DNA from: a virus
Lineage: Duplodnaviria > Caudoviricetes
IMG/VR virus record: IMGVR_UViG_3300026522_000023
Span: 61,781 to 125,780 of that record
DNA: 64,000 bases
Reading direction: 5' to 3' (one strand)
This document shows, in pieces, positions 1-64,000 of the stretch; within the stretch, counting starts at the first letter, position 1; each line of letters begins with the position of its first letter. Under the pieces are notes generated by a model. The model ran no database searches and was not told the origin of the DNA. It was given only the letters and a program-made list of their open reading frames with translations. Both the position numbers and the translations under genes were made by a program.

Positions 1-1440
1 TCCTAATGTATCTTGCGGAGTTAATGTAACATTTAAAAGTCTAACAATAAAATTACCTTCTGCCGGAGATTTAAATAATTTAGGCTTTCCGTTAGTTAAA
101 AATTCTAAAACTTTAGTTTTAAATTGACGCTCTATATTATAATTATAATCTGTTAAATCAGTGCTAGTAAAATCCTTTATTTCATCATTTCCTAATTTAT
201 TTATAAATAAATGACTTTCATCTTGTAAATAAGAAATTAGCCCACCAATAGGAAATTCATGATAATAAGTATTTCCATTACGGAAAATATAAGGATATTG
301 ACTTCCTATAGTATCCATTTTAGTTTCTAAAGTATTAATTTTAAAACTTTCTACTTTAGGATTAAATCTAATTTTTAACAATCTACCATTTTCATATAAA
401 AAGCTATCTTCAAATATACTATAAATTATATTAGATAAAATTTTATTTGAACGCAAAGAAGTTGCATCACTATACTATTGAATAGCATACTGATAAGAAA
501 ATCCATGCTCAACAGTAAAGTCTTTATATAATACACGACTAGGCGCTTCACCAGTTAATTTAAATTTAAGAATAGGATTCCAAGAACTATAGTTATCTTC
601 ACTACTAGCTCTTAAAAGAATAAAAGCTCCAGTAGCAGGAATCTCTGATTTAGTAGCAGCATCTTTAATACCTTTTAAATTAATTTGCGCAAATCCATTA
701 TTTTCATCCATAACTGCTTGTAAAGTAGCACGAATTTCAGGGTCAATCGTTTCTCTATTAATAATACGATATTCAGGACTGGCGGCTTCATAATTATTAA
801 TTGTAGTAACTTTATACTAAATATAATAATTCTTACCTTTAATTAATTCTTTATTTAACTCAAAACTATCATATGACTCATATAACTGTTCATCGTTGAT
901 AGTGTTATGTAGCTATTCTCCAGAAGTAGCAAATATATTGTGGTATTCATCATATACAATAAATTGATAAGAATAAACTCTTTCAGTTACATCACCATTA
1001 TATTGACTATAATGACCAATAAAATTAGTTTTATTAATACCAATACCACCTGGCTCCAATCCTTCAATTTCTACTTTTGGATCTGTAGTATATTTAGTAA
1101 TACCAACTGTAGAATAATATCCTATAACTTTATTATTATCAATATAAGCTAATTGAACCTTATAAGACTACCCTAAATTTAATTGAAAAGCATTGCCATT
1201 AATTTGCTTAAACTTTAATTGGAAAGTAATTGAGCCACTATTAATAGCATCTTGCGCTTGAGATGAAATAATCTAACCTTGCGCAATTACTACATTACTT
1301 TGTATAGTTTTAAATATATAAGCGAATCCACTAACTTCTGCCGCACTTACAGTTTGATTCATCTGGAACGGAATAGTTAATTCCGTTCCAGTAAATGCAG
1401 GTAGCGTTCCACTTATATAAGGCGGATATAATTTATTCAT
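1..1440 (-). CDS. Tail/baseplate-associated protein, runs off the window edge (TAG=Gln)
   Basis: ATG at 1440 with GGAGG RBS (MNKLYPPYISGTLPAF...). In frame with track ORF 475-711, which ends at TAG. Lies downstream of the large tail gene. Confidence 0.65.
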
Positions 1441-1443
1441 AAA

Positions 1444-1605
1444 TTATTCCTCCTCTTGTTTTTGTTGTGTATTATTCTAACGATAAATGAATTCTTTTAA
1501 ACTTTTAATGCATTCTCCCATTAAAATAGTATCTTCACCTTTCGTAGAAATACAAATTAATGTGTTATATAAAGCATTTAAATAATTTAAATCCTCTTTA
1601 TTCAT
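1444..1605 (-). CDS. Small hypothetical protein, 53 aa (one TAG)
   Basis: ATG overlaps the upstream TAA (TAATG) with GGAGG RBS; MNKEDLNYLNALYNTL...; ends at TAA. Confidence 0.6.
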
Positions 1606-4600
1606 TAGTTTTTTTCCTCCTTTAACTCTTTCACTTGAAGCTTTAATTCTTCAATCTCTTTCATTAAATCTTGTGTGACTGCAATATTTAATGTAAATAA
1701 ACTATTATAATTTAATGATAATAATTGTTTTTCATCTTTTTTTATTAAACTATTATCATTTAAATTATTTTCCTGTAAAATATTCTCAATATCCTAAGCA
1801 ATAAAACCTAAATAAGTTCTATCAGATAATTTATATTTATAACTAACAGGTTTTAATTCACTAAATAATTTTTTATAATCATTAATATGATTATAACTAA
1901 TATTAGTTTTTAATCGTTTATCAGATTTTACACTAATTTCTTCGCTAGAGAAACACCCTGAACCTGTTACATAAATCTAATTACCATAATAATAAATAGA
2001 AGCACCACTATTAGAAGCAGCAACATATCCTCCATTAGCAGCATACATCTAAATACCTCTTGTACTTCCTGCTCCGCTACTACCTACATAAGAATACTCA
2101 ATTCCACCATAGCCGCTACGATAAGAATCTAATTTTGAAGCTAAACCATTAATTGCACTCTATGCCTAAGAAGCAGCACTCTATGCCTATTGAGCTGCAC
2201 TAGCAGCAGCATTAGCAGCCTCTTTAGCATCTTCAGCTGTCGTCTATAAATATGTTAAAATTGAATTTAATGAAGTAGTATCATTATTATCAAACCAACT
2301 TAAACGCCCATTTTTATATTTAATATAAATATCTCCATTGAATGTTCCTGTATTAGCCCACACATACCCATTATTTAAATCAATCTTCATACCAATTTTA
2401 CCATTATCAGCATAATTTTTTGATTGTAAATAATAACTATTATTACCAACATTCATTAAAGTATCATATCCAACTGGATCTCGAATAGTCAAATAATTTG
2501 TGCTATTAGCACCGCTATTAATTGTAAAAACTGAACTGCCTTTTATTTTACAATCTAATAAATTACTCTCTAAATTAAGTAACATACCATTACCATTAGT
2601 AATATCATAAGTAGCAGATTTTAAAAGACATTGATTACCATCTAATATAATACGACCTTTACCATCTTTGCCAAAAAATGCCGTACCATCTTCTCTTAAA
2701 GCGAATGACTATTCTCCTTGATGGAATCCATATATGCCACACTAACCACTAATACTATTATCTGATATTGATTCACCATTAGGGCTCCAATCGCCCATCA
2801 ATACACCAGAAAAAGTATTATCATCATTTTTCTTACCGGCAGCAATCTAACTAGCTAAAATGCTTCCGCTTGCTTCATTTAATACTAAAGACTTACCATC
2901 CCATTTATTTATCATAGATGAAGGATACTTATTCTATAATATTAAAATAGGCTAAGTCCATAAAATATTTCCCTAAGCATTTTTACACTGTACCGCATAC
3001 TAAGGAGCACTATTTACATATATTGCTAAAGGATATAAATATGATTTATTATTAATTACTTTAATAATTCCATAAAAATCAGATTCAGCAGTAGAAGTTC
3101 TTCTATAATAAGTTCTAGAATCAGAACTGCTATATACTTTTTCATAATAATTAATTGTTCTATAAGTAGTAGAAATTAAATTATTATTACTATCCTTTAT
3201 ATAATAACTTTCTCCATCTATCGGATTCCCTACAATATCAGTCCCTAAAGTTTTTTTATAATAATTTAATTTATTAAATATAGAATATACATAATTATTA
3301 TTATTTCCAGTCCTAATATAACAATTACTGTAATCAATAATATCACCATTAGGAATTACTTTATAACTATCTTTACTTGAATCTAATGAATATAGTGATG
3401 GTCCAGTATATATAAATTTATACATAATATTATTTTGTTTAAAATAATAGGTAGATAACCGTACTAAATCATTAAAAGTACAAGTAGTAGTTGCACCATC
3501 AGAACTTTCATCTATTTCAGAAGCATAGTATTCTTTAAAATCATAAGAAATTATTGTATTATTTTTAAAAATATAATAGGTGGTATTATATTTCCATGAA
3601 TTTTTATTAACAGACTAATATTTTGTAAAATATAATTCTTCAAAATCAAAAGGATAAATTGCACTATACTAAAACTAAGAATCGCTAGCTAAAAATCTAT
3701 ATTCTTTTCCAGATTCTAAATCACTTATAGAAGTAATTTTTCCTCCGTTAGTGCCATAAAGATTATTTATTAATTTATTATAACTAATAATAGAAGTCTA
3801 ATTATAAGGTCCGCTACTATTAGCACGCTTAGTATTTTTTATAATATATCTTTTATTAGGAATTTTCTAAATATCAATAATAGATAAATCACTTATTTTA
3901 GAATTTTTATCATAACTAATATCTTTATAAATTCCCTAAAGAGTGCTATAATCTTCATTGGAAACATCATAATAAGCATAATATGGAAATTTATCAATTA
4001 AATTATTAATAGAAACAATTACTTTATTAGTTGCTAAATTATAAAATGTTTGAGCATCATAATAAGTAGAAATATAATTGCCTGTAGCTTCATCCTTCTA
4101 AAAATATAATGTTCTATCTATTAAATTATTAGGAGAAACTAAAGTATATTTTATATCCTAACTACTTTGATAAAAAACAGTACTATCTATTGGCAAATAA
4201 AAATTCAACTAATCAATATCATTTGAACTAGCACTTACGTATAAATATTTACCATTATCATCGCGTATATATCCGCTCGATACTTTTTTATATAAATCCT
4301 AATATTTAAAAAGATAAGAAATTGAACCATTTGAATTATAATAAGTTTCATTATTAATTAAATCCCAATAGCTATTAACTAAAGTATATTTATCTTTGCT
4401 AGGATTTAATCTATAATAAGTCTAAGAAATTCCACTATATACAACTTCTGTTACTCTATCTTCAAGATAATATTTTTTTCCTATGGTCGGACTAGAAACT
4501 AATCTAAAAGTCATATTAGAAGATAAAGTAGTTGGAATATAAATATCTTCTCCATTACTATTTTGTTCTTTATAATAATAAGTTTTATATTTTAATTCTT

Positions 4601-6851
4601 CAGATGTTGGATTACATACCGTATATTGATAACCATTAGAAGCTGGATAAATATCCCAATAAATATCTTGAATCTAAGTTAATTGTTTATCATTACCATA
4701 TAATTGATAAGGTTCTTTAGAAAAAACAGCTTCACCATCACTTAAATAAATTACCTAAGTGGGTCCATTAATATAGCTTCCTTGCCCAGAAGTAATTGGA
4801 ATAGGATAATAAGCAGTTAATAAATAATTACCCCAATTCTATAATGTTACTGATAAAATATACATTTTATTCATTAATGAATTTTTATTTAATACTGCGA
4901 ATGTGATTTCATTAGATTTACCAGCTATAGTCTTTAAATTTACATTAGGATCATCTACATTTAAAGACCATATACAATTATAACCACTTAAATCTATTTC
5001 TTTACCAGTATTATCATATAAAGAAGCTCTAAATTTATAATCTTTAATTTCTCCAGAAGTAATAGCAACAATTGGGTTACCAACTTGATCATCAACTAAA
5101 TCAATAACTAAAGTACAATCAGTACCATTCGTGCCGGCTTGTCCAAATGTGAATTCTTTCTTAGCTGTGTATTCAACATTATCGCGCTTAATTTTCGCAA
5201 TAACTGTATTATTTGATTTATTCGCACTATAAAAATTATTTACTTTATATTTAACTATAAAATCTTTATCATTAGGATTATTAGATTTTATCTAATAATA
5301 ATTATTATCATAATCTGTTAAAATCTATCCTTCTAAAGCAAAAGACATCATACTATTTTTTGGCAACAACCATAATACTTCTTGTGCTTCAGTTAATTGG
5401 CTTTCATTTTCACTATTATTTTCCGTCCCATAAGTTTTAGAATTAAAATATAACTGCATAGAACGAACAATTTTATTATCGACAGTATTTAATAAATAAT
5501 TTGCCTAATCATAAATTAAATAATTACCATTAGTCCCATCAATACAATGAATAGATAAAGCATTTAAAACATCAACTGTCGCATCATTAGGCACTAGCAT
5601 ATCATTATTGAAAGTAATTATATTACTATAATAATATTTATTATTGTATCTAATAATAACCTTATATCGCTCATCTTGCTTTTCCGTCCGAGGAGTAAAT
5701 TCATAATTAAACTAATTAGTATTATCTACGAATGTCCAATAAACACCACAGCGTTCATCCGCAGATGGCGCTCCAAAATCATATCTATACCATAGAATTT
5801 CTGCGCCCGCAGGCAATCTACTAATTTGAGATTTATTATTATCATCATCAAAATGAATCCATTTTAAATGAATAGATTTTTTACTAACCTATCCATTAAT
5901 AACTTTATAATTTAATCCATCATTGGTATAAAGTCTTAAAAATTCTCCATTTATTTCATCTAAACCAATACCAAGACTAAAATAAATATTTTTTACAAAT
6001 ATATTATTTGGCAAAATAGAGGTAATACCAGTAGTTCCCTCTGTTAATTGAGTAGGTATTTTCTTATTATCTTTATCATAAAAATTATCATCCTAATATA
6101 AAAATACCTAAACTTTATCTATGCGCGCAAGAGCGCTAATATCAATAACTATTTCCTAAGAATAATATCCTTCAAAATTATATGGATTACCATACATATC
6201 CGAAGTATCTAATCTTACTTTATAAGTACTAGTAGTAGAATTAAATTTTTCCGCAGTAGTTTCTTTTACCCCAGTAATAGCAATTTCTAAACCATAGTTG
6301 CCTTGAACAGTACCTAACTCTTGAAGCCATGCTCTAAAATCTGCGCGCAATCCTAACCGTGTAAAACCTTGACAACTAGATGAAATTTTTATTCCATTAT
6401 TATTCGAATCCTCTTCGTCTATTGGAGTAATTTCAATAAATCTTTCATCACCATTAGCCAAGATACTCCATAAAGATTTATTATTCTAACCGCCAACAAA
6501 CATATTACCAGTTAAATCAACAAAAGTATTAAAAGGATTTACATAATTATATGGCTTATCCTAGCCTTTATCTTCTTTTTTACCAACTATAAATTTAGTA
6601 TTATTAAAATCACCTTTAGGGATTTGAACATATACTCTATTATTTTTATTATAAGTAGTAATTTGGGAGAAAGCATCAAATTCAGAATATGATTCATTCT
6701 TTACTCTATATTGCCCTTTTAATTTATTACTATCATCAATAATCGTACATTCAATAGTATTATCATAAGTAATCTTATCGACTGCCGATTTGGCAATAAT
6801 AGATATAGCTTCGCATATATTTTCCTGAATATTTGTAGCATTATCAGCCAA
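1605..6851 (-). CDS. Large tail tip/fibre protein with C-terminal peptidase S74 intramolecular chaperone, about 1748 aa (TAG=Gln)
   Basis: Track ORFs 6561-6851, 6156-6461, 3000-3425 and 2244-2585 share one frame and each ends at TAG. C-terminus reads SDKRLKTNI...LKPVSYKY...LGFIA*DIE followed by a coiled coil, the S74 signature. Confidence 0.8.
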
Positions 6852-6933
6852 AATAATCCCTCCTTTTACTCATTATTCTATAAATTAGTGAAAAATTGTC
6901 CTACTTTATTAAATATATCTACCCAAAAAGAAA

Positions 6934-6962
6934 AAGGTGAGATCCATTAAGAATCTCACCTT
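6934..6962 (-). terminator. Intrinsic terminator after the tape measure gene
   Basis: aaggtgagat...atctcacctt stem followed by a U-rich tract on the minus strand. Confidence 0.7.
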
Positions 6963-6966
6963 CATT

Positions 6967-9900
6967 TTATTTACGATTAGCATATTGCGAAGCTACATTA
7001 ATTAATGTGTTAAATGCTTCTTGAATTTCATTCCTATCAGTTACGTTCGGGAAGCTAGCATCAATATGAACCTATTGTTCTAATATATCATTACCAGTTC
7101 CAAAAGTGTTATAAATTGGATTAATTGGCATTGTAGTATATCTACTGCGCAAATCAATCTCAGAAGCAATTTCACGAACCATCTTAATAGAACTTAGCAT
7201 ATTCTAAGTATCTTCTTTATTAAGAACTAATTCTTTTTCATGAAGCATTGCTAATTTACCACTATCGCCCCATTGACCAGTGTAACCACCAGTTCTAAAT
7301 CCTACTGTCTATTTCCATAACCAATCAGGAATCTGAGTAAAATTAGAATATCCAGCAAAAGGACCTTGACCTAAAGTATATCCTTTTTCGTAAAAAGCAT
7401 TAACACGAGCAGTAGATGCCATATCATTATAATTACCTTCTGACATCTTTCTATCACGATATGCTTTATATTTATTATAAAGTTCCGATCCAACAGGTAC
7501 AGTACCCATTAAAGCAGAATAGTCAACACTTGGATCATAATCATCATAATCAGAAGAAGAACTGTTGGAACCCGCATCCATAGACGCTTGCGCGGCAATA
7601 GCCTATTGAATCTTACTAATAAGCTATTCATAATAAGAAATTAAATTCATAATTTCCTATCTCTAACGAGCATAGGCCTCAGTAGCATTACGAACAGCCT
7701 ATAGCTCCTGAGTTAAAGCAGGAACAACTTTATTAATAACTTCATCCTTCAGTTGGTCACTGGCATTAGTAACATCATTAACTTTATTCTTAGTATCAAC
7801 TAAATCTTTACCTACTAAATCAGTAAGTCTATCAGTTTCAACTTGCCATTCTTGGAAAGCATTATTAATCTAACCGGTATAATCAATAATTGCTGTTTTC
7901 CATTGATCACCACTATCAATGATTTCATCATAAGCATTAACCCAAGCATCTTGAACCACACGAGAATCTTCTTCTTGCGCAATTCTATATAAATCACTAG
8001 AAGCTTGAATTAATTGAGTATATTCATCAATAATTCTCTGGCGGTCAGCTTGATAATTACCTTCACGATAAAGAGCATCTTCATTAGCCTTTTCATCAAT
8101 TTCTTTTAACTTTTCAGCTAATTCTTGTTCATATTGTAATTTCTATTGACCATATTTATTAGTAGCATCAAGGCGAATATTATATAAATCATTCTCAGCA
8201 TCAGCTAAAGCTTGCTAAGCATCATCTATCTTATCCTAATCCGCAGTATAAACATAACCAAAATTACCTTCATTATCGCGCTGTAAGCGGACCTTACCCA
8301 TCGCATTTTGAGCTTCATCTAGGGCAATCTAAGCTTGAAGAACTTTATATTTAGCTTGAGCAATATCCAACTCTAACTAACTTAATTTATCTTTTTCTCT
8401 TAACTATTCGATTTCTTTAGAAAATTGATAATATTTATCTTTTGCTGCTTGATTATTAGTTTTATTACTAGCCTTATTAACATCATTAAGTAATTTATTC
8501 ATCTCATAAATTTGGTTAGTCTTTGTTAAATATTCATCTTGATACTTAGACAATCTATCCAAAGAATCATTTAAAGCGTCCCAACCCATACCATCAGTCA
8601 TTGCTTTATTCATATTCTCTGCGGCTTGTTCCATTTTAGTAGTTAAAACTTCCTTAATGGCTTCACCATATGCTTCAGCATCTGACAGCATTTGTTCTTC
8701 TGCCTCATTGAATTTTGCCACAATAGCATCATAATTCTTTTGTAATAATTCTCTTTCAGCGTCATCACTAGCCTAAGCGAGTGCCGCAGCCGCAGCATCT
8801 CTTTCAGCTTTAAGAGATTCATACCAAGCTTTAGAAGTATCAAACTTATTACGTTTTGTCTAGGCATTACCTTCTAATACAGTTAATACTCTCGTATAAT
8901 CTGTATCTCTTCCCAATAGAGAAAGAATAGAACGATAATGGTCTAATACGCTAGTAAGGTGCTCCATCTAATCAGTATATTTAGATAACTCATCTTCAGC
9001 TAAATCTAAGGTATTACCATAGTATTCAAGCATTTCTTTATCTAAATCTTGAACTGCTTGTAAATTATCTAAAATACTATCATAAGCATTTTGAAGACCA
9101 TCAACATAATCTGCCTGTGTAATTTCTCCATTGGCATAAGAACTTTCTAACTTATTATAGAAATCTTCATAAGAAGACATTTTTCCAAAAGTAGGATCAA
9201 TCTAACCTTGTAAATATCCAAAAGCTTCAGCAGCTTTATAAATATTATCAGATAACTTATTAAAGAAATAATCCAATTTCTTTAATTCATTTTCATCAAG
9301 CTAAACTTTATATTCAACTTCTACGGTAAGTTTTTCATAATTTTTAGCCATGATTTCATCTTGATTATCTTCAATCTGATCTTCTAAGTTCTAAATTAAT
9401 TCAAGAGTTTCTTCATACTATTCAATTAACTTTTTGAAATTCTCAAACTTCTGTTGCGCCTCTTCATAGACCTTTTTAGCATCATCTGTTAGTGCTTTAT
9501 TATATGCTGCCTAAGCTTTCTTTACATCTTCATAAGCCTTATTTAAAGTCTATTCTAAATTAACAAAACCATTTTCATTAAATGAGACTTCATATCCATA
9601 AGTATTATTTTGTAAAGCCTATTTATCTAATACTAAATATTCTTTAGCTTTCGCCAATTTCTTTTCATACTATTTATTTTCTTCTTTTAAAGCATTAATC
9701 TATTTCTAAATAGCTGATACTTTACTAGCGCCATATAATCTATCAACAGCCTTACTGAGTTTATCAACTTTACGTGTAGATTGATCAATTGCTTTATCAT
9801 AATCATGATAACGATCTTTATCCTAATCCCAATCTTTTGTATCTTTTTCTTTTTGAGATCCTCCACCACTACCAGGGGGGCCAGTTAAAGCACCTGGAAC

Positions 9901-12900
9901 AGCAGGAGCAACACTATTAGATTTAGCTTTTAAAGTAATACTTTTAATTTTAGCCATTTTATGAGCCCAAGTATTAGAATTAGGGTTCACATTCTATATT
10001 TCTTTCATTAAATTCTATAATTCAATGAAATCACTAGCGTCAAATTCAATATTTGTATTTAATATAGAATTTAGAATGCCTGCCACTTGATTACCTGTAG
10101 TCTATAAAGATAATAAATTATTTATAGCATTAGCAGTATCTAAACTAATAGATCCATCTTTATTAAAATTAGCATTTTGTAAAGTAGATTCTACCTGTTG
10201 GATTAATCCAGTACATTGACTAGCATCTACACCAACTTCAGCAAATGAATTACTAATTGCTTCAGTCATAGTCTAAGCATTAGTTTTACCTAACATAGCT
10301 AATTCAATGGAAGCCTGGCGCTATTCATCTAAAGTTCCTGTTAAATACTATTTAATTAAATCCCAATGTCCCTTAACAAAATTAGCATCATAATCAAAAT
10401 CTGCTCCAAAAATATCTTTTAAATTTTCAGCAATTGAAGTAAGTTTATCAAAACCTTTATCGCCTTCTTGTTCTTCTTTAGTAAGTTTACTAAACTCAGT
10501 CATTAAGTTATTAATATCACTTGCTAAATTAGTTACTTCGATTTCTTCAATAGCTCTTTTATATTTCTAAGCAGCTTTAGTGGCATCATCAGTGCCTTTT
10601 CGAGCATTGGCCATTTCTTTATTATAAGTAGCCAATGCCTATTGACCTTTTAAGGTTTTTTTCGCTATACTATCATACGCATTAATATCATCTTTAGTGA
10701 TCTAGCCTTTACGCTATGCTTTAGCCAAATCTCCTAAAGTTTCTATTCCTAATTTAGAGACTTCCTAGGCTCTAACAGACTCTTCTAAAGTTTTTTTTGC
10801 CTATTCTATTAAATAAGGATTACCTGTTTCTACGGCATTAACATAATTAGTATAAGCGTCTTCACATTCTTCATACTATAAAGCTAATAAGCTAAGGCCT
10901 TTACCATAATCTTCTTCTCCTAATATATCATTAGAAGCAATTTCATTTTTTAAATCTTTAATAGAAGTTACAGTAGATAAGATACTTGTTTTAGCTTCTT
11001 CAGCATTATTATTTTCCTCTTCCATTGCTGAATCCAAATTTTCATAATCTACTGTCATATTACGGACAGCTCCAGCAATTTCATTTAAAGTATCTTTATA
11101 CATTTGACCATTTTCAGCATCGGCAGCCCAATTGTCAATCTTTCCCTGGTCATAACCCATAGCCTGTAAAAAGTTCAACTACTATTTTACTTTAGAGCCA
11201 TCATATGAATTATCATCAACTTTATAAGCTGATTTACCCAATTCTTCTGTAGTTGTCCCTTGTAAAGCTTGAGTAGCATTTTCCTTCTATGTTTGTAATT
11301 CCACAGCTTTAGACTAAGCATCTTTATAAGCCTATGTAAATTCATCGCGTCTTTGACGCATAACAATATCATAAAAAGCTTTAGCATCTGTAGTTAATTT
11401 ATAAGTGCCATCGGCCATTTTAGTAAAATACTAATCAGCTCCATCACCCAATTTAGCATAATCTTCTGGTGAAATAGTATCTCCTAATTTAAGATTTTTT
11501 ACTATATCATTTATTTCTTTAAAATTAGACTATGCTTTAGATAAAGCATCTGAATCAGCAATTTTATAAATTTCATCCATCTAAGTAATAAATTTACTTA
11601 AATCTATACCTGCTGTAGCAACTCCAACATTATTTAATGCGGATTGAAAATCTTTTAAAGAAGTATCACTAGACCAGTCAATATCGCCAATAACTCCAGC
11701 AACTTTACCAGCATCATCACCAAATTGATTAAGTAAATTATCTATTACATTTAAGCCTTCAGTACCAAATTTATTAAAAATTGCTTCATAAGTCTAAGCA
11801 AATTCAGCTATCTAACTACCACTAATGCCATTATATTTTAGTCCTGTTTTATCATCATTAAGTAATAATTCATCAAATGAATTAGCTAATATGCTATTAC
11901 CTTCTGTATCAGTACTATTCTCACGCCATTTTTTAGAATAAGTTTCTGGATTTAAAGAATCTTCTACTCCTTGTAATCCATCTAAAATAGCCTAACCAAA
12001 CTATGCTCCAGCATCTTCAACTCCTAAAGTGTCTAAAATATTATTAAATTCTTCAGGAGTAAGACCCATTTTTTCAGCCACTATTTTAGCAACATTAACT
12101 CCATTAGTCTCATCACCAATAGCATTCTAAAATTCATTTAACATTTTAGAATCCCATTCTCCCATAAGCTAAGTAACATCAAACTCTTTAGTTTTCTAAT
12201 TAAAATCATTAACCAAAGTAGTTACTTTACCAATTGAGTCTGCGCTAAATTGTGAAAATAGCTATCTAGCTTTATTAGCACTATTACCCATTTGCTAAAT
12301 AGCATCAGAAGCTGCTAATATATTAGCAATTTCATCGCTAGATAAAGTTATTTCTTTACCATCTTTTAAGAATCCAAAAGAACGATTATTATCAGTACCT
12401 TGAACAGCTTTAGCCTAACTTGATGCCGCAAAAATATTCTATCCAGCGTCTTGTAATGCTTTTAAAACATACTAATAAACATCATTTTCAGTACCAGACC
12501 ATCTATTAATGCCACCCAAACTAACAGTTTCCCCTGTAGCTTCATTTACCTAATTAAAAGCATTATTGTGCTCCATTAAGGTCTTATAAAACGCTGTCTA
12601 TGAAGCAATAAAAGCAGCATTTTCCTTAGCGGCAAAATTCTTTTCATCTGAAGTATAATCATCTCCAAGTAATTCATCAGCTTTTAAATTAGCTACTAAC
12701 TCTAATTTAGCCGAAGCTTTATCTGCTTCTGTCGCCATATCTTTAATACTATTTTGCCAAGCTGTTAATTCATTATTAGTAACATTCTATAAATCTATGC
12801 CTAAATTTAATAAATTATTTTTAAATTCTTCTATTGGCATAGATTTACTAAGACTATCTAAATTATCTAAAATAATTTGCTAAATTTCTTTAGAAGTATT

Positions 12901-15900
12901 TAAGCTATAAGCATTACCCTAATCATCATACTAAAGAGTATTATCATAAATTTGATTACTTAAATTATCAGCATCTCGTTTATTTTGAGCCTAAGAATTA
13001 TTATACTAAGCAGAAGCTAAACTATAACTAGCAAGTTGAGCATTTTCATCTGCTTGATTCTATAAAGTCTATAATCCTTTTTTATTAAATTCAATTAATC
13101 CATCTGAATTACGACTATATAAATCACGAATATTTTCTCCTGACAATCCAGAAGCGGCATTCAAAACATTTACCGCGGCTTCATTAGCTTCTAATAATGC
13201 GTCTCGCCATTCTTCTGTTCCGCGCTTGCAACTCTATAATTTTTCAACTGCGCTATCATAAGATTCAATAGCAGTTCTTAAATTATCAGCAGCCTCTTTA
13301 GCTTCCTATTCAGCAGTAGTTAATTCTTCAACGGCCTTTTTAGCTTTTTTTAATTGACCTTCTGGAGATTTTTTATTGGCTTCATCAATTAAAGCAATAA
13401 TAACTCCTAATACAGCGACAATTCCCAATGCAATTAATGTAAATTGCCACATTGCTAAGCCGGCTAAAGTACCCTATTTTACGACTTCCTAACCAAGTAA
13501 TGTAACTCCAACTTTTGCATTTGAAAAAGCAGAAGTGATAGATTGAAGAGCAGGAATTAACATACCTACGCCACCAGTTATAGCTCCAATTTTCTATTCT
13601 GTGGTAGCATTTTCATCATTAAATATTTTAATAATTCCAGTAACTTGACTATAAATCTATCCCATTGCCATAATAGCACTAGCAGCTCTATTTATAGCCT
13701 CTCCATAACCAATAGTTTTAATTCGGGCCTAATCCATTAAATTTCCATGATTTTGAACTACCTACCCTAATTTTTCAGCCTCAGCTTTAGCCTACTCTGA
13801 TTTAATACCATATTGTTCAATAGCATCTATATATGGCTATATCTTCTATTTAGCTTCTTCTGCTGTAAAGCCGCTTTTAGTTAGTGATGTTATTAAACTA
13901 CCTTCAATTTTTTGCTTACTTTTATCAGCACTATTAATAATTTTTTCAATAGTATTATTTAAATCTTCAATACTAATATTTTCAATAGGCTATGACAATT
14001 CTTTCCATAATTGCTTAGCCTATCGCTCAGATAAAGCAAAAGCTTCTTGTAATTTTTTCTATGCTTCTATCTAAGTATCAGTAACATTATTTTTATCATC
14101 TACTTTAATATTAGCTGAATTAATTATTGAATTTTTTATTTTTTGAGCTAATTTTTTAGATTCTTCACTACCTTTTTCTAATCCCTATTGATTAAAAGTC
14201 TATTCTTCCAATCCGCTGAAAATAGAATAAGTTTTAGATTTTTTCTAATAAACATTTAGCTATCTTTTAAATCCATTTCCATCAAAATCAGTTGATTTTG
14301 TTTCCTAAGCTTTACGCTAAGCAGCAATTTCTAAGGAAATTTTTTCTTTAGAAATTTGAGTTTCAAGCTTCTCTAATTCTTCTCCTCTTTTTGCTACAGA
14401 ATCAGCAAGAAGACGATTTCTATCCATTAAAATCTAATTGACTTTCTATTCTTCTGCAGTCATATTATCAACATTTCTTAAATAATCTAATTGATTCTAA
14501 GCTACAAGAGAATAAGCCTAAGAGGTATATTCACCAGATATTCCTCCAGTATCCATATATCCTTCAATAGTCAATTTATTAGCTTCCTTTTTCATATCTT
14601 CTAACTTGCTACGACCAGTACTAGTTAGACCTTTAATATTAAATATTAAATTAGAAAAACTTTCAGCTATCTATTTAGAAAATACTCTAGTTACAATAGA
14701 GCCAAGAGATAAAAGTAATCCTTTTATTCCTCCCATACCTTTTATAAATCCATTAACTCCATCTAATAATGTACTAATACCATTATTAAATTCGATAAAG
14801 AATTTATCATTAATTAAAGATTTATAAATAGCTTCAGCAGAGGCTTGTACTCTATCTTTAGCAGCATCCCAAGATTCAGCATAAATATCTGCTTGTTCTT
14901 GTAAAGAACCTTCAGAATTCTTAGCACGTTCAACATTCTCTTTATAAAAATCATAATTATTCATTAATGTCATTAATTGAGTATATTGACGCACACCGGC
15001 TACAGTCTATGCTAAAGCCATCTAAGTATCTCTACTCCAAGTATTCCACTTAGTACCCATTTCATCTAAGATAACATCCATATCTTTTAATTGGCCATCA
15101 GTGTCTTTAATTTCAATACCAACTTTATGTAAAGCAGTAGAATACTTATTTAAATCAGTACCATCATCTAATGTCTTTCCTAGTTTCAAACCTTGAATAC
15201 GAGAGAATAAAGTCTTTAAAGCAGTACCAACTATATCAGCACTTTCACGAGTTGTAGCTGTAATCGTAGCTAAAGCTGCTGCCGCATTATCAAAACTTAA
15301 ACCAATAGTACTAGCAACTGAGGAGAACTTCTATAAACCTTCTGAAATTTCACTACTACTAGACGCGGTATCAGCACCCAAACGCACCATCGCATCAGCA
15401 TAATGTTCCAAAGATTCAGAACCATCATAAAAGTTATTCCATACAGAAGTTAATTGATCAGAAATAGTGGTAGCACTTTCCCTAGCAGCATTAGCCATTT
15501 TTAAAGTGACTTCTGTTCTATCTTCTACCTCTTTATCACTTAAACCCTATTGATAGTAAATCAAAGAAGCATTAGTATAATCTAATGTAGTTGCACTTAA
15601 TGCTTTCGCAGCTTTATTTGCTTTCTCAGCAAATTTATCCATTTGTTCAACACTCGCACTAGATACAATACGAATATTATTCAATGATTCATTTAGATCT
15701 TGCGCGTAGTAATAAGCATGCTGAATTGCTCCTATAAAGGAGTGCATCGCACTAGAAGTTAATTGCCATCTAGCTGTATTCTTCATAGTAGTCCATAGCT
15801 CAGACATTAAACTACTAGTTCTCTTTAAAGGAACTTCTGCTAAAGTAATTGCTTTGCTTAAATCAGAAAAAGCCTTCTATCCTTCTGGACCTAATTGATA

Positions 15901-16203
15901 TAACTAATTCTAATATTTTTCAAGAGTCATTCCACTCTTTTTTAAGCTATCTGAAAACTTTGATAAATCTAATTTACCTGTGTCAGTATTAACTGCGGCT
16001 TCTAGTTGTACCTTTAACTAAGCAGCAGAAGCAGTAGCTGATTGTAAATCTTTATCAATTCCAAAATTTTTTGTCTTTAAAGAAGTTGAAGTAACTAAAT
16101 TCTATAATTCTTGACTTAAAGATTGAATATTCTATTTTGCTGAATCAGTATCAGCAGTAAAAGCAAGATTAACTGTATATTCTTTATTCAAACCTTTTGC
16201 CAT
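6967..16203 (-). CDS. Tape measure protein, about 3078 aa (TAG=Gln)
   Basis: Six track fragments (15547, 14671, 10876, 8968, 8404, 7309) are in frame with ATG 16203 and TAA 6967. Ala/Lys/Glu-rich helical sequence with a TMP-like core (LNNIRIVS...AEKANKAAKALSATT..., IGTALKTLFSRIQ). Confidence 0.9.
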
Positions 16204-16256
16204 TGATATAACTCCTTTCTCTCTTGTCGTTTTTATTTTACGTAAAACAAAAAAAA

Positions 16257-16288
16257 TCGCCTGAGAATAATCATATATTCTCAGGCGA
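16257..16288 (-). terminator. Intrinsic terminator between the putative chaperone and TMP genes
   Basis: tcgcctgagaata / tattctcaggcga stem with a U-tract on the minus strand. Confidence 0.65.
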
Positions 16289-16333
16289 CTATTCCTATTT
16301 AATTTTAAAATAAAAATAAATATATTAACTTAA

Positions 16334-16867
16334 TTAACCCAATTTCTCAACAACGTTCTTCAATAAAGTAAGATTCTCTGGATCAGCTAATTTCTTTTGA
16401 ATTTCAGTAGCATCAAGATTCAAATTACTATAATCACGTCCAATAGAATCAAGAATACCAAGCGCGGAATTGCGATAAGTATAAATCGCGGTTGCCAATT
16501 CATGAGTCACTTTTGTTAAATAATAAAATTCGCTTTCAGGAACTAAGCCAATAATTAAGTTAAGTAATTTATTGCTGCTTAATAAATCATATAACTTCAT
16601 TGGATCTGACTTCTGCTTTTCTGTAAAACTAATATTAGAATAAGCATAGACAATCTCTAAAGCAAGCCACATATCTAGCTTAAGGTTATTATAATATCCA
16701 GCATCATCATCAACTGAATTATTTAATACTCTTGAAATTAATTCTGCTTTTTCCGCAATTGGAAGATATTGCTTTACTTCAACTGTTTGGTCATTAAATT
16801 CTACAGTTTGAAATTCATCTAATTTGTCTTTAGTTAAACCTAATTTTGAAAATGCTATCTTTGCCAT
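16334..16867 (-). CDS. Hypothetical protein, possible tail assembly chaperone (TAG-free)
   Basis: Intact 177-aa ORF with GGAGG RBS, immediately upstream of the TMP gene. Confidence 0.55.
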   Translation of the reverse strand: MAKIAFSKLGLTKDKLDEFQTVEFNDQTVEVKQYLPIAEKAELISRVLNNSVDDDAGYYNNLKLDMWLALEIVYAYSNISFTEKQKSDPMKLYDLLSSNKLLNLIIGLVPESEFYYLTKVTHELATAIYTYRNSALGILDSIGRDYSNLNLDATEIQKKLADPENLTLLKNVVEKLG

Positions 16868-16896
16868 AACATATTCCTCCTTTTACTCTTTATATA

Positions 16897-16925
16897 ATTA
16901 TACAAAAATTTTTATAATTCGTCAA
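16897..16925 (-). promoter_or_regulatory. Sigma70/sigmaA-type promoter
   Basis: TTGACG-17-TATAAT on the minus strand, directly upstream of the 16867 start. Confidence 0.7.
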
Positions 16926-16928
16926 ATT

Positions 16929-18149
16929 TTATTGAACCTATCTAAATCTATACTATCTAGATAACGTAAGCATATTTAAAGCCATAGAATTAATCGCAGG
17001 AAAAAACTTTAACATCTATTTATTTACTTCCATCCATCGTGAAGCTGTAGTAAATCCTAACTCTGTATAATATAACTAGTTTTTTGCTAAATTAGTTTTA
17101 CCAATAGATTTAGATAAATAATAATTAGCAATTGCATTTAACTATTTTGAATCCTAATCTCTATCTAATTTAAAATACTTATAAGAATCCTACTGTGTAT
17201 ATAATCTCCATAATCCAAAATCTGAAAAACCACATTCTTCTAAAGTGATAGCATTACGTGCTGCTCTTGTTAAAATAGGCTATCCATTCATACCAGATTT
17301 AACCTATGTATTTAAGATCGAGGCTTGCTATAATGCACCATATAATTCATCAGATAATGTAATCGTATAATTAGCATTTAATTTTTCAATCTGTTTAAAA
17401 AAGTCATTTAAACTACCCGCAGAAGCTGTGCTGATACTTGAATCTATTTTATTTTTAATTTTATAATTTAAACTTCCACCGGTGAAAGGGATATTTACAC
17501 TATCTTTACTAAATGCCATAACGTCTTCAATTAACTACTAACCCATTTTATCAACAAAATTACCAGTTCGAATAGCTTTCCATCCTTCGTTTTTATTTAA
17601 AGCATCAGTAGCTAGTGCTTCAGCATAATCTGCCTTAACTTGCTAATATTCTTTCATTTTTCCTTTAACTTTACGATTAGCAAATACATCTTCTAATTGC
17701 TAAACTATTGCTTGGTCAATACCTTCTCCAGGCTTAATTTTCTAAAGGATTGACTAAACTTCTATCATAATATTATCAATATTCTAATTTATTTTTTCTT
17801 TATCACTTATCCAATTTCTATCACTATCACGAAAAGGATTTAATTCAGAAGAAATAAAAGCAGAATTCATTAATTGTAGTATTCTACTATATATAGATTC
17901 TCCAATCTATTTATCCATTTCCTATTCTTCTAATTGTAACAACTAACTAGACAATTTAATAAATTCACTAGCTGCATTATATTGCTTATCAGCAGACTAT
18001 TCTAAATTTTTTAAATGAACTAACTATAATCTAAATAATACTGAATCACTTAAATTCGCTTGATCCCACTAATTTAAATAAGCATATTTTCCCCAAAAAC
18101 TATGCTATCTACCATTTTGCTTAATTAAACCTCTATATAAATCAGACAT
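16929..18149 (-). CDS. Hypothetical virion-module protein, about 406 aa, TAG-rich
   Basis: ATG 18149 with AGGAG RBS (MSDLYRGLIKQNGR*HSFWG...); in frame with track ORF 17328-17519; TAA at 16929. Confidence 0.65.
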
Positions 18150-18183
18150 ATATTTCTCCTTTTTCTCAGTATAATAAAATAAA

Positions 18184-18206
18184 GGGAGAGGAATAAATCC
18201 TCTCCC
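18184..18206 (-). terminator. Intrinsic terminator after the major tail operon
   Basis: gggagagga / tcctctccc stem followed by a U-rich tract on the minus strand. Confidence 0.7.
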
Positions 18207-18215
18207 CTATATTAT

Positions 18216-18395
18216 TTACTTGTTTTCTTTATCAAGTTTAGATAAAAGTTCATCTAGTTCGTTCTTTTCTTCAACTACTGTTGTTTCTTTCGGAACTTCT
18301 TTGATTACCCTTTTTTCTGCTTTCTTAATTACTTCAGGTTTCTTTTCAACACTGGGTTCAGACTTTACAACCCAATGTTTACCTTTAATAATCAT
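18216..18395 (-). CDS. Small Lys/Glu-rich hypothetical protein, 59 aa
   Basis: ATG just after the major tail stop; MIIKGKHWVVKSEPSVEKKPE...; fills the gap up to the terminator. Confidence 0.5.
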   Translation of the reverse strand: MIIKGKHWVVKSEPSVEKKPEVIKKAEKRVIKEVPKETTVVEEKNELDELLSKLDKENK

Positions 18396-18398
18396 AAA

Positions 18399-19397
18399 TT
18401 AATCAGTGAAACGAGCGTTGTGACTGGCATCATGAACAGTCTGAGTTCTATGAATGTCACTAGCGCCGCCTTCCTCAATAATCTGAATAGCAGCAAGAAC
18501 TTTCTTACTGTGGTCGAAACGAGTATAATCAGGGAATGCGTCCATAGTAAATGTGAAAGTAGAAGGATCGCCAGAAGAAGCCATTGTGAAAGTAAAGTTA
18601 GACTGAATCTTGCAGTTAGGAATTATAAATTCAGCAGGCATATCAACACCATTTTGATCACGGAATAAGGTAGAAGCTTCAAGATAATAGTTACCACCGA
18701 ATTTATCAGCAGTAATTTCAATCTGTTGAGCGCCACTAGCTTTTTCAGTATAATAATCAACAATAGCACTATCATATTCTGCAGCTGCTGGAAGACCATT
18801 ATGTTCATCAAAAGTATAATTACCTGTACCAGCAACATAATCATCATGTGGAGTTTTAACAACTAAATCAAAATATTCATTGCCATTAGTATCCTTTTTA
18901 GCAGTTAACTCCTCATGGACAGGAATAAAAGGTTCAGAAATAATTTCGCCATCTTTGACAAACATAACATAAGCGAAATTCTCTTGATTACCAGTTGGAA
19001 GATAAGGCTTTTTAGAGACACGAATAGTAACTTGTCCTTCAGCAGTTGTACTATCAATTTGTGCCTTATCTACAGTTTCAGTGATATGCTGTTTAATAGT
19101 ACTATCAGCACTTGCTTCAATTAAACCGGCACCAGAAAGAATCATAAAACCTTCTGGAGAAATAAGAGCATCTTCCATTGTGAAAGTAACAGTTCTTTCA
19201 CCTTCCCAAGCTACTAAACGAGCATTACCACGGCCACCTTGAGCATATACAGTGGTAGCTGCGCCTTCCATGCTAGAAGTCTTTAATGTATCGAAATAGA
19301 TAACTGGTTCATTCTTATAGAAGATTTTATTACCGATCTTTTGAGCTGCTTTAGCCTTCAAAACAACATCGCAAATCTCACGAACACCAAATTTCAT
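18399..19397 (-). CDS. Major tail (tube) protein (TAG-free)
   Basis: 332 aa; GGRGN...WEGER.V.F.MEDA and IPNCKIQSNFTFTMASSGDPSTFTFTMD motifs; lies between the neck genes and TMP. Confidence 0.8.
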   Translation of the reverse strand: MKFGVREICDVVLKAKAAQKIGNKIFYKNEPVIYFDTLKTSSMEGAATTVYAQGGRGNARLVAWEGERTVTFTMEDALISPEGFMILSGAGLIEASADSTIKQHITETVDKAQIDSTTAEGQVTIRVSKKPYLPTGNQENFAYVMFVKDGEIISEPFIPVHEELTAKKDTNGNEYFDLVVKTPHDDYVAGTGNYTFDEHNGLPAAAEYDSAIVDYYTEKASGAQQIEITADKFGGNYYLEASTLFRDQNGVDMPAEFIIPNCKIQSNFTFTMASSGDPSTFTFTMDAFPDYTRFDHSKKVLAAIQIIEEGGASDIHRTQTVHDASHNARFTD

Positions 19398-19420
19398 AGG
19401 TTATTTTCCTCCTTATAAAT

Positions 19421-20152
19421 TTAATGGATATTTTTCATCCAATTCTCCGGCTTGTTATCTGACTTAGCGCCAGCCAACCTAGACCGGATATCAATATCCC
19501 AATTAATATAAAGCTAATATCTCTCAACAAGGTCAAAAAGTTGGAACATTGTTAAATCCATTAAATCCTGTAGAGACATAGAGTTCAAACCTACAGTAAG
19601 CATTGAAAGATACTAACTAAATATACTAGCATTAGCGTTACCATTTAATTCAGCAACGCGCTAGCGCCCGCGCATTAATTTATCAGCAATTTTTTTAGCT
19701 GTCTCATTAGCAGGATTAAATCCTAATTCTTGCGAAGCGCTAGATTTAGCACAAAAGATTTCTCTAGTAAGAGATTGTAATATCTCAAAACTACTTTCAT
19801 CAATCATGCTTGTATTATCTTCTCCCTAAAGCATAATACTTCTAGGAGTAAATAATATTTTTTTATTTGGAAATAATAATGTAAGAAATTGACGAGTAGC
19901 ATATTTTTTATCTGCCATTTCTTTTTCCTACATCATTGTCATAAATATCTAAAAATTACTTGTATTTCTTAAAAGACTTTCGCCCTCGTTTATATGTAAA
20001 TTATCTTTGTTAATACAAAAACACTACATTCCTATAAAAAAGTCTTGTTCTCCAACATAAGCAATTTCACGGATTTTAGGCTAATGAATAATTGATTGTA
20101 TTTCAGGAACTGGGATATCAGTTCCGCACATAAGCGCCAATCGTATATCCAT
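19421..20152 (-). CDS. Conserved virion-module protein, 243 aa (TAG=Gln)
   Basis: TAATG-coupled start, MDIRLALMCGTDIPVPE...H*PKIREIA...; open to TAA 19421 only when TAG is read through. Confidence 0.7.
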
Positions 20153-20736
20153 TATTTATTGTACATTTCCTTAAAATCTTTTAAGAATTTTTCATCATCT
20201 ATTGGATTAGGCATTTTTTTCTTATCTTCTTCGCCATGAATTGCTCTATAACTTAAGCATAAACCAGCATAATCATCTGTTAAAAGAATCTAATTAGCAC
20301 CTTCGAATTCTAATTTTCCAATACCTGTTAAATGAGTCTTGTCTAACATACTATCTAATTCTGCCGCAATACGATAAGGTCTTAACTAAAAATCTTTTAA
20401 AGGCCACTAATCGAAATGACAAACTATATCAATTTCTAATACATTATCTCTAAATTCTGGATTTGTATTATTCTAAGAAAAATCATCAAAAGAAATAATT
20501 AAATAATTTCGTACTGCACCATCAATAGTTAATTTTGGAATTATTCTTATATTTTTTTTAAATAATTCATACATCTAATCGTCAGTTAAATTTGGTCTAT
20601 CAATTGCATCAGGACTAGTATAATATAATAACCGTTTTAAACGCTCATTTTCACAAATTTTATTAACTATAATGCCCATATCTTTTTCCATAGACAGAAA
20701 ACTTGACTTTGGTAATTTTACTCCATCAATTTTCAT
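20152..20736 (-). CDS. Putative tail terminator/completion protein, 194 aa (TAG=Gln)
   Basis: AGGAG RBS; ...LKRLLYY...IDIVCHFD*W...LRPYRIAAELD...GIGKLEF; neck-region position. Confidence 0.6.
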
Positions 20737-20751
20737 ACACCTTTATCTCCT

Positions 20752-21816
20752 TTAAAACAATGATTCAACTATAATAGTTTTTTTATAATTGCCATAAGTT
20801 AAATCAAATTGCCCGCTAAATCCTGCGTCCCAATATATTGTAATTTCACGAGGGTCAAAGTCATCTATTTTATATTTAACAGGAAAGCGTTTATCTATAC
20901 TCCATTTTCCAGCCTCCCAACCAGCAAAATTGTATTTATATTCTTTTTTAGGATGAATAAAAGTTTCTCCCTAAATTTCATATAAATCAGATTTTTCATT
21001 TGGGTCTATAGGTTTAGTAATTAATGCTCCAACAATACCTTTTTCTAAATCATCTTCAATTTCATTAGCATAATATTCTGTAGCATTAACTTCTAATACT
21101 CCTGGCATACTGATAGAATCTATTGCTTCAACTCGCCAACATATTCTATCAGCCCCTTCTGTAGGTGGAGAAAGATAAAATCTACTATAACGTTTAAAAT
21201 ACTTCAAAGTTTCTACTGTTTTAGGCATCAATATATTTAAACTATAATTAGGTTTATCTATGCTAGTACCATGTTTTTGAATATAATCAATTTTAGTTTC
21301 AACAGGACCACGAATAGCCGCATAAGTACTTTGCTCATTACCTTCTTCATCTTGCCAATTAATTTCAAAAGAACATTTACGTATATCTCCTCTAAAATAT
21401 GCAAGTTCAGTTAAATCTTGTAAATAAATAAGCCAATAAGTATGAGTACCACGCCACTCAAATACATCCCCTGGTTTAAAATTATATTCATATCCAACAG
21501 AAAGAATCTTATCATCATAATCTTGCTTTAATTTATTGGGATTTATTAAAGCACGTATAGGTTTTTTTAATGTTGCTTTTAGTTTTATAATCTCAGCAGC
21601 CTAATATGAATTCCATACTGCCTAATCTAAACTTCTGCGCTTAGACATTATCATACGTTCTTGCTGGAGATTACCACCCATCTAACGCAATCTTGTCGCA
21701 GTATCATTCACGCCTTCAACAGAGTTACCTTCATACGGACGCTTATCATATGTACCCAGTCGTCCCTATATCAATCTAAATGGATGCTAACTACTATAAT
21801 CATATCCTGATGCCAT
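20752..21816 (-). CDS. Putative head closure/neck protein, 354 aa (TAG=Gln)
   Basis: In frame with track ORF 20971-21231; FKPGDVFEW..TYWLIY...YFRGDIRKC; neck-region position. Confidence 0.6.
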
Positions 21817-22108
21817 GATTTATTTCCTATAATAAATTAATAGCTTCAAAAACAGTTTTACGATAGAAATTAAATTCTGTCTCCTGATTATCTAAGCCTT
21901 CAAGTTTTCCTAAAAGCTATAAGAAAAGGGGTTCAGTACTAAAAATTACACTGAACCCCACGATTTCATTTATGACAGTTTCTAGCTATTTTTGCCAATC
22001 TTCATCATGTTCACGCATTGGAATTAATTTCCATAGTTGGTTGGTTAAGCGTAAACAATTTTTTTCAACACTCTCTTTTGGAATATTAATACCATAACTT
22101 GTTTTCAT
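21800..22108 (-). CDS. Hypothetical neck-region protein, 102 aa (TAG=Gln)
   Basis: MKTSYGINIPKE...LTNQLWKLIPMRE...FYRKTVFEAINLL; overlaps both neighbours; ends at TGA. Confidence 0.6.
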
Positions 22109-22667
22109 CAGGTTTAAACATATCCCATGTAGATTCATATTCGCCTTTATCATTTAAACGTCTACGTTTATAAAGACGTTGTAGATGATGAGACTATCTT
22201 TGACAGTCAGATAATAAATTTAATAGTTTAGACAAATGATTTGCCTATGAAGTAAATTTAAAATCTGAACCACTATATTTCATTCGAGTGTTTTCAATAG
22301 AAGTGACTTGACGTTGTACCCAACCGCACATCATCAAAATAGCTAAAATATTAATTTCTTCTTCCGTTAAATCACATCCAAAAGTAGAACGATCTACTAG
22401 GACTTGAGGTTTTTCGCCCAGTTCTGGAATAGTTCCCCATAAAGTACCTACAATAAAATCATTTGAGGTTGTACTGTCTTCATCAACAGTATCAACTTGA
22501 ATTGTATAATCATATAGATTTTTACGCGGAAATTCAAATCCCGGTATAGCATCTATAATCAAATTCTATAAATCTTTTAAAGTATCCTGTGGCGTTAATT
22601 CCAGATACATATCATCAGTAACTTTTCCTAGAAAGCGATTATATACAGTAGAGAATAGTGTTCCCAT
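22086..22667 (-). CDS. Putative head-tail adaptor, 193 aa (TAG=Gln)
   Basis: MGTLFSTVYNRFLGKVTDD...LTEEEINILA...DFKFTS*ANHLSKL; contains track ORF 22245-22562. Confidence 0.65.
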
Positions 22668-22687
22668 TTAATCGCTCCCTTCTTTTA

Positions 22688-23281
22688 TTACTTAGAAGTT
22701 TCCGCGGTTTTATTAATTACCTTATAGTTATTGCCTGTAGTGCGGCGGCCTTGAGGAGCTTCTTCCTGAACAACTCTTCTCTTATTAGGACTTACATCTT
22801 CTAGGATATTAGAAGGTTCATTGCTCTCTTTACTAGCTTTATCATTGGCAATAGCTTTATCTACATCAAATCCAGTCTTTTTCAAAAGCGCTTCACGCTT
22901 TTTGAAATCTGTAATAGGAAGAGATACAGAAAGACTCTTAATTAAATCAATAACTCCAATTGGAGCAAAATCAAGAGCATCCAAGAAAGCATCAAGTGAA
23001 CCATTTAAGATTAAATCGCGGACTTGAGCTTCTGACATATTATATTCAGGCTCTCTGTGAATATTTAAATCCTGAGTAACCTCTTCTTCCATAATCTGTA
23101 AAAAATTAGCAATTAACTCACGGCCACCGGGCTGATAAGTTAACTTCTCTAACTCACTAAAAGGAATTCTTTTAGTTTCACCAGGGGCAAATGTTCTACG
23201 CAAATTACTTTCTGGAATTGAATAGACAACAACACTAGAACTTCTATTCTTAACATTATACATATCAGTTTGATTAATCAT
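22688..23281 (-). CDS. Hypothetical head-associated protein (TAG-free)
   Basis: Intact 197-aa ORF with AGGAG RBS, directly after the MCP gene. Confidence 0.65.
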   Translation of the reverse strand: MINQTDMYNVKNRSSSVVVYSIPESNLRRTFAPGETKRIPFSELEKLTYQPGGRELIANFLQIMEEEVTQDLNIHREPEYNMSEAQVRDLILNGSLDAFLDALDFAPIGVIDLIKSLSVSLPITDFKKREALLKKTGFDVDKAIANDKASKESNEPSNILEDVSPNKRRVVQEEAPQGRRTTGNNYKVINKTAETSK

Positions 23282-23313
23282 TTTTTTATCTCCTTTATCT
23301 CTTAAAAAAAATA

Positions 23314-23345
23314 ATGGGGAGAGGGAGCTATTTCCCTCTCCCCAT
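23314..23345 (-). terminator. Intrinsic terminator after the MCP gene
   Basis: atggggagaggga / tccctctccccat stem followed by a poly-U tract on the minus strand. Confidence 0.8.
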
Positions 23346-23372
23346 TAGGTAAATTTATATATTAATTATAAA

Positions 23373-24479
23373 TTAGATTGTACCATCTAATCTACCATCA
23401 TAGGTAACGACCTTACCAGTGACACCATCATAATTCCAAGTAGCCATCTGACCAACAAGTGAAGTATCGCAGTAAGCGCAAATATTGTTAGCAAGCATGC
23501 AAACAACGCCGACTTTCTTATAAACCTGAATTTCACGAGAACGATCATAACCATGGAATTCATCAACAATGGTATTGCCCTCGAAAGCAATCTTAACAGG
23601 CTTACCATCAGCACCAGTAGGAATAACCCAAGCATAACCAGGATCAATTACCTTACGGCTATTGGTTTCATCTTCGAAGCCCTGCTCAAGAATAATAACC
23701 TGAGTTCCCTTATAAGTAGGAAGACGACCAGTATTCCAAAGCTCAGTCTTCATAGCCTCAGTGTATCTCCAAGCTTCCTGTGGGATCATCTTAACAGCAA
23801 ACTCATAAGTACAATAAATAGTAGGAGTACCATAAGCACGAGCAATAGTAATTAACTTATCCATAGCAGCTTCATCGAAACCAGCAACAGCAACGCGGTT
23901 GGCAGGTGGTAACTGATTGATAGAAGAAACAAGAGCACGAGCAACTTCTTTGTAAATAAGTTCATCCATGCCTTCCATAATGATCTTAGTCATTTCAGCG
24001 AAATCAACACGACCATCAAGGAATTCTTCGAAACCGATTTGAGCGGCTCCGCCGATAGCAGATGTACGAACTTCGAAGCATTCGTTCTCAGCAGGTCCAA
24101 GCTTAAATACTTCATAAATGCCACCAAGACCGACACGAGTTACGAACTGCTTTGCGCGAGCACGAGTCTGTAATGGACGACGGAAAATTGGCTTATCGCC
24201 CTGAGCAAAGGTCTTAACTTCAGCAAACTGATCATATTGCTGAATAACTTTCTTTGGAAGAACTTCATCAAGAGTTTCTTCAATCATAGAGAAAATCTGA
24301 TTCTTATTATCACGATAAAGTGAATAAGTACCAGCTAATTCATTCATTTCTGCGCGAAGAGTGTCATTCAAAGCCTCATAACTTAAATTCTGACCACCAA
24401 AACTATAAGCAGTAGGAGCAGAAGGATCAGCTTTAGCAACAGTCTTCATTAAAGCGACTAAATTTTTTCTATCTAACAT
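23373..24479 (-). CDS. Major capsid protein (TAG-free)
   Basis: 368 aa; follows the protease/scaffold and decoration genes and precedes a strong terminator; codon usage typical of a highly expressed gene. Confidence 0.8.
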   Translation of the reverse strand: MLDRKNLVALMKTVAKADPSAPTAYSFGGQNLSYEALNDTLRAEMNELAGTYSLYRDNKNQIFSMIEETLDEVLPKKVIQQYDQFAEVKTFAQGDKPIFRRPLQTRARAKQFVTRVGLGGIYEVFKLGPAENECFEVRTSAIGGAAQIGFEEFLDGRVDFAEMTKIIMEGMDELIYKEVARALVSSINQLPPANRVAVAGFDEAAMDKLITIARAYGTPTIYCTYEFAVKMIPQEAWRYTEAMKTELWNTGRLPTYKGTQVIILEQGFEDETNSRKVIDPGYAWVIPTGADGKPVKIAFEGNTIVDEFHGYDRSREIQVYKKVGVVCMLANNICAYCDTSLVGQMATWNYDGVTGKVVTYDGRLDGTI

Positions 24480-24496
24480 TGTTCTTCTCTCCTTTC

Positions 24497-25408
24497 TTAC
24501 TTAATACGCATAATCTTAGCGCCTTTTTGTCCATCAGGCATGGTATAAAGCTTAACAACCTGCCAACTCATAGTAGCGTCGCCAGTCTTACTTAAAATAC
24601 CAGTAGCATCAGGAGAAAGGATATCGCCAATCTCTAAGGTTTCTTCATTAATCATATTGGTAGTATAAATATCACCAACATTAGTCTTGAAAACACGAGG
24701 AACCATAGCAGTACCTGGATTCATGCGCTTTTCACGATAAATACCTAACTTATGATATGGATCATTAGTCCAATTCATTTCATAGATATCGCGAACATTA
24801 GTAGTAACATCATCAAAAGTACGAACAAAGTCAATAGTTACTTTACCATCAACAAGAGTATATTCAGTACCATTATAAGTAAATTTATTATCAGTAACGT
24901 CATAATCCTGACCATCAATAGTAACAGTCTTGCCATCACGATTGATATCAACATTCATCTTCCAAGTGTAAGAACTCTTACCATTAGCATCAACGCCATT
25001 GAGCCACTTGGTCTGATATTCCTGCTCAGGATGTTCCCAATCTAATGGGCTATATACACGAGCCTGATAATCATCCTTTAACATTGCGAATTCGCAATCC
25101 CACTGCTTTGTACCATCAAGATGGTTACGATATAACTTAATTTCATTATATACTAACATCCACTCGCCAGCGCCAGTGAAATTAACTTCGCCAATGCCAT
25201 TGCCATTAGCAGCATAATCATACTTTACATATTGACCGTTTTCAAGAATCTCAATCTCTGGGTTAGCAGGCAACTGAGCATAAATTTGAGCGGTTCTCTG
25301 TGCTGACAGGTGATTAGGTTCGACCTGACCGTAACCACACTCAACATACTTAGCCTGAGACTTGTGATACTTTGGGTCCATATTTCGAGTCCAAAAGTCT
25401 TTAAACAT
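24497..25408 (-). CDS. Putative capsid decoration/minor head protein (TAG-free)
   Basis: 303 aa between scaffold and MCP; GYGQVEPNHLS...ILENG...PRVFK...GDIYTTN...MPDGQKG. Confidence 0.6.
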   Translation of the reverse strand: MFKDFWTRNMDPKYHKSQAKYVECGYGQVEPNHLSAQRTAQIYAQLPANPEIEILENGQYVKYDYAANGNGIGEVNFTGAGEWMLVYNEIKLYRNHLDGTKQWDCEFAMLKDDYQARVYSPLDWEHPEQEYQTKWLNGVDANGKSSYTWKMNVDINRDGKTVTIDGQDYDVTDNKFTYNGTEYTLVDGKVTIDFVRTFDDVTTNVRDIYEMNWTNDPYHKLGIYREKRMNPGTAMVPRVFKTNVGDIYTTNMINEETLEIGDILSPDATGILSKTGDATMSWQVVKLYTMPDGQKGAKIMRIK

Positions 25409-25431
25409 TTAGTATGTCCTCCTTATTAAAT

Positions 25432-27054
25432 TTATCTAGCGTTTTCATATTTTAACGCAGCTTTTACCCAAGCCGGAATAGATTCATCATCATCTTCACC
25501 ATTATTTAAATTATAAGTAGTAGGCTTGGTTTCTTTATTTTCGTCAAGGTCGAAACTTACCTTGTTGCGAACGCAAATAACAGAAAGCTTTGCTTCAATA
25601 TCATCAACAGAATACTTATCAATATTATCAATGACATCTTTCTTATCATCATCAGATAACATATAGAATTGAGCAATCATAGCTTCCTTATCTTTCTTCT
25701 CAGAAGCAAGTTTGAACTTTCTTAAAGGTTCAATTTCTTCTATTAAAGAATTCTTTTCTGTTTCTAAAGCGGCATATTTAGATTTTAATTCTTCATATTC
25801 AGTTTTTAGTTCTTGATATTCAGTAACATCTTCTAATGAATATTTTTTCTTCTTTTTCTTATCTTCATCATCTTTGTTACCATCATCGTCAGAGTTATTA
25901 CCCTTACCATCAAGATCATCTTTTTTACCAATTGGCTTTTTATCTTTGCCATCTTCTGGATTATTAGAATCATTATCTTTGCCCTCTGATTTATTATCAG
26001 AATTAGACTTATTATCTTTATTATTTTTGTCCTCTTCTTCTGCCTTTTTTTTAGAAGCATATTCAGTTTCATAAGTCTTTACTGCCTCTAAAGAAAATTG
26101 AGGTTCAGCGGCAGGAATATAAGACTCAGTTACTTCAATTAAAGCATCAGCAGGAACAAAACCATCGGTTTCATTTAAAGAGAAATTTAAACGATAATAC
26201 TTATTATCAGCACGATTCTGTAAGACAGCAAACTTCTGAGAATCCTCTTCACATACACCTTCGATAGCATATACTGAACTATAAGTATTGTCAGCATCAG
26301 GATATTTCTCTAAAATGTAATTCCATAAAGAGTTCCATAAGTTATCGCCAATTTCAACAGCATATCTTGAAAACACTTTGGTTCCTCCTTCTTTAATTAA
26401 TTCTTTTAAATCATTCATCATGGAGAATAGCTTTTGCTTAAAATCTTCATCGAATGTAAGACTAAATTTTGTGATTTGAGAGCCTTCAAAACAAGGTTCA
26501 CATTCTTCTCCCAAAATACAAAGCTTAGAGATTATTGCCTCATTTATAATAAAAAACTTTGGCTTACCATTATCATCTTTTGTCCATGTTGCATTTAAAG
26601 TTTTTTCATCTAATTCCATGGATTGATTATTACCTTGGTCTATAATGCGCTGGCACTCAGGATACTAGCCAGTCCAAATATAACCCTCAGTCATTAGATA
26701 TTCATGCTCTACGCCATCATCATTAAATTTCTAGAACCACGCACGCGCACCTAAATCAACAAAACCATAAGGCTTAGTTGTATCTTGGATTTTAAATTGA
26801 CCATTTGAAATATCAATTACACGATTATGTTCTTCAAAATCTCCAGTAGCATCATTATAATAACCAACAATAGGGCTACCTGGTAAAGAATTAGCCATCT
26901 AACGCGCAACTTCTTTAGTAATAATACTACCATTGCGGTTAGGTGTATCTCCGACATAGCACACTTTAATCTAACACTTAGAAATTAAAGGATTAACAGG
27001 AGTAATATTTATAAACTCACAAGGTGTTTCTAATTTAATACTTGTATGTTTCAT
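25432..27054 (-). CDS. Prohead protease/scaffold fusion, 540 aa (four TAGs, all in the N-terminal part)
   Basis: GGAGG RBS; NRNGSII...LPGSPIVG...EEH...EGYIWTG*Y...QSMEL...LCILG...PCFEGS protease-like part, then an acidic coiled-coil tail; follows the portal gene. Confidence 0.75.
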
Positions 27055-27064
27055 CATGTCCTCC

Positions 27065-28750
27065 TTAACTCATTGATTCTTTATTCTAAATAGTTTTACT
27101 ACTCTTTTCGTCATCGGCTTTCTCAGGTCGTCCGGCCGTACCAGAACCGCTTGATGTTTTAGCCGTTGTTGTAGTAATATTTGTTTTCTATGTTCCTGAA
27201 TTATTTTGAGTTTCAGGTTTATTTCTTGAACCTTTTAAGCCCAAAATATCTTCACTACCCATAGTAGAACTCATAAGAGGAGGTATCATAACTTCACTCA
27301 AATGTAATATATCATTCTCAAAATGAACAGCATTTAGAATAAAACTCTAAGAATGGCCTAAGGCAATCTGAGGAAGCATTTTAGAGTATCCTAACTACAC
27401 GTGTTCTTTATATAATTTTGCTAAATTCTAATAATTATATTGTGTAGTTTCAAGCATATAAAATTTAAAATTATATTTACGATTATTGCTATTACGCATA
27501 GCAGTAATTCTATTAAAGAAAATATTGTATTGTAATAAAAGATTGCGCAAATATGATTCGTCATTCAATACTGATTTTTCTAATGCTATATTACCATCAG
27601 TATTAAACAAATTCTATGAAATACCTAAAGAATTATAAACAGTACGTTCTACTTTAGATAAGTCATCAGTAGTTGTTGTAGTATTCCTATCTGCTAAATC
27701 AATAGTATCAACATCAGTAAATGTAGTTAAAACATCAACACCAATACATCTACGCAACATCTCTACAGCATTATGGTGAATATCTAATGCTTCATCAGAG
27801 TCAAAAATTAAATCCCCATTTTTATCCATAGGAAGTTTTTGAACAATAATTTTTAACAACTTCTACATTTGCTTTTTACGATCTAATTCTTGTGCAGCAT
27901 CTAAATCCATAATAGCAGGAATAGAACTGACAAATAATGGCATATCATCATTATTTAAATTAAACTTTACACAATACTGTGGATCTAACATATACCAAGA
28001 TCCAATAGCAGAATCTCTGCCTAATACAATTTCTTCTGATTTTAATTTGCCTTGCTTATATAACATATAACCTTTGGCAAATTCATCAGGGAATAATTTC
28101 AATACTTTCATACGATAATTAATATCGTGGAAAGTATCAAAAAACTTCATATTAAATTCAATAACAGGCATATTATCTACGCTGTATCGAGAACGGCAGA
28201 AGTTAACCGGTAAATCTTGTAAAATTAAATGGTCATTAGAAGGAACTATATATCCATAATAACAGCCTTCTTTAATTACTTTTAAAGATATATCTCCACA
28301 AATTTTCTTAATATAACTACTATCTAAATAATTAAGAGTCTTTGAAAAATCTTTTAATATCTTTTCCTCTTTGACTGTATCATCTAGAATCTCTGGCGCG
28401 ACATACCAATCATATCTATATAAAAAAGCAAAATAATTACAAGTGCGCTCATATATACCATTTACGCTATAAAATAAATTAGATATACGACGCAGTTCCG
28501 GTAAATCATGATCAGCTATTGCTTTATAAATATCTGCTTTACAAAAGCCTTTTTGACCCGGAATATTTATTTTTTGATAATAATCTAAATCTAAAATAAC
28601 ATCATTTAGACTTCTATTACCGACCTTAACTTTTTTATATTCATTAGCAACCGCTGTTCTATACTCTCGATAAGAATCAGTCATATCAAATCCTTTATTA
28701 TGAATTTCTTCAGCACGGACTTGATTTAGGGTTTGAGTTTGATTATCCAA
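27065..28750 (-). CDS. Portal protein, 561 aa (TAG=Gln)
   Basis: Track ORFs 27863-28750, 27614-27859 and 27428-27610 are one frame split at TAG; C-terminal GRP motif; lies between TerL and protease. Confidence 0.8.
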
Positions 28751-28762
28751 AATTCCACCTCC

Positions 28763-29119
28763 TTAATAACCTGCTAGTTTCATTATATAATCATAAGAAA
28801 TAAGGTTTTCATCAGTGTATGGAATTTCTATTAATTTAAAATCGTGCAAAGCACAAAAACGTCTCTTTTGATTATCATTATATTGCTATTGGTATAAACC
28901 GCGTTTACCACCAAATTTAGAACTTGCTTCATAATGTTGCTTACCCTAATACTCAATAATAAAATCAATTTTACCATCATCATCAAATATAACGAAATCA
29001 AATCTCAAAGGACGTCCATTTGGACTTCTTAAATCTGGAAATATATATTCCATTTTAAAAGGAAGTCCAGCCTCTTCTAAGATTTCTTCTATTTTTATTT
29101 CTCCTCTAGAAGCACGCAT
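28763..29119 (-). CDS. Vsr/DUF559-like PD-(D/E)XK endonuclease, 118 aa (TAG=Gln)
   Basis: SRGEIKIEEIL...EYIFPDL...LRFDFVI...IIEY*GKQHY...NDNQKRRFC...LIEIPY. Confidence 0.75.
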
Positions 29120-29131
29120 AAACTTCCCTCC

Positions 29132-30865
29132 TTAATTCATAAAGCACCAATCAGATGCTTTAAATTTCTTACGTTTTTTCTTTTTATCTTCTTCGAGTTT
29201 TAAATAATATAATCCATATTCAAAAGCTGAAAATTTATCCTTTCGGATACCACGATTTGCCTACTTCAGGATAATATTTACTCCTTCAGTTTCTTCACGC
29301 AAATTCATCATTTCTTCTTTTAATATGGAAGTTAAAGTAAATGGTTTTAAATATTCTGCCCTCTATTCAGGTTTCATAGATTGACCAACTTTAGTTGCCA
29401 TTAATTTATTTTTAGCAATACGTTCATCAATAAGAAATTTTACTTTTCCAGAAGACAACTATGAACGCGCAATAGCATGTGCTTCAGTATTAATTGGCGC
29501 ATTTGCTTTCAAAATATACATAGCATCTAGTTCAGTAACAGAAGTCTTATACTTTTTATAGTATCCTTCTTCGTCATTAGAAACACCGAAATCAGGATAA
29601 GTTTCATTAGTATCAGGATCAGTCTAAGATTTAACCATATAGTCAATTAAACCAATACCCATACCATTACCATCTATTACGATCTGACGAGCATTATATT
29701 TATAATATAATTTCTTTAATTTGATAGCCTAATCTTCAAAATGTTCATTTGATAAAGTATAAATATTAACAAGGCTCTTTGTAGCGCCACCTTGAGATTG
29801 CGGAGTTGCTTTAAATACACAAATAACAGAATCACAACCTTTACGTCCAATATCAGCCGCTAAAACATAAAAAGCTAATTTAGAAGAACGACCACTTGCT
29901 TCATATTCAGGCTAATTTAAAATGCGGTTTCTATCAAAAATTTCCGCATTGAAAAATGCGTCTTCAACAGTACCAGACCATTTACTTTCATATTCACGAT
30001 CAAAAGAACTTTCATTGAAAGTACCATCTTGTTTTAAATCTTGAATAAATGATTTAGATTGTAAGCCAATTAATACAGGAATACGCCAAGTACCACCCAT
30101 TATAATTGATTGCTCAGGTTTAATAATTTCCCAGACAAGCAACTGAATTAGCTTATCATAAGGGAATGTATTTTTATATCCAGCAGTAGTAATATAAATC
30201 TAAGATTTATTAAGAGTTTCTTCATCATGTGTTGTGCCATCCATACACATACGAGAAATGTTCATCGTAGGAATAATAACCTAAGATAAAATATCTCCAT
30301 CAACACCAACGCATTCCTCAATAAGACCGCCATGACGACGTTTACCACGAGAAGATTCTCTAGCAGCGATATTATCAAAATAAGAACCATTCTTAAATAC
30401 ATATTTAACATAGTCCTTACCTTCAAGGGTTTGACCACGCCGCCAATCAATTTCTTTATTAAATGCTGGAATCAATGTACAAATTTCTTGTACTTTTTCT
30501 TTAACAATACCTGCGGCCTGTTCCTTACCACCAGAAGTAATAAATAATTTACAACGAGGATAAAGAATAGCTCGGCACATAAGTACCATCATAGATAAAA
30601 ATGATTTAGAATACGCACGAGGAAATACTGCATAGATATATTTATGCCGCATTGCCGCACGCAAAAAGATTCTCTAATAAAAGAATAAATGAAAGTGTTG
30701 GGGACCGCCATCCGGTCCCGCCATGAAATCAATAAATAAATCAGGATATTCTCTCCAGAAGGCAATATACTTACGTGCTTCTGGAATAATACCTCTTAAT
30801 CGCTCTTCTGAAAGACCGACTTTGCGGCGAGAGGCACTTAAATCTAGTAAGTCTTTAAGTGCCAT
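29132..30865 (-). CDS. terL: Terminase large subunit, 577 aa (TAG=Gln)
   Basis: Track ORFs 30674, 30281 and 29912 share one frame. ATPase motifs FPRAYSKSF and RGKRRHGGLIEE; nuclease motifs VLAADIGRKGCDS, VIDGNGMG and KDKFSA. Confidence 0.9.
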
Positions 30866-32040
30866 TAGACTTCTTTACCTTTCGCCATATTTTCATAAGT
30901 TATTTCATCTAAGTCACTTTCATCTTCTAAGAACTAATTATGTTCTATAAAATCTTCATCTTTTAATACTTCTTCATCTAAATTATCTATATCTTCAATG
31001 TCTTCATCTTCTTCACGGTTTTCCTAATCAACCATATTTTTAACGGCAGCTTCAATAAGATTACCAAGATTCATTTCTTCAGTGACTAATGTATGAGTAT
31101 AATTCTTTAAATCATTTAAAGTTTCATCAACTTTATCCATAGGGCCTTCAGTATAATAACGAGGAATAAACCCTTCGCGTTCACACATTTCAACTAATTC
31201 ACTAATAGAATCAAATTCTCCAGAAGATTCAGATTTATTTTGGGCAGCAGTAAATTTACCAGATTTCATTAAACTATCATAAACTTTGCTCATCTTTTGG
31301 AATCCTTCGATATCACCAATATCAATCAGCTAATTCGCTTTCAAAGATGTCTTACATATTAATTTTAATGTATCTTTGTGACCTGCGCCTTGAATATCAT
31401 ATGAAGCCATCATTTCTTCATATAACTACTCTAATTTAACCCATTCTTCAGGTTTATAAGTTTTGCCCCATTTTAATCTTAGATACGTACGATCTTCTTC
31501 AGTTAAGTCTAAATCTTCTTCTGGACCGTTTTGCTAAGCAAAATAATCTTCTTGCGGAACTATGGTAGTATCTTCATATACAGGTTCCTCAAGGGGCTTA
31601 TCAGGCATTGTAAATACTCTGCCTTTTTCTTTTGCTTCCATAATCTGAACTGCGTCATAACCTTGACGTTTCATAGTTTGCTCTAATTTAGCATCTTCTA
31701 ATTCTTGAAGTCGTTCAGTATCTTTCCAACGAGTATCTTTATATTGTTTTAATTTCATTTTAGAAAGATAACGTCCTAAAATAGTAGTTCCTGTTACTTC
31801 ACTTGGATTAGTGGCATATTTCATCATAAGACTTTGCCATTCTTTAGGAACATAAGGAACATCAGCTTCTTGTAAAATCCAAAGATAAGTATCTGGATTC
31901 CAGTTATCAACGTGCATTGTAATACATTTTTTACATTGATTTAATTTACCGGTAGGATACTTTTCTAAATTATTACTGCCATAAAATTCAGAAGCATTCA
32001 TTGTGCGATTACATTTCTCGCAATAATAAGTTTCTGCCAT
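30865..32040 (-). CDS. Zn-finger protein coupled to TerL, possible small terminase, 391 aa (TAG=Gln)
   Basis: CEKC...CKKC N-terminus; fragments 31534-32040 and 31024-31293 are in frame; its TAA overlaps the TerL ATG. Confidence 0.6.
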
Positions 32041-32084
32041 AAAATTTCTCCTTTCATTAGATTATTAGTAATTCATAGAAAGGA

Positions 32085-33149
32085 TTATGATTTTTTGGCC
32101 TTAGAATTTCGACAACATTTACAAATGCTATAAAATCCATCTTTACTGGTTTTATTTTTACTAAAATATTTATTATGAGCTAATTTTATTTCGCCGCATC
32201 TACTACAACGTTTATAATGTCCTTTTTCAACATTTAAATAATACCAACTTAAATATTCATCTTCCGCAGTAGATGCAATTAATTTTGGAATTTTGTTTCT
32301 CCATAGACTAGAAATATACTCAAGACTATGTTTAATACCAAATTCCATTTGGATTTTCTCTTGAATGTCAATATTTTGTAATCCATCAATTTTATATTCA
32401 ACTATTCTATCATATAATGGATAGTCTTTCAAAGCTTTGTCACATAATTTATCAAAATCTTCCATTAAATACCATAAATCTTTTTCATACTCGCCTTGAC
32501 TATCTTGTTTTAATCGAGAATAGTTACATAAAATAGCAGAACAAACGACAGGATCTAATAAACTTACTCCTTCTGGAATCGGATAAACATATCCATCTTC
32601 ATCATCTAACATTTTTACTTCTCCATCTAAAGGAGTTAAACATCTTGAGCGAGTTAATTTATTAGGAATAATTGGTTTGCGGTAAGCATTTTTAATAACA
32701 TACTAATCTTTCCGCATTTCAATTAATGCTTTTTTAATTACAAAAGCATCTTTACCTTCTGTCACTTTCAATTTGGCTTCCCAAGCTGAAATGGCTTCTT
32801 TTAACTATTTTAAATAAGGTATTTCTTCAACATCTTTTTTTGTAATTGTAACTTTTGGCTAAAATATTGTATTTTTATTTTCAGTAATTAAATTATAAAT
32901 TCCATCTTCGCCATTTTCTAGTTGAGAGACAAGACCTTCAAAAGAAGTTTCTCTTTTATTAACTGTAGCCATACGATTTTCAGTTAATAATTTTTTTTCC
33001 TTTTTCTCTTGTTTCTCCATACAAAGAACTAAATAGTCAGCCAAGACTTCTAAATATTTTTCACTTGGTTCAGGATTCTCAGCAAGAATCTTTTTGACTA
33101 ATTCATTTCTCTCTTCTGGAGTTTGTAAAGAATAATCTAACTTTATCAT
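32085..33149 (-). CDS. Putative DNA-binding regulator with an HTH-like segment and C-terminal Zn ribbon, 354 aa (TAG=Gln)
   Basis: Fragments 32859-33149 and 32085-32612 are in frame; RIVEYKIDGLQNIDIQEKI...SLEYISSLW and KRCSRCGE...SICKCC. Confidence 0.6.
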
Positions 33150-33173
33150 TTTTTACCTCCAGTCTATATAAAT

Positions 33174-33309
33174 ATTATATCGCAAATTTTCTCTTCTGTC
33201 AAAGAAAATTTTTAATCTTTTAAATAAAAGATTAAAAATTTTTTTAGATAAATTAATAGAAATTACCCATTTACAGAAATTTGACAATTTTAAAAAAATT
33301 TATTATAAT
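33174..33309. promoter_or_regulatory. Divergent consensus promoters flanking a perfect AT-rich palindrome
   Basis: Minus strand TTGACA-17-TATAAT at 33202-33174; plus strand at 33281-33309; 18-bp inverted repeat at 33205-33242. Confidence 0.75.
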
Positions 33310-33339
33310 ATTTATAGAATAAAAAGATAGGAGGATTAT

Positions 33340-33708
33340 ATGGAAGTATTAAGTATTATAAATATTATTTTTTTAATAATTATGGTAATTATTGAAGGAT
33401 TAAAGTATGTTGTATTTATTTTTTCTAATACTTCTAATAATACCATATTAAGTCAAACAGAAACAGTATTAGGTAAAGCTATAAATAAATATCCTTGTAC
33501 TGTTGGATTAAGTATTGTATTCAATGCTGATTTTGATGGTATAATTACAGATTTTTCAAAATATGAAGATTATAATTTAATTGTATTCACAAGTTATAAG
33601 CCAGAAGATCCTCCTGAAGATTTAGCAGATATTAAAATGCTAACGTTCATTCCAAATTGTATAGTTTATGAATACGAAGGAGGATATTTTGATTGGGAGG
33701 AATCATAA
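33340..33708 (+). CDS. Hypothetical protein with N-terminal hydrophobic segment
   Basis: GGAGG RBS downstream of the promoter; 122 aa. Confidence 0.6.
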   Translation: MEVLSIINIIFLIIMVIIEGLKYVVFIFSNTSNNTILSQTETVLGKAINKYPCTVGLSIVFNADFDGIITDFSKYEDYNLIVFTSYKPEDPPEDLADIKMLTFIPNCIVYEYEGGYFDWEES

Positions 33709-33926
33709 TAGTTTTATTATTGGGAGTAATTTCTACTCTTGAATTTATAGAATATGCTCCTTTTATTAAAGAAATAGAATCAAATAGTGATAAATTTATT
33801 GCTTTATTAATATTTTTAATTGGTGGTCCATTTTTTGCTATCACTAATGTTTTTAATTATATTTTAGATATATTAATGCCTGAAGGATGGAATGATGAAG
33901 ATGACAGTAACAAATTCAATAAATAA
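33693..33926 (+). CDS. Small membrane protein
   Basis: Two hydrophobic stretches; overlaps both neighbours; GGAGG upstream of a TTG start. Confidence 0.55.
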   Translation: MGGIIIVLLLGVISTLEFIEYAPFIKEIESNSDKFIALLIFLIGGPFFAITNVFNYILDILMPEGWNDEDDSNKFNK

Positions 33927-34347
33927 ACTTAAAGAATATAACCAGAAAAATTGGATAGATCCTCTAACAAGAATTGCCCAAGCGCTCTCTCCACGTAGCA
34001 CAGTATGTTTTTGTACAGACTACCGCAATAATAAATATCTCGCACCACTTCTCAATGTACTGTTGGCGCATGACATTACCGTTCATCTGTGCAATAAGCA
34101 TACTCCAGATATTTTTGATATGATCTCTGAATCAACTTTGACCATCGTTGATTTCCCAGAAGGTGAGCATATCATTAATTGTTATCCTTTCACTCTTGGA
34201 GGATGGGCGACAAATAACCGCGGCATTCTTGATATTGGTAATAATTGCTTTAATACAGAATTGCGCAAAGTATATCGGCCAATTTATAAAAAGCGCGAAA
34301 ATGCTTATAAAGATATTTTGAATGTGCTAGAGGCAAGATGGGTATGA
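33892..34347 (+). CDS. Hypothetical protein
   Basis: 151-aa ORF in an overlapping operon. Confidence 0.55.
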   Translation: MMKMTVTNSINKLKEYNQKNWIDPLTRIAQALSPRSTVCFCTDYRNNKYLAPLLNVLLAHDITVHLCNKHTPDIFDMISESTLTIVDFPEGEHIINCYPFTLGGWATNNRGILDIGNNCFNTELRKVYRPIYKKRENAYKDILNVLEARWV

Positions 34348-34745
34348 TGATTACTGGTTTTGAATGGAAAGTAAGCCTTTGGGAACGCGAATTTACTTTA
34401 TATGAAAGTAAGAAATTAAATTTAGAAAATCCATTTTAGATTTAGACTACTTTTACTCCCATTAAATGTGAAGACGGTACTATTGCTTATACTTTTGATG
34501 GCACTTAGAAGCGCAAACATTTTACTGATGAAGATAAACAAAAGTGGTGTCGTTTAAAAAATGAATATGTAATTGTGCGAGTGGCGCAAGAATATGGCTT
34601 TGAAAAGGCATGGAATTATTGTAATAATTGTAGTAACCCTACAGAATTATAGACTTTCCTTTTAATGAAGTGTAAACCTTGCTTTTTTGATGGGCAATGT
34701 ATGCTAGAATGTAAATTTTATGATAAAGGATGTAAAGAAAAATGA
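34344..34745 (+). CDS. Cys-rich hypothetical protein, 133 aa (four TAGs)
   Basis: ATGA-coupled at both ends and fills the gap exactly when TAG is read through; ...CKPCFFDGQCMLECKFYDKGC. Confidence 0.65.
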
Positions 34746-35320
34746 AAAAATTTATTATTATTTGTTTAGCTTTGTGCTTAATTTTATCTTTGTGCGGATT
34801 TACTTATGTCGGCAAAGATGTAGATGATGTTAAGGATAAAGCCCATCAAATTGCTGAATTGGCTCGTTCTATTGGACTTCCAGAAGATGATCCTATTATT
34901 GTAAGAGCGCAAGAGATTTATGATGGCGTAACTGAAGTGCGGCATGCAGTTTCCTATACAGATGCGGAATTGAAGATGTTAGCTAATGTTGTTCATTATG
35001 AAAGTAAAGGCTGTCCTGATTGGCATCAACAAGTAGTTGCTCGAATTGTTATTAATAGAATGTTAGATAAAGATTTTCCAGATGCTATTGAAGGCGTAAT
35101 TACTCAACCGGGTGCTTATTTGGAGTGGTATGCGCGTGCGAATCCTGCTGATATTGAAGATAGATGTTATGAAAATGCGCGATTAGCTTTAGAAGGATAT
35201 GTTGATATTCCTTTGAATGTAGTATATCAAGCTCAATTTACACAAGGTAGCGGTATTTGGAAAAGTAGTTATGTAAATACTGGTTGGTGGGAAAGTACTA
35301 CTTATTTTTGTTATAAGTAA
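34742..35320 (+). CDS. Cell wall hydrolase, SleB/Hydrolase_2 family, with signal peptide
   Basis: MLANVVHYESKG...VVARIVINRM...FPDAIEGVITQPGAY. Confidence 0.75.
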   Translation: MKKFIIICLALCLILSLCGFTYVGKDVDDVKDKAHQIAELARSIGLPEDDPIIVRAQEIYDGVTEVRHAVSYTDAELKMLANVVHYESKGCPDWHQQVVARIVINRMLDKDFPDAIEGVITQPGAYLEWYARANPADIEDRCYENARLALEGYVDIPLNVVYQAQFTQGSGIWKSSYVNTGWWESTTYFCYK

Positions 35321-35334
35321 ATATTTTATATTTT

Positions 35335-35418
35335 CGTAATTCAGAATCGAAAAATGTTTTTTCGTGATTTGAAATTGAAAAACATTTTTCCGTAATCCAG
35401 AATTGAAAAATGTTTTGG
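35335..35418. repeat. Three imperfect 28-bp tandem repeats
   Basis: cgtaattcagaatcgaaaaatgtttttt / cgtgatttgaaattgaaaaacatttttc / cgtaatccagaattgaaaaatgttttgg, starting at 35335, 35363 and 35391. Confidence 0.8.
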
Positions 35419-35690
35419 AGAGAGTTTTGCTCAGCACATACTCAAAAATTAAAAATAAAAAAATTTTTTCCCATAATACACCCCGGGGTATTTCTAGCTG
35501 ATTCTGTCCTGAGAAAATATTAGCAGTCTGTTGTCTTGATTCTCACAGAGCAAGCACAGCTTCATTTATACACCCCCGTCAAATAAAGCACAAAGAGTTT
35601 TCCTTACACCTTTAACCTTTTATTATCAATACAAACTCATGCCCCGCTTTGTGCTATTAGCTAATCTATCTATCCAGAAGGAGAATGATA

Positions 35691-35960
35691 ATGTTATCAA
35701 TAATGCCAATGAATGTATCACGCAAGATTGATACATTAGGTCGAGTAGTTATTCCAAAAGGAATCAGAGATACATACAAGTTAAATATTGGAGATGAAGT
35801 TTATTTCTCTATTCTCAACAACGATGGTTAGTAGTATGTGGGTATCAGTAAAACCAACGAAGACTTAGTGAAATACAAGATAGCAATGTAGGTGCTGCTC
35901 GACCTAGATCTTGATGTGCCAGAAGAGTTAGCAGAGAAAGTTGAGAATATAATTGAATAA
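35691..35960 (+). CDS. AbrB/MazE/SpoVT-family DNA-binding protein, 89 aa (three TAGs; missing from the ORF track)
   Basis: AAGGAG RBS; VSRKIDTLGRVVIPKGIRDTYKLNIGDEVYF is the AbrB motif; TAG TAG at 35829-35834 and TAG at 35889. Confidence 0.85.
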
Positions 35961-36238
35961 GCAACTCTCACAATCTCAAGCTACCCAAAGACTGCGAGCA
36001 CGTGCGCAAGCACGCAATAAGTATAATAATCTATACACATAATGAATAGCACATAATAAATAACACACAATCATCACATCAATAGGCTGCTCGGCGCGCT
36101 GGCGGGTGTGGCGCGCCGAGTTTGCGTATTATACAAATGTCACAAAAATCTTCTGCGCTTTTTGTACAAAATTATCCCTTGACAGATTTCCCACAATGTG
36201 CTATACTATAAATACAGTAAAGGAAAGAGGTATTCATT

Positions 36239-36547
36239 ATGGAAGAAATCAGACGCCGCATGAACATCTTCAGCGCTATCAGCGCAGTCATTGTTGTCCT
36301 GCTCATTATCTTGCTCTGCCAGTACATTAAGGCACACCCAGCTCAGGATGTCAATAATATCTATACGAGAAGTGCAACCGTCTGTGAAGTCAATGGCAAT
36401 GTCCAATTCTATACAGATGACGCAGGCAATGAATGGAGTACTACAGACGAAAATGTGTCCGTTGGTGACAAGGTTCTTCTGGTAATGAATACCATGGGAA
36501 CATCACCCATCTGCGATGATGAAATCATCGAGGTTAGAGCACGCTAA
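36239..36547 (+). CDS. Hypothetical membrane-anchored protein
   Basis: Promoter at 36179 and GAGG RBS; N-terminal TM segment. Confidence 0.65.
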   Translation: MEEIRRRMNIFSAISAVIVVLLIILLCQYIKAHPAQDVNNIYTRSATVCEVNGNVQFYTDDAGNEWSTTDENVSVGDKVLLVMNTMGTSPICDDEIIEVRAR

Positions 36548-36724
36548 GCAAAGCGTGCTCTTTCTGCGTTTGTTAGTCTCCGCACACGATAGTGAGTTCC
36601 CGGAACTTCACCAAGCTAAAGTAGTAAAGAAAAATTCTGTGAAATATTTGCGCATAAAGACTTGACAAAGCGTTCCCGAAATGCTATAATACAGATACAA
36701 GGTAAGGAAATGAGGTATTACACA

Positions 36725-36925
36725 ATGACTACGATTCAGGTTCTGTACTCGATTATTATTTGGAGCTTTTCTCTTTTTCTCTGTATTACGCTTGTAATTA
36801 ATATGAGAGAGTTTATCAAGACTTCTATCAGTTGGAAATACGATTGGCCTGTTATTGTTCTTTGGGTATGCGAGTTGGCCTTGACTATTATTCTTATCTT
36901 AGTCCCATTTATTTTCTTTATGTGA
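36725..36925 (+). CDS. Small two-TM membrane protein
   Basis: Promoter at 36662 and GAGG RBS; hydrophobic. Confidence 0.6.
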   Translation: MTTIQVLYSIIIWSFSLFLCITLVINMREFIKTSISWKYDWPVIVLWVCELALTIILILVPFIFFM

Positions 36926-37021
36926 TAGGGAATAATCCTTATTACATTAAGAAAAATAGTTCTTGACAACTATCACATTCTGTGCTATAATACAGATACA
37001 AAGTAAAGAGAGGTAACAATC

Positions 37022-37159
37022 ATGTTTGAATTTGGTATTCTGAACATTAACGCTCAGGAAGAAAGAATCATCTTTGGATACAATGGAATTGACGCTTTCC
37101 GCAGATACAATCTTGACGCGGCTGAATGGAAAGTTCTGTATTCTGAATACGTTGATTAA
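37022..37159 (+). CDS. Small hypothetical protein, 45 aa
   Basis: Promoter at 36963 and GAGG RBS; MFEFGILNINAQEERIIFG... Confidence 0.6.
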   Translation: MFEFGILNINAQEERIIFGYNGIDAFRRYNLDAAEWKVLYSEYVD

Positions 37160-37237
37160 AAAAAATAAAATTAGGGCTTGACAAACCGCAATCTTCATGC
37201 TATAATTAAGACACAAAGAACGAAGGAGATAACAACA

Positions 37238-37432
37238 ATGACTGACAACTACAACACCTACTACAACAAGCTTATGGGCATGAAGAAAGCGGACATTATC
37301 CGCGAGGGTCAGACTTGGGACATTTGGGCGAACTGCCAGAGCACCGCCGCTTGGCTGATGAAACAGTCTAAGACTTGGCTGGCTGGTGTCCTTGCTGGTC
37401 GGCTGTGCCGCTTGGAAAATCGGGGCTACTAA
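37238..37432 (+). CDS. Small hypothetical protein
   Basis: Promoter at 37178 and AAGGAG RBS; MTDNYNTYYNKLMG... Confidence 0.65.
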   Translation: MTDNYNTYYNKLMGMKKADIIREGQTWDIWANCQSTAAWLMKQSKTWLAGVLAGRLCRLENRGY

Positions 37433-37457
37433 GCCCCGAAGAAAGGAAGTAAAAATT

Positions 37458-37646
37458 ATGTATCATGTTTATGAAAATGATTATGAGTTTCCGCTCTACT
37501 GGAATTCTCTGGATGACGCTATGACATTTGCTCAGCGTTGTTCTACTGGTAGAAAGCACCATTGGCGCAACAAATACATTGTTGTTGATAATACAACTGG
37601 CGAAGTTATCATTATTTTCCGCTGTGGCTTCGGACTTCTAAAATAA
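37458..37646 (+). CDS. Small hypothetical protein
   Basis: GAAAGGA RBS; MYHVYENDYEFP...; followed by a terminator hairpin. Confidence 0.6.
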   Translation: MYHVYENDYEFPLYWNSLDDAMTFAQRCSTGRKHHWRNKYIVVDNTTGEVIIIFRCGFGLLK

Positions 37647-37907
37647 AAAATATCCCAATTTGGGATATTTTTTTTATTTATTTTTCCTATTGACAAATCC
37701 AATAGAGTGTAATAAAATGGGCGCGCCGGCCACAATCGCCACTGGCCGGCATTTTATTATAACATACCGCCAGCCAATTTGTCAAGGGGAAAATCGCACA
37801 AATATTATACAAAAAATTTTCCCGAAATTTGTGCGTTTTGCCAATAGACAAACAGAATAGCATAGTGTATAATAAAGATACAAAGTTAAGGAACGAGGTA
37901 ATTCACA

Positions 37908-38075
37908 ATGACTATGAACACACTTGCTGAGAAATTGTCCGCATGGCTCGACCGTTATGGCTGGGATGATGAAAGCCTGAATAATTTTGCCAACATCCAT
38001 GCGACTTCCTACGAAGAATACAATGCGATTTGGGAAGTTTTGGAAGAACTGAAAAAAATGCGTGATGGGGATTGA
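37908..38075 (+). CDS. Small hypothetical protein, 55 aa
   Basis: Promoter at 37845 and GAGG RBS; its TGA stop lies inside the next TTGACA. Confidence 0.6.
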   Translation: MTMNTLAEKLSAWLDRYGWDDESLNNFANIHATSYEEYNAIWEVLEELKKMRDGD

Positions 38076-38132
38076 CAAAGTCCCCATTCCATGCTATAAT
38101 AAATATACAAATTAAGAAAGGAATTGAATACA

Positions 38133-38351
38133 ATGGATTTCAAGAAAATGAGCACAGGCGCAGTAATCGGCAAAATTCTTTACACAGTTGGCAAGTGGTT
38201 CGCAACTGCCGCTTTGATCTGGTGGGGCTGGAACATTTTTGCTTGGCACTTTGATCTGCCGCAGTTCGAGTACATGGAAATCTTTGCCATGCGTATGGCT
38301 CTGACCTGTATCATGAAAATTTTCTGGCAGAGAACTGACAAAGGGGATTGA
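38133..38351 (+). CDS. Small membrane protein
   Basis: Promoter at 38072 and GAAAGGA RBS. Confidence 0.6.
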   Translation: MDFKKMSTGAVIGKILYTVGKWFATAALIWWGWNIFAWHFDLPQFEYMEIFAMRMALTCIMKIFWQRTDKGD

Positions 38352-38407
38352 CAAACAATCCCCATGTGCTATAATAAATTCAGAAATTAAGAAAGGAATT
38401 GATAAAC

Positions 38408-38869
38408 ATGAAAGCAACAGGAATTATCCGCAGAGTTGATGATTTGGGGCGCGTAGTTATCCCCAAGGAGATCCGCCGCACCCTCCGCATCCGCGAGGGC
38501 GACCCGCTGGAGATTTTCGTCGAAGGTGGCGCAGTCATTTTCAAGAAATACCAGACAATGGGAAATCTTGAAACTCAGTGTAACGTGCTTTGTGACACAT
38601 TCCAAAAAATGTCCAGTGCGTGCGCAGTCTTTGATACTGATGGTGAACTGTTCGCATCAAATTCACAGTTCCGCTTTGCCTTTGCCGCCAACATGCCCAA
38701 GTTGCCGGAAGATTTAATCGGTTGCCGCGGAATTCTTGAACGCAATCACATGATTGTCATGCCCATTATCGCTGATGAGGAAATGCTGGGAACTCTGGCA
38801 GTTGAAACCGATAACCGCGAAATGGTTCAATTTGCGGCAAGAAATTTGGCTGAACAGTCGAAAAATTAA
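38408..38869 (+). CDS. spoVT: SpoVT-like transcription regulator (AbrB domain plus GAF-like C-terminus)
   Basis: MKATGIIRRVDDLGRVVIPKEIRRTLRIREGDPLEIFV closely matches the SpoVT N-terminus; own promoter at 38348. Confidence 0.8.
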   Translation: MKATGIIRRVDDLGRVVIPKEIRRTLRIREGDPLEIFVEGGAVIFKKYQTMGNLETQCNVLCDTFQKMSSACAVFDTDGELFASNSQFRFAFAANMPKLPEDLIGCRGILERNHMIVMPIIADEEMLGTLAVETDNREMVQFAARNLAEQSKN

Positions 38870-38931
38870 GTCTTGACAAACCAGCCAGTCTATGATACAA
38901 TAATGATACAAAAGAAAGCGAGGTACTTACA

Positions 38932-39090
38932 ATGAAAATGGTTATCTTCACTCTGGTAATTGCTATCCTTGTCATTGACTGGCTGGCTGCTGTTCTGGAA
39001 TTTGCTACCGGTCACAAGAAAAGCATTGTCGATGTTATCATCCGTTCATTCCTTCTTTTTGCCGTGCCTTTTATCGTCCAGTGGTTCTAA
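38932..39090 (+). CDS. Small membrane protein, 52 aa
   Basis: Promoter at 38873 and GAGG RBS; hydrophobic. Confidence 0.55.
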   Translation: MKMVIFTLVIAILVIDWLAAVLEFATGHKKSIVDVIIRSFLLFAVPFIVQWF

Positions 39091-39430
39091 CTGCTGGGCG
39101 ATAAAATTCACTATTGACAAAATAATAAAAATGTGATATAATAATTATACAATAAAAAAAGGAATTGATAATATGAATTTCCTATCTAATTTGCCTATTG
39201 ACATTTTTGATTAAGTATGCTATAATTAAATGATAAGAAAATTGCGGCCGCCCGCCGACGTTTGCCAGCCCCGGTATTTCCATTATAACACCGACCAGCC
39301 ATTTTGTCAAGCGAAAAATTGAACAAAAATGAAAAAATATTTGATCCCGAATTTGTGTATTCTACCAATAGACAAAAAGAAAAACAGGGTATATAATAAG
39401 GATACAAAGTTAAGGAACGAGGTACTTGAA

Positions 39431-39610
39431 ATGAGTAAGCGTGAAATGGTCCGCATGATTAACGACCGCACCGGTGAAATCATTGACAAGGTTTTTGATG
39501 ATTCTGCCGACGCCGATGATCTTGAATTTCTTCTGGACATGATGCAAGTCCATTATCAGCGGTGGAGTGATGGCGAAATTCTTTATGAAGAAAATGATAC
39601 AAGGGCTTGA
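39431..39610 (+). CDS. Small acidic hypothetical protein
   Basis: Promoter at 39369 and GAGG RBS. Confidence 0.6.
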   Translation: MSKREMVRMINDRTGEIIDKVFDDSADADDLEFLLDMMQVHYQRWSDGEILYEENDTRA

Positions 39611-39667
39611 CAAACAAGCCCCTATGTGGTATAATCAATACAGAAATTAAGGAATGAGGTAACTACA

Positions 39668-39886
39668 ATGAAGAACTTCACTATTGACGCTTACATCAAA
39701 CAGCAGTTGATTTTTGCTGAGACTATGCCCACCGATGCCGAGCTGTTCGAGCACAACGCCTTTGGCGCTATCGAGTGGAACGCTTATGTAAATGGCACTA
39801 ACCCCGAACTCGAACGTCGTTGGACTGAAAACTACAAGCCCGCATTTGAAAAGATTATTCGGGGGGGTTTTCCATGGATGATCTGA
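39668..39886 (+). CDS. Small hypothetical protein
   Basis: Promoter at 39607 and GAGG RBS. Confidence 0.65.
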   Translation: MKNFTIDAYIKQQLIFAETMPTDAELFEHNAFGAIEWNAYVNGTNPELERRWTENYKPAFEKIIRGGFPWMI

Positions 39887-40066
39887 AAAAAGGGACTTGT
39901 AAGGATTTTACAGCGTGGGACTTAAACTGTCCCCGCTATGTAAAACCTGACAACAAACTGAGAAAAAAATTTGTGCGGAAATATCGCAGAAATTCAAAAC
40001 TGGCTCTTGACAAACAGGCAAAAACGTGCTATAATCAAGATACAGAAACGGAAAGGAATGAAAACA

Positions 40067-40537
40067 ATGATTAAAGAAATCGTATTCGACATGGACGGAA
40101 CTATCGCTGACCTGTATGGCGTTGAGAACTGGCTGGAAAAGTTGAGAACATCCGACCCGACCCCGTATGAAATCGCAGAACCCCTGATTGACATGGCAGA
40201 ACTTGCCAATCTGCTTTCCCAGTGTCGCGTTATCGGGATTGAAGTTTCCGTTGTAACTTGGCTAAGCAAGGTTTCCACTCCCGACTATGATAAAGCAGTG
40301 AGAAAAGCGAAAAAAGAATGGCTGAACAACCATGATTTTCCTTTTGACCATTTCCACGGAGTCAAGTATGGAACACCGAAACATCAGGTAGTCAAGCAGG
40401 AACTTCCAAAAGATGGAACGGCACTGATTTTCGATGATGATGCGCGAGTGCGGAACGCTTGGACGCTTGGCGAAGCAATCGACCCCACAAAAGAAAATAT
40501 CATTGAAATCCTGCGGAATATTTTGGAAGCGCGCTGA
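40067..40537 (+). CDS. HAD-superfamily hydrolase
   Basis: IVFDMDGTIADL motif I and LIFDDD motif IV; start reassigned to the ATG after the GAAAGGA RBS. Confidence 0.8.
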   Translation: MIKEIVFDMDGTIADLYGVENWLEKLRTSDPTPYEIAEPLIDMAELANLLSQCRVIGIEVSVVTWLSKVSTPDYDKAVRKAKKEWLNNHDFPFDHFHGVKYGTPKHQVVKQELPKDGTALIFDDDARVRNAWTLGEAIDPTKENIIEILRNILEAR

Positions 40538-41029
40538 GCGCTTCCAAAGAAAGGAAATAAGAAAATGAATGACGAACAGCTTGAAATCTTGATGGAAGAA
40601 GCAACAGACATTAAAATTTTGATTGCCTTGGGCTAAAAAATTAAATTTGGGAATCCAGATTTTGGATTCCCAAATTTTTTTGATTCATTTTTTTGGAAAT
40701 AGTTGTAAAATGACAGCCGCGCGGTCACGATTGTGTGGCCGCGCCATTTTGTCAAGAGGGAATGTTCACTAATTTTTTGAGCGGATTTTTGTGTATTTTG
40801 CCAATAGACAAAAATCCTGAAACATGGTATAATTCATAATGTCAAGAGGGAACAGCGATTAAAAGTGCTTGGCATCATTAGCCGGGCTACACAACTTCCT
40901 AGGTTCGTGTGTAAAAAAAAAATAAAATTCCCTCTTGACAAACAGCTCCTGATGTGCTATAATCAATACAGAAATTAAGGATAGGGGAAACGATGGTAAG
41001 CCCCATCCAAAAGAAAGGAATTACCAAAA

Positions 41030-41686
41030 ATGAACAAAAATATCTACTGTACGCTGGACACTGAAACAGTCGGTGGCAGTTCCAACCCAACCGGAATGTA
41101 TAACGCGGGTGCTGTCATTCACGACAAGGATGGTAACATTTTGGCAACAACTTCCATTCTTATCATGGAACATTATGACAGCATCAACAAAGATGATTAT
41201 GCTAAGAAGCATTTTCCGATCTATGAAGCCCGTTTGACAAGTGGCACAATTTCTGCGGTAGCTACCGAAGCCGAAGCTGTGTCCATCGTGCGCAACCTCT
41301 GCCGGCTCTATGGTGTAAAGTATGTTATGGCATACAATAGCTGTTTCGATTTCATTAAGACACCTTTTGCCGTGCTTCTGGATGAATTTGAGTTTATCGA
41401 CCTTTATTTGATGGCTTTACAAACCATCACGCACCAGAAAGGTTTTGACAGATTCTGCCATGAAAATAATTTCATCGCGCGAAGTGGCAAGTCTTGCGCG
41501 ACGGGTGTTGAAGCGGTCTATGCCTACATTACCAGAAACCCCGACTTTGAAGAAGAACACACCGCACTTTCTGACGCACTGAATGAAATGGCAATTTTTG
41601 TTAAGTGCTATTCGCTCCATAAGCGCTTTACCAAAAACTGCCACCAGTGGAATTGCCACGAAAATAAAATGTTTCCCAAGTGGTAA
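41030..41686 (+). CDS. DEDDh 3'-5' exonuclease
   Basis: LDTET, AYNSCFD and HTALSDA motifs. Confidence 0.8.
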   Translation: MNKNIYCTLDTETVGGSSNPTGMYNAGAVIHDKDGNILATTSILIMEHYDSINKDDYAKKHFPIYEARLTSGTISAVATEAEAVSIVRNLCRLYGVKYVMAYNSCFDFIKTPFAVLLDEFEFIDLYLMALQTITHQKGFDRFCHENNFIARSGKSCATGVEAVYAYITRNPDFEEEHTALSDALNEMAIFVKCYSLHKRFTKNCHQWNCHENKMFPKW

Positions 41687-41865
41687 GAACCACTTGACAA
41701 ACCCAACCGAATGTGATACAATGTAAGTGTTCCAAGGGGAGATGAACTTCTCCCCAAGGACACGAAAAAAAATTCAAATTAGGTATTGACAAGTCGAAAG
41801 ATTTGTGATACAATATATTCATCAAGTGAAGGACACACTTAAAAAACCAGAAAGGAATTGATACT

Positions 41866-42228
41866 ATGGCTACTAAGATGACTAAGAAGGATTGCTTCAC
41901 CGCTCTGCTCCAGATGGACGAAGTCCAGTCCAACCAGACTCTCGTGGATTTCATCAACCACGAACTCGAACTGCTGGCGAAGAAAAACAGCGCCGAAAAG
42001 AAGCCGACCGCGACCCAGCTCGCCAATGATGGCTTCAAGTCCGCGATTCTCGCTCACATGGGCATGACCCCTGACCAGCTTTTCACCATCACGGAGCTGA
42101 TTAAGTCCGTGCCGGAGATTGCCGACCTGACCAACCAGCGTGTCAGCGCGATTGTCGGTCAGATGGTAAAGGCTGGAAGCCTTGTCCGTGTTGACGACAA
42201 GAGAAAGGCTTTCTTCAAGGTGGCGTGA
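41866..42228 (+). CDS. Winged-helix-like DNA-binding protein, paralog 1
   Basis: TKKDCF...FINHELELLAKK...TITELIKSVPEIADLTNQRVSAIVGQMVKAG. Confidence 0.65.
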   Translation: MATKMTKKDCFTALLQMDEVQSNQTLVDFINHELELLAKKNSAEKKPTATQLANDGFKSAILAHMGMTPDQLFTITELIKSVPEIADLTNQRVSAIVGQMVKAGSLVRVDDKRKAFFKVA

Positions 42229-42271
42229 CCGGATGGGGGCTTTTGCCCCCACTTCCGAAAGGAGGTAAAAA

Positions 42272-42631
42272 ATGACAGTCGAAGAGCTCGCCCAGCGGTT
42301 GAATATTTCAGTCGATGAAGCGCGACAAGTCCAAGAGGACGACAAACGCATTGACCGCGGTGAAAAGTTGTTTGAATTGCCGCCGGAGCTTGAAGCAGGA
42401 GCGAAAAAAGCAAGACAGACCGGAACGCGCAAGGTCACAGAGATTAAACGAGAGCGCAAACCCGACGAGGACAAGCGCGAACTCATCCAGTATTTGGAAT
42501 CCAAATTGGAAGATGCTCACCATTACGATATGGATTTGGATAACATTACCATCACAAATCCAGAGCGAGAAATGGAATTTACTTACAATGGAAAAAAGTA
42601 CCGGCTGACGTTGGCTTGCCCCAGAAAATGA
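42272..42631 (+). CDS. Hypothetical protein, partner of paralog 1
   Basis: Homologous to 46565-46969 (D..IDRGE..F.L.PE.E..AKK...G.RKV...ITN.ER...F....Y.LTL). Confidence 0.7.
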   Translation: MTVEELAQRLNISVDEARQVQEDDKRIDRGEKLFELPPELEAGAKKARQTGTRKVTEIKRERKPDEDKRELIQYLESKLEDAHHYDMDLDNITITNPEREMEFTYNGKKYRLTLACPRK

Positions 42632-42848
42632 CAAAAGTTCCTCCCAGAAAATGGGAGGAACTTTTTTACCCAAATTATTTGGAAATAGATGGAAATTCGG
42701 CCGCGCGCTCACAATCCAGTGGGCGCGTCATTTTTGTCAAGAATAACATTCAACAAATTTTCCGCACATTTTTTATGTATTTTGACGGTTGACTTTTCTC
42801 CCGAAATAGCTTATACTATTGGTACAAGGTTAAGGGAGGGAATGCTTA

Positions 42849-43022
42849 ATGAATATTGAAGTAAATACCGAGCATCTAACTGAGTGCATTGAAAGTTGGG
42901 TCGAGACATTTGATGATTGTGCTTGTTGCCCTCTGATGTTCGATTGCCAAGAAGATGAAGATATCCGAGGCATTGACTGCATTGAATGCAGTGAAAAAAT
43001 TATTGATTGGTTAAAGGCTTGA
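42849..43022 (+). CDS. Small Cys-rich hypothetical protein
   Basis: Promoter at 42789 and GGAGG RBS; TGA stop inside the next TTGACA. Confidence 0.55.
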   Translation: MNIEVNTEHLTECIESWVETFDDCACCPLMFDCQEDEDIRGIDCIECSEKIIDWLKA

Positions 43023-43077
43023 CAAAATAGCCCTATTGTGCTATACTATAATCACAAAGAATGAGAGGAGAATACAA

Positions 43078-43371
43078 ATGATTAACTATAAGGACATCAT
43101 TGATGCGCAGGAAATGCTGGTCAAGCATTGGGGCATCCATGGCGAGCAGGTAATTGCCGAGACAGTTAGAGCCGAACGGAAGCCTATGACATCCAAGCAG
43201 TTTCTCGATAACTGCTTGGCGTGCGGTGGCAACTGGAGCGGTATGCTCTTGACTGGAATTGACAAACTGTGGCCTAATGTTGGGAATGCTATCCCCGATA
43301 AAATGGGCGTTCAGGCATGGGGCTGCCTGTGTTCGGTGTTGGTGCTGTGTGGAGTTGATACGAGCGAGTAA
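43078..43371 (+). CDS. Hypothetical protein
   Basis: Promoter at 43019 and AGGAG RBS. Confidence 0.65.
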   Translation: MINYKDIIDAQEMLVKHWGIHGEQVIAETVRAERKPMTSKQFLDNCLACGGNWSGMLLTGIDKLWPNVGNAIPDKMGVQAWGCLCSVLVLCGVDTSE

Positions 43372-43450
43372 AAAACTCGCTCGTTCCTCTTGACAAATCG
43401 CCCAACCTGTGCTATAATAAAGACACAAAAAGGGAAAGGAACTGATAATA

Positions 43451-43774
43451 ATGTGGGCATGGTTGAAGAAATTCTTTGAAGAAGTCCAAAAGAAAGAAAC
43501 TCTAGAGCATTACTCTGTGCGGTTCTATACCACTGACGGCATAATGCACAACTTTACAAAATACAGATACGCCGCACCGGAGCGCCTGAGATGTTCTGTG
43601 CCGGAATACATCATGATTGATGTAAAATCGAACGGCTATCTCAAAGACGATAATGGCGTTATGTATCCTTTGCAAAATGTGGTTTCTATCTATTGGAACA
43701 AAGATGATGAAATCCACGATGTAAAATTAAATGATAAATACGCAATTTTCTTTGACAAGCCTATTGACAAATAG
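43451..43774 (+). CDS. Hypothetical protein ending in TAG (would extend to 43819 under code 15)
   Basis: Promoter at 43390 and GAAAGGA RBS. Confidence 0.65.
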   Translation: MWAWLKKFFEEVQKKETLEHYSVRFYTTDGIMHNFTKYRYAAPERLRCSVPEYIMIDVKSNGYLKDDNGVMYPLQNVVSIYWNKDDEIHDVKLNDKYAIFFDKPIDK

Positions 43775-43823
43775 GCTTGTCTGTGCTATAATAAAGATAC
43801 AATAAAGGAAAGGAATTGATACA

Positions 43824-43958
43824 ATGGATTTAGCTATTATTATTTTAGGTATTCTCTATCTCTGCGGGGTTAAAGTTGGCACAGCACTTGCAATCTGTGC
43901 TATTATTGAAGGTCTTTTTATTATTATCAGTGCAATTATCAAAAAATTAAATGAATAA
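43824..43958 (+). CDS. Small hydrophobic protein, 44 aa
   Basis: Promoter at 43764 and GAAAGGAATTGAT leader. Confidence 0.55.
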   Translation: MDLAIIILGILYLCGVKVGTALAICAIIEGLFIIISAIIKKLNE

Positions 43959-44021
43959 GGGGTTGACAAACAACCCCTAATGTGATATAATAGGATTATC
44001 AAAAGAAAGGAATTGATAAAA

Positions 44022-44255
44022 ATGACAATGGATGAAGTGATTGCGTTAGGGCATAAATTAGATAAAACAATTATCGGCTCTAAAAATTGGCGAAAATATT
44101 ATGATATTTTGGACAGCGAAGAAAATCGTATTTTTGTGTGTGATGAATGTGGAGAAAAATGTACTTACCCTGAATTGGAAAATTGGCTCTGTCATTTGCC
44201 TGAACATTGTATTTGTTCTTCCTGTTATGAAAACAATATGGGCGAAGATTTATAA
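44022..44255 (+). CDS. Small Zn-finger-like protein
   Basis: CDECG...CICSSC; promoter at 43963. Confidence 0.6.
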   Translation: MTMDEVIALGHKLDKTIIGSKNWRKYYDILDSEENRIFVCDECGEKCTYPELENWLCHLPEHCICSSCYENNMGEDL

Positions 44256-44273
44256 AGGAAAGGAATTGATACT

Positions 44274-44453
44274 ATGAAACATTTCCATTGCCCAGTAAAT
44301 GGTTGGGATTGCCCTTACTTCAAAAATGAAACTATCATCAACAACCAGAAAGAAACCTGTATCTGCAGTCTGGAAAATCCGATGGATGATTGCGATGATT
44401 TTTACAGCATGTGGGGCGATTGTGAACCTGATGATTATACAGATGATAATTAA
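44274..44453 (+). CDS. Small Cys/Asp-rich protein, 59 aa
   Basis: GAAAGGAATTGAT leader; MKHFHCPVNGWDCPYF... Confidence 0.6.
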   Translation: MKHFHCPVNGWDCPYFKNETIINNQKETCICSLENPMDDCDDFYSMWGDCEPDDYTDDN

Positions 44454-44486
44454 GGGGAAATTTCCCCTAGGAAAGGAATTGATACA

Positions 44487-44774
44487 ATGTTAGACAATAA
44501 TATTGAAGAAATGCTGAAAGGCTTGACGGACAGTGAAATCGCTACATTGATTGGTCTTGCTTACAGAGAAAAGCAAGACAGAGATGAAGCAAAAAAAACA
44601 AAATACATGAATGCAATCAACAAAGCTATTCAGGATTATCTGGATAATGTTGGAGATTTGACATTCCATGTTGAGTACGAAGACGAAGATGGTCAAGACG
44701 CGGAAACTGACATCACCGTAGATAATACAAATCCGCCTGCTTGTGGTCAGGGAGTTATTTATATTAAGGAGTGA
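44487..44774 (+). CDS. Hypothetical acidic protein
   Basis: GAAAGGAATTGAT leader. Confidence 0.65.
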   Translation: MLDNNIEEMLKGLTDSEIATLIGLAYREKQDRDEAKKTKYMNAINKAIQDYLDNVGDLTFHVEYEDEDGQDAETDITVDNTNPPACGQGVIYIKE

Positions 44775-44850
44775 AAAAATAGCGCAAGGGGCTTGACAAA
44801 GTAGGCCTCTTGTGCTATAATTGATTTATCAAAAGAAAGGAATTGATACA

Positions 44851-45126
44851 ATGAATAAACAGGTTATTTTCATGGACAACGAGGGGACTGTTCAGGCAGG
44901 TATCTGGAATCAGGACAGAGACGAAATTATCTGTGGTTGTTGTGGCGCGACAATCGAATCAGGCGATTTTGTCTTGCTTCACATCTACGACGAATGGCTG
45001 AATATCACCGATGAAATCTGCGGAGATGATGGAGATATTCTTCATGAGATTGAAGAAAAGGTTGACCGTCTGACCATTTCTGAAATTGAAGCAATTCTTG
45101 ATGGAAAGAAGGACTTTAACGCATGA
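44851..45126 (+). CDS. Hypothetical acidic protein with IICGCCG motif
   Basis: Promoter at 44793 and the shared leader. Confidence 0.65.
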   Translation: MNKQVIFMDNEGTVQAGIWNQDRDEIICGCCGATIESGDFVLLHIYDEWLNITDEICGDDGDILHEIEEKVDRLTISEIEAILDGKKDFNA

Positions 45127-45274
45127 AAGGGAAGAAGTTCAGAAAGGGCGATTACATCGCCCAAACTGTCCAGTGGGACCATTATGAAGCCCTTTGGATT
45201 TGTAAATTTTCATGGGGCGAGTTCTTTTATGAAGATGATGAATTTATCAGGGAAAATCTGGTAGAGGGTTAAAA

Positions 45275-45574
45275 ATGGAATTTTTTGTAAAAGTTCTGAG
45301 AAAGTGGTGTGAAGATTATCGTCAACCGTTTGCCCTGTATGGGGCAGACGGTATGCCAATCAGCTATTGGAACACTGAACCAAAGAAACATTATTTCCCG
45401 CCCAAGATGGATGAAGTTTGTAAAATTGAAAATAACTGGTGCTGCTATCCAGTAAATGTCAATGGTGAATACTGCGGTTGCTTCTGCTGGCAAGAGGAAC
45501 TGGAAGGTATTGACTTTTATGACATTATCATGCTCTGCCGACTTCTGGAAACCGCGTGCGAAGTTGAGGAATAA
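45275..45574 (+). CDS. Hypothetical protein
   Basis: 99-aa ORF ending at a terminator hairpin. Confidence 0.6.
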   Translation: MEFFVKVLRKWCEDYRQPFALYGADGMPISYWNTEPKKHYFPPKMDEVCKIENNWCCYPVNVNGEYCGCFCWQEELEGIDFYDIIMLCRLLETACEVEE

Positions 45575-46131
45575 ATTTCCTCAACTTTTTTCGCCTTTTT
45601 AATTGGGAATTTTTGGGCGCGGCGCCCACGTATGTAAGGCGCCGAATTTCCATTATACCACCCCGCCAGCAATTTGTCAAGAGAAAAGTTATACAAAATA
45701 ATCTTTTTATTTTATCCCGTTTTCGTCATTTTGCCAATAGACTTTTCAAGGGGTATCTGCTATAATACATAATGTCAGGAGGGAATGGAGAGTTCCCAAG
45801 CGACCGAAAAAAACTTTCGGAAATCGAAAATTTCCTCTTGACAAAGCCTCTCAGATGTGATATAATGAGGGTACAAAAGAGAGAGAAAGCAACGGTGAAT
45901 ACGACCGTAGCCCATGAGAGCGATGTAAGACTTTCTCGTTAGAATCTTCCGCGCGGAGTCCTATTGTTGCGGGATATAAATGTGAACCAACAGCTACCAT
46001 TTGCTGGAAGGTAGCGGCTGATAGGATGGCAAAAAAAATTCAAATTAGGTATTGACAAATCGCAAGGTTTGTGATACAATATATTCATCAAGTGAAGGAC
46101 ACACTTAAAAAACCAGAAAGGAATTGATACT

Positions 46132-46512
46132 ATGGCTAAGACTACTTCCAAGCTGACCAAGCGCGACTACTTCAATATTCTCCGTGAAGCGTATCCGCAG
46201 ACCGCGGACAACTATGATGCAGTTATCGGTTTCATCGACCATGAGCTGGAACTGCTTTCCAAGAAGAACGCGGCTGACAAGAAGCCGACTGCCACGCAGG
46301 TGGCGAATGACGGTTTCAAGACCTCGATTGAGGCGGTGATGTCCGCAGAACCGACCCGTCTGTTCACTATTACGGAACTGATTAAGTCTGTGCCGGAGAT
46401 TGCCGACCTGACCAACCAGCGTGTTTCTGCTATCGTCCGGCAGATGGTAAAGGATGGCACGCTCGACCGCGTTGAGGAAAAGCGGAAAGCCTATTTTCGT
46501 ATTCACCAGTAA
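46132..46512 (+). CDS. Winged-helix-like DNA-binding protein, paralog 2
   Basis: Shares ELIKSVPEIADLTNQRVSAIV with 41866-42228. Confidence 0.65.
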   Translation: MAKTTSKLTKRDYFNILREAYPQTADNYDAVIGFIDHELELLSKKNAADKKPTATQVANDGFKTSIEAVMSAEPTRLFTITELIKSVPEIADLTNQRVSAIVRQMVKDGTLDRVEEKRKAYFRIHQ

Positions 46513-46564
46513 TTGCCAATCGGGGCGGAGTAATCCGCCCTACCCAGAAGAAAGGTGGAATTAA

Positions 46565-46969
46565 ATGGCATTAAAGGAAAAAGATAAGCAAGCGTGGATT
46601 GACAAAAATATGAAACTCATGGGCTGGACGCAGGAAGAGGCGGAAAGCGTGTGGGAAGCCGACCGCGCTATCGACAAGGGCGAACGTGTTGAGTTTGACT
46701 TGTCGCCAGAACAGGAAAAAGAAGCCAAAAAATACATGAACGCGGGAACGCGCAAAGTGCCGACAAATTACAAATTTGACCAGCGCAAGCGTAAAGAAAA
46801 CCCGACCAAAGCTGGAATTATCGCAGAATTAGCAACTTTTTTGGCTGAAAACAGCGAAAATGCGTGCGAAAACGTGGAAATTACAAACAAAGAGCGCATG
46901 ATTGCGTTCAAAGTTGGTGAAAATTGCTACGAATTGACGCTCACGCAGAAAAGAAAGCCAAAAAGTTAA
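46565..46969 (+). CDS. Hypothetical protein, partner of paralog 2
   Basis: Homologous to 42272-42631. Confidence 0.7.
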   Translation: MALKEKDKQAWIDKNMKLMGWTQEEAESVWEADRAIDKGERVEFDLSPEQEKEAKKYMNAGTRKVPTNYKFDQRKRKENPTKAGIIAELATFLAENSENACENVEITNKERMIAFKVGENCYELTLTQKRKPKS

Positions 46970-47107
46970 GGAAAAGGGCGAGAAATCGCCCTTTTCCTAA
47001 GCAAAAACTGCGGAAAAGTTAGGCTTGACAACGACTTTTTTGTATGGTATAATGTTTATACAGTTAAGGGAGCGGACAACCCAACCAACCGCAGAAAGGT
47101 AAAGCGT

Positions 47108-47755
47108 ATGTTTGAATATTTCTCTAAGGAAATCGACCAGATCGAAAGCGAAGATTTGCGAATGTTCGTTAAGTTCTATCTTGACGAAAAAGTTCCGTCC
47201 TATTTCTGGAAAATCGGCGCTTCAAGTTCTGGAAAATTTCATCCTGTTTTTTCTCAGGGTGAAGGCGGTTTAGTTCGTCATACTAAAGCCGTTTGTGCGT
47301 TCTGTGAAGAACTTTTGAGAATGTCTCAATGGGCTTACATAAAAGACGAATACAAAGACCTTGCGCGTGTCGCTTGTATTTGCCACGATACCGCAAAATA
47401 CGGTTTAGCAGATTTTGACAAGGGAGAATATCTCAACCATGCCGCAAATGCCGCAAAATTGGTAGATTCTGCTTGGCGCGAATACTTTGACGAACCTGCT
47501 CCGTTTTTGCTCACGCAAGCCATTAAGTCCCACATGGGGCAATGGAGCACTGACCGCGAGGACAGACCTTTTACAAATATTGACAGGCTTGTCCATCTTG
47601 CGGATTACATTGCTTCCAGAAATTTCATCGACATTCCTGAAATTACCAGCGACTACAACTCCACATTTTCCAACGAAGATGACGCCGAACCGGAAGATAT
47701 TGACAGCGATGAAGGCTTCGACCCTTACGCTGGCTGTTTCACCTATGACTGTTAA
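47108..47755 (+). CDS. HD-domain phosphohydrolase
   Basis: HP...GGLVRHTKAV...CHDTAK...SHMGQW...HLADY. Confidence 0.8.
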   Translation: MFEYFSKEIDQIESEDLRMFVKFYLDEKVPSYFWKIGASSSGKFHPVFSQGEGGLVRHTKAVCAFCEELLRMSQWAYIKDEYKDLARVACICHDTAKYGLADFDKGEYLNHAANAAKLVDSAWREYFDEPAPFLLTQAIKSHMGQWSTDREDRPFTNIDRLVHLADYIASRNFIDIPEITSDYNSTFSNEDDAEPEDIDSDEGFDPYAGCFTYDC

Positions 47756-48158
47756 AAAAGAGGGCATTAGCCCTCTTTTTTTTGTTCATTTTGCCTATTG
47801 ACAAATGCGGCCTAGGGTGGTATAATATTTATAGGGGATAGTTCAACGGGGCGCTGACACAGTCAAGCCCCGAATTCCCGATCTTTTATCCCATATGGAA
47901 AATTTTTGCTCAATCCAGCGGCCTCCATATGCGACCTGGTTCTCCCGAAAGTGATGCCCCCGCAGGGCGCCGATCGGTACTATATCATATGCCCGGCATT
48001 TGACAATATTAAAAAAATTTGTTATAATATTAAAAAAAAGCATTTTTAAAGCGCGGCTCATTTAGACAATCCGCCCATTTGACATTTATAAAAAAAAATG
48101 ATATAATATATTTAGAAAGTGAGAGATCACTTTACTATTAGATAAAGAGGTAACATAT

Positions 48159-48536
48159 ATGTTTACTAAGGAAGATATTATTGCTCGTCTTGCTAAGGGT
48201 GAGGACGCTCAGTCGATCGCAGATAAAATGGCTAAGACTCTGAATGAGGCAGTCCAGGAGACCAAGGATCAGGACAATAAGACTAATCTGCGCACGGCTA
48301 TTAATGAGAAGTCAACTGAGCTTATGAATCTGCTGCTGGAGTATTTTGATGTCGATGAAACTTGTACTACCGATGAAATGGCCAGCCTGACTGATCAGCT
48401 CCTTGATACTATTGAGGCCGTTATGCCTCTGATTGAGGTCATTGAGAAGTATGATGATAAGAGTGCTTCTACGCGCACGACTGCTAAGACTTCGGATAAG
48501 GTAATTTCGGACTTTTTGAAGGTATTCGTAGATTAA
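48159..48536 (+). CDS. Hypothetical helical protein
   Basis: Promoter at 48079 and GAGG RBS. Confidence 0.65.
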   Translation: MFTKEDIIARLAKGEDAQSIADKMAKTLNEAVQETKDQDNKTNLRTAINEKSTELMNLLLEYFDVDETCTTDEMASLTDQLLDTIEAVMPLIEVIEKYDDKSASTRTTAKTSDKVISDFLKVFVD

Positions 48537-48966
48537 AACGGACACTTCTTCGGGTGGGACAATTTTCATCCTAAGAATTGGAAATCTGAATAGAAATCGA
48601 GATATTAAAGAGTGAAACGTTGAGTTTCACTCTTTTTTTTATTTTTATTACGGTGACGATGAGGATGGATTGTTGAGATAATTGTATAGGACCGATCGGC
48701 ACGACACTTCCATGATTTCCTACAGTTTCTTACAATTCTCTACAATTGCTTATAATTTCTTACAATTCATTATAATTTTTATTTCCTCTTTATAATCTTT
48801 TTTACCTCTATCTCTCTCCTACTAATCCAATAGCAATCAAATAAACTATCTTAAATTTATGATCCAATAGAGAAGGAATTGCCAAATGCCCTCGCCGCAA
48901 CTAACCCTTATAAAAAATTTCTTAACAAAATCTTGACAAAAGAAAAAATTTATTATATAATATAAT

Positions 48967-49077
48967 TACAAAGTGAGGAACAACCTCCATCCTTTCAGTT
49001 TTATTCTTTCTACTACCTTGCTTTGTATTACAATTAAATAAAAAAAATAACCGCTATTTCAGCGGTTATTTTTTTTA
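48967..49077 (+). ncRNA. Candidate small RNA, about 110 nt
   Basis: TTGACA-17-TATAAT at 48933-48961, no ORF, 12-bp stem 48967-78/49016-27, terminator at 49040-49076. Confidence 0.5.
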
Positions 49078-49440
49078 TGCTAACAAATCATCAATACTCA
49101 AAGCACTATATTCTTTAATCATAGCTTCTGCGAGAGTATGCTTATCCTCCAACATACACTCATGCTTATCATAAAGAACATCATCCATAGACTGCGGCAC
49201 TACTGCACCTTTCTTTTTAGGAGTATATCTATATTGACTTACCGACTTAATACCACCATCGCGCTGAATAGTACCAACAACAAAGCCTTTATAAACAAGC
49301 TTCATGCCATCATCATACATAATAAAGACCATATCATTACAATCTTTATAACTATAAGTAGAAAGAGCATATACAGGCAATCCTTTATAAGTGCCTACTC
49401 TTTCATCATTATCCTTTAAAGTTTCATAGCAAAATTCCAT
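49075..49440 (-). CDS. Hypothetical protein
   Basis: 121-aa ORF; minus-strand TTGATT-17-TATAAT at 49566-49538. Confidence 0.6.
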   Translation of the reverse strand: MEFCYETLKDNDERVGTYKGLPVYALSTYSYKDCNDMVFIMYDDGMKLVYKGFVVGTIQRDGGIKSVSQYRYTPKKKGAVVPQSMDDVLYDKHECMLEDKHTLAEAMIKEYSALSIDDLLA

Positions 49441-49574
49441 TTCAATTTTCTCTAAGGGTCCCTTTAAATTTTCAACTCGGGCATTAAAATGCCCTCGTTA
49501 TATAGGATGTTCCTTACTCCTTTCTTATTATATTTATATTATAACATAATTATAAATATAAATCAAATACACTC

Positions 49575-49844
49575 TTATAACTCATCACCATATACTTCAT
49601 GATAATAATTATACATACTATACTTAGCTATATTATATCCATCTAACCAAGCATTAGGATTACCATCTGTATATATATTATATGTTTTCTAACTTTCTTT
49701 ACATAATGCGGTTGGATTTATATATCCAATTATTCTCTATCTATATGCTTTAATGCCTTCATCATCATATGGATAAATACCTAAATCTAATCCTATACTC
49801 ATTATTGTTGAATCACTTAATTTATTTCCATCTAATTGTATCAT
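49575..49844 (-). CDS. Hypothetical protein, 89 aa (two TAGs)
   Basis: GAGGGAG RBS; MIQLDGNKLSDSTIMSIG...; open to TAA only with TAG read-through. Confidence 0.55.
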
Positions 49845-49920
49845 TTTTAAACTCCCTCGAAAAAAATACGTATAGGATTTAAATGGCCCGAAGGGACATT
49901 TAAAGCCTATACAATACCCC

Positions 49921-50168
49921 TCTTATCTATTATTATTATTTATTATATATATTAATAGGAACTTTTTGTTCCGTTTGCTTAGGAATTTTGGAACAAATTG
50001 TTCCAAACTGCGGAACAAAAAGTTCCAAAGTAAATCGTAAAATACCCTATATACTATATTAATTTTGGAACAAAAAGTTCCAAACTATATCAAAATGTAA
50101 AACTAGTATTTTTTGGAATAATTTGTTCCATTTTCATCTATTCTTCTATTTTTGGAATTTTTTGTTCC
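49921..50168. repeat. Six GGAAY-N5-GTTCC palindromic boxes next to an AT-rich tract; candidate replication origin
   Basis: Boxes at 49958, 49990, 50012, 50067, 50115 and 50154; near-pure A/T tract at about 49928-49957. Confidence 0.7.
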
Positions 50169-50473
50169 GAAAAATAATATTTTTCTTCTTCCTCATTAAT
50201 AATCTAAATATAATTATTTTCAATTAAATCCGCGATACCATCATCTATAATTTTTCTTACACTTCGCCCTTTACTAGCATAATCTGTTCCAACCCAATCC
50301 GCATATACAGATGGGTTGACTGTCCAATTACTATTATCAGGATGGCTTGCTAAATATAAATATAACTTTAAACCACAATATTTTAAATCACCGATTGCCT
50401 AACCTAATACTTTTGTATTAATACCGGTAAATTTATTATCTAATGATGCTTTATGAATTTCAAAACTTTTCAT
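50090..50473 (-). CDS. Putative winged-helix DNA-binding/replication protein, 127 aa (TAG=Gln)
   Basis: FKVILYLASH...VYADWVG...SVRKIIDDGIADLIENNYI pattern; its 3' end overlaps two of the repeat boxes. Confidence 0.5.
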
Positions 50474-50648
50474 TTTTACTCTCCATAATTTCATCAAGAG
50501 CTGTTTCAAACTCTTTTGTCTTATCATAAATCCAACACATAAAGTTAGGCTTCTATGGGTTAGACGTTGTTGCTATAGGTTCAAAACCTTTTTCTTTTAA
50601 AGCAATATAAATTCGTAACGAATAAATAATTTTATTGGCATTTGGCAT
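50460..50648 (-). CDS. Small DUF5659-like protein, 62 aa (one TAG)
   Basis: IIYSLRIYIALKEKGFEPI...NP*KPNFMCWIYDKTKEFETAL. Confidence 0.55.
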
Positions 50649-50666
50649 ATTGGCAATCTACTCCTC

Positions 50667-51212
50667 TTAATCTAAATATTTATAAGGAGCAAATCTCTAA
50701 ACTTCCTACATTCTATAATTTAATGGAGTATCTGACTAATCATATGGATATATATATACTTCAATACAATCTTTCTATTCTTTTAAATATCCAGAAAAAG
50801 TCAATTCATCTAAATTCCATATTATACTTTGTAAGTCTTTACAATATGCTATTTTTAAAATAAGTAGCTCATTAAAATGAATATGTTCTCCATCCTTTTT
50901 ATTTACTAAATAAGCATATAATTCAGGATTAAATCTGCCGAAATATGTTGCTTCACATAATAAAGGAACAGGAATACCATTTATAACTCTTGTAACAGGC
51001 AAACCATCAGGTAACTTTGTAATTAATTTAATAGGTTTAGTAAAATCCATTATAATACCTTTTTCACATAAATCAAAATTATCAACACCCTATTTAATTA
51101 CATTATAACCTACAGATGATGCTACTTCAATCATATCTTTAATAGTTCTCATATCAGTCTTTTTACACTAATATTTATCATGTAAAAAGTCTGTTATCTC
51201 TTTTTTAGTCAT
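50667..51212 (-). CDS. Hypothetical protein, 181 aa (TAG=Gln)
   Basis: GAGGTG RBS; contains track ORF 50775-51050 in frame; TAA at 50667. Confidence 0.6.
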
Positions 51213-51672
51213 TCTTATTCACCTCACATTATATTTAAAAATTATTTCTAATATTTTATCTACTCATGCCCAAGTATTATATACAAATTTTTCAATTTTT
51301 AATATACTATATCTTAATTAAATTAGGTAAAATTAACAATTTTTACCTAACTAAATAAAAATAAGAAACTATGAAAAATTACCTAATTTAATTAAAATAT
51401 AACTAATTAAAAATTTACCAATTTGATTTTTAATAAAAAATAATATATAATATTTATAGAAAATAAAAAAAGAAAGGTATTGATAAAATGAGTATTGAAT
51501 ATTCCGCAGTTATTACACGCGGTTACCGCCTCAATGCCGCAGAAATTGGTCCTTCACATTATACTGATGAAGATTACCTTATCAAAAACCTTTTATCACG
51601 TTACTTCCCCAATAAAAAAGACGCTGAAATTCACACCTACCTAGGTGTAAAAATCTCATAAGGAGGAGCCGC

Positions 51673-52131
51673 ATGATTACAACTTGTCATCAATGCGCAT
51701 ATTCAAAAGATAAAACTGGCGCATATTCATTGTGCGTGCTCTTGGGCAAAAATGTTCAATTAGATTCTCCCAGTTGTGGCGAATTTTATCGTATTAAATA
51801 TAATTGTACTTCATGCGGTAAACAGATTTATCATAAAGAAGTTTTATTCTACAATGATAAGCCTTTTTGTAAAGAATGCGCAGCCAAGTTTGGTAGTTGC
51901 GCGCACTGTAAATTTTCTGGCAATTGCGCCTTTGAAGAAGATCCAAATCCAATTCCAAAACTTATCCAACAGCAAGTGCGTATGCCACAAGGCATTGCCG
52001 TGAAAACAGTAATGAATCCGAAACGAATCGAGATTACTTGCCAAAAAGGATGTTCTTGTTTCGACAAGGAAAATAAAGAATGTAATAGAAATTATAAAGT
52101 ATGTAGCGATTATAGCGAGAAGGAGTATTAA
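51673..52131 (+). CDS. Cys-rich Zn-binding hypothetical protein
   Basis: Multiple CxxC pairs; AGGAGG RBS. Confidence 0.65.
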   Translation: MITTCHQCAYSKDKTGAYSLCVLLGKNVQLDSPSCGEFYRIKYNCTSCGKQIYHKEVLFYNDKPFCKECAAKFGSCAHCKFSGNCAFEEDPNPIPKLIQQQVRMPQGIAVKTVMNPKRIEITCQKGCSCFDKENKECNRNYKVCSDYSEKEY

Positions 52132-52132
52132 A

Positions 52133-52642
52133 ATGTGGCTTTGGTTTGTTATTACTGGCATAATTATTATTCTCCTAGTAGGTTATACAATTTATTGGGA
52201 AGAAGGCATTGGCTTTGTTATTTTAAATGCTATTGGTGGAATAGTGCTCGGCGCTATTGTTTGCGGGATTCTCGCATTCTTTATCGGCGGTATTATTAGT
52301 AATAATTCAGATATTATGATAGATACTATCGAATCTAATAATGAAATCATCGCATTAGCAGATAATAGTCAAACTTATTTGTATCGTTCTGCCGATAAAA
52401 ATAATAATATTAGATACAATTATATGATTAAAACAGAGCGTGGTTATCTCACTCAGAGTGTCTTAGCAAATCGCGCTTATATTATCGAAACTGATGATAA
52501 AGCACCAAGTGTAGAAACACATCAAATAACTTACAAATCTGAATTCCTGCGTAAGCATCTTTTTAATAACAACGCTCCATATTATTATATTTATGTTCCA
52601 AAAGGCACAATTATAGGAGGATTTACAATTGACTTACAATAA
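52133..52642 (+). CDS. Membrane protein
   Basis: Two N-terminal TM segments; AAGGAG RBS. Confidence 0.65.
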   Translation: MWLWFVITGIIIILLVGYTIYWEEGIGFVILNAIGGIVLGAIVCGILAFFIGGIISNNSDIMIDTIESNNEIIALADNSQTYLYRSADKNNNIRYNYMIKTERGYLTQSVLANRAYIIETDDKAPSVETHQITYKSEFLRKHLFNNNAPYYYIYVPKGTIIGGFTIDLQ

Positions 52643-52752
52643 GACAGAATGGTGAACAGAGCCTTTTGATCCTAATAAAGATTATGATTGTTAATCTTTT
52701 ATAATATTATTATACATAAAAAAATCTATAAAATCAATATAAGGAGAATTAT

Positions 52753-53160
52753 ATGTTACTGTTTATTTGTGCAATTGTTCTTTGTATTATTTCATATTTT
52801 ATTATGAAAGCTACTGAAGATGGGTATAAAGGATCAGTTTTTGTTTTAAATGTCATTTTTACCCTTCTGTTCGTTCTTATGGTTATTTGTGTTATTGTTT
52901 GTCTAGTAGTAATTATTGGAAATCAGATTACTGGTATTGCTACTGCTCAAGCCCTTGAAGTTCAACGTAATTCACTTGTCTATCAGTATAATAACCAGCT
53001 TTATCTTAATGATATTAATTATGGCGCAAATGAATTATTTAATCAGATTACAGAATTTAATGAACGTGTACGTGGTAAGCAAGCAATGGCAGAGAACCTT
53101 TGGACAAATTGGTTCGTTCCATCTTGTTGGAAAAATGTTGAATTGATTCCTTTTAATTAA
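52753..53160 (+). CDS. Membrane protein
   Basis: Two N-terminal TM segments; AAGGAG RBS. Confidence 0.65.
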   Translation: MLLFICAIVLCIISYFIMKATEDGYKGSVFVLNVIFTLLFVLMVICVIVCLVVIIGNQITGIATAQALEVQRNSLVYQYNNQLYLNDINYGANELFNQITEFNERVRGKQAMAENLWTNWFVPSCWKNVELIPFN

Positions 53161-53305
53161 CTATTAAAGGTCTTTTGGTATAACCAAAAGACCTTTATTG
53201 ATTTTTTATAAAAAATATATTATAATATTTATATAAAATATGGAAAATAAATTAATTCATTTTCGTTAGGGTATTTCTAAACCTATTACTTAAAGGAGAA
53301 TAATT

Positions 53306-53572
53306 ATGTTAATTTATACTCTTGTGCCAATTGTTGGATACTATGATTTTGAAGATGCCATCAGAGATGAACTTGGTATTGATATTGATGTAAAAGAGAC
53401 ATTTTTCAGTGATAATACTGAATCTTTTGAGATGCTATATTTTGATGACTGTATCGAATACACCGGAGAAGAATACGACAATGATTTGACTCCAGAAGAT
53501 GGTCAAAAGATTTATAATTATCTGAAAAAGGTTTTTCCTCATTATGAAAGCATCCTTATTGATCTGGGTTAA
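53306..53572 (+). CDS. Acidic hypothetical protein
   Basis: AAGGAG RBS after the promoter at 53198. Confidence 0.65.
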   Translation: MLIYTLVPIVGYYDFEDAIRDELGIDIDVKETFFSDNTESFEMLYFDDCIEYTGEEYDNDLTPEDGQKIYNYLKKVFPHYESILIDLG

Positions 53573-53583
53573 GGAGAATTAAG

Positions 53584-53820
53584 ATGTTTTATAGATATAA
53601 AGTTAAGTTTTATGATGAAGTAAACCATAAAGATGATTCCTAATGCGGAATCGTTCATAGCGAAGAGGATAGCGGCACGGGTTATCAAGATGCTATTATG
53701 AAAGTGTGGCGTCATTACGATAATATTAATGAGATCACTCTTGCGGAGCTGTCTGATAATTCGTGTCTTATTGTTGATAGTGACGCCTTGCGAGAAATTG
53801 AAGATAATGTGAATTGGTGA
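53584..53820 (+). pseudogene. ORF with one in-frame TAA; resembles 58704-58934
   Basis: AAGGAG RBS; MFYRYKVKFYDEVNHKDDS*CGIVHSEE...YQDAIMKV...SCLIVDSDALREIEDNVNW; TAA at 53641. Confidence 0.55.
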
Positions 53821-54071
53821 AAGGGGGGGGCGCTTGGGCAAAAATGTTTAATCGTATTAAGAATTGGCTGAAAAATCCGTCTATCTGTATATATGAAGTC
53901 GGTGTTCGCTTTAAGGACGAAAATCTTAATTTGTCTGAATATTTTTTGACCCATAAAAGTGCGGAAAAGTATGTAGAAAAGTGGAACAATGAGAACAAAG
54001 ATAAGGAGTTTAGTCTTTTCCTTGGAGGAGTTCAACTTTATCTTTGGTAAATAATTAAAAGGAGGTATAAT

Positions 54072-54803
54072 ATGGTTCCCGGTCTTTATAATTGTTTTGA
54101 TAATTGGGGCAAAAAGGGCGCTGTATGGCTGATGGGCGATACGCATTTTGGTGATCGCGATATTAAATCTGGCTTTACAAAGCGTCCAACAGATGAGGAA
54201 TTAATTACAAACATTAATAACAAAGTGGGCAAGCATGATACTTTTATTCTACTTGGCGATGTAGGCGATATTTCTTGCGTGCGCAAGCTCAAAGGATATA
54301 AGATTCTTATTCTTGGAAACCATGATACCGGTCGATCCAACTATGAGCGCAAGATTGTAACTGAAAAATTCGATAAGGGAAAGTATCAGAAGGATGAAGC
54401 ACTCCTTGAAATGAAACGGCTTTATCCTCATTGTAAGTATGAAGTTGATGAAGATTATGGCTTTCAGTCACCTTTTGAGTATTGGAGTGTAAGCGCAGAT
54501 AACTGTCTTTTTGATGAAGTATATGAAGGCGTTCTTACTATTGGACCGAAGCTTATTCTATCTCATGAACCGCTTGAAGGTATAGAATGGGCATTAAATT
54601 TACATGGTCATAATCACTCTGGTCCTATCTATAAAGATAAATTTCATTATAATGTTTGTGCTGATGTAATTGGTTATACCCCTATCCATCTCACTCAGCT
54701 TATTAAAAGTGGTCCTCTTGCGCAGATTCCTTCTGTACATCGTATTACTATTGATAAGGCAACCAAAAGAGCAAAAGCACGAAAGAAGGGTAAGAAGAAG
54801 TAA
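54072..54803 (+). CDS. Calcineurin-like metallophosphoesterase
   Basis: GDTHFG, LLGDVG, LGNHD, SHEP and HGHNH motifs. Confidence 0.85.
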   Translation: MVPGLYNCFDNWGKKGAVWLMGDTHFGDRDIKSGFTKRPTDEELITNINNKVGKHDTFILLGDVGDISCVRKLKGYKILILGNHDTGRSNYERKIVTEKFDKGKYQKDEALLEMKRLYPHCKYEVDEDYGFQSPFEYWSVSADNCLFDEVYEGVLTIGPKLILSHEPLEGIEWALNLHGHNHSGPIYKDKFHYNVCADVIGYTPIHLTQLIKSGPLAQIPSVHRITIDKATKRAKARKKGKKK

Positions 54804-55081
54804 TGAATATTTCTGAGTATCTTAATATATGTAGCGATTTACGACATTAGATTGCGGATTATGATAATAAAATTCTTGAACTCTTAGAGACAAGAATTGA
54901 TTTATCTAAAAATTTAATTAAAATTAAATTATCTTAAAACCAAAATGCTTATGATCCAATAGTAGAAGATAAAAAGATAGAAACATTGTGTGCGCAAACC
55001 GCGCACCCTGACTTGGTTAAAATTATTTGGCCCCTCATTATGTTATATTGCCGCGCTTCAGAAGGTCTTAATGAAAATTAA
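54803..55081 (+). pseudogene. Chorismate mutase type II (AroQ)-like ORF with one TAG and one in-frame TAA
   Basis: DLRH*IADYDNKILELLETRIDLSKNLIKIK...AYDPIVE; TAATG-coupled start; TAG at 54848, TAA at 54935. Confidence 0.5.
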
Positions 55082-55144
55082 GACCTTCTTTGATTTTTTA
55101 TAAAAAATATAATATAATATATATAGAAAGTGAGGGGATGATAA

Positions 55145-55408
55145 ATGTTAGTAAAAGTACAACTTGGTGAAAAAGAATATATTTATTTAAATCTGGCACA
55201 AACTATTATAGTACATTTTTCAAAGGAAGATTTTACGATTTATATTAGTTCAGCATACTCTACTGCTACATATCATTTTGAAAATGAGATTTTTTATTCA
55301 GATGCGCAAGACCTTATTGATGAATATACCCTTCATCCTTTGGAAGAAAACGATACTGAGAAGTATAGATTCGATGTAAATACTGAGATTTGGTACGGGG
55401 AGGATTAA
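55145..55408 (+). CDS. Hypothetical protein
   Basis: Promoter at 55090 and GAGGGG RBS. Confidence 0.6.
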   Translation: MLVKVQLGEKEYIYLNLAQTIIVHFSKEDFTIYISSAYSTATYHFENEIFYSDAQDLIDEYTLHPLEENDTEKYRFDVNTEIWYGED

Positions 55409-55409
55409 T

Positions 55410-55688
55410 ATGACAGTTGGTATTCTTGAAATTGATGATAATTATGGCGATATGTGTAATCGGCAGGTGTTTACCAATGTTTCATGGGAAGATTTGATGG
55501 AACTTGCTTGCGATTATATCAATGAAGAAATTGAAGAATCTATTATGTATTCTCAGCAATTGGAATATGAAGGCGATATCTTTCCCTACGACTGGTGGTA
55601 TGGCATGACTAAGAATGAAATGTTTGTTTATCTTAGTGCGCGATGCCTGCTTGATGTTTATGAAGCCATTGAATTTAATCAGGATTAA
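55410..55688 (+). CDS. Acidic hypothetical protein
   Basis: GGAGG RBS; operonic. Confidence 0.6.
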   Translation: MTVGILEIDDNYGDMCNRQVFTNVSWEDLMELACDYINEEIEESIMYSQQLEYEGDIFPYDWWYGMTKNEMFVYLSARCLLDVYEAIEFNQD

Positions 55689-55700
55689 GGAGAAAATAAA

Positions 55701-56372
55701 ATGAAAAAGATTATGGCAGTAATTTTTACGATTGTTCTTCTTCTCAACCTTTGTGCTTGTGCTGATGTTAGCACTATTACCATGGATGCTTTAAGTTCAG
55801 AGACTAGTGATGCGGTAAAGATTTCTTATGTCGCTGATTTTTATGATAATTACGGCGATCAGTGGTTGAGTGTTGAAGGTAATAGTTTTAATATTTCTCC
55901 TAATAAGATTAAGGAATACGCTTATGATAGTGACGGAAGATGGATTTCTAATTGGACTACTTCTTCTGTAATGTCTATTGATATTAATGGTAATAAGATT
56001 GAGTCGTGCGGTTCAACTGTTCTGTTCTATGATACTCGACTTGAAAAAATTGATATTGATATTCCGCAGAATGTTGATTTAACTACTGAGAATGGTTATA
56101 GCGTTACTGCTCCGAGTGATCTGCGTGCTAGTGATTATTGGAGTTTGAATTGGTGGTTTATTACTAAAAATCAAAGTAATACTACTGTGCGTTCTCGTAT
56201 GGTTATTATCCAGTCGCAGAATGGCAATCCGATTTGTATGTTCAATGGTGATAATGTTTCTTGGGAAGTATCTCGTAATTTGCCGAAGACCACTGAAATT
56301 ATGATTGATGGTATGCCGGTTTATGTCCATCGCGCAAATTTCGCCATTGTTGATTTGAGCGTTTTTAATTAA
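55701..56372 (+). CDS. Putative lipoprotein (DUF5052-like)
   Basis: Signal peptide with LCAC lipobox; VIIQSQNGNPICMFNG...LPKTTEIMIDG...HRANF. Confidence 0.6.
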   Translation: MKKIMAVIFTIVLLLNLCACADVSTITMDALSSETSDAVKISYVADFYDNYGDQWLSVEGNSFNISPNKIKEYAYDSDGRWISNWTTSSVMSIDINGNKIESCGSTVLFYDTRLEKIDIDIPQNVDLTTENGYSVTAPSDLRASDYWSLNWWFITKNQSNTTVRSRMVIIQSQNGNPICMFNGDNVSWEVSRNLPKTTEIMIDGMPVYVHRANFAIVDLSVFN

Positions 56373-56457
56373 TATATATAAAAATCAAAGCTATTCAAAA
56401 GAATAGCTTTGATTTTTTATAAAAAATATATTATAATATTATTATAAAAGATAAGAA

Positions 56458-57186
56458 ATGAAAGGAATTGATATTATGCCGGTTGCTAAGAGTTTTCAGT
56501 CTTATACTCAGGTTGGTGACATTTTCATGTCAGGTGGTAAACAGTATGTAAATATGAAGAATCCTTCGACTGGCACAATTCGTAAGTGCCGCTGGTATAG
56601 CGATACTGAGTATGCGCGGTATTATCCAGAAGTCAAAGTAATTAAGGCGGGCAAGACTCAGAAAGAAGTTCTTGGTTTTGAAAAGGGCTATATTACTATC
56701 TTCAAGGGTAATTGTTACGAGGACCGCGAATGGTTTAAGCAGTCTTCTGCTCGTTATACTCGTTTGTGGGGTTGGTATTTCATTTCTATTGAAGAACTGC
56801 CTGCGGATTTGCCGACTGATGTAACTCCCATCCAGTTAAAGTGGGAAGATGTTGGCGGCGAAGATGGTAAATTGTTCCCTGATGCTAAGGTAAAGGCATT
56901 TGTTGATACTCTACTTTATGATGAAGATCCGAGTGAATATGTTGGTGAAATTGGTCAGCGTATTGAACTTACTGTTACTGTCGTAAAGACTTATGACATT
57001 GATGGACAGTTCGGTGTAGCTACGATGCATACTTTCAAAGATGAAAATGATAATATTTTCCTTTGGACAACTGCTTCTAAGAAATGGGAAGTAGGTACTG
57101 TTCATCATATTCGTGGTACAGTTAAAGATCATAAAATGTTTAGAAATTGTAAGGAAACTATTCTCTCAAGATGTATGGAGATTTAA
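56458..57186 (+). CDS. Hypothetical protein with C-terminal OB-fold-like domain
   Basis: YVGEIGQRIELTVTV...FKDENDNIFLWTT...IRGTVKDHKMFR; the true start is probably the downstream MPVAKS. Confidence 0.55.
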   Translation: MKGIDIMPVAKSFQSYTQVGDIFMSGGKQYVNMKNPSTGTIRKCRWYSDTEYARYYPEVKVIKAGKTQKEVLGFEKGYITIFKGNCYEDREWFKQSSARYTRLWGWYFISIEELPADLPTDVTPIQLKWEDVGGEDGKLFPDAKVKAFVDTLLYDEDPSEYVGEIGQRIELTVTVVKTYDIDGQFGVATMHTFKDENDNIFLWTTASKKWEVGTVHHIRGTVKDHKMFRNCKETILSRCMEI

Positions 57187-57488
57187 TATGGGAAAAGTAA
57201 AAGAATATTACATTGACGAAGATATGTTAGAAGCTCTTGGCGTAATTCGACACAAGAAAAATATCTATACTATTATGCAAGATATTTTTAAAGAATATGA
57301 AGTAACCAGCATGGAGAATAATTCTCATTATGAGACTCACAGATGCCGTAATGGAGCGATTTCTGACCTTATAAAAGCGCTGAACAGTTATGGATATAAA
57401 TATGGGGTTGATTTTACATGGTATCCCAATTTTTGGAATAGTTATGTATTTGCTTGGACTGAAAACAAAGCTATTTTTATTACTGTAA

Positions 57489-57935
57489 TTGAAGAAGGAT
57501 GGAAAGAAAATGTCAAAACGTAAAAATTATTTTTGTGATTGTATTTGGAATAAAGATAAAGCTTATTGGGAAGGATCTCATAGCTCCAAGAGTAAGCAGA
57601 ATCTGAAACGGAAAATTGTAAAAGTAATTAAAGATCTAAATGACAATGTTCTTCATGACAATCTATGGCGTGGGCGTTTTTATGTAACCTGCGATTCGAT
57701 TCAATACACTAATTATAGTGATGGTAGTGGCACTTATGGCTGGGTCTATCTAACTTTTTGTGATTTGGCTACTGGACAGGTTTCTCAGGTTATGTTTAAT
57801 GATTTTGATTTTACTATGTTCAATGGCTATAAAGTATGGGAAAGATTGAATTCTTTTATTGTAGATGATTGCGATGTTTGGCGCAATAAGGATATCAATG
57901 TCTATGCCGATAAGACCGTGTATCGTATCATTTAA
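57489..57935 (+). CDS. Hypothetical protein
   Basis: Operonic ORF of about 140-148 aa. Confidence 0.55.
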   Translation: MKKDGKKMSKRKNYFCDCIWNKDKAYWEGSHSSKSKQNLKRKIVKVIKDLNDNVLHDNLWRGRFYVTCDSIQYTNYSDGSGTYGWVYLTFCDLATGQVSQVMFNDFDFTMFNGYKVWERLNSFIVDDCDVWRNKDINVYADKTVYRII

Positions 57936-57946
57936 GGAGAATTAAT

Positions 57947-58405
57947 ATGTTTATTGTATTTTTTGTAATTTGTCTCGTTTGTATTAGTTTGGGTGTTATC
58001 CTTTGGTTTAAGAAGTCTTATTCTGATGCTGGTCCTGCAGTGTTTGCCATTTCACTTATTGCGCTTGTTGTTATAGTAATTTGTAGCCTTTATAATATAA
58101 ACAAAATTGTTAAAGCTAATACTATTGAACAGAAAATTGCTGTATATCAGGAAGAAATGACTAATATTGAAAATAGTATTAATCCTGTTGTTCAGAACTA
58201 TTTAGACCATGAAAAAGAGACTTATACTGCGCTGACTCCTGATAATGCTGTTATTTTTGCTTCTATTTATCCTGAACTGTCTAGTAATGAAATTGTTCAG
58301 AAGCAGCTAAATATTTATAATGAGTATTTAATTTCAATTAAAAATCTAAAATTGGAGATTGCTGAAATCTCTACTGCGAAATGGTGGTTGTATTTTGGAC
58401 AATAA
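57947..58405 (+). CDS. Membrane protein with coiled coil
   Basis: Two TM segments; ...YPEL...KWWLYFG. Confidence 0.65.
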   Translation: MFIVFFVICLVCISLGVILWFKKSYSDAGPAVFAISLIALVVIVICSLYNINKIVKANTIEQKIAVYQEEMTNIENSINPVVQNYLDHEKETYTALTPDNAVIFASIYPELSSNEIVQKQLNIYNEYLISIKNLKLEIAEISTAKWWLYFGQ

Positions 58406-58703
58406 ATTTGGAAAATTAACTAGTCATCTTGTAGATGCTTTTGTGTTCGCAGTTATGATTGCTGCTATTGTAGTTTTGATATTGCGATAAGGAGGTTAAT
58501 TATGGATTGTGATCCTGCGGTTCTTGGACTTCTTGCCTGTATTTGTATTATGGGAATTGCTTTCGCTTTAGATTGTTGGCATCGAGTGAAATAATAAAAG
58601 GGAGGAGATAATCCTCCCTTTTTTGATTTTATAAAAAATAAATGATATAATATATATGTAAGATAAAGAAAGAGATAAATGAAATAAAGGAGAGTGCGTA
58701 GAT

Positions 58704-58934
58704 ATGGAATATTGCTATTTTACTTACACAGTTGGTGTCCGTCATGGTGATGAAGTCGAATATTTTTATGGTATTACGACTGGCGAAGATTATAGCGATG
58801 CTATGGGCAATGTTTATGAGGAATATTGCACTAAGGATATTACACAGATTATCATTGAAGATTTTGATAATCGCGCTTGTCTTGAAATGACTAAGAGCGC
58901 TTTGGAAGATTTTAAGAACGCAGTTAATTTCTAA
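58704..58934 (+). CDS. Small acidic hypothetical protein
   Basis: Promoter at 58623 and AAGGAG RBS. Confidence 0.6.
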   Translation: MEYCYFTYTVGVRHGDEVEYFYGITTGEDYSDAMGNVYEEYCTKDITQIIIEDFDNRACLEMTKSALEDFKNAVNF

Positions 58935-58945
58935 GGAGGGGTAAT

Positions 58946-59185
58946 ATGTATCACCATAGCAATCATTGCGCATTTGATTTATGGAGTCCAGTAGTTGATG
59001 ATTGCACTATAGAAAATAGAGCATTTTCTGCTTACGCATTTCATACTTCTGAGATTGAAAATATTATTGATAAAATTTGCGTAGGTGAGACTGAAATTAC
59101 TATTTCGAGTTTCTTGTCGCAAAGCGACCTTGATTACATTAAAAAAGAGGTTGAACGAAGAATGAATTAGGAGTTAGATAAATGA
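58946..59185 (+). CDS. Hypothetical protein (TAG at 59168 read through to TGA)
   Basis: Read-through gives an ATGA overlap with the next start at 59182. Confidence 0.55.
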
Positions 59186-60570
59186 TTATTTCTACTAATC
59201 AAATGAAGCGCATTTTTGATAAATTTAACTATCAAGTAAGTGTTAAATATTATCAGAAAATGCCGCGAGATGATTGGCGCAAAATTAAAACTGCTATTAA
59301 AGATGGCAGAATGTTTATTCTTAATATTTATGGTAAAGCATATCTTACTTTTGTTGAGAATTATAATGAGCCTCGTACAATGATTTCTTTTGAACGCCAT
59401 GATAGTTCATTTGGCGATTTTCTGTATGATTTGTTCCGGGATGATGATAAACTAGAGATGATTTATTGTATTAATGATTATCTCGATAAAGCACTTTGGA
59501 CTTCTACTTCTAAAGATGATACAGAAGATAAGTATATTAAGAATAAAGAATATATCAAAAATATTGATAATAAAGAAATTATTAATAACTTTAAACTTGT
59601 TGATGATGTTGTAAAGCAAGGCACTGGATATATTATGAGTTCTCAAGAAGTTAAAGAGGCTTTAGATAAAGTAAAATTAGCAACATCGGATTATTATAAT
59701 AGTGTTCAGCCTACAGCTTTTGCTTCTCAATCAGAAAATATTGGTTCTACTTCTAGTACTACAAGTACTACTGTTACTGTTGGTAGTACTAGCTCAGCAA
59801 CAACTATTCAGGTAGGAGATTATAATATTGGTTCTGGGAAAGCTATTGATGGTTATACTATCACTAATGGTACTATTTCTCTAACTGATAATATTGAAGA
59901 TACAGCACGAAAAGTTTTTAATGAAGAATGGAATAAAAGAAAGGAAAATGATAAAATGAAGTTTGGTAATTTTGATTTTGGTCCGATTAAGGATAATGAT
60001 AATATTCGTATGTCTCCTTATGGTCTGGCGGTAAAGAATGTAAATGGAACTTATCAGGCTTATGATAAGAATAGTGATGAAATTATGGACGTTGATGTTT
60101 TTAATTTCAAGGCTGATAATATGTTCTTTAAAATGCCGGTTGCTATTGATGCGATTAAAGTAGGAGATGTGATTGTTTTTAATCGTCGTCCGTGTTTTGT
60201 GGCAGGATTTTCTGAGCAGGGCGATGTAATTGCTATTGATATTTCTCTGGGTGAAAAGAAGACTATTTTGCCGACGAAATCTCCTTTTGGATTTAATTTT
60301 ATTACTAAAGTGATGAGTCTTTTTGACAATATGATGACTGCTCCTTCGAATGAGAACCCTCTGGGTAATATGTGGATGTTTGCCCTTCTTGATAATGATA
60401 ATCAGTCTATGAAGGATATTCTTCCTATGATGTTGCTTATGAATGGAGTGAATGGAAATACTAGCTTTAATCCTTTGATGTTCTATTTTATGTCTGAAAA
60501 AAATGATAAAGATAATGATTGGCTTTTGCCGATGTTTATGATGAATAATTTTTCGGGCAAGATTAATTAA
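59182..60570 (+). CDS. Multi-domain hypothetical protein with S/T linker and Met-rich C-terminus
   Basis: Intact 462-aa ORF. Confidence 0.65.
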   Translation: MIISTNQMKRIFDKFNYQVSVKYYQKMPRDDWRKIKTAIKDGRMFILNIYGKAYLTFVENYNEPRTMISFERHDSSFGDFLYDLFRDDDKLEMIYCINDYLDKALWTSTSKDDTEDKYIKNKEYIKNIDNKEIINNFKLVDDVVKQGTGYIMSSQEVKEALDKVKLATSDYYNSVQPTAFASQSENIGSTSSTTSTTVTVGSTSSATTIQVGDYNIGSGKAIDGYTITNGTISLTDNIEDTARKVFNEEWNKRKENDKMKFGNFDFGPIKDNDNIRMSPYGLAVKNVNGTYQAYDKNSDEIMDVDVFNFKADNMFFKMPVAIDAIKVGDVIVFNRRPCFVAGFSEQGDVIAIDISLGEKKTILPTKSPFGFNFITKVMSLFDNMMTAPSNENPLGNMWMFALLDNDNQSMKDILPMMLLMNGVNGNTSFNPLMFYFMSEKNDKDNDWLLPMFMMNNFSGKIN

Positions 60571-60622
60571 TTAATAAAGAACATCGGCCTCCTATTATAG
60601 AAACAAAATAGGAGGCCGATGT

Positions 60623-61483
60623 ATGGTTAAATTAAATTTAATAAATCAAAGATTTGGTAAATTAGTAGTAATTGATAGTGCGCCAAATACTGATTCAAGA
60701 TTAACTGCTTGGAAATGTCAATGTGATTGTGGAAATCAATGTATTTCTACAACTAAATAGTTGCGAAGTGGTAAGAAAAAATCTTGCGGATGTTTGTCTA
60801 AATTTTATAAAGATATTGAAATAGGAGACAAATATAATTATTTAACAGTTATATCTAAAAGTGAAAATCGAGATAAATATTGGAAATGTTAGTGTGATTG
60901 CGGCAATTTTACAGAAGTTTTAGATAGTAATTTAAAAAATGGTAATGTAAAATCTTGTGGTTGTTTAAGAAGATAGCCATCTTCTCGTAGAGTAGATATA
61001 ACAAATAAAAAATTTGGATATTTAACAGCTTTATATTATAATACAGAAAAGTCTTAGCCAAATAGAACTTATTGGCATTGTAAATGTGATTGCGGCAATG
61101 AATGTGACGTACTATTAGAAAATTTAGTATCTTCTAATAGGTTTCCATCATGTGGATGTTAGACAATTTCTCGTGGAGAAATGAAAATAGAGCAATTATT
61201 AAAAGAAAATAATTTTTCTTTTGAGAGAGAAAAGACCTTTGATAGTTGTATAAATCCAAAGACTAATAAATTATTGCGTTTTGATTTCTTTGTTAATAAT
61301 AGTTATTTAATTGAATTTGATGGTGAATAGCATTTTAAAGATGGATGGTTTGAGTCTTTAGAAGATGTTTAGTACAGAGATAATATAAAGACGCAATGGT
61401 GTAAAGATAATAATATACCATTAATACGAATACCTTATACTAAATATAAGGATTTAACTATTAATGATTTAATTTTAATTTAA
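60623..61483 (+). CDS. Free-standing homing-endonuclease-like protein: three WxCxCDCGN...SCGC repeats plus a DUF559/Vsr-like nuclease, 286 aa (TAG=Gln; missing from the ORF track)
   Basis: GGAGG RBS; WKCQCDCGN, WKC*CDCGN, WHCKCDCGN; SRGEMKIEQLL...LRFDFFV...LIEFDGE*HF...RDNIKTQWC...LIRIPY. Confidence 0.85.
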
Positions 61484-61653
61484 TGTTATATTCTTATTTT
61501 TGTTGGTAATCAGCGGAAGTAAGTTAATATATATAGAACCCCTTTCAAAAGATTCCCCTCTTTGTTTGGCCGCAGAGAGGGGAATTGATTTTTATATAAA
61601 AATTTGATATAATATATATAGAAGATAAAAGAAAGTGAGAGTTGGTATTCTAA

Positions 61654-63513
61654 ATGGCTTTGTGCAATTATTTAAGTAATGAAGATAAATCAATATTTTG
61701 TAATTGGATCAATATGTATGGCGGCATGAGTGACAATAAAGATCCTGATCTTGATGTAGAAAATGTCGATCATATTTTGCGGTTTTGGGATAAGGAGAAA
61801 GTAACTCTTTGGAAGATGCTTGGTGAAAAATTTACTATTTCCAAAGATGTAACTTTTAAACGTTCTGAGCGTCAGTCTAGATCTGATTTTGAAGATTGTC
61901 TTGGTTATTGGCGGGGTGGTTATAAGTTTATTCGTGAATATCAAGACTTTACTGCTGATAAAAGAAATCTTGAGACGCCAGAAAGTTATCATGATCCTCT
62001 TTATAAAGTAAATCGGTTTGAAGATATTATGGCTTTGAGAGAGCTAACTACTTTTGAAAGCCTTCATAATAATATTTATACGGGTGATTCTTTTACTATT
62101 ACTCGTAGTGATGATGGACAAACAATGTTAGTCAATAAAGGTGCCAAAATCAGTAAATTACTTGGTAAGTTGGCAAAATTCTTTGAGCTGTCAGAAGCAA
62201 AATATGAAGAATTTAGAATTGCTCATTCTCAATTTTTAAATCAAGATACTATTAAAGGTACACTTTGTTTGTCAATTCATCCCATGGATTATGTAACCAT
62301 GAGCGATAATGATTGCGATTGGGATAGTTGTATGAGTTGGCGTAATGAAGGCGATTATCGTATTGGCACTGTTGAAATGATGAACTCTCCTTGCGTCCTT
62401 GTTGCTTATCTTCGCGCGAAAGAAGATATGGAATTTGGCTGGGGTGAGAAGCTTTCACATTGGAATAATAAGAAATGGCGTCAGCTTTATATTATCACCA
62501 AAGATTTAATTAGCGATATTCGTCAGTATCCTTGGCATAATGATGAATTGAATGGTCTTTGTATGAAATGGATTAGAGATCTTGCGGCTACTAATCTTGG
62601 TTGGCAATATAGTAATCTTTGTACTTATTATAATAATTTCCGCGATGCTAATTATAATAATTTTTGTTTGGAATTGAGTGATAAGCCTTATTCAATTAAC
62701 GTCTATTGTGATAAGATGTATAATGATGTTTATTCCAAAAATCAAAAATGTTTTATTGGCATTGAAGCACCGCACGAAATTGACATTGATTATTCTGGTT
62801 ATAGCGAATGTATGAATTGTGGCGAAGAGATTGGTGACATTAGTGATACTTGTATGTTACTTTGTGATAATTGTTCTAATGCTATAAGATGTAGTTGTTG
62901 TGGCGACATTATCCATAATGATGATTACTATTGGGTGGACGATGATACTTGTCTCTGTTATGACTGTTATGCTGAAAAAGCAGGTACGTGTGAAGACTGT
63001 GGTGACGCTTTCTATAATGAGGATTTGAATGAAATTCGTCTTTATAAAGATAATAAATTAACTTGGCGTTCTGGTTATCTTTGTTACAATTGTAAGAGCG
63101 ATTATGAAGAAGCTGGATTAATTATTAGTGATCCTATCAAATCATCTTTCGGAGTCCATTATCGAGTAGATTTTGAAACTTTGATGGAATCGGATAGTGA
63201 AGCTGCTGATAGACTACGAGATATTTTTTCTATTAATAGTGAAGAAGGCCGGCAATGGTTTCTTGATAGTTTAAAAGATTAGTCTTAGTCTTAGGCGGAA
63301 GCAAAAATAACTAATCCTCTAGAATATATGTTATGGGATAGTTTAAATAAAGCTTTACAAGAAGTTATTGGACCTTATAAAGCAATAGGAACTACTTTCC
63401 AACAATTAAAAGATGGATTAGTAACTATTCCAGAAGAAGAAATGACTGAAAAAGCAGCAGATGCTTTAAAGGAACATTATGAACAATTTGTTGATTTCAG
63501 AAAAGTTATTTGA
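61654..63513 (+). CDS. Hypothetical protein with CxxC Zn-ribbon repeats; 542 aa in code 11, 619 aa in code 15
   Basis: Track ORFs 61654-63282 and 63328-63513 are in frame, joined through TAG TCT TAG TCT TAG. Confidence 0.65.
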
Positions 63514-63688
63514 TTTTTAATAAAAAATAAGATATAATATATATGTAAGATAAAGAAAGGGCAAGAGAAATAAAGAAAAAACTTTTACCCCGACTTTAAA
63601 TCTTAATTGATTTTTAACAAAAAATAAGATATAATAAATATACAAAGAATAAATAAACTTTAAAAATGAAAGGTTAAAGGTGTTAATT

Positions 63689-64000
63689 ATGGAAAAGATT
63701 ACGAAGCGCGAAATGTACGAAGCAATTGCTGAGGCTATGAAGACTGGCGAATGCCGTTATGATCCGGCTGAGGTTATTTCGTTCTGTGAGAATGAAATTG
63801 ACCTGCTTGATAAGAAGGCGGCAAAGGCTAAGGAGCGTGCTGCGGCGAAGGCTGCTGAGGGTGATATTCTGACTGCGCTGGTTCGTGCGGCTCTGACTAC
63901 TGACGAGTTTAAGTCCATTGCTGATGTAACTGCGATGGTTGCTGAAGAGGAGCCGGATGTTACTGCGGCGAAGGTTTCTTATCGTCTGTCTTCTCTGGTT
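63689..64000 (+). CDS. Winged-helix-like DNA-binding protein, divergent paralog 3 (partial)
   Basis: MEKITKREMYEAI...VISFCENEIDLLDKKA...SIADV...TAAKVSYRLSSLV parallels the 41866/46132 proteins; tandem promoters upstream. Confidence 0.6.
   Translation, partial: MEKITKREMYEAIAEAMKTGECRYDPAEVISFCENEIDLLDKKAAKAKERAAAKAAEGDILTALVRAALTTDEFKSIADVTAMVAEEEPDVTAAKVSYRLSSLV

What the first reader, a model, noticed from the sequence alone, without database searches (positions are those of the whole stretch)
1..33149. TAG is reassigned to Gln (code 15) across the morphogenesis module
Seen: fragments of essential genes (TerL, portal, TMP, tail) fall in single frames broken only at TAG, and true ends are TAA/TGA, often coupled to the next ATG. 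The amino acid is readable inside the window. Repeat 1 of the 60623 nuclease has WKC-CAA-CDCGN and repeat 2 has WKC-TAG-CDCGN (60890). TAG also sits at expected Gln positions in GFIA*D (1794, S74 domain), IEY*GKQH, IEFDGE*HF (61328) and FTS*ANHL. Known: TAG-to-Gln recoding is established in gut phages. No suppressor tRNA or release factor gene was seen in this window.
Basis: partly seen in the sequence, partly recalled or inferred. Interest (0 to 1): 0.75.

Follow-up and report, generated by a model that had tools for sequence, protein, structure and literature searches.

The report
Gut phage reads TAG as glutamine
This is part of a roughly 200-kb uncultured phage that reads the stop codon TAG as glutamine in its late (virion-building) genes but not in its early genes, which is a well-supported new example of a kind of phage code change that has already been published.

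Summary
Confirmed. The window is the last 64 kb of a 125.8-kb viral contig that CheckV rates 63% complete. With TAG read as sense, frames of 300 codons or more cover 87% of window 1-33149, up from 14%. TGA-sense gives 14% and TAA-sense 22%. The resulting genes include a 3078-aa tape measure (108 TAG), tail fibre, portal and TerL, in the same order as standard-code Enterococcus phage VRE9_4.

The amino acid is Gln:
- In 24 closely related standard-code phages, Gln fills 51% of the cells aligned to our TAGs. Ordinary CAA/CAG Gln is conserved at 56%.
- Against a 97.5%-identical complete genome (G001, 201 kb), 16 of 27 differences at TAG codons are swaps with CAG or CAA.

The contig has no tRNA gene and no release factor gene. 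It ends 3.9 kb before G001's tRNA array, which holds one tRNA(CUA). Seven of 7 recoded relatives carry a tRNA(CUA); 0 of 3 standard-code relatives do.

A block at about 34.6-48.1 kb carries 26 host-type promoters, is nearly TAG-free and has higher G+C. The capsid gene is also TAG-free.

This is a known kind: code 15 phages, and the phAss-1 group (PMC10607447). The extra result is that the code state changed at least 3-5 times within this clade. The scan had already noted the same recoding from another window of this genome.

The parts
1..1440 (-). 5' part of a 959-aa tail-region gene that starts at 1440 and runs off the window. It has 5 in-frame TAG in the window and 14 in the whole gene.
1605..6851 (-). 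1748-aa tail fibre with a C-terminal Peptidase_S74 chaperone domain. It has 39 in-frame TAG and ends in TAA.
6967..16203 (-). 3078-aa tape measure protein. It has 108 in-frame TAG against 93 CAA and 12 CAG, and ends in TAA.
16929..18149 (-). 406-aa protein of the tail region with 24 in-frame TAG.
18399..19397 (-). 332-aa virion structural protein (phrog_2729; likely tail tube by its position). TAG-free.
19421..22667 (-). Four head-tail genes (19421-20152, 20152-20736, 20752-21816, 22086-22667) with 8, 5, 6 and 3 in-frame TAG. The first two overlap by one base at the stop/start junction.
23373..24479 (-). 368-aa YonB-like major capsid protein. It is TAG-free and encodes Gln mostly as CAG (13 CAG, 2 CAA).
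25432..27057 (-). 541-aa head-module protein (phrog_3313) with 4 in-frame TAG.
27065..28750 (-). 561-aa portal protein with 7 in-frame TAG. The PHROG match (residues 35-530) spans 5 of the 7 TAGs.
28763..29119 (-). 118-aa homing endonuclease between TerL and portal with 2 in-frame TAG. VRE9_4 has a gene of the same kind at the same place.
29132..30865 (-). 577-aa large terminase with 9 in-frame TAG. It is 52% identical to VRE9_4 TerL in a single alignment that crosses the TAGs.
30865..33149 (-). Two genes at the head of the minus-strand module: a 391-aa protein (phrog_3314, 5 TAG) and a 354-aa sigma-factor-like protein (phrog_5767, 3 TAG).
34600..48107 (+). Early block. It has 26 near-consensus TTGACA-N-TGnTATAAT promoters, each followed by a ribosome-binding site and a short ORF. 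G+C is 0.39-0.47, against 0.27-0.33 elsewhere. TAG is scarce on the + strand. First ORFs end in TAA (13), TGA (7) or TAG (1).
60623..61483 (+). 286-aa HNH/homing nuclease with internal repeats and 7 in-frame TAG. Repeat 1 has CAA where repeat 2 has TAG.
61654..63513 (+). 619-aa protein with 3 in-frame TAG. It served as the anchor that found the complete relative G001 (95% aa identity).

Best explanation
The window belongs to a roughly 200-kb tailed phage of the SPbeta-like / Enterococcus EF1 / phAss-1 lineage. Judging by its relatives and promoters, it probably infects a Bacillota (Firmicutes) host. The phage uses genetic code 15: TAG is a glutamine codon in its late and structural genes, and TAA and TGA are the only terminators.

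Shown:
- TAG behaves as a sense codon. It is spread evenly along genes, conserved between near-identical genomes, and crossed by homology matches.
- It stands for Gln.
- Early genes behind host-type sigma-A promoters avoid TAG.
- The near-identical complete genome encodes one tRNA with a CUA anticodon in a tRNA array just past the end of this contig. That genome encodes no release factor and no class-Ic synthetase.
- Across relatives, having a tRNA(CUA) goes with having in-frame TAGs (7 of 7 against 0 of 3).

Inferred mechanism: after infection, the TAG-free and more G+C-rich early genes are translated by the host's standard machinery. The phage tRNA array, including tRNA(CUA) charged by a host enzyme, is then expressed. 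It outcompetes host RF1 at TAG, so full-length late proteins can be made only from that point. In this reading the code change works as a translational timer for morphogenesis, and probably lysis, as Borges et al. proposed. The most abundant virion proteins (capsid, tube) stay TAG-free, probably because suppression is less efficient than ordinary decoding.
For: ORF restoration is specific to TAG. Functions and gene order match a standard-code relative.

Gln identity.

TAG is evenly distributed along genes, with decile counts of 42-58. 315 of 333 TAG codons are conserved in the 97.5%-identical G001.

The contig is a 63% fragment that ends at G001:172,712. G001's tRNA array starts at 176,611 and its tRNA(CUA) lies at 186,653-186,727. 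That tRNA folds as a cloverleaf and is 73% identical to one phAss-1 tRNA-Sup-CTA.

G001 has no RF-1 domain and no GlnRS/GluRS.

tRNA(CUA) is present in 7 of 7 recoded and 0 of 3 standard-code near-complete relatives.

The early block has 26 promoters and is TAG-poor. TAG makes up 44% of Gln codons in the late module and 16% in the early/middle block. The capsid gene is TAG-free.

Published precedent: PMC10607447 and bioRxiv 10.1101/2021.08.26.457843.
Against: - The contig itself has no suppressor tRNA. Its presence is extrapolated from a 97.5%-identical genome.
- There is no protein-level evidence.
- The amino acid charged onto the tRNA(CUA) could not be established from the tRNA sequence. Simple similarity to other phage tRNAs was uninformative. 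Its T-loop (GUCGGCA) and U1.C72 mismatch are atypical.
- The host, and therefore its code and its route to Gln-tRNA, is unknown.
- The temporal-gating step is inference from gene layout, not expression data.
- Against Geobacillus E3 alone, Glu scored 1.1 nats better than Gln, on only 33 positions.
Confidence: 0.93

Rival explanations
1. TAG is a sense codon but stands for an amino acid other than Gln. One route: Glu, if the host makes Gln-tRNA indirectly and the amidotransferase ignores the suppressor. Others: Lys, Ser, Tyr or pyrrolysine (ARAGORN labels every CUA tRNA 'Pyl').
For: Glu and Lys are the next most common residues at TAG-aligned positions. Against Geobacillus E3 alone, Glu is marginally ahead. 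Some relatives carry a 90-nt tRNA(CUA) with a long extra arm, a shape typical of Ser/Leu/Tyr tRNAs. The tRNA's isotype was not established.
Against: Gln beats Ser by 21.5 nats and Glu by 22.2 nats with the pooled standard-code references, and beats the next candidate by about 39 nats in each closer relative. The lead is far larger with the 24 standard-code relatives. The invariant YQR, FEDQA and QL columns of TerL hold TAG. There are 16 TAG<->CAG/CAA swaps between near-identical genomes, against 3 with GAA and none with GAG or AAG. Lineages with the 90-nt tRNA also show Gln at TAG columns. 108 pyrrolysines in one protein with no pyl genes is implausible.
Confidence: 0.03
2. The phage does not reprogram anything. 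Its host already reads TAG as sense or lacks RF1, and the phage simply mirrors the host code.
For: The host is unknown. No phage release factor or synthetase was found.
Against: Early genes behind host-type promoters avoid TAG, which would be unnecessary in such a host. The phage lineage carries its own tRNA(CUA), and its presence tracks recoding. Close standard-code relatives end their portal gene in TAG in 19 of 24 loci. I know of no bacterium with TAG = Gln (own knowledge), and Borges et al. predict standard-code hosts for such phages.
Confidence: 0.03
3. The TAGs are real stops: a decayed or defective element, or sequencing or assembly error.
For: None beyond the fragmented look under table 11.
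Against: Only TAG interrupts the frames, never TAA or TGA. A 3078-codon frame free of TAA and TGA in 30% G+C DNA cannot arise by chance. 315 of 333 TAGs are conserved in an independent assembly. 71 of 95 related loci show the same pattern.
Confidence: 0.005

Closest known systems
phAss-1 and the proposed Phassvirus group (OQ749652; Babkin et al. 2023, PMC10607447; NCBI 'Caudoviricetes code 15 clade')
   Same: A human-gut siphophage with TAG = Gln in TerL, portal, a roughly 3100-aa tape measure and the tail fibre. It has tRNA-Sup(CUA) genes inside a large tRNA set and no dedicated synthetase. It is related to Enterococcus phage EF1. Some members of the group have in-frame TAGs but no detected suppressor tRNA. 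One of its suppressor tRNAs is 73% identical to G001's.
   Different: The relationship is distant: TerL about 44% and portal about 40% aa identity. The genome here is about 200 kb rather than 136 kb. G001 has one tRNA(CUA), phAss-1 has three. This phage belongs to a separate, larger clade, with at least 170 IMG/VR contigs matching its capsid protein.
Alternatively coded gut phages of Borges et al. (bioRxiv 10.1101/2021.08.26.457843): Lak, crAss-like, Garnet, Topaz and other clades; metaproteomic proof for crAss-like phages in PMC9523058
   Same: TAG is read as Gln in structural and late genes. Early genes are compatible with the standard code. The phage encodes a suppressor tRNA. Recoded lineages have close standard-code relatives. 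The proposed role is to time late-gene translation.
   Different: The lineage differs (SPbeta/EF1-like siphophage). There is no RF2 and no synthetase. Recoding is very dense, with TAG at 44% of Gln codons in the late module. No proteomic evidence exists for this phage.
Standard-code relatives: Enterococcus phages VRE9_4/EF1/EF5, Geobacillus virus E3, SPbeta-like phages
   Same: The order TerL - homing endonuclease - portal - ... - YonB-like capsid - ... - giant tape measure is shared. TerL is 48-52% identical.
   Different: They have no in-frame TAG. Their hosts are cultured Bacillota.

Membership tests
Code 15 (TAG->Gln) recoded phage | In-frame TAGs interrupt essential genes, and reading TAG as sense (and only TAG) restores full-length genes | tested here: met
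   Coverage by long frames rises from 14% to 87% with TAG-sense, against 14% (TGA) and 22% (TAA). TMP, fibre, portal and TerL are restored and annotated.
Code 15 (TAG->Gln) recoded phage | TAG-aligned positions in homologues are Gln | tested here: met
   50.6% Gln in 24 standard-code relatives; 38 of 84 columns majority Gln; 16 of 27 swaps with CAG/CAA.
Code 15 (TAG->Gln) recoded phage | The genome encodes a suppressor tRNA with a CUA anticodon | tested here: inconclusive
   The 125.8-kb contig has none, but it is 63% complete and stops 3.9 kb before the tRNA array of the 97.5%-identical complete genome G001, which has one tRNA(CUA). Seven of 7 recoded and 0 of 3 standard-code relatives carry one.
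Code 15 (TAG->Gln) recoded phage | TAG is not used as a terminator in recoded genes; early genes are compatible with the standard code | tested here: met
   All selected genes end in TAA or TGA. TAG shows no 3' enrichment. The early promoter block is TAG-poor, with one candidate TAG-terminated early ORF, 43451-43774.
Code 15 (TAG->Gln) recoded phage | Gln is found at TAG positions in the proteins themselves | not testable with these tools
   Needs virion or metaproteome mass spectrometry, as was done for crAss-like phages in PMC9523058.
Proposed genus Phassvirus (phAss-1, ctckW2, ct6IQ4) | High nucleotide identity (80-86% among members) and shared synteny, including the 1665-1733-aa Hoc-like/beta-propeller capsid protein | tested here: not met
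   Only protein-level similarity was found (TerL about 44%, portal about 40%). The genome is about 200 kb. The Hoc-like protein was not searched for specifically. This phage is related at roughly family level, not a member of the genus.
SPbeta/EF1-like siphophages | YonB-type capsid, related TerL and portal, giant tape measure, shared gene order | tested here: met
   Atlas YonB clusters score 0.99. tblastn hits SPbeta-like, Enterococcus and Bacillus phages. Gene order matches VRE9_4.

The most novel reading that the evidence does not exclude
Within this one clade of roughly 190-200-kb phages (capsid protein at least 75% identical), the genetic code has flipped repeatedly. Some standard-code lineages sit inside recoded ones, carry no tRNA(CUA) and have zero TAG in about 5,700 late-gene codons. 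These may be reversions from code 15 to the standard code, meaning loss of the suppressor and replacement of every sense TAG, rather than repeated gains. TAG positions are shared between recoded lineages on both sides of these standard-code groups (gene-stratified odds ratio 2.7-4.3), which fits an ancestral recoding. The diversity of suppressor tRNAs (52-84% identical, three shapes) fits repeated gains instead. The direction of change is unresolved.
Probability: 0.3. Interest if true: 0.6.

Novelty: new member of a known kind. Interest (0 to 1): 0.35.

Why it matters
For annotation: under table 11 this contig and at least 70 related IMG/VR and MAG contigs are cut into fragments and their essential genes are missed, so they must be called with table 15.

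For biology: it adds a large, well-sampled clade of roughly 200-kb Bacillota-type siphophages to the known code-15 phages. The layout is unusually clean: a TAG-free, G+C-richer early block behind host promoters, TAG-dense late genes, and TAG-free capsid and tube genes.

The clade contains recoded and standard-code members that are very close relatives, and suppressor tRNA presence matches code state in all ten genomes checked. That makes it a good natural system for asking how a phage gains, and perhaps loses, a codon reassignment. The phenomenon itself is already established, so a specialist would not be surprised.

Tried and rejected
- Pfam gave almost nothing on the structural genes. PHROGs was informative.
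- ARAGORN at lowered thresholds gave only noise on the contig. Rfam found nothing in the window at gathering thresholds.
- I first suspected that the 12-kb G+C-rich stretch (36-48.5 kb) with no long ORF in any code might hide odd tRNAs, a long RNA or a third code. No stop reassignment opens it. It turned out to be an array of strong promoters with short early genes.
- A PDB sequence search did not identify the capsid protein. The ESM Atlas did.
- I tried to assign the suppressor tRNA's isotype by similarity to 272 phage tRNAs. The result was uninformative, so the Gln assignment rests on protein alignments, not on the tRNA.
- I looked for CAG enrichment at our TAG columns in standard-code relatives, as a trace of recent TAG<->CAG change. 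None was found: 25.7% against 26.5%.
- MAG bin labels of related contigs (Clostridium, Mollicutes, Lachnospiraceae, Treponema, Muribaculaceae and others) are free phage contigs binned by chance and were not used as host evidence.
- A fixed-pattern search for the anticodon arm missed divergent suppressors and was replaced by Rfam plus ARAGORN.
Full report
**What the window is.** The window is the last 64 kb of a single 125,780-bp IMG/VR viral contig (G000:C1:61781-125780). The contig has no terminal repeats, and CheckV rates it 63% complete. G+C is 0.27-0.33, except for a block at about 36-48 kb with 0.39-0.47.

**Checking the observation.**
- Under table 11, window 1-33149 holds ten ORFs of 150 aa or more, about 23% of the stretch. 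With TAG read as sense, it holds 19 abutting minus-strand ORFs covering about 96%.
- Counting stop-to-stop frames of 300 codons or more, coverage of 1-33149 is 14% under table 11 and 87% with TAG as sense. It is 14% with TGA as sense and 22% with TAA as sense, so the gain is specific to TAG.
- The largest frame, 6967-16203, has 3078 codons, 108 TAG and no TAA or TGA. The fibre gene 1605-6851 has 39 TAG.
- Every gene ends in TAA or TGA, and several ends overlap the next ATG by one base.
- Recoding reaches beyond the stated coordinates. 48 of 57 ORFs in the 61.8 kb upstream of the window carry TAG, as do 60623-61483 and 61654-63513. Roughly 33.3-60.6 kb is largely spared.

**What the genes are.** PHROG and Pfam matches identify:
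- a tape measure protein
- a tail fibre with a Peptidase_S74 chaperone domain
- virion structural proteins
- portal
- a homing endonuclease
- large terminase
- a sigma-factor-like protein

The 368-aa gene 23373-24479 is a YonB-type (SPbeta) capsid protein. tblastn places TerL and portal among Enterococcus (VRE9, EF1/EF5), Geobacillus E3, Bacillus and SPbeta-like phages, and the recoded gut phage phAss-1. The order TerL - homing endonuclease - portal - ... - capsid - ... - tape measure is the same as in standard-code Enterococcus phage VRE9_4. Homology matches run straight across the TAGs. For example, TerL residues 10-548 align to VRE9_4 in a single piece.

**Which amino acid.** Four independent lines point to Gln.
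1. *Pairwise tblastn with X at each TAG.* Gln is the commonest aligned residue in all four references. It is the maximum-likelihood identity with the pooled standard-code references, 21.5 nats ahead of Ser and 22.2 ahead of Glu. It leads by about 39 nats in each of the two closer relatives.
2. *TerL alignment.* Three of the nine TAG columns (YQR, FEDQA, QL) are invariant Gln in four relatives, and 22 of 36 cells are Gln.
3. *Clade-wide alignment.* The capsid protein retrieved 95 related loci of about 20 kb each. Twenty-four of them have no in-frame TAG in about 5,700 aligned codons. In those standard-code relatives, Gln fills 50.6% of the cells aligned to our TAGs, close to the 55.7% self-conservation of our CAA/CAG glutamines. 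Gln is the majority residue in 38 of 84 TAG columns, followed by Lys (6) and Glu (6).
4. *Near-identical genome.* The complete genome G001 (IMGVR_UViG_3300045988_151351, 201,031 bp, terminal repeats) is collinear with this contig, with 84% aligned at 97.5% identity. Of 333 comparable in-frame TAGs, 315 are conserved. Of the 27 codon differences that involve TAG, 16 are exchanges with CAG or CAA. No other codon appears more than three times.

TAG is spread evenly along genes, as expected for a sense codon.

**The missing suppressor.** The contig has no tRNA by ARAGORN or Rfam and no RF-1 domain. It ends at G001 position 172,712. G001 carries 31-33 tRNAs in two plus-strand arrays. One array begins at 176,611, which is 3.9 kb past the break, and it contains a single tRNA with a CUA anticodon at 186,653-186,727. 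That tRNA:
- folds as a cloverleaf
- is 73% identical to one of the phAss-1 tRNA-Sup-CTA genes
- has U1.C72, G2:C71, G10 and G73. From my own knowledge of E. coli GlnRS identity elements, these fit a Gln acceptor, but this was not tested.

G001 has no release factor and no GlnRS/GluRS, so charging must be done by a host enzyme.

Across ten near-complete relatives, the 7 recoded genomes each carry at least one tRNA(CUA), and the 3 standard-code genomes carry none. These suppressors come in several shapes: 71-76 nt, and a 90-nt form with a long extra arm. They are only 52-84% identical to each other. In every recoded lineage, TAG columns are still mostly Gln in the standard-code relatives.

**Layout and likely mechanism.**
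- Window 34.6-48.1 kb carries 26 near-consensus TTGACA / TGnTATAAT promoters on the plus strand. Each is followed by a ribosome-binding site and a short ORF.
- That block is G+C-richer, has few TAG on the coding strand, and prefers CAG to CAA. Its first ORFs end in TAA (13), TGA (7) or TAG (1: 43451-43774, where read-through would add 14 codons).
- TAG makes up 44% of Gln codons in the late module and 16% in the early/middle block, and part of that 16% comes from doubtful antisense ORFs.
- The capsid, tube and three other structural genes are TAG-free.

The inferred sequence of events is as follows. Early genes are read by the host's standard machinery. The tRNA array, which is co-oriented with and downstream of the early/middle genes in G001, supplies tRNA(CUA). 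Only then can late proteins be completed. This is the model of Borges et al.. It is not demonstrated here.

**Comparison with what is known.** TAG-to-Gln recoding in gut phages is established. The phAss-1 paper (PMC10607447) describes the same picture in a distant relative, including group members that have in-frame TAGs but no detected suppressor tRNA. This phage is not a Phassvirus, because TerL is only about 44% identical. It is a new member of the known kind.

**An extra result at clade level.**
- Of the 95 related loci, 71 are recoded (6-17 TAG per 1000 codons) and 24 are not, with nothing in between.
- On trees of three TAG-free structural proteins, the code state needs 5-6 changes by parsimony, and well-supported branches force at least 3-4.
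- AU tests reject trees that hold either the in-group standard-code rows or the recoded rows together (log-likelihood differences 231 and 234). The caveat is that these groups were named after the tree had been seen.
- Standard-code relatives really do terminate at TAG: the portal gene ends in TAG in 19 of 24 loci.
- TAG positions are shared between recoded lineages more often than expected within Gln columns (gene-stratified odds ratio 2.7-4.3 in the nearer clade). That could mean an ancestral recoding followed by reversions, or a site preference for TAG. The diversity of the suppressors argues for repeated gains. The direction remains open.

**Earlier notes of this scan.** One note (e1-5914792) records the same recoding from another window of this genome. 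Another (e1-5914807) describes the promoter cassettes of the early block. I had found both independently before reading them.

**Verdict.** It is a solid but unsurprising instance of a known phenomenon. Its practical value is for annotation, and it offers a clade that is well suited to studying how codes change.

Noticed in passing
window 34600-48107 (+): A 12-kb block with G+C 0.39-0.47, no long ORF in any code, and 26 near-consensus extended -10 sigma-A promoters, each followed by a ribosome-binding site and a short ORF. It prefers CAG over CAA, unlike the rest of the genome. Early genes may be tuned to host tRNAs and late genes to the phage's own tRNAs. Another agent of this scan has already followed up the promoter cassettes.
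   Followed up: partly
window 43451-43774 (+): This is the only early ORF behind a strong promoter that ends in TAG. The next in-frame stop is TGA at 43817, so suppression late in infection would add 14 residues. It may be a case of TAG serving as a stop early and as Gln late.
   Followed up: no
L048-L142 (95 related loci); G002-G010: The code state is bimodal: 71 recoded loci and 24 with zero in-frame TAG. It changed at least 3-5 times on the structural-gene tree. tRNA(CUA) is present in 7 of 7 recoded and 0 of 3 standard-code genomes. Standard-code relatives end the portal gene in TAG in 19 of 24 loci.
   Followed up: partly
L180:1570-1659(-), L182:1283-1372(-), L190+L191 joined:20170-20259 (G008:20170-20259), L002:44442-44532(-): Some recoded relatives and phAss-1 carry a 90-91-nt tRNA(CUA) with a roughly 19-nt extra arm after the anticodon stem, a class-II-like shape. 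TAG still aligns with Gln in those lineages. How a Gln identity coexists with a long variable arm is unexplained.
   Followed up: partly
L037:8465-8536 (G001:178465-178536): ARAGORN calls a 72-nt tRNA with a four-base anticodon (gtag) next to tRNA-Leu(UAG). G005 and G006 each have a tRNA called with a two-base anticodon (tt). These may be odd anticodon loops or tool artefacts.
   Followed up: no
window 32085-33149 (-): A sigma-factor-like gene (phrog_5767) with a C-terminal zinc-ribbon/HNH-like tail heads the late minus-strand module and itself contains 3 TAG. If it drives late transcription, suppression would gate late expression at two levels.
   Followed up: no
window 29132-30865 (-): Two short PHROG families (15503, 245 positions; 24618, 230 positions) each match one half of this TerL. 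They seem to be built from split terminase genes such as Enterococcus phage EF1/EF5, where the TerL match is in three pieces around an HNH homing endonuclease.
   Followed up: no
L004 (MT836163.1, 12.3-kb human faecal fragment): This is the closest GenBank phage record (TerL 62%, portal 53% aa identity). It is unannotated and has no in-frame TAG in the aligned genes, so it is a standard-code relative.
   Followed up: partly
window 23373-24479, 24497-25408, 18399-19397, 16334-16867, 22688-23281 (-): Five structural genes inside the TAG-dense module have no TAG at all. Two of them (capsid and the gene upstream of it) encode Gln mostly as CAG. This is consistent with avoiding the suppressed codon in the most highly expressed proteins.
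   Followed up: partly

Follow-up and report, generated by a model that had tools for sequence, protein, structure and literature searches.

A repeated unit of terminator, palindrome and opposed promoters in the early region of siphovirus-like gut phages

The closest known kind of element to the repeats described here is the promoter-early stem-loop (PeSL) cassette of T4-like phages, each of which carries one forward promoter and a stem that is typically of the form GGGG...CCCC (PMC2839356, PMC4122927). A face-to-face promoter switch is represented by pR/pL of coliphage 186 (PMC3675496, PMC5001618). In the window analysed here (64,000 nucleotides), which represents the early island of a siphovirus-like gut phage that reads TAG as an amino acid, the early genes are split into blocks by a repeated unit of ~220 bp. 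The unit runs from a bidirectional terminator (T1) through a forward promoter (P+), a palindrome and a backward promoter (P-) to an A/T-rich spacer and a restart promoter (P2). Other systems relevant for comparison include IS10, with the face-to-face promoters pIN/pOUT and RNA-OUT; lambda nut/boxB and HK022 put, promoter-proximal RNA hairpins that function in antitermination; the 5'-terminal stabiliser stem-loops of Bacillus mRNAs (ermC and aprE leaders, SP82 early RNA sites); and Frpo/ssi, single-strand promoters of plasmid leading regions in which the -35 and -10 boxes are rebuilt by folding of one strand.

PeSLs and the units are alike in composition, each joining a stem-loop that acts as a terminator to an A/T-rich stretch and a strong early promoter of the sigma-70 type, and in distribution, with many copies scattered through a variable early region that is rich in small genes of unknown function. 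Indels between close relatives end in PeSLs; for the units, 3 of the ~13 edges compared in one genome pair lie at them and the rest at ordinary promoter cassettes. The PeSL layout itself is encountered here as T1 followed by P+ (copy 1 and most relatives) and in short forms, where a hairpin with a T-run precedes P2. However, the units have up to three promoters: two that face each other across a second hairpin, from which each keeps an exact distance, and a restart promoter whose -35 is conserved yet imperfect. One of the facing promoters is an inverted consensus promoter, from which an RNA with no ORF is predicted. Moreover, the lineage is siphovirus-like with code 15, not a T4-like myovirus, and no sequence motif is common to the two; a closer PeSL analogue in this phage is provided by the ~25 ordinary single-promoter cassettes of the island.

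As in 186 pR/pL and IS10, the promoters of the unit converge, with overlapping transcripts, one partner yielding a short stem-loop RNA, and with scope for interference by occlusion or collision. Those systems occur once per element and have a defined target (lysogeny genes and transposase, respectively), whereas the units are present in 2-8 copies per genome and their overlap of ~24 nt lies wholly inside the palindrome and includes no coding target. With lambda nut/boxB and HK022 put, the units share a hairpin just past an early promoter, with a stem that varies and a loop conserved in part, but they have neither a boxA-like partner nor a recognisable N- or Q-type protein, their loops are 9-11 nt long, and the hairpin, which starts at or before the transcription start site, is transcribed from both sides. 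The Bacillus stabilisers, likewise from Firmicutes, are similar in placing a stable stem-loop within a few nt of the 5' end, but they head coding messages, whereas the best-placed hairpin of the units is predicted to head an ORF-less antisense RNA. Frpo/ssi resembles the units in belonging to first-entering DNA and in combining promoter boxes with a hairpin. The pairing of arms that forms the -35 and -10 of Frpo/ssi is not seen in the units, in which self-complementarity is confined to the ~27-nt palindrome and the P+ and P- spacers are unrelated; both promoters exist as ordinary duplex, contrary to the single-strand folding suggested in the initial annotation.

Anatomy of the unit

The late genes of the phage require TAG=Q (code 15), the virion module, which includes a tape measure protein of 3078 aa, is siphovirus-like, and the hosts of such code-15 phages are probably Clostridia. 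According to the promoter scan, the island holds ~30 promoter cassettes, including 5-8 units. The window contains the unit in five full copies and a partial one, all at the places originally assigned to them (Table 1). The signature TTTGTCAAG-N(44-54)-CCAATAGAC occurs four times on the plus strand (37778, 39303, 40748 and 45673) versus none in 100 shuffles, and in the copy at 42733 TAGACA is replaced by TTGACT; on the plus strand of the whole 125.8-kb genome, TTTGTCAAG is found at these five sites only. Two components required redefinition: CCAATAGAC, which had been taken for a separate box, belongs to the next promoter as its -35 region (TAGACA) and is variable among relatives, and the purported palindromic spacer is a mirrored upstream element, TTTGTG-N13-GACAAA, carried by P+, P- and P2 alike.

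The -10 of P+ ends 2-4 nt ahead of the all-GC palindrome of ~27 nt, and the plus-strand promoters described as converging on the hairpin in copies 1 and 2 are genuine matches. The -10 of the backward consensus promoter P- sits 7-8 nt past the palindrome; P2, a third promoter of the same subtype, back to back with P- and usually with TAGACA as its -35, reads into the next block. The three P- of the window (copies 1, 2 and 5) are the only 12/12 minus-strand consensus promoters in 35.9-46.1 kb, and P-, the best and strongest promoter of the unit, points backwards.

The opposed -35 hexamers are separated by 59, 58 and 57 bp where P- has its -10, and by 49 and 48 bp where that element is missing, in agreement with the gaps reported at the outset. 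In the latter, short variant, the P- to P2 spacer is ~10 bp, or one helical turn, shorter, and the hairpin with its T-run is a plain forward terminator by scan, with G-U pairs on the plus strand only. Such an intrinsic terminator is encountered in the short forms only (copies 3 and 4); those of relatives end in GAGTTTTTTG. In the long forms, AATTTCCATTATA comes directly after the stem on the plus strand and CCCATTATA on the minus strand; neither strand is called as a terminator. The short forms retain TTTGTCAAG, which there can no longer belong to a promoter.

Among the individual copies, copy 0 folds at -25.8 kcal/mol (z -2.9) and, by sequence and promoter scan, has neither TTTGTCAAG nor a promoter facing the hairpin; such a promoter is likewise absent at 40718 and 42700. 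Hairpin folds of the copies at 36090, 40718 and 42700 have z -2.9 to -3.4 compared with shuffles, and that at 45615 a modest z -1.2. In copy 1, the minus-strand RNA is predicted to terminate at T1 and would extend from ~37750 to ~37647 (~103 nt, no ORF; fold z -4.35). Copy 2 has no T1, and its P+ is overlapped by a 13-codon mini-ORF (39175-39216); its GC-rich segment, correctly described as a weak hairpin, folds no better than shuffles but nonetheless matches model R1 with 65.5 bits (74.3 bits for copy 5).

Table 1. Coordinates of the unit copies and their components in the window
Feature	Position	Strand	Sequence or evidence
Copy 0, partial, short-form-like	36090..36120	+	10-bp GC stem, 11-nt loop, then TTTGCG
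Copy 0, next forward promoter	36179-36207	+	promoter scan
Copy 1 T1, bidirectional terminator ending upstream block	37645..37673	.	terminator scan, minus-strand fold
Copy 1 P+, fires into palindrome	37690..37718	+	TTGACA-17-TAAAAT, 11/12
Copy 1 palindrome	37725..37750	.	gccggcca / tggccggc; 8-bp stem, 10-nt loop
Copy 1 P-	37756..37785	-	TTGACA-18-TATAAT with TG; promoter scan 12/12
Copy 1 spacer and P2	37786..37873	+	cgcacaaat ... cccgaaatttgtgcg; sequence, promoter scan
Copy 1 P2, drives 55-aa gene at 37908	37845-37873	+	TAGACA-17-TATAAT; promoter scan
Copy 2 P+	39198..39226	+	promoter scan 12/12
Copy 2 GC-rich segment, degenerate palindrome	39245..39275	.	fold
Copy 2 P-, spacer, P2	39282..39397	.	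sequence, promoter scan
Copy 2 P-	39310-39282	-	promoter scan 12/12
Copy 2 P2, drives gene starting near 39432	39369-39397	+	promoter scan
Copy 3, short form, whole	40643..40833	+	sequence, scans, fold
Copy 3 T1	40643-40677		terminator scan
Copy 3 palindrome and T-run, forward terminator	40719-40744	+	one G-U pair
Copy 3 TTTGTCAAG	40748	+	
Copy 3 P2, then ORF-less leader	40805-40833	+	
Copy 4, short form, whole	42633..42817	+	sequence, scans, fold
Copy 4 T1	42633-42665		terminator scan
Copy 4 palindrome and T-run	42703-42728	+	two G-U pairs
Copy 4 TTTGTCAAG	42733	+	
Copy 4 P2	42789-42817	+	TTGACT-17-TATACT
Copy 5, long form without P+, whole	45543..45766	.	sequence, scans, fold
Copy 5 terminator	45543-45571	.	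terminator scan
Copy 5 palindrome	45620-45644	.	
Copy 5 P-	45680-45652	-	promoter scan 12/12
Copy 5 P2, then ORF-less leader	45738-45766	+	

Conservation and the predicted minus-strand RNA

All relatives examined carry the unit, in 2-8 copies each; among them is the published phage phAss-1, the portal protein of which is only 40% identical; in each genome, model hits with E<1e-7 are confined to one early island of ~15 kb and to one strand. Position and layout are kept in about a dozen relatives, and the units persist although the gene content between them differs greatly. Among the 43 non-identical copies from relatives that were compared for layout, P+ is intact in 33 and P- in 35, and with few exceptions their -10 elements lie 2-4 nt and 7-8 nt from the stem, respectively; most copies have TAGACA as the P2 -35, with the variants TTGACA, TTGTAA and TTGCAx. 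P- is kept in phAss-1 as well, and the distant relatives G002 and G005 retain P- and the hairpin, with P+ absent.

The palindrome, ~27 nt in nearly all related copies, is represented by 27 different sequences, with 212 Watson-Crick pairs versus 4 others. In the stem, 88.6% of the cells are paired, compared with 33-38% when the partners are slid; compensatory changes occur in 8 of the 9 stem pairs, with covariation also in the unfitted alignment, so that the original observation of stems that differ yet keep pairing is borne out. The G/C order of the stem is mixed. In the loop, CACAATC, originally noted at three hairpins, does not characterise the family; shared across relatives is ACG, at positions 3-5 on the plus strand and fixed in orientation.

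P- is predicted to yield an ORF-less RNA of ~104 nt with the hairpin at its start and T1 at its end, consistent with the ORF-less minus-strand RNAs initially proposed (about 85-105 nt); no start codon with a ribosome site is found in it. A minus-strand terminator is present in 15 of the 22 long copies, 10 of which give an RNA of 103-106 nt, and is not recognisable in the remaining 7. The predicted RNAs fold better than shuffles (z about -4.4 to -5.8) and their 5' hairpin covaries; in the middle part, conservation does not extend beyond the hexamers of the opposing P+, which enclose 14 freely varying nt. The features of an sRNA gene are thus present by prediction, namely its own promoter, no ORF, its own terminator (in the 15 long copies) and a defined length. 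Rfam yielded no matches at the gathering threshold over the whole window and, when E values up to 1 were admitted for 35.5-49.5 kb, noise only, none of it on unit palindromes or promoters; comparison with cultured phages and with the bacterial loci that were tested likewise gave no match to the unit.

Possible roles of the unit

The best reading of these data, which we hold tentatively, is that the unit controls block boundaries via termination, face-to-face promoter interference and restart. Each unit would be a boundary and restart cassette between early gene blocks, read by the host sigma-A RNA polymerase, with T1 closing the upstream block. Because the -10 of P+ ends so close before the stem, P+ would start inside the 5' arm, and because that of P- lies 7-8 nt beyond it, the P- RNA would open with the complete hairpin, cross P+ antisense and stop at T1. 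Given predicted start sites ~24 bp apart, P+ and P- would be unable to hold polymerase simultaneously and each would transcribe across the other, so that the pair may meter the forward transcription entering the next block. P2, with its usually deliberately imperfect -35, would supply a separately tunable restart, and the hairpin might make the 5' ends of both RNAs resistant to nucleases. In the short variant, with no P- -10, a T-run and a shorter spacer, the hairpin would merely be a forward terminator; the ~104-nt RNA would be a by-product or a cis-acting antisense. The occurrence of the repeat family far above chance argues for such a controller; since G002 and G005 keep P- and the hairpin without P+, interference with P+ would not be the core function everywhere. 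Three window copies (36090, 40718 and 42700) have no promoter facing the hairpin, which weighs against this role. The loop ACG and the fixed size of the palindrome find no reason in it, and a strongest promoter that points backwards would be explained at least equally well by an RNA product needed in its own right.

Such a product is the substance of the main rival, somewhat less probable, under which the 2-8 units of a genome are genes for trans-acting sRNAs, with P- driving a stable RNA of ~104 nt. The scaffold would consist of the 5' GC hairpin with its ACG/CGU loop and the terminator hairpin, the middle differing between copies, and the RNA would function early in infection, either in regulation or as a decoy that engages a host factor for RNA binding or defence. 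P- is indeed the best and most widely kept promoter, surviving both in the P+-less distant relatives and in phAss-1, and in nearly all copies the start site is at the base of the hairpin, the classic arrangement that protects the 5' end in Firmicute RNA decay. The constant length of RNAs with a terminator, folding far better than that of shuffles, the lack of an ORF and the fixed orientation of the loop motif are all compatible with this view. However, 7 long copies have no recognisable minus-strand terminator and Rfam has no match; a shared seed is not apparent because the single-stranded middle is conserved only at the P+ hexamers, and no single structured RNA would be mimicked because the stems differ in every copy.

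A DNA-level operator is unlikely. Here the palindrome, the mirrored motif over the -35s of the three promoters, or both would bind a phage early regulator, e.g., a winged-helix or AbrB-type protein of the island, that shuts all of these promoters together, or a roadblock would be formed by protein or polymerase. The island does encode an AbrB/MazE-fold protein, in addition to a weak winged-helix match. The motif TTTGTS-N12-14-GACWW is confined to the units in the whole genome and is mostly located at units in the two relatives' islands scanned; tCCCGAAATTTGTGc is retained from the window to phAss-1; TTTGTCAAG persists in the short forms; the spacer changes by one helical turn and not by arbitrary lengths; and in two relatives P+ is replaced by an 18-bp A/T palindrome, TTGTTAAAATTTTAACAA. 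However, a stem that differs in each copy yet remains self-complementary is the signature of a folded strand rather than of a sequence-specific operator, and the spacer motif could equally be an UP-like element of one promoter subtype.

Recombination joints, that is, PeSL-like linkers for shuffling gene blocks with no regulation of their own beyond terminator and promoter, seem improbable. In the comparison of a single genome pair, the window and G006 (95-97% identical), three indel edges fall at units (copy 1 left, 37669; copy 3 left, 40639-40643; and past the -10 of copy 3 P2, ~40845) and ~10 at ordinary single-promoter cassettes. The joints suggested in the initial annotation are weakly supported by these edges, along with the variable gene content between persistent units, but with only three of ~13 edges at them, the units do not appear to be privileged breakpoints; furthermore, homology alone leaves the covarying palindrome, the exact promoter-stem distances and the conserved inverted consensus promoter unexplained. 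The least probable are Frpo/ssi-like single-strand DNA signals or transcription-primed origins using GC-rich R-loops: the units do lie in the first-expressed region, and GC-rich starts, A/T-rich flanks and promoters on two strands might favour RNA-DNA hybrids, but a folded single strand would not rebuild a promoter because the -35 to -10 sequences of P+ and P- are not mutually complementary and the hexamers are duplex, the cumulative GC skew turns at the island edges and not within 36-46 kb, and we know of no precedent for five to eight origins in 15 kb.

Of the initial interpretation, the option of single-strand folding finds no support and the repeated, conserved unit stands, with a covarying stem, conserved positions and no counterpart in Rfam. 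As judged from its sequence and from the relatives, this appears to be a conserved repeated functional unit for which we found no earlier description, and which, in the role favoured above, would govern the passage of transcription from one early gene block to the next.

Architecture of the repeated unit

Every element listed in the initial annotation is present in the window, and comparison of 43 non-identical copies resolves the repeated intergenic cassette (hereafter, the unit) into six elements (see the table). The palindrome starts 2-4 nt past the -10 box of the forward promoter P+, and the -10 of the backward promoter P- lies 7-8 nt beyond it. P- is the closest match to the consensus within the unit; P+ usually carries TAAAAT and the restart promoter P2 has an imperfect -35. 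All three share the upstream element TTTGTG-N13-GACAAA, found only in units across the whole genome. The palindromic spacer described previously is accordingly present but, because of this shared element, amounts to two TTTGTG-N13-GACAAA promoters placed back to back.

Elements of the unit, in order along the early-gene direction, and coordinates of associated features
Feature	Position	Sequence or layout	Intact copies
T1, bidirectional terminator	element 1	e.g. AAAAATCACCCAATTTGGGTGATTTTTTTT	
P+, forward promoter into the palindrome	element 2	TTGACA-17-TA(A/T)AAT, TGTG preceding -10	33/43
Palindrome	element 3	all-G/C stem 8-9 bp, loop 9-11 nt, ~27 nt in nearly all copies	
P-, backward promoter	element 4, opposite strand	TTGACA-17/18-TATAAT with TG	35/43
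Spacer	element 5	A/T-rich; cACAAAt near P-; tCCCGAAATTTGTGc ~10 nt upstream of next -35	
P2, restart promoter	element 6	-35 mostly TAGACA; sometimes TTGACA, TTGTAA or TTGCAx	
Direct repeats	window 35328-35416	three phased 28-bp repeats (repeat-search family D19)	
Mini-ORF	window 39175-39216	13 codons (MNFLSNLPIDIFD)	
Leaders after copies 3 and 5	window 40834-40935, 45767-45838	start ATGTCA(A/G)GAGG(G/A)AA	
Counterpart leaders in relatives	L081 13590-13720; L214 ~8740 (minus strand)	ORF-less	
Palindrome in place of P+	L081 ~6855-6875; L082 ~3915-3935	perfect 18-bp A/T palindrome TTGTTAAAATTTTAACAA	
Ordinary cassettes with -35 in inverted repeat	window 38065-44820	e.g. AGGGGTTGACAAACAACCCCT at 43958-43978	
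134-aa protein	window 46565-46969		
Weak winged-helix protein	window 46132-46512		
Paralogues of this protein pair	window 41866-42631		

The signature TTTGTCAAG-N44-54-CCAATAGAC occurs four times, as opposed to zero in shuffled sequences. On the plus strand of the whole genome, TTTGTCAAG has five sites, every one inside a unit; its 13 sites on the opposite strand are ordinary forward promoters. On the minus strand, the promoter scan recovered exactly three 12/12 promoters from 35.9 to 46.1 kb, the same three that had been named before. The motif CACAATC, taken earlier for a recurring feature of the hairpins, turned out to be confined to this genome.

Eight of the 43 copies, as well as the window copies at 40718 and 42700, represent a short form that lacks about 25 bp, the P- -10 among them, and in which the hairpin directly abuts TTTT(TT)GTCAAG and is called as a forward terminator in the terminator scan. 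In the short form, the spacer to P2 is one helical turn shorter (48-49 vs 57-59 bp in the window), and the same 10-bp step is seen in relatives. At two related loci (L081 and L082), P+ is replaced by an A/T palindrome that could be an operator. Copy 2, which has no upstream terminator, is overlapped at the -35 of its forward promoter by a mini-ORF that has a good ribosome site and is transcribed from a promoter at 39114.

P2 of copies 3 and 5 drives ORF-less leaders, and its counterparts in relatives drive leaders with the same start sequence; in the published gut phage phAss-1, a leader of this kind comes after an ordinary cassette promoter. Both leaders in the window open with the reverse complement of the following promoter's -35 region (TTCC(C/T)CTTGACA), so that the leader RNA could fold back on itself. 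Many of the ordinary cassettes have their -35 hexamer inside a short G/C-rich inverted repeat, and therefore a gene's terminator overlaps the promoter of its successor.

Pairing of the palindrome and distribution of the unit

The proposal that the stems keep pairing while their sequences change is borne out by 27 different palindromes, which comprise 212 Watson-Crick pairs and four others (one G-T and three A-C). In a plain MAFFT alignment, 82% of the cells are paired, compared with 28-41% for slid partners, and there are 34 double changes vs 5-12; the alignment fitted to the model, with 35 distinct copies, yields 88.6% vs 33-38%, with compensatory changes in eight of nine pairs (63 cells), but is biased toward structure, the plain MAFFT figures being the safer ones. 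Judging from this covariation, the hairpin is real. Among the individual window copies, the folds at 36090, 40718 and 42700 are far better than those of shuffled sequences and that at 45615 modestly so, whereas the one at 39245 is no better. Most copies carry ACG at loop positions 3-5 of the plus strand; the loop is thus asymmetric, which fixes the polarity of the unit. Wobble pairs could not be used for strand assignment because the long-form stems are almost wholly Watson-Crick, leaving no readable strand bias; G-U pairs occur only in the short forms of the window, on the plus strand.

Several candidate identities were dismissed. Chi sites are ruled out by the lack of a constant oriented motif, and a CRISPR-repeat mimic (RNA anti-CRISPR) was rejected by inspection, given that the stem differs in every copy and a conserved 3′ handle is lacking. 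Hairpin promoters for an N4-like virion RNA polymerase, considered on account of a giant ORF, were rejected because its 3078-aa product is the tape measure protein; the 8-9-bp stems, the 9-11-nt loops and the ordinary sigma-A promoters on both sides also speak against them. A Spo0A-box reading of TTTGTCAAG was an idea only, the motif being the extended -35 (CTTGACAAA) common to all early promoters.

Scanning IMG/VR for the exact pattern gave 70 loci, about half of them chance matches within genes and the remainder the same unit; the unit-bearing loci come mainly from one metagenome, with three others also represented. The early islands of five relatives were retrieved, and a covariance model built from 23 copies was run on eleven complete records, phAss-1 (OQ749652.1) and Enterococcus phage EF1. 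The search of relatives suggested in the initial annotation gave strong matches (E<1e-7), 2-8 per genome, all within one island of about 15 kb, on one strand and spaced by about 1.1-2.9 kb. In phAss-1, there are three copies (129.0-133.0 kb) with all parts recognisable. No other non-coding feature of the early islands is as conserved as the unit, which outlasts the surrounding genes.

The covariance model detected no unit in EF1, which is the closest cultured relative as judged by the portal protein, and neither blastn of the whole unit nor tblastn of the most conserved early protein matched cultured-phage records. In bacterial genomes, the P- signature has at least 120 matches, which are generic Clostridia-type consensus promoters; in the 80 bacterial loci among the matches listed, the covariance model found no unit. 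Consistent with the earlier suggestion of an undescribed family, there was no match in Rfam. The extended consensus CTTGACAAA-N8-10-GTGnTATAATGG is also seen in at least five contigs of one Candidatus Dormiibacterota MAG (L087, L100, L109, L122, L123) and in several Chloroflexota MAGs (Anaerolineae, Dehalococcoidia), which is unexpected outside Firmicutes.

The phage and its early island

The window is the final 64 kb of a single virus contig of 125,780 bp, with an IMG/VR completeness estimate of 63%. The related contig G006 (behind locus L006), which measures 201,031 bp and carries terminal repeats, shares 95-97% identity with the window and exceeds the window's contig by 75 kb; together with the completeness rating, this indicates that the window's genome is probably a fragment. 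Long ORFs, on the minus strand at 1-33 kb and in some cases at 60-64 kb, appear only when TAG is read as glutamine, and a PHROGs search of this translation identified a portal, a terminase and a tail fibre besides the tape measure protein; the source is therefore a siphovirus-like phage that reassigns a stop codon. The recoded TAG is required by the late and structural genes (1-33150 on the minus strand and 60623-63513), with 108 in-frame codons in the gene for the tape measure protein and 39 in that for the tail fibre (1748 aa); no in-frame TAG was noted in the early-island genes. The portal protein shares 40% identity with its counterpart in the human-gut phage phAss-1, classified in the 'Caudoviricetes code 15 clade', for which a Clostridia (Eubacteriales) host has been proposed, no host of phAss-1-like phages being in culture so far; the paper describing it, the only one on the lineage, mentions neither promoters nor repeats (PMC10607447).

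The 36-48 kb region has a G+C content of 40-46% vs 26-35% in the remaining window. It contains about 30 promoters close to the consensus, with the layout CTTGACAAA-N-TGnTATAAT, and almost all of them lie on the plus strand. Direct repeats mark the left edge of this early island. Among the early genes, that of the 134-aa protein is the best conserved in relatives at the DNA level (77% identity in the genomes G007-G009). It is accompanied by a weak winged-helix protein, and cultured phages contain no match to either of the two. The island also encodes an AbrB-fold protein (38408-38869) and a second winged-helix protein (41866-42228).

Possible functions of the unit

Whatever we infer about the function of the unit, under any reading, comes from sequence. 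Transcription from P- would start about 7 nt past its -10, at the last base of the palindrome, and the RNA would therefore open with the whole hairpin, then run antisense across P+ and reach T1. A minus-strand terminator is present in 15 of 22 long copies, ten of which give a predicted RNA of 103-106 nt; the predicted P- RNAs are ORF-less, and their folds have z scores from -4.4 to -5.8. P+ would start 3-5 nt within the 5′ arm, the two starts facing each other about 24 bp apart. Since each polymerase would occupy about 20 bp on the downstream side of its start, P+ and P- could not be occupied together, and each would necessarily be transcribed across by the polymerase of the other. That P- is a working promoter yielding a short ORF-less RNA, the core common to the two leading readings, seems fairly likely.

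The unit may act in cis, controlling the boundary between gene blocks. Its location between gene blocks in every case, the joining of terminators with restart promoters, the short form, equivalent to a simple terminator plus restart, and the free variation of the middle part of the RNA, except for the P+ hexamers, all point in this direction.

The other leading reading, which we regard as less likely than not, is that the phAss-1 lineage of code-15 gut phages has an array of 2-8 dedicated small-RNA genes acting in trans during host takeover. The strongest promoter in the early island would transcribe each gene backwards, and the RNAs would share a scaffold, made up of a terminator and a 5′ GC hairpin whose loop motif is oriented, around a middle part that differs; they might serve, for example, as diversified regulators or as decoys against RNA-guided or RNA-sensing defence of the host, the embedded opposing promoter being the off-switch. 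Consistent with such genes, P- is the strongest and most persistent part of the unit, kept in two related genomes (G002 and G005) that both lack P+; the 5′ hairpin is positioned exactly like a stabiliser and retains the oriented motif in its loop.

A sequence-specific operator would agree with the spacer motif but is at odds with the covarying stem. As to the recombination joints envisaged in the initial annotation, three of about 13 indel edges relative to G006 fall at units (37669, 40639-40643 and ~40845), but edges generally lie at or just after promoter elements, and in this one genome pair the units are not special. Shuffling would thus use all promoter cassettes, as described for the promoter-early stem-loop (PeSL) cassettes of T4-like phages (PMC2839356). 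Single-strand promoter folding is excluded, there being no complementarity outside the palindrome.

PeSL cassettes are the closest described kind and fit the ordinary cassettes of the island; the compound units differ in having a palindrome placed with precision, a consensus promoter in inverted orientation and a restart promoter that is weakened. A literature search aimed at such a unit, together with the phAss-1 paper (PMC10607447), yielded no description of it. The conservation of the unit, its persistence past neighbouring genes and its nucleotide-level precision would therefore mark a control point. The unit bears on how early infection is organised in phages that reassign a stop codon. 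Should the backward RNAs be functional, they would constitute a new family of phage small RNAs, with several copies per genome; if they are not, the unit would be a compact natural design that insulates and meters tandem operons by means of face-to-face promoters.
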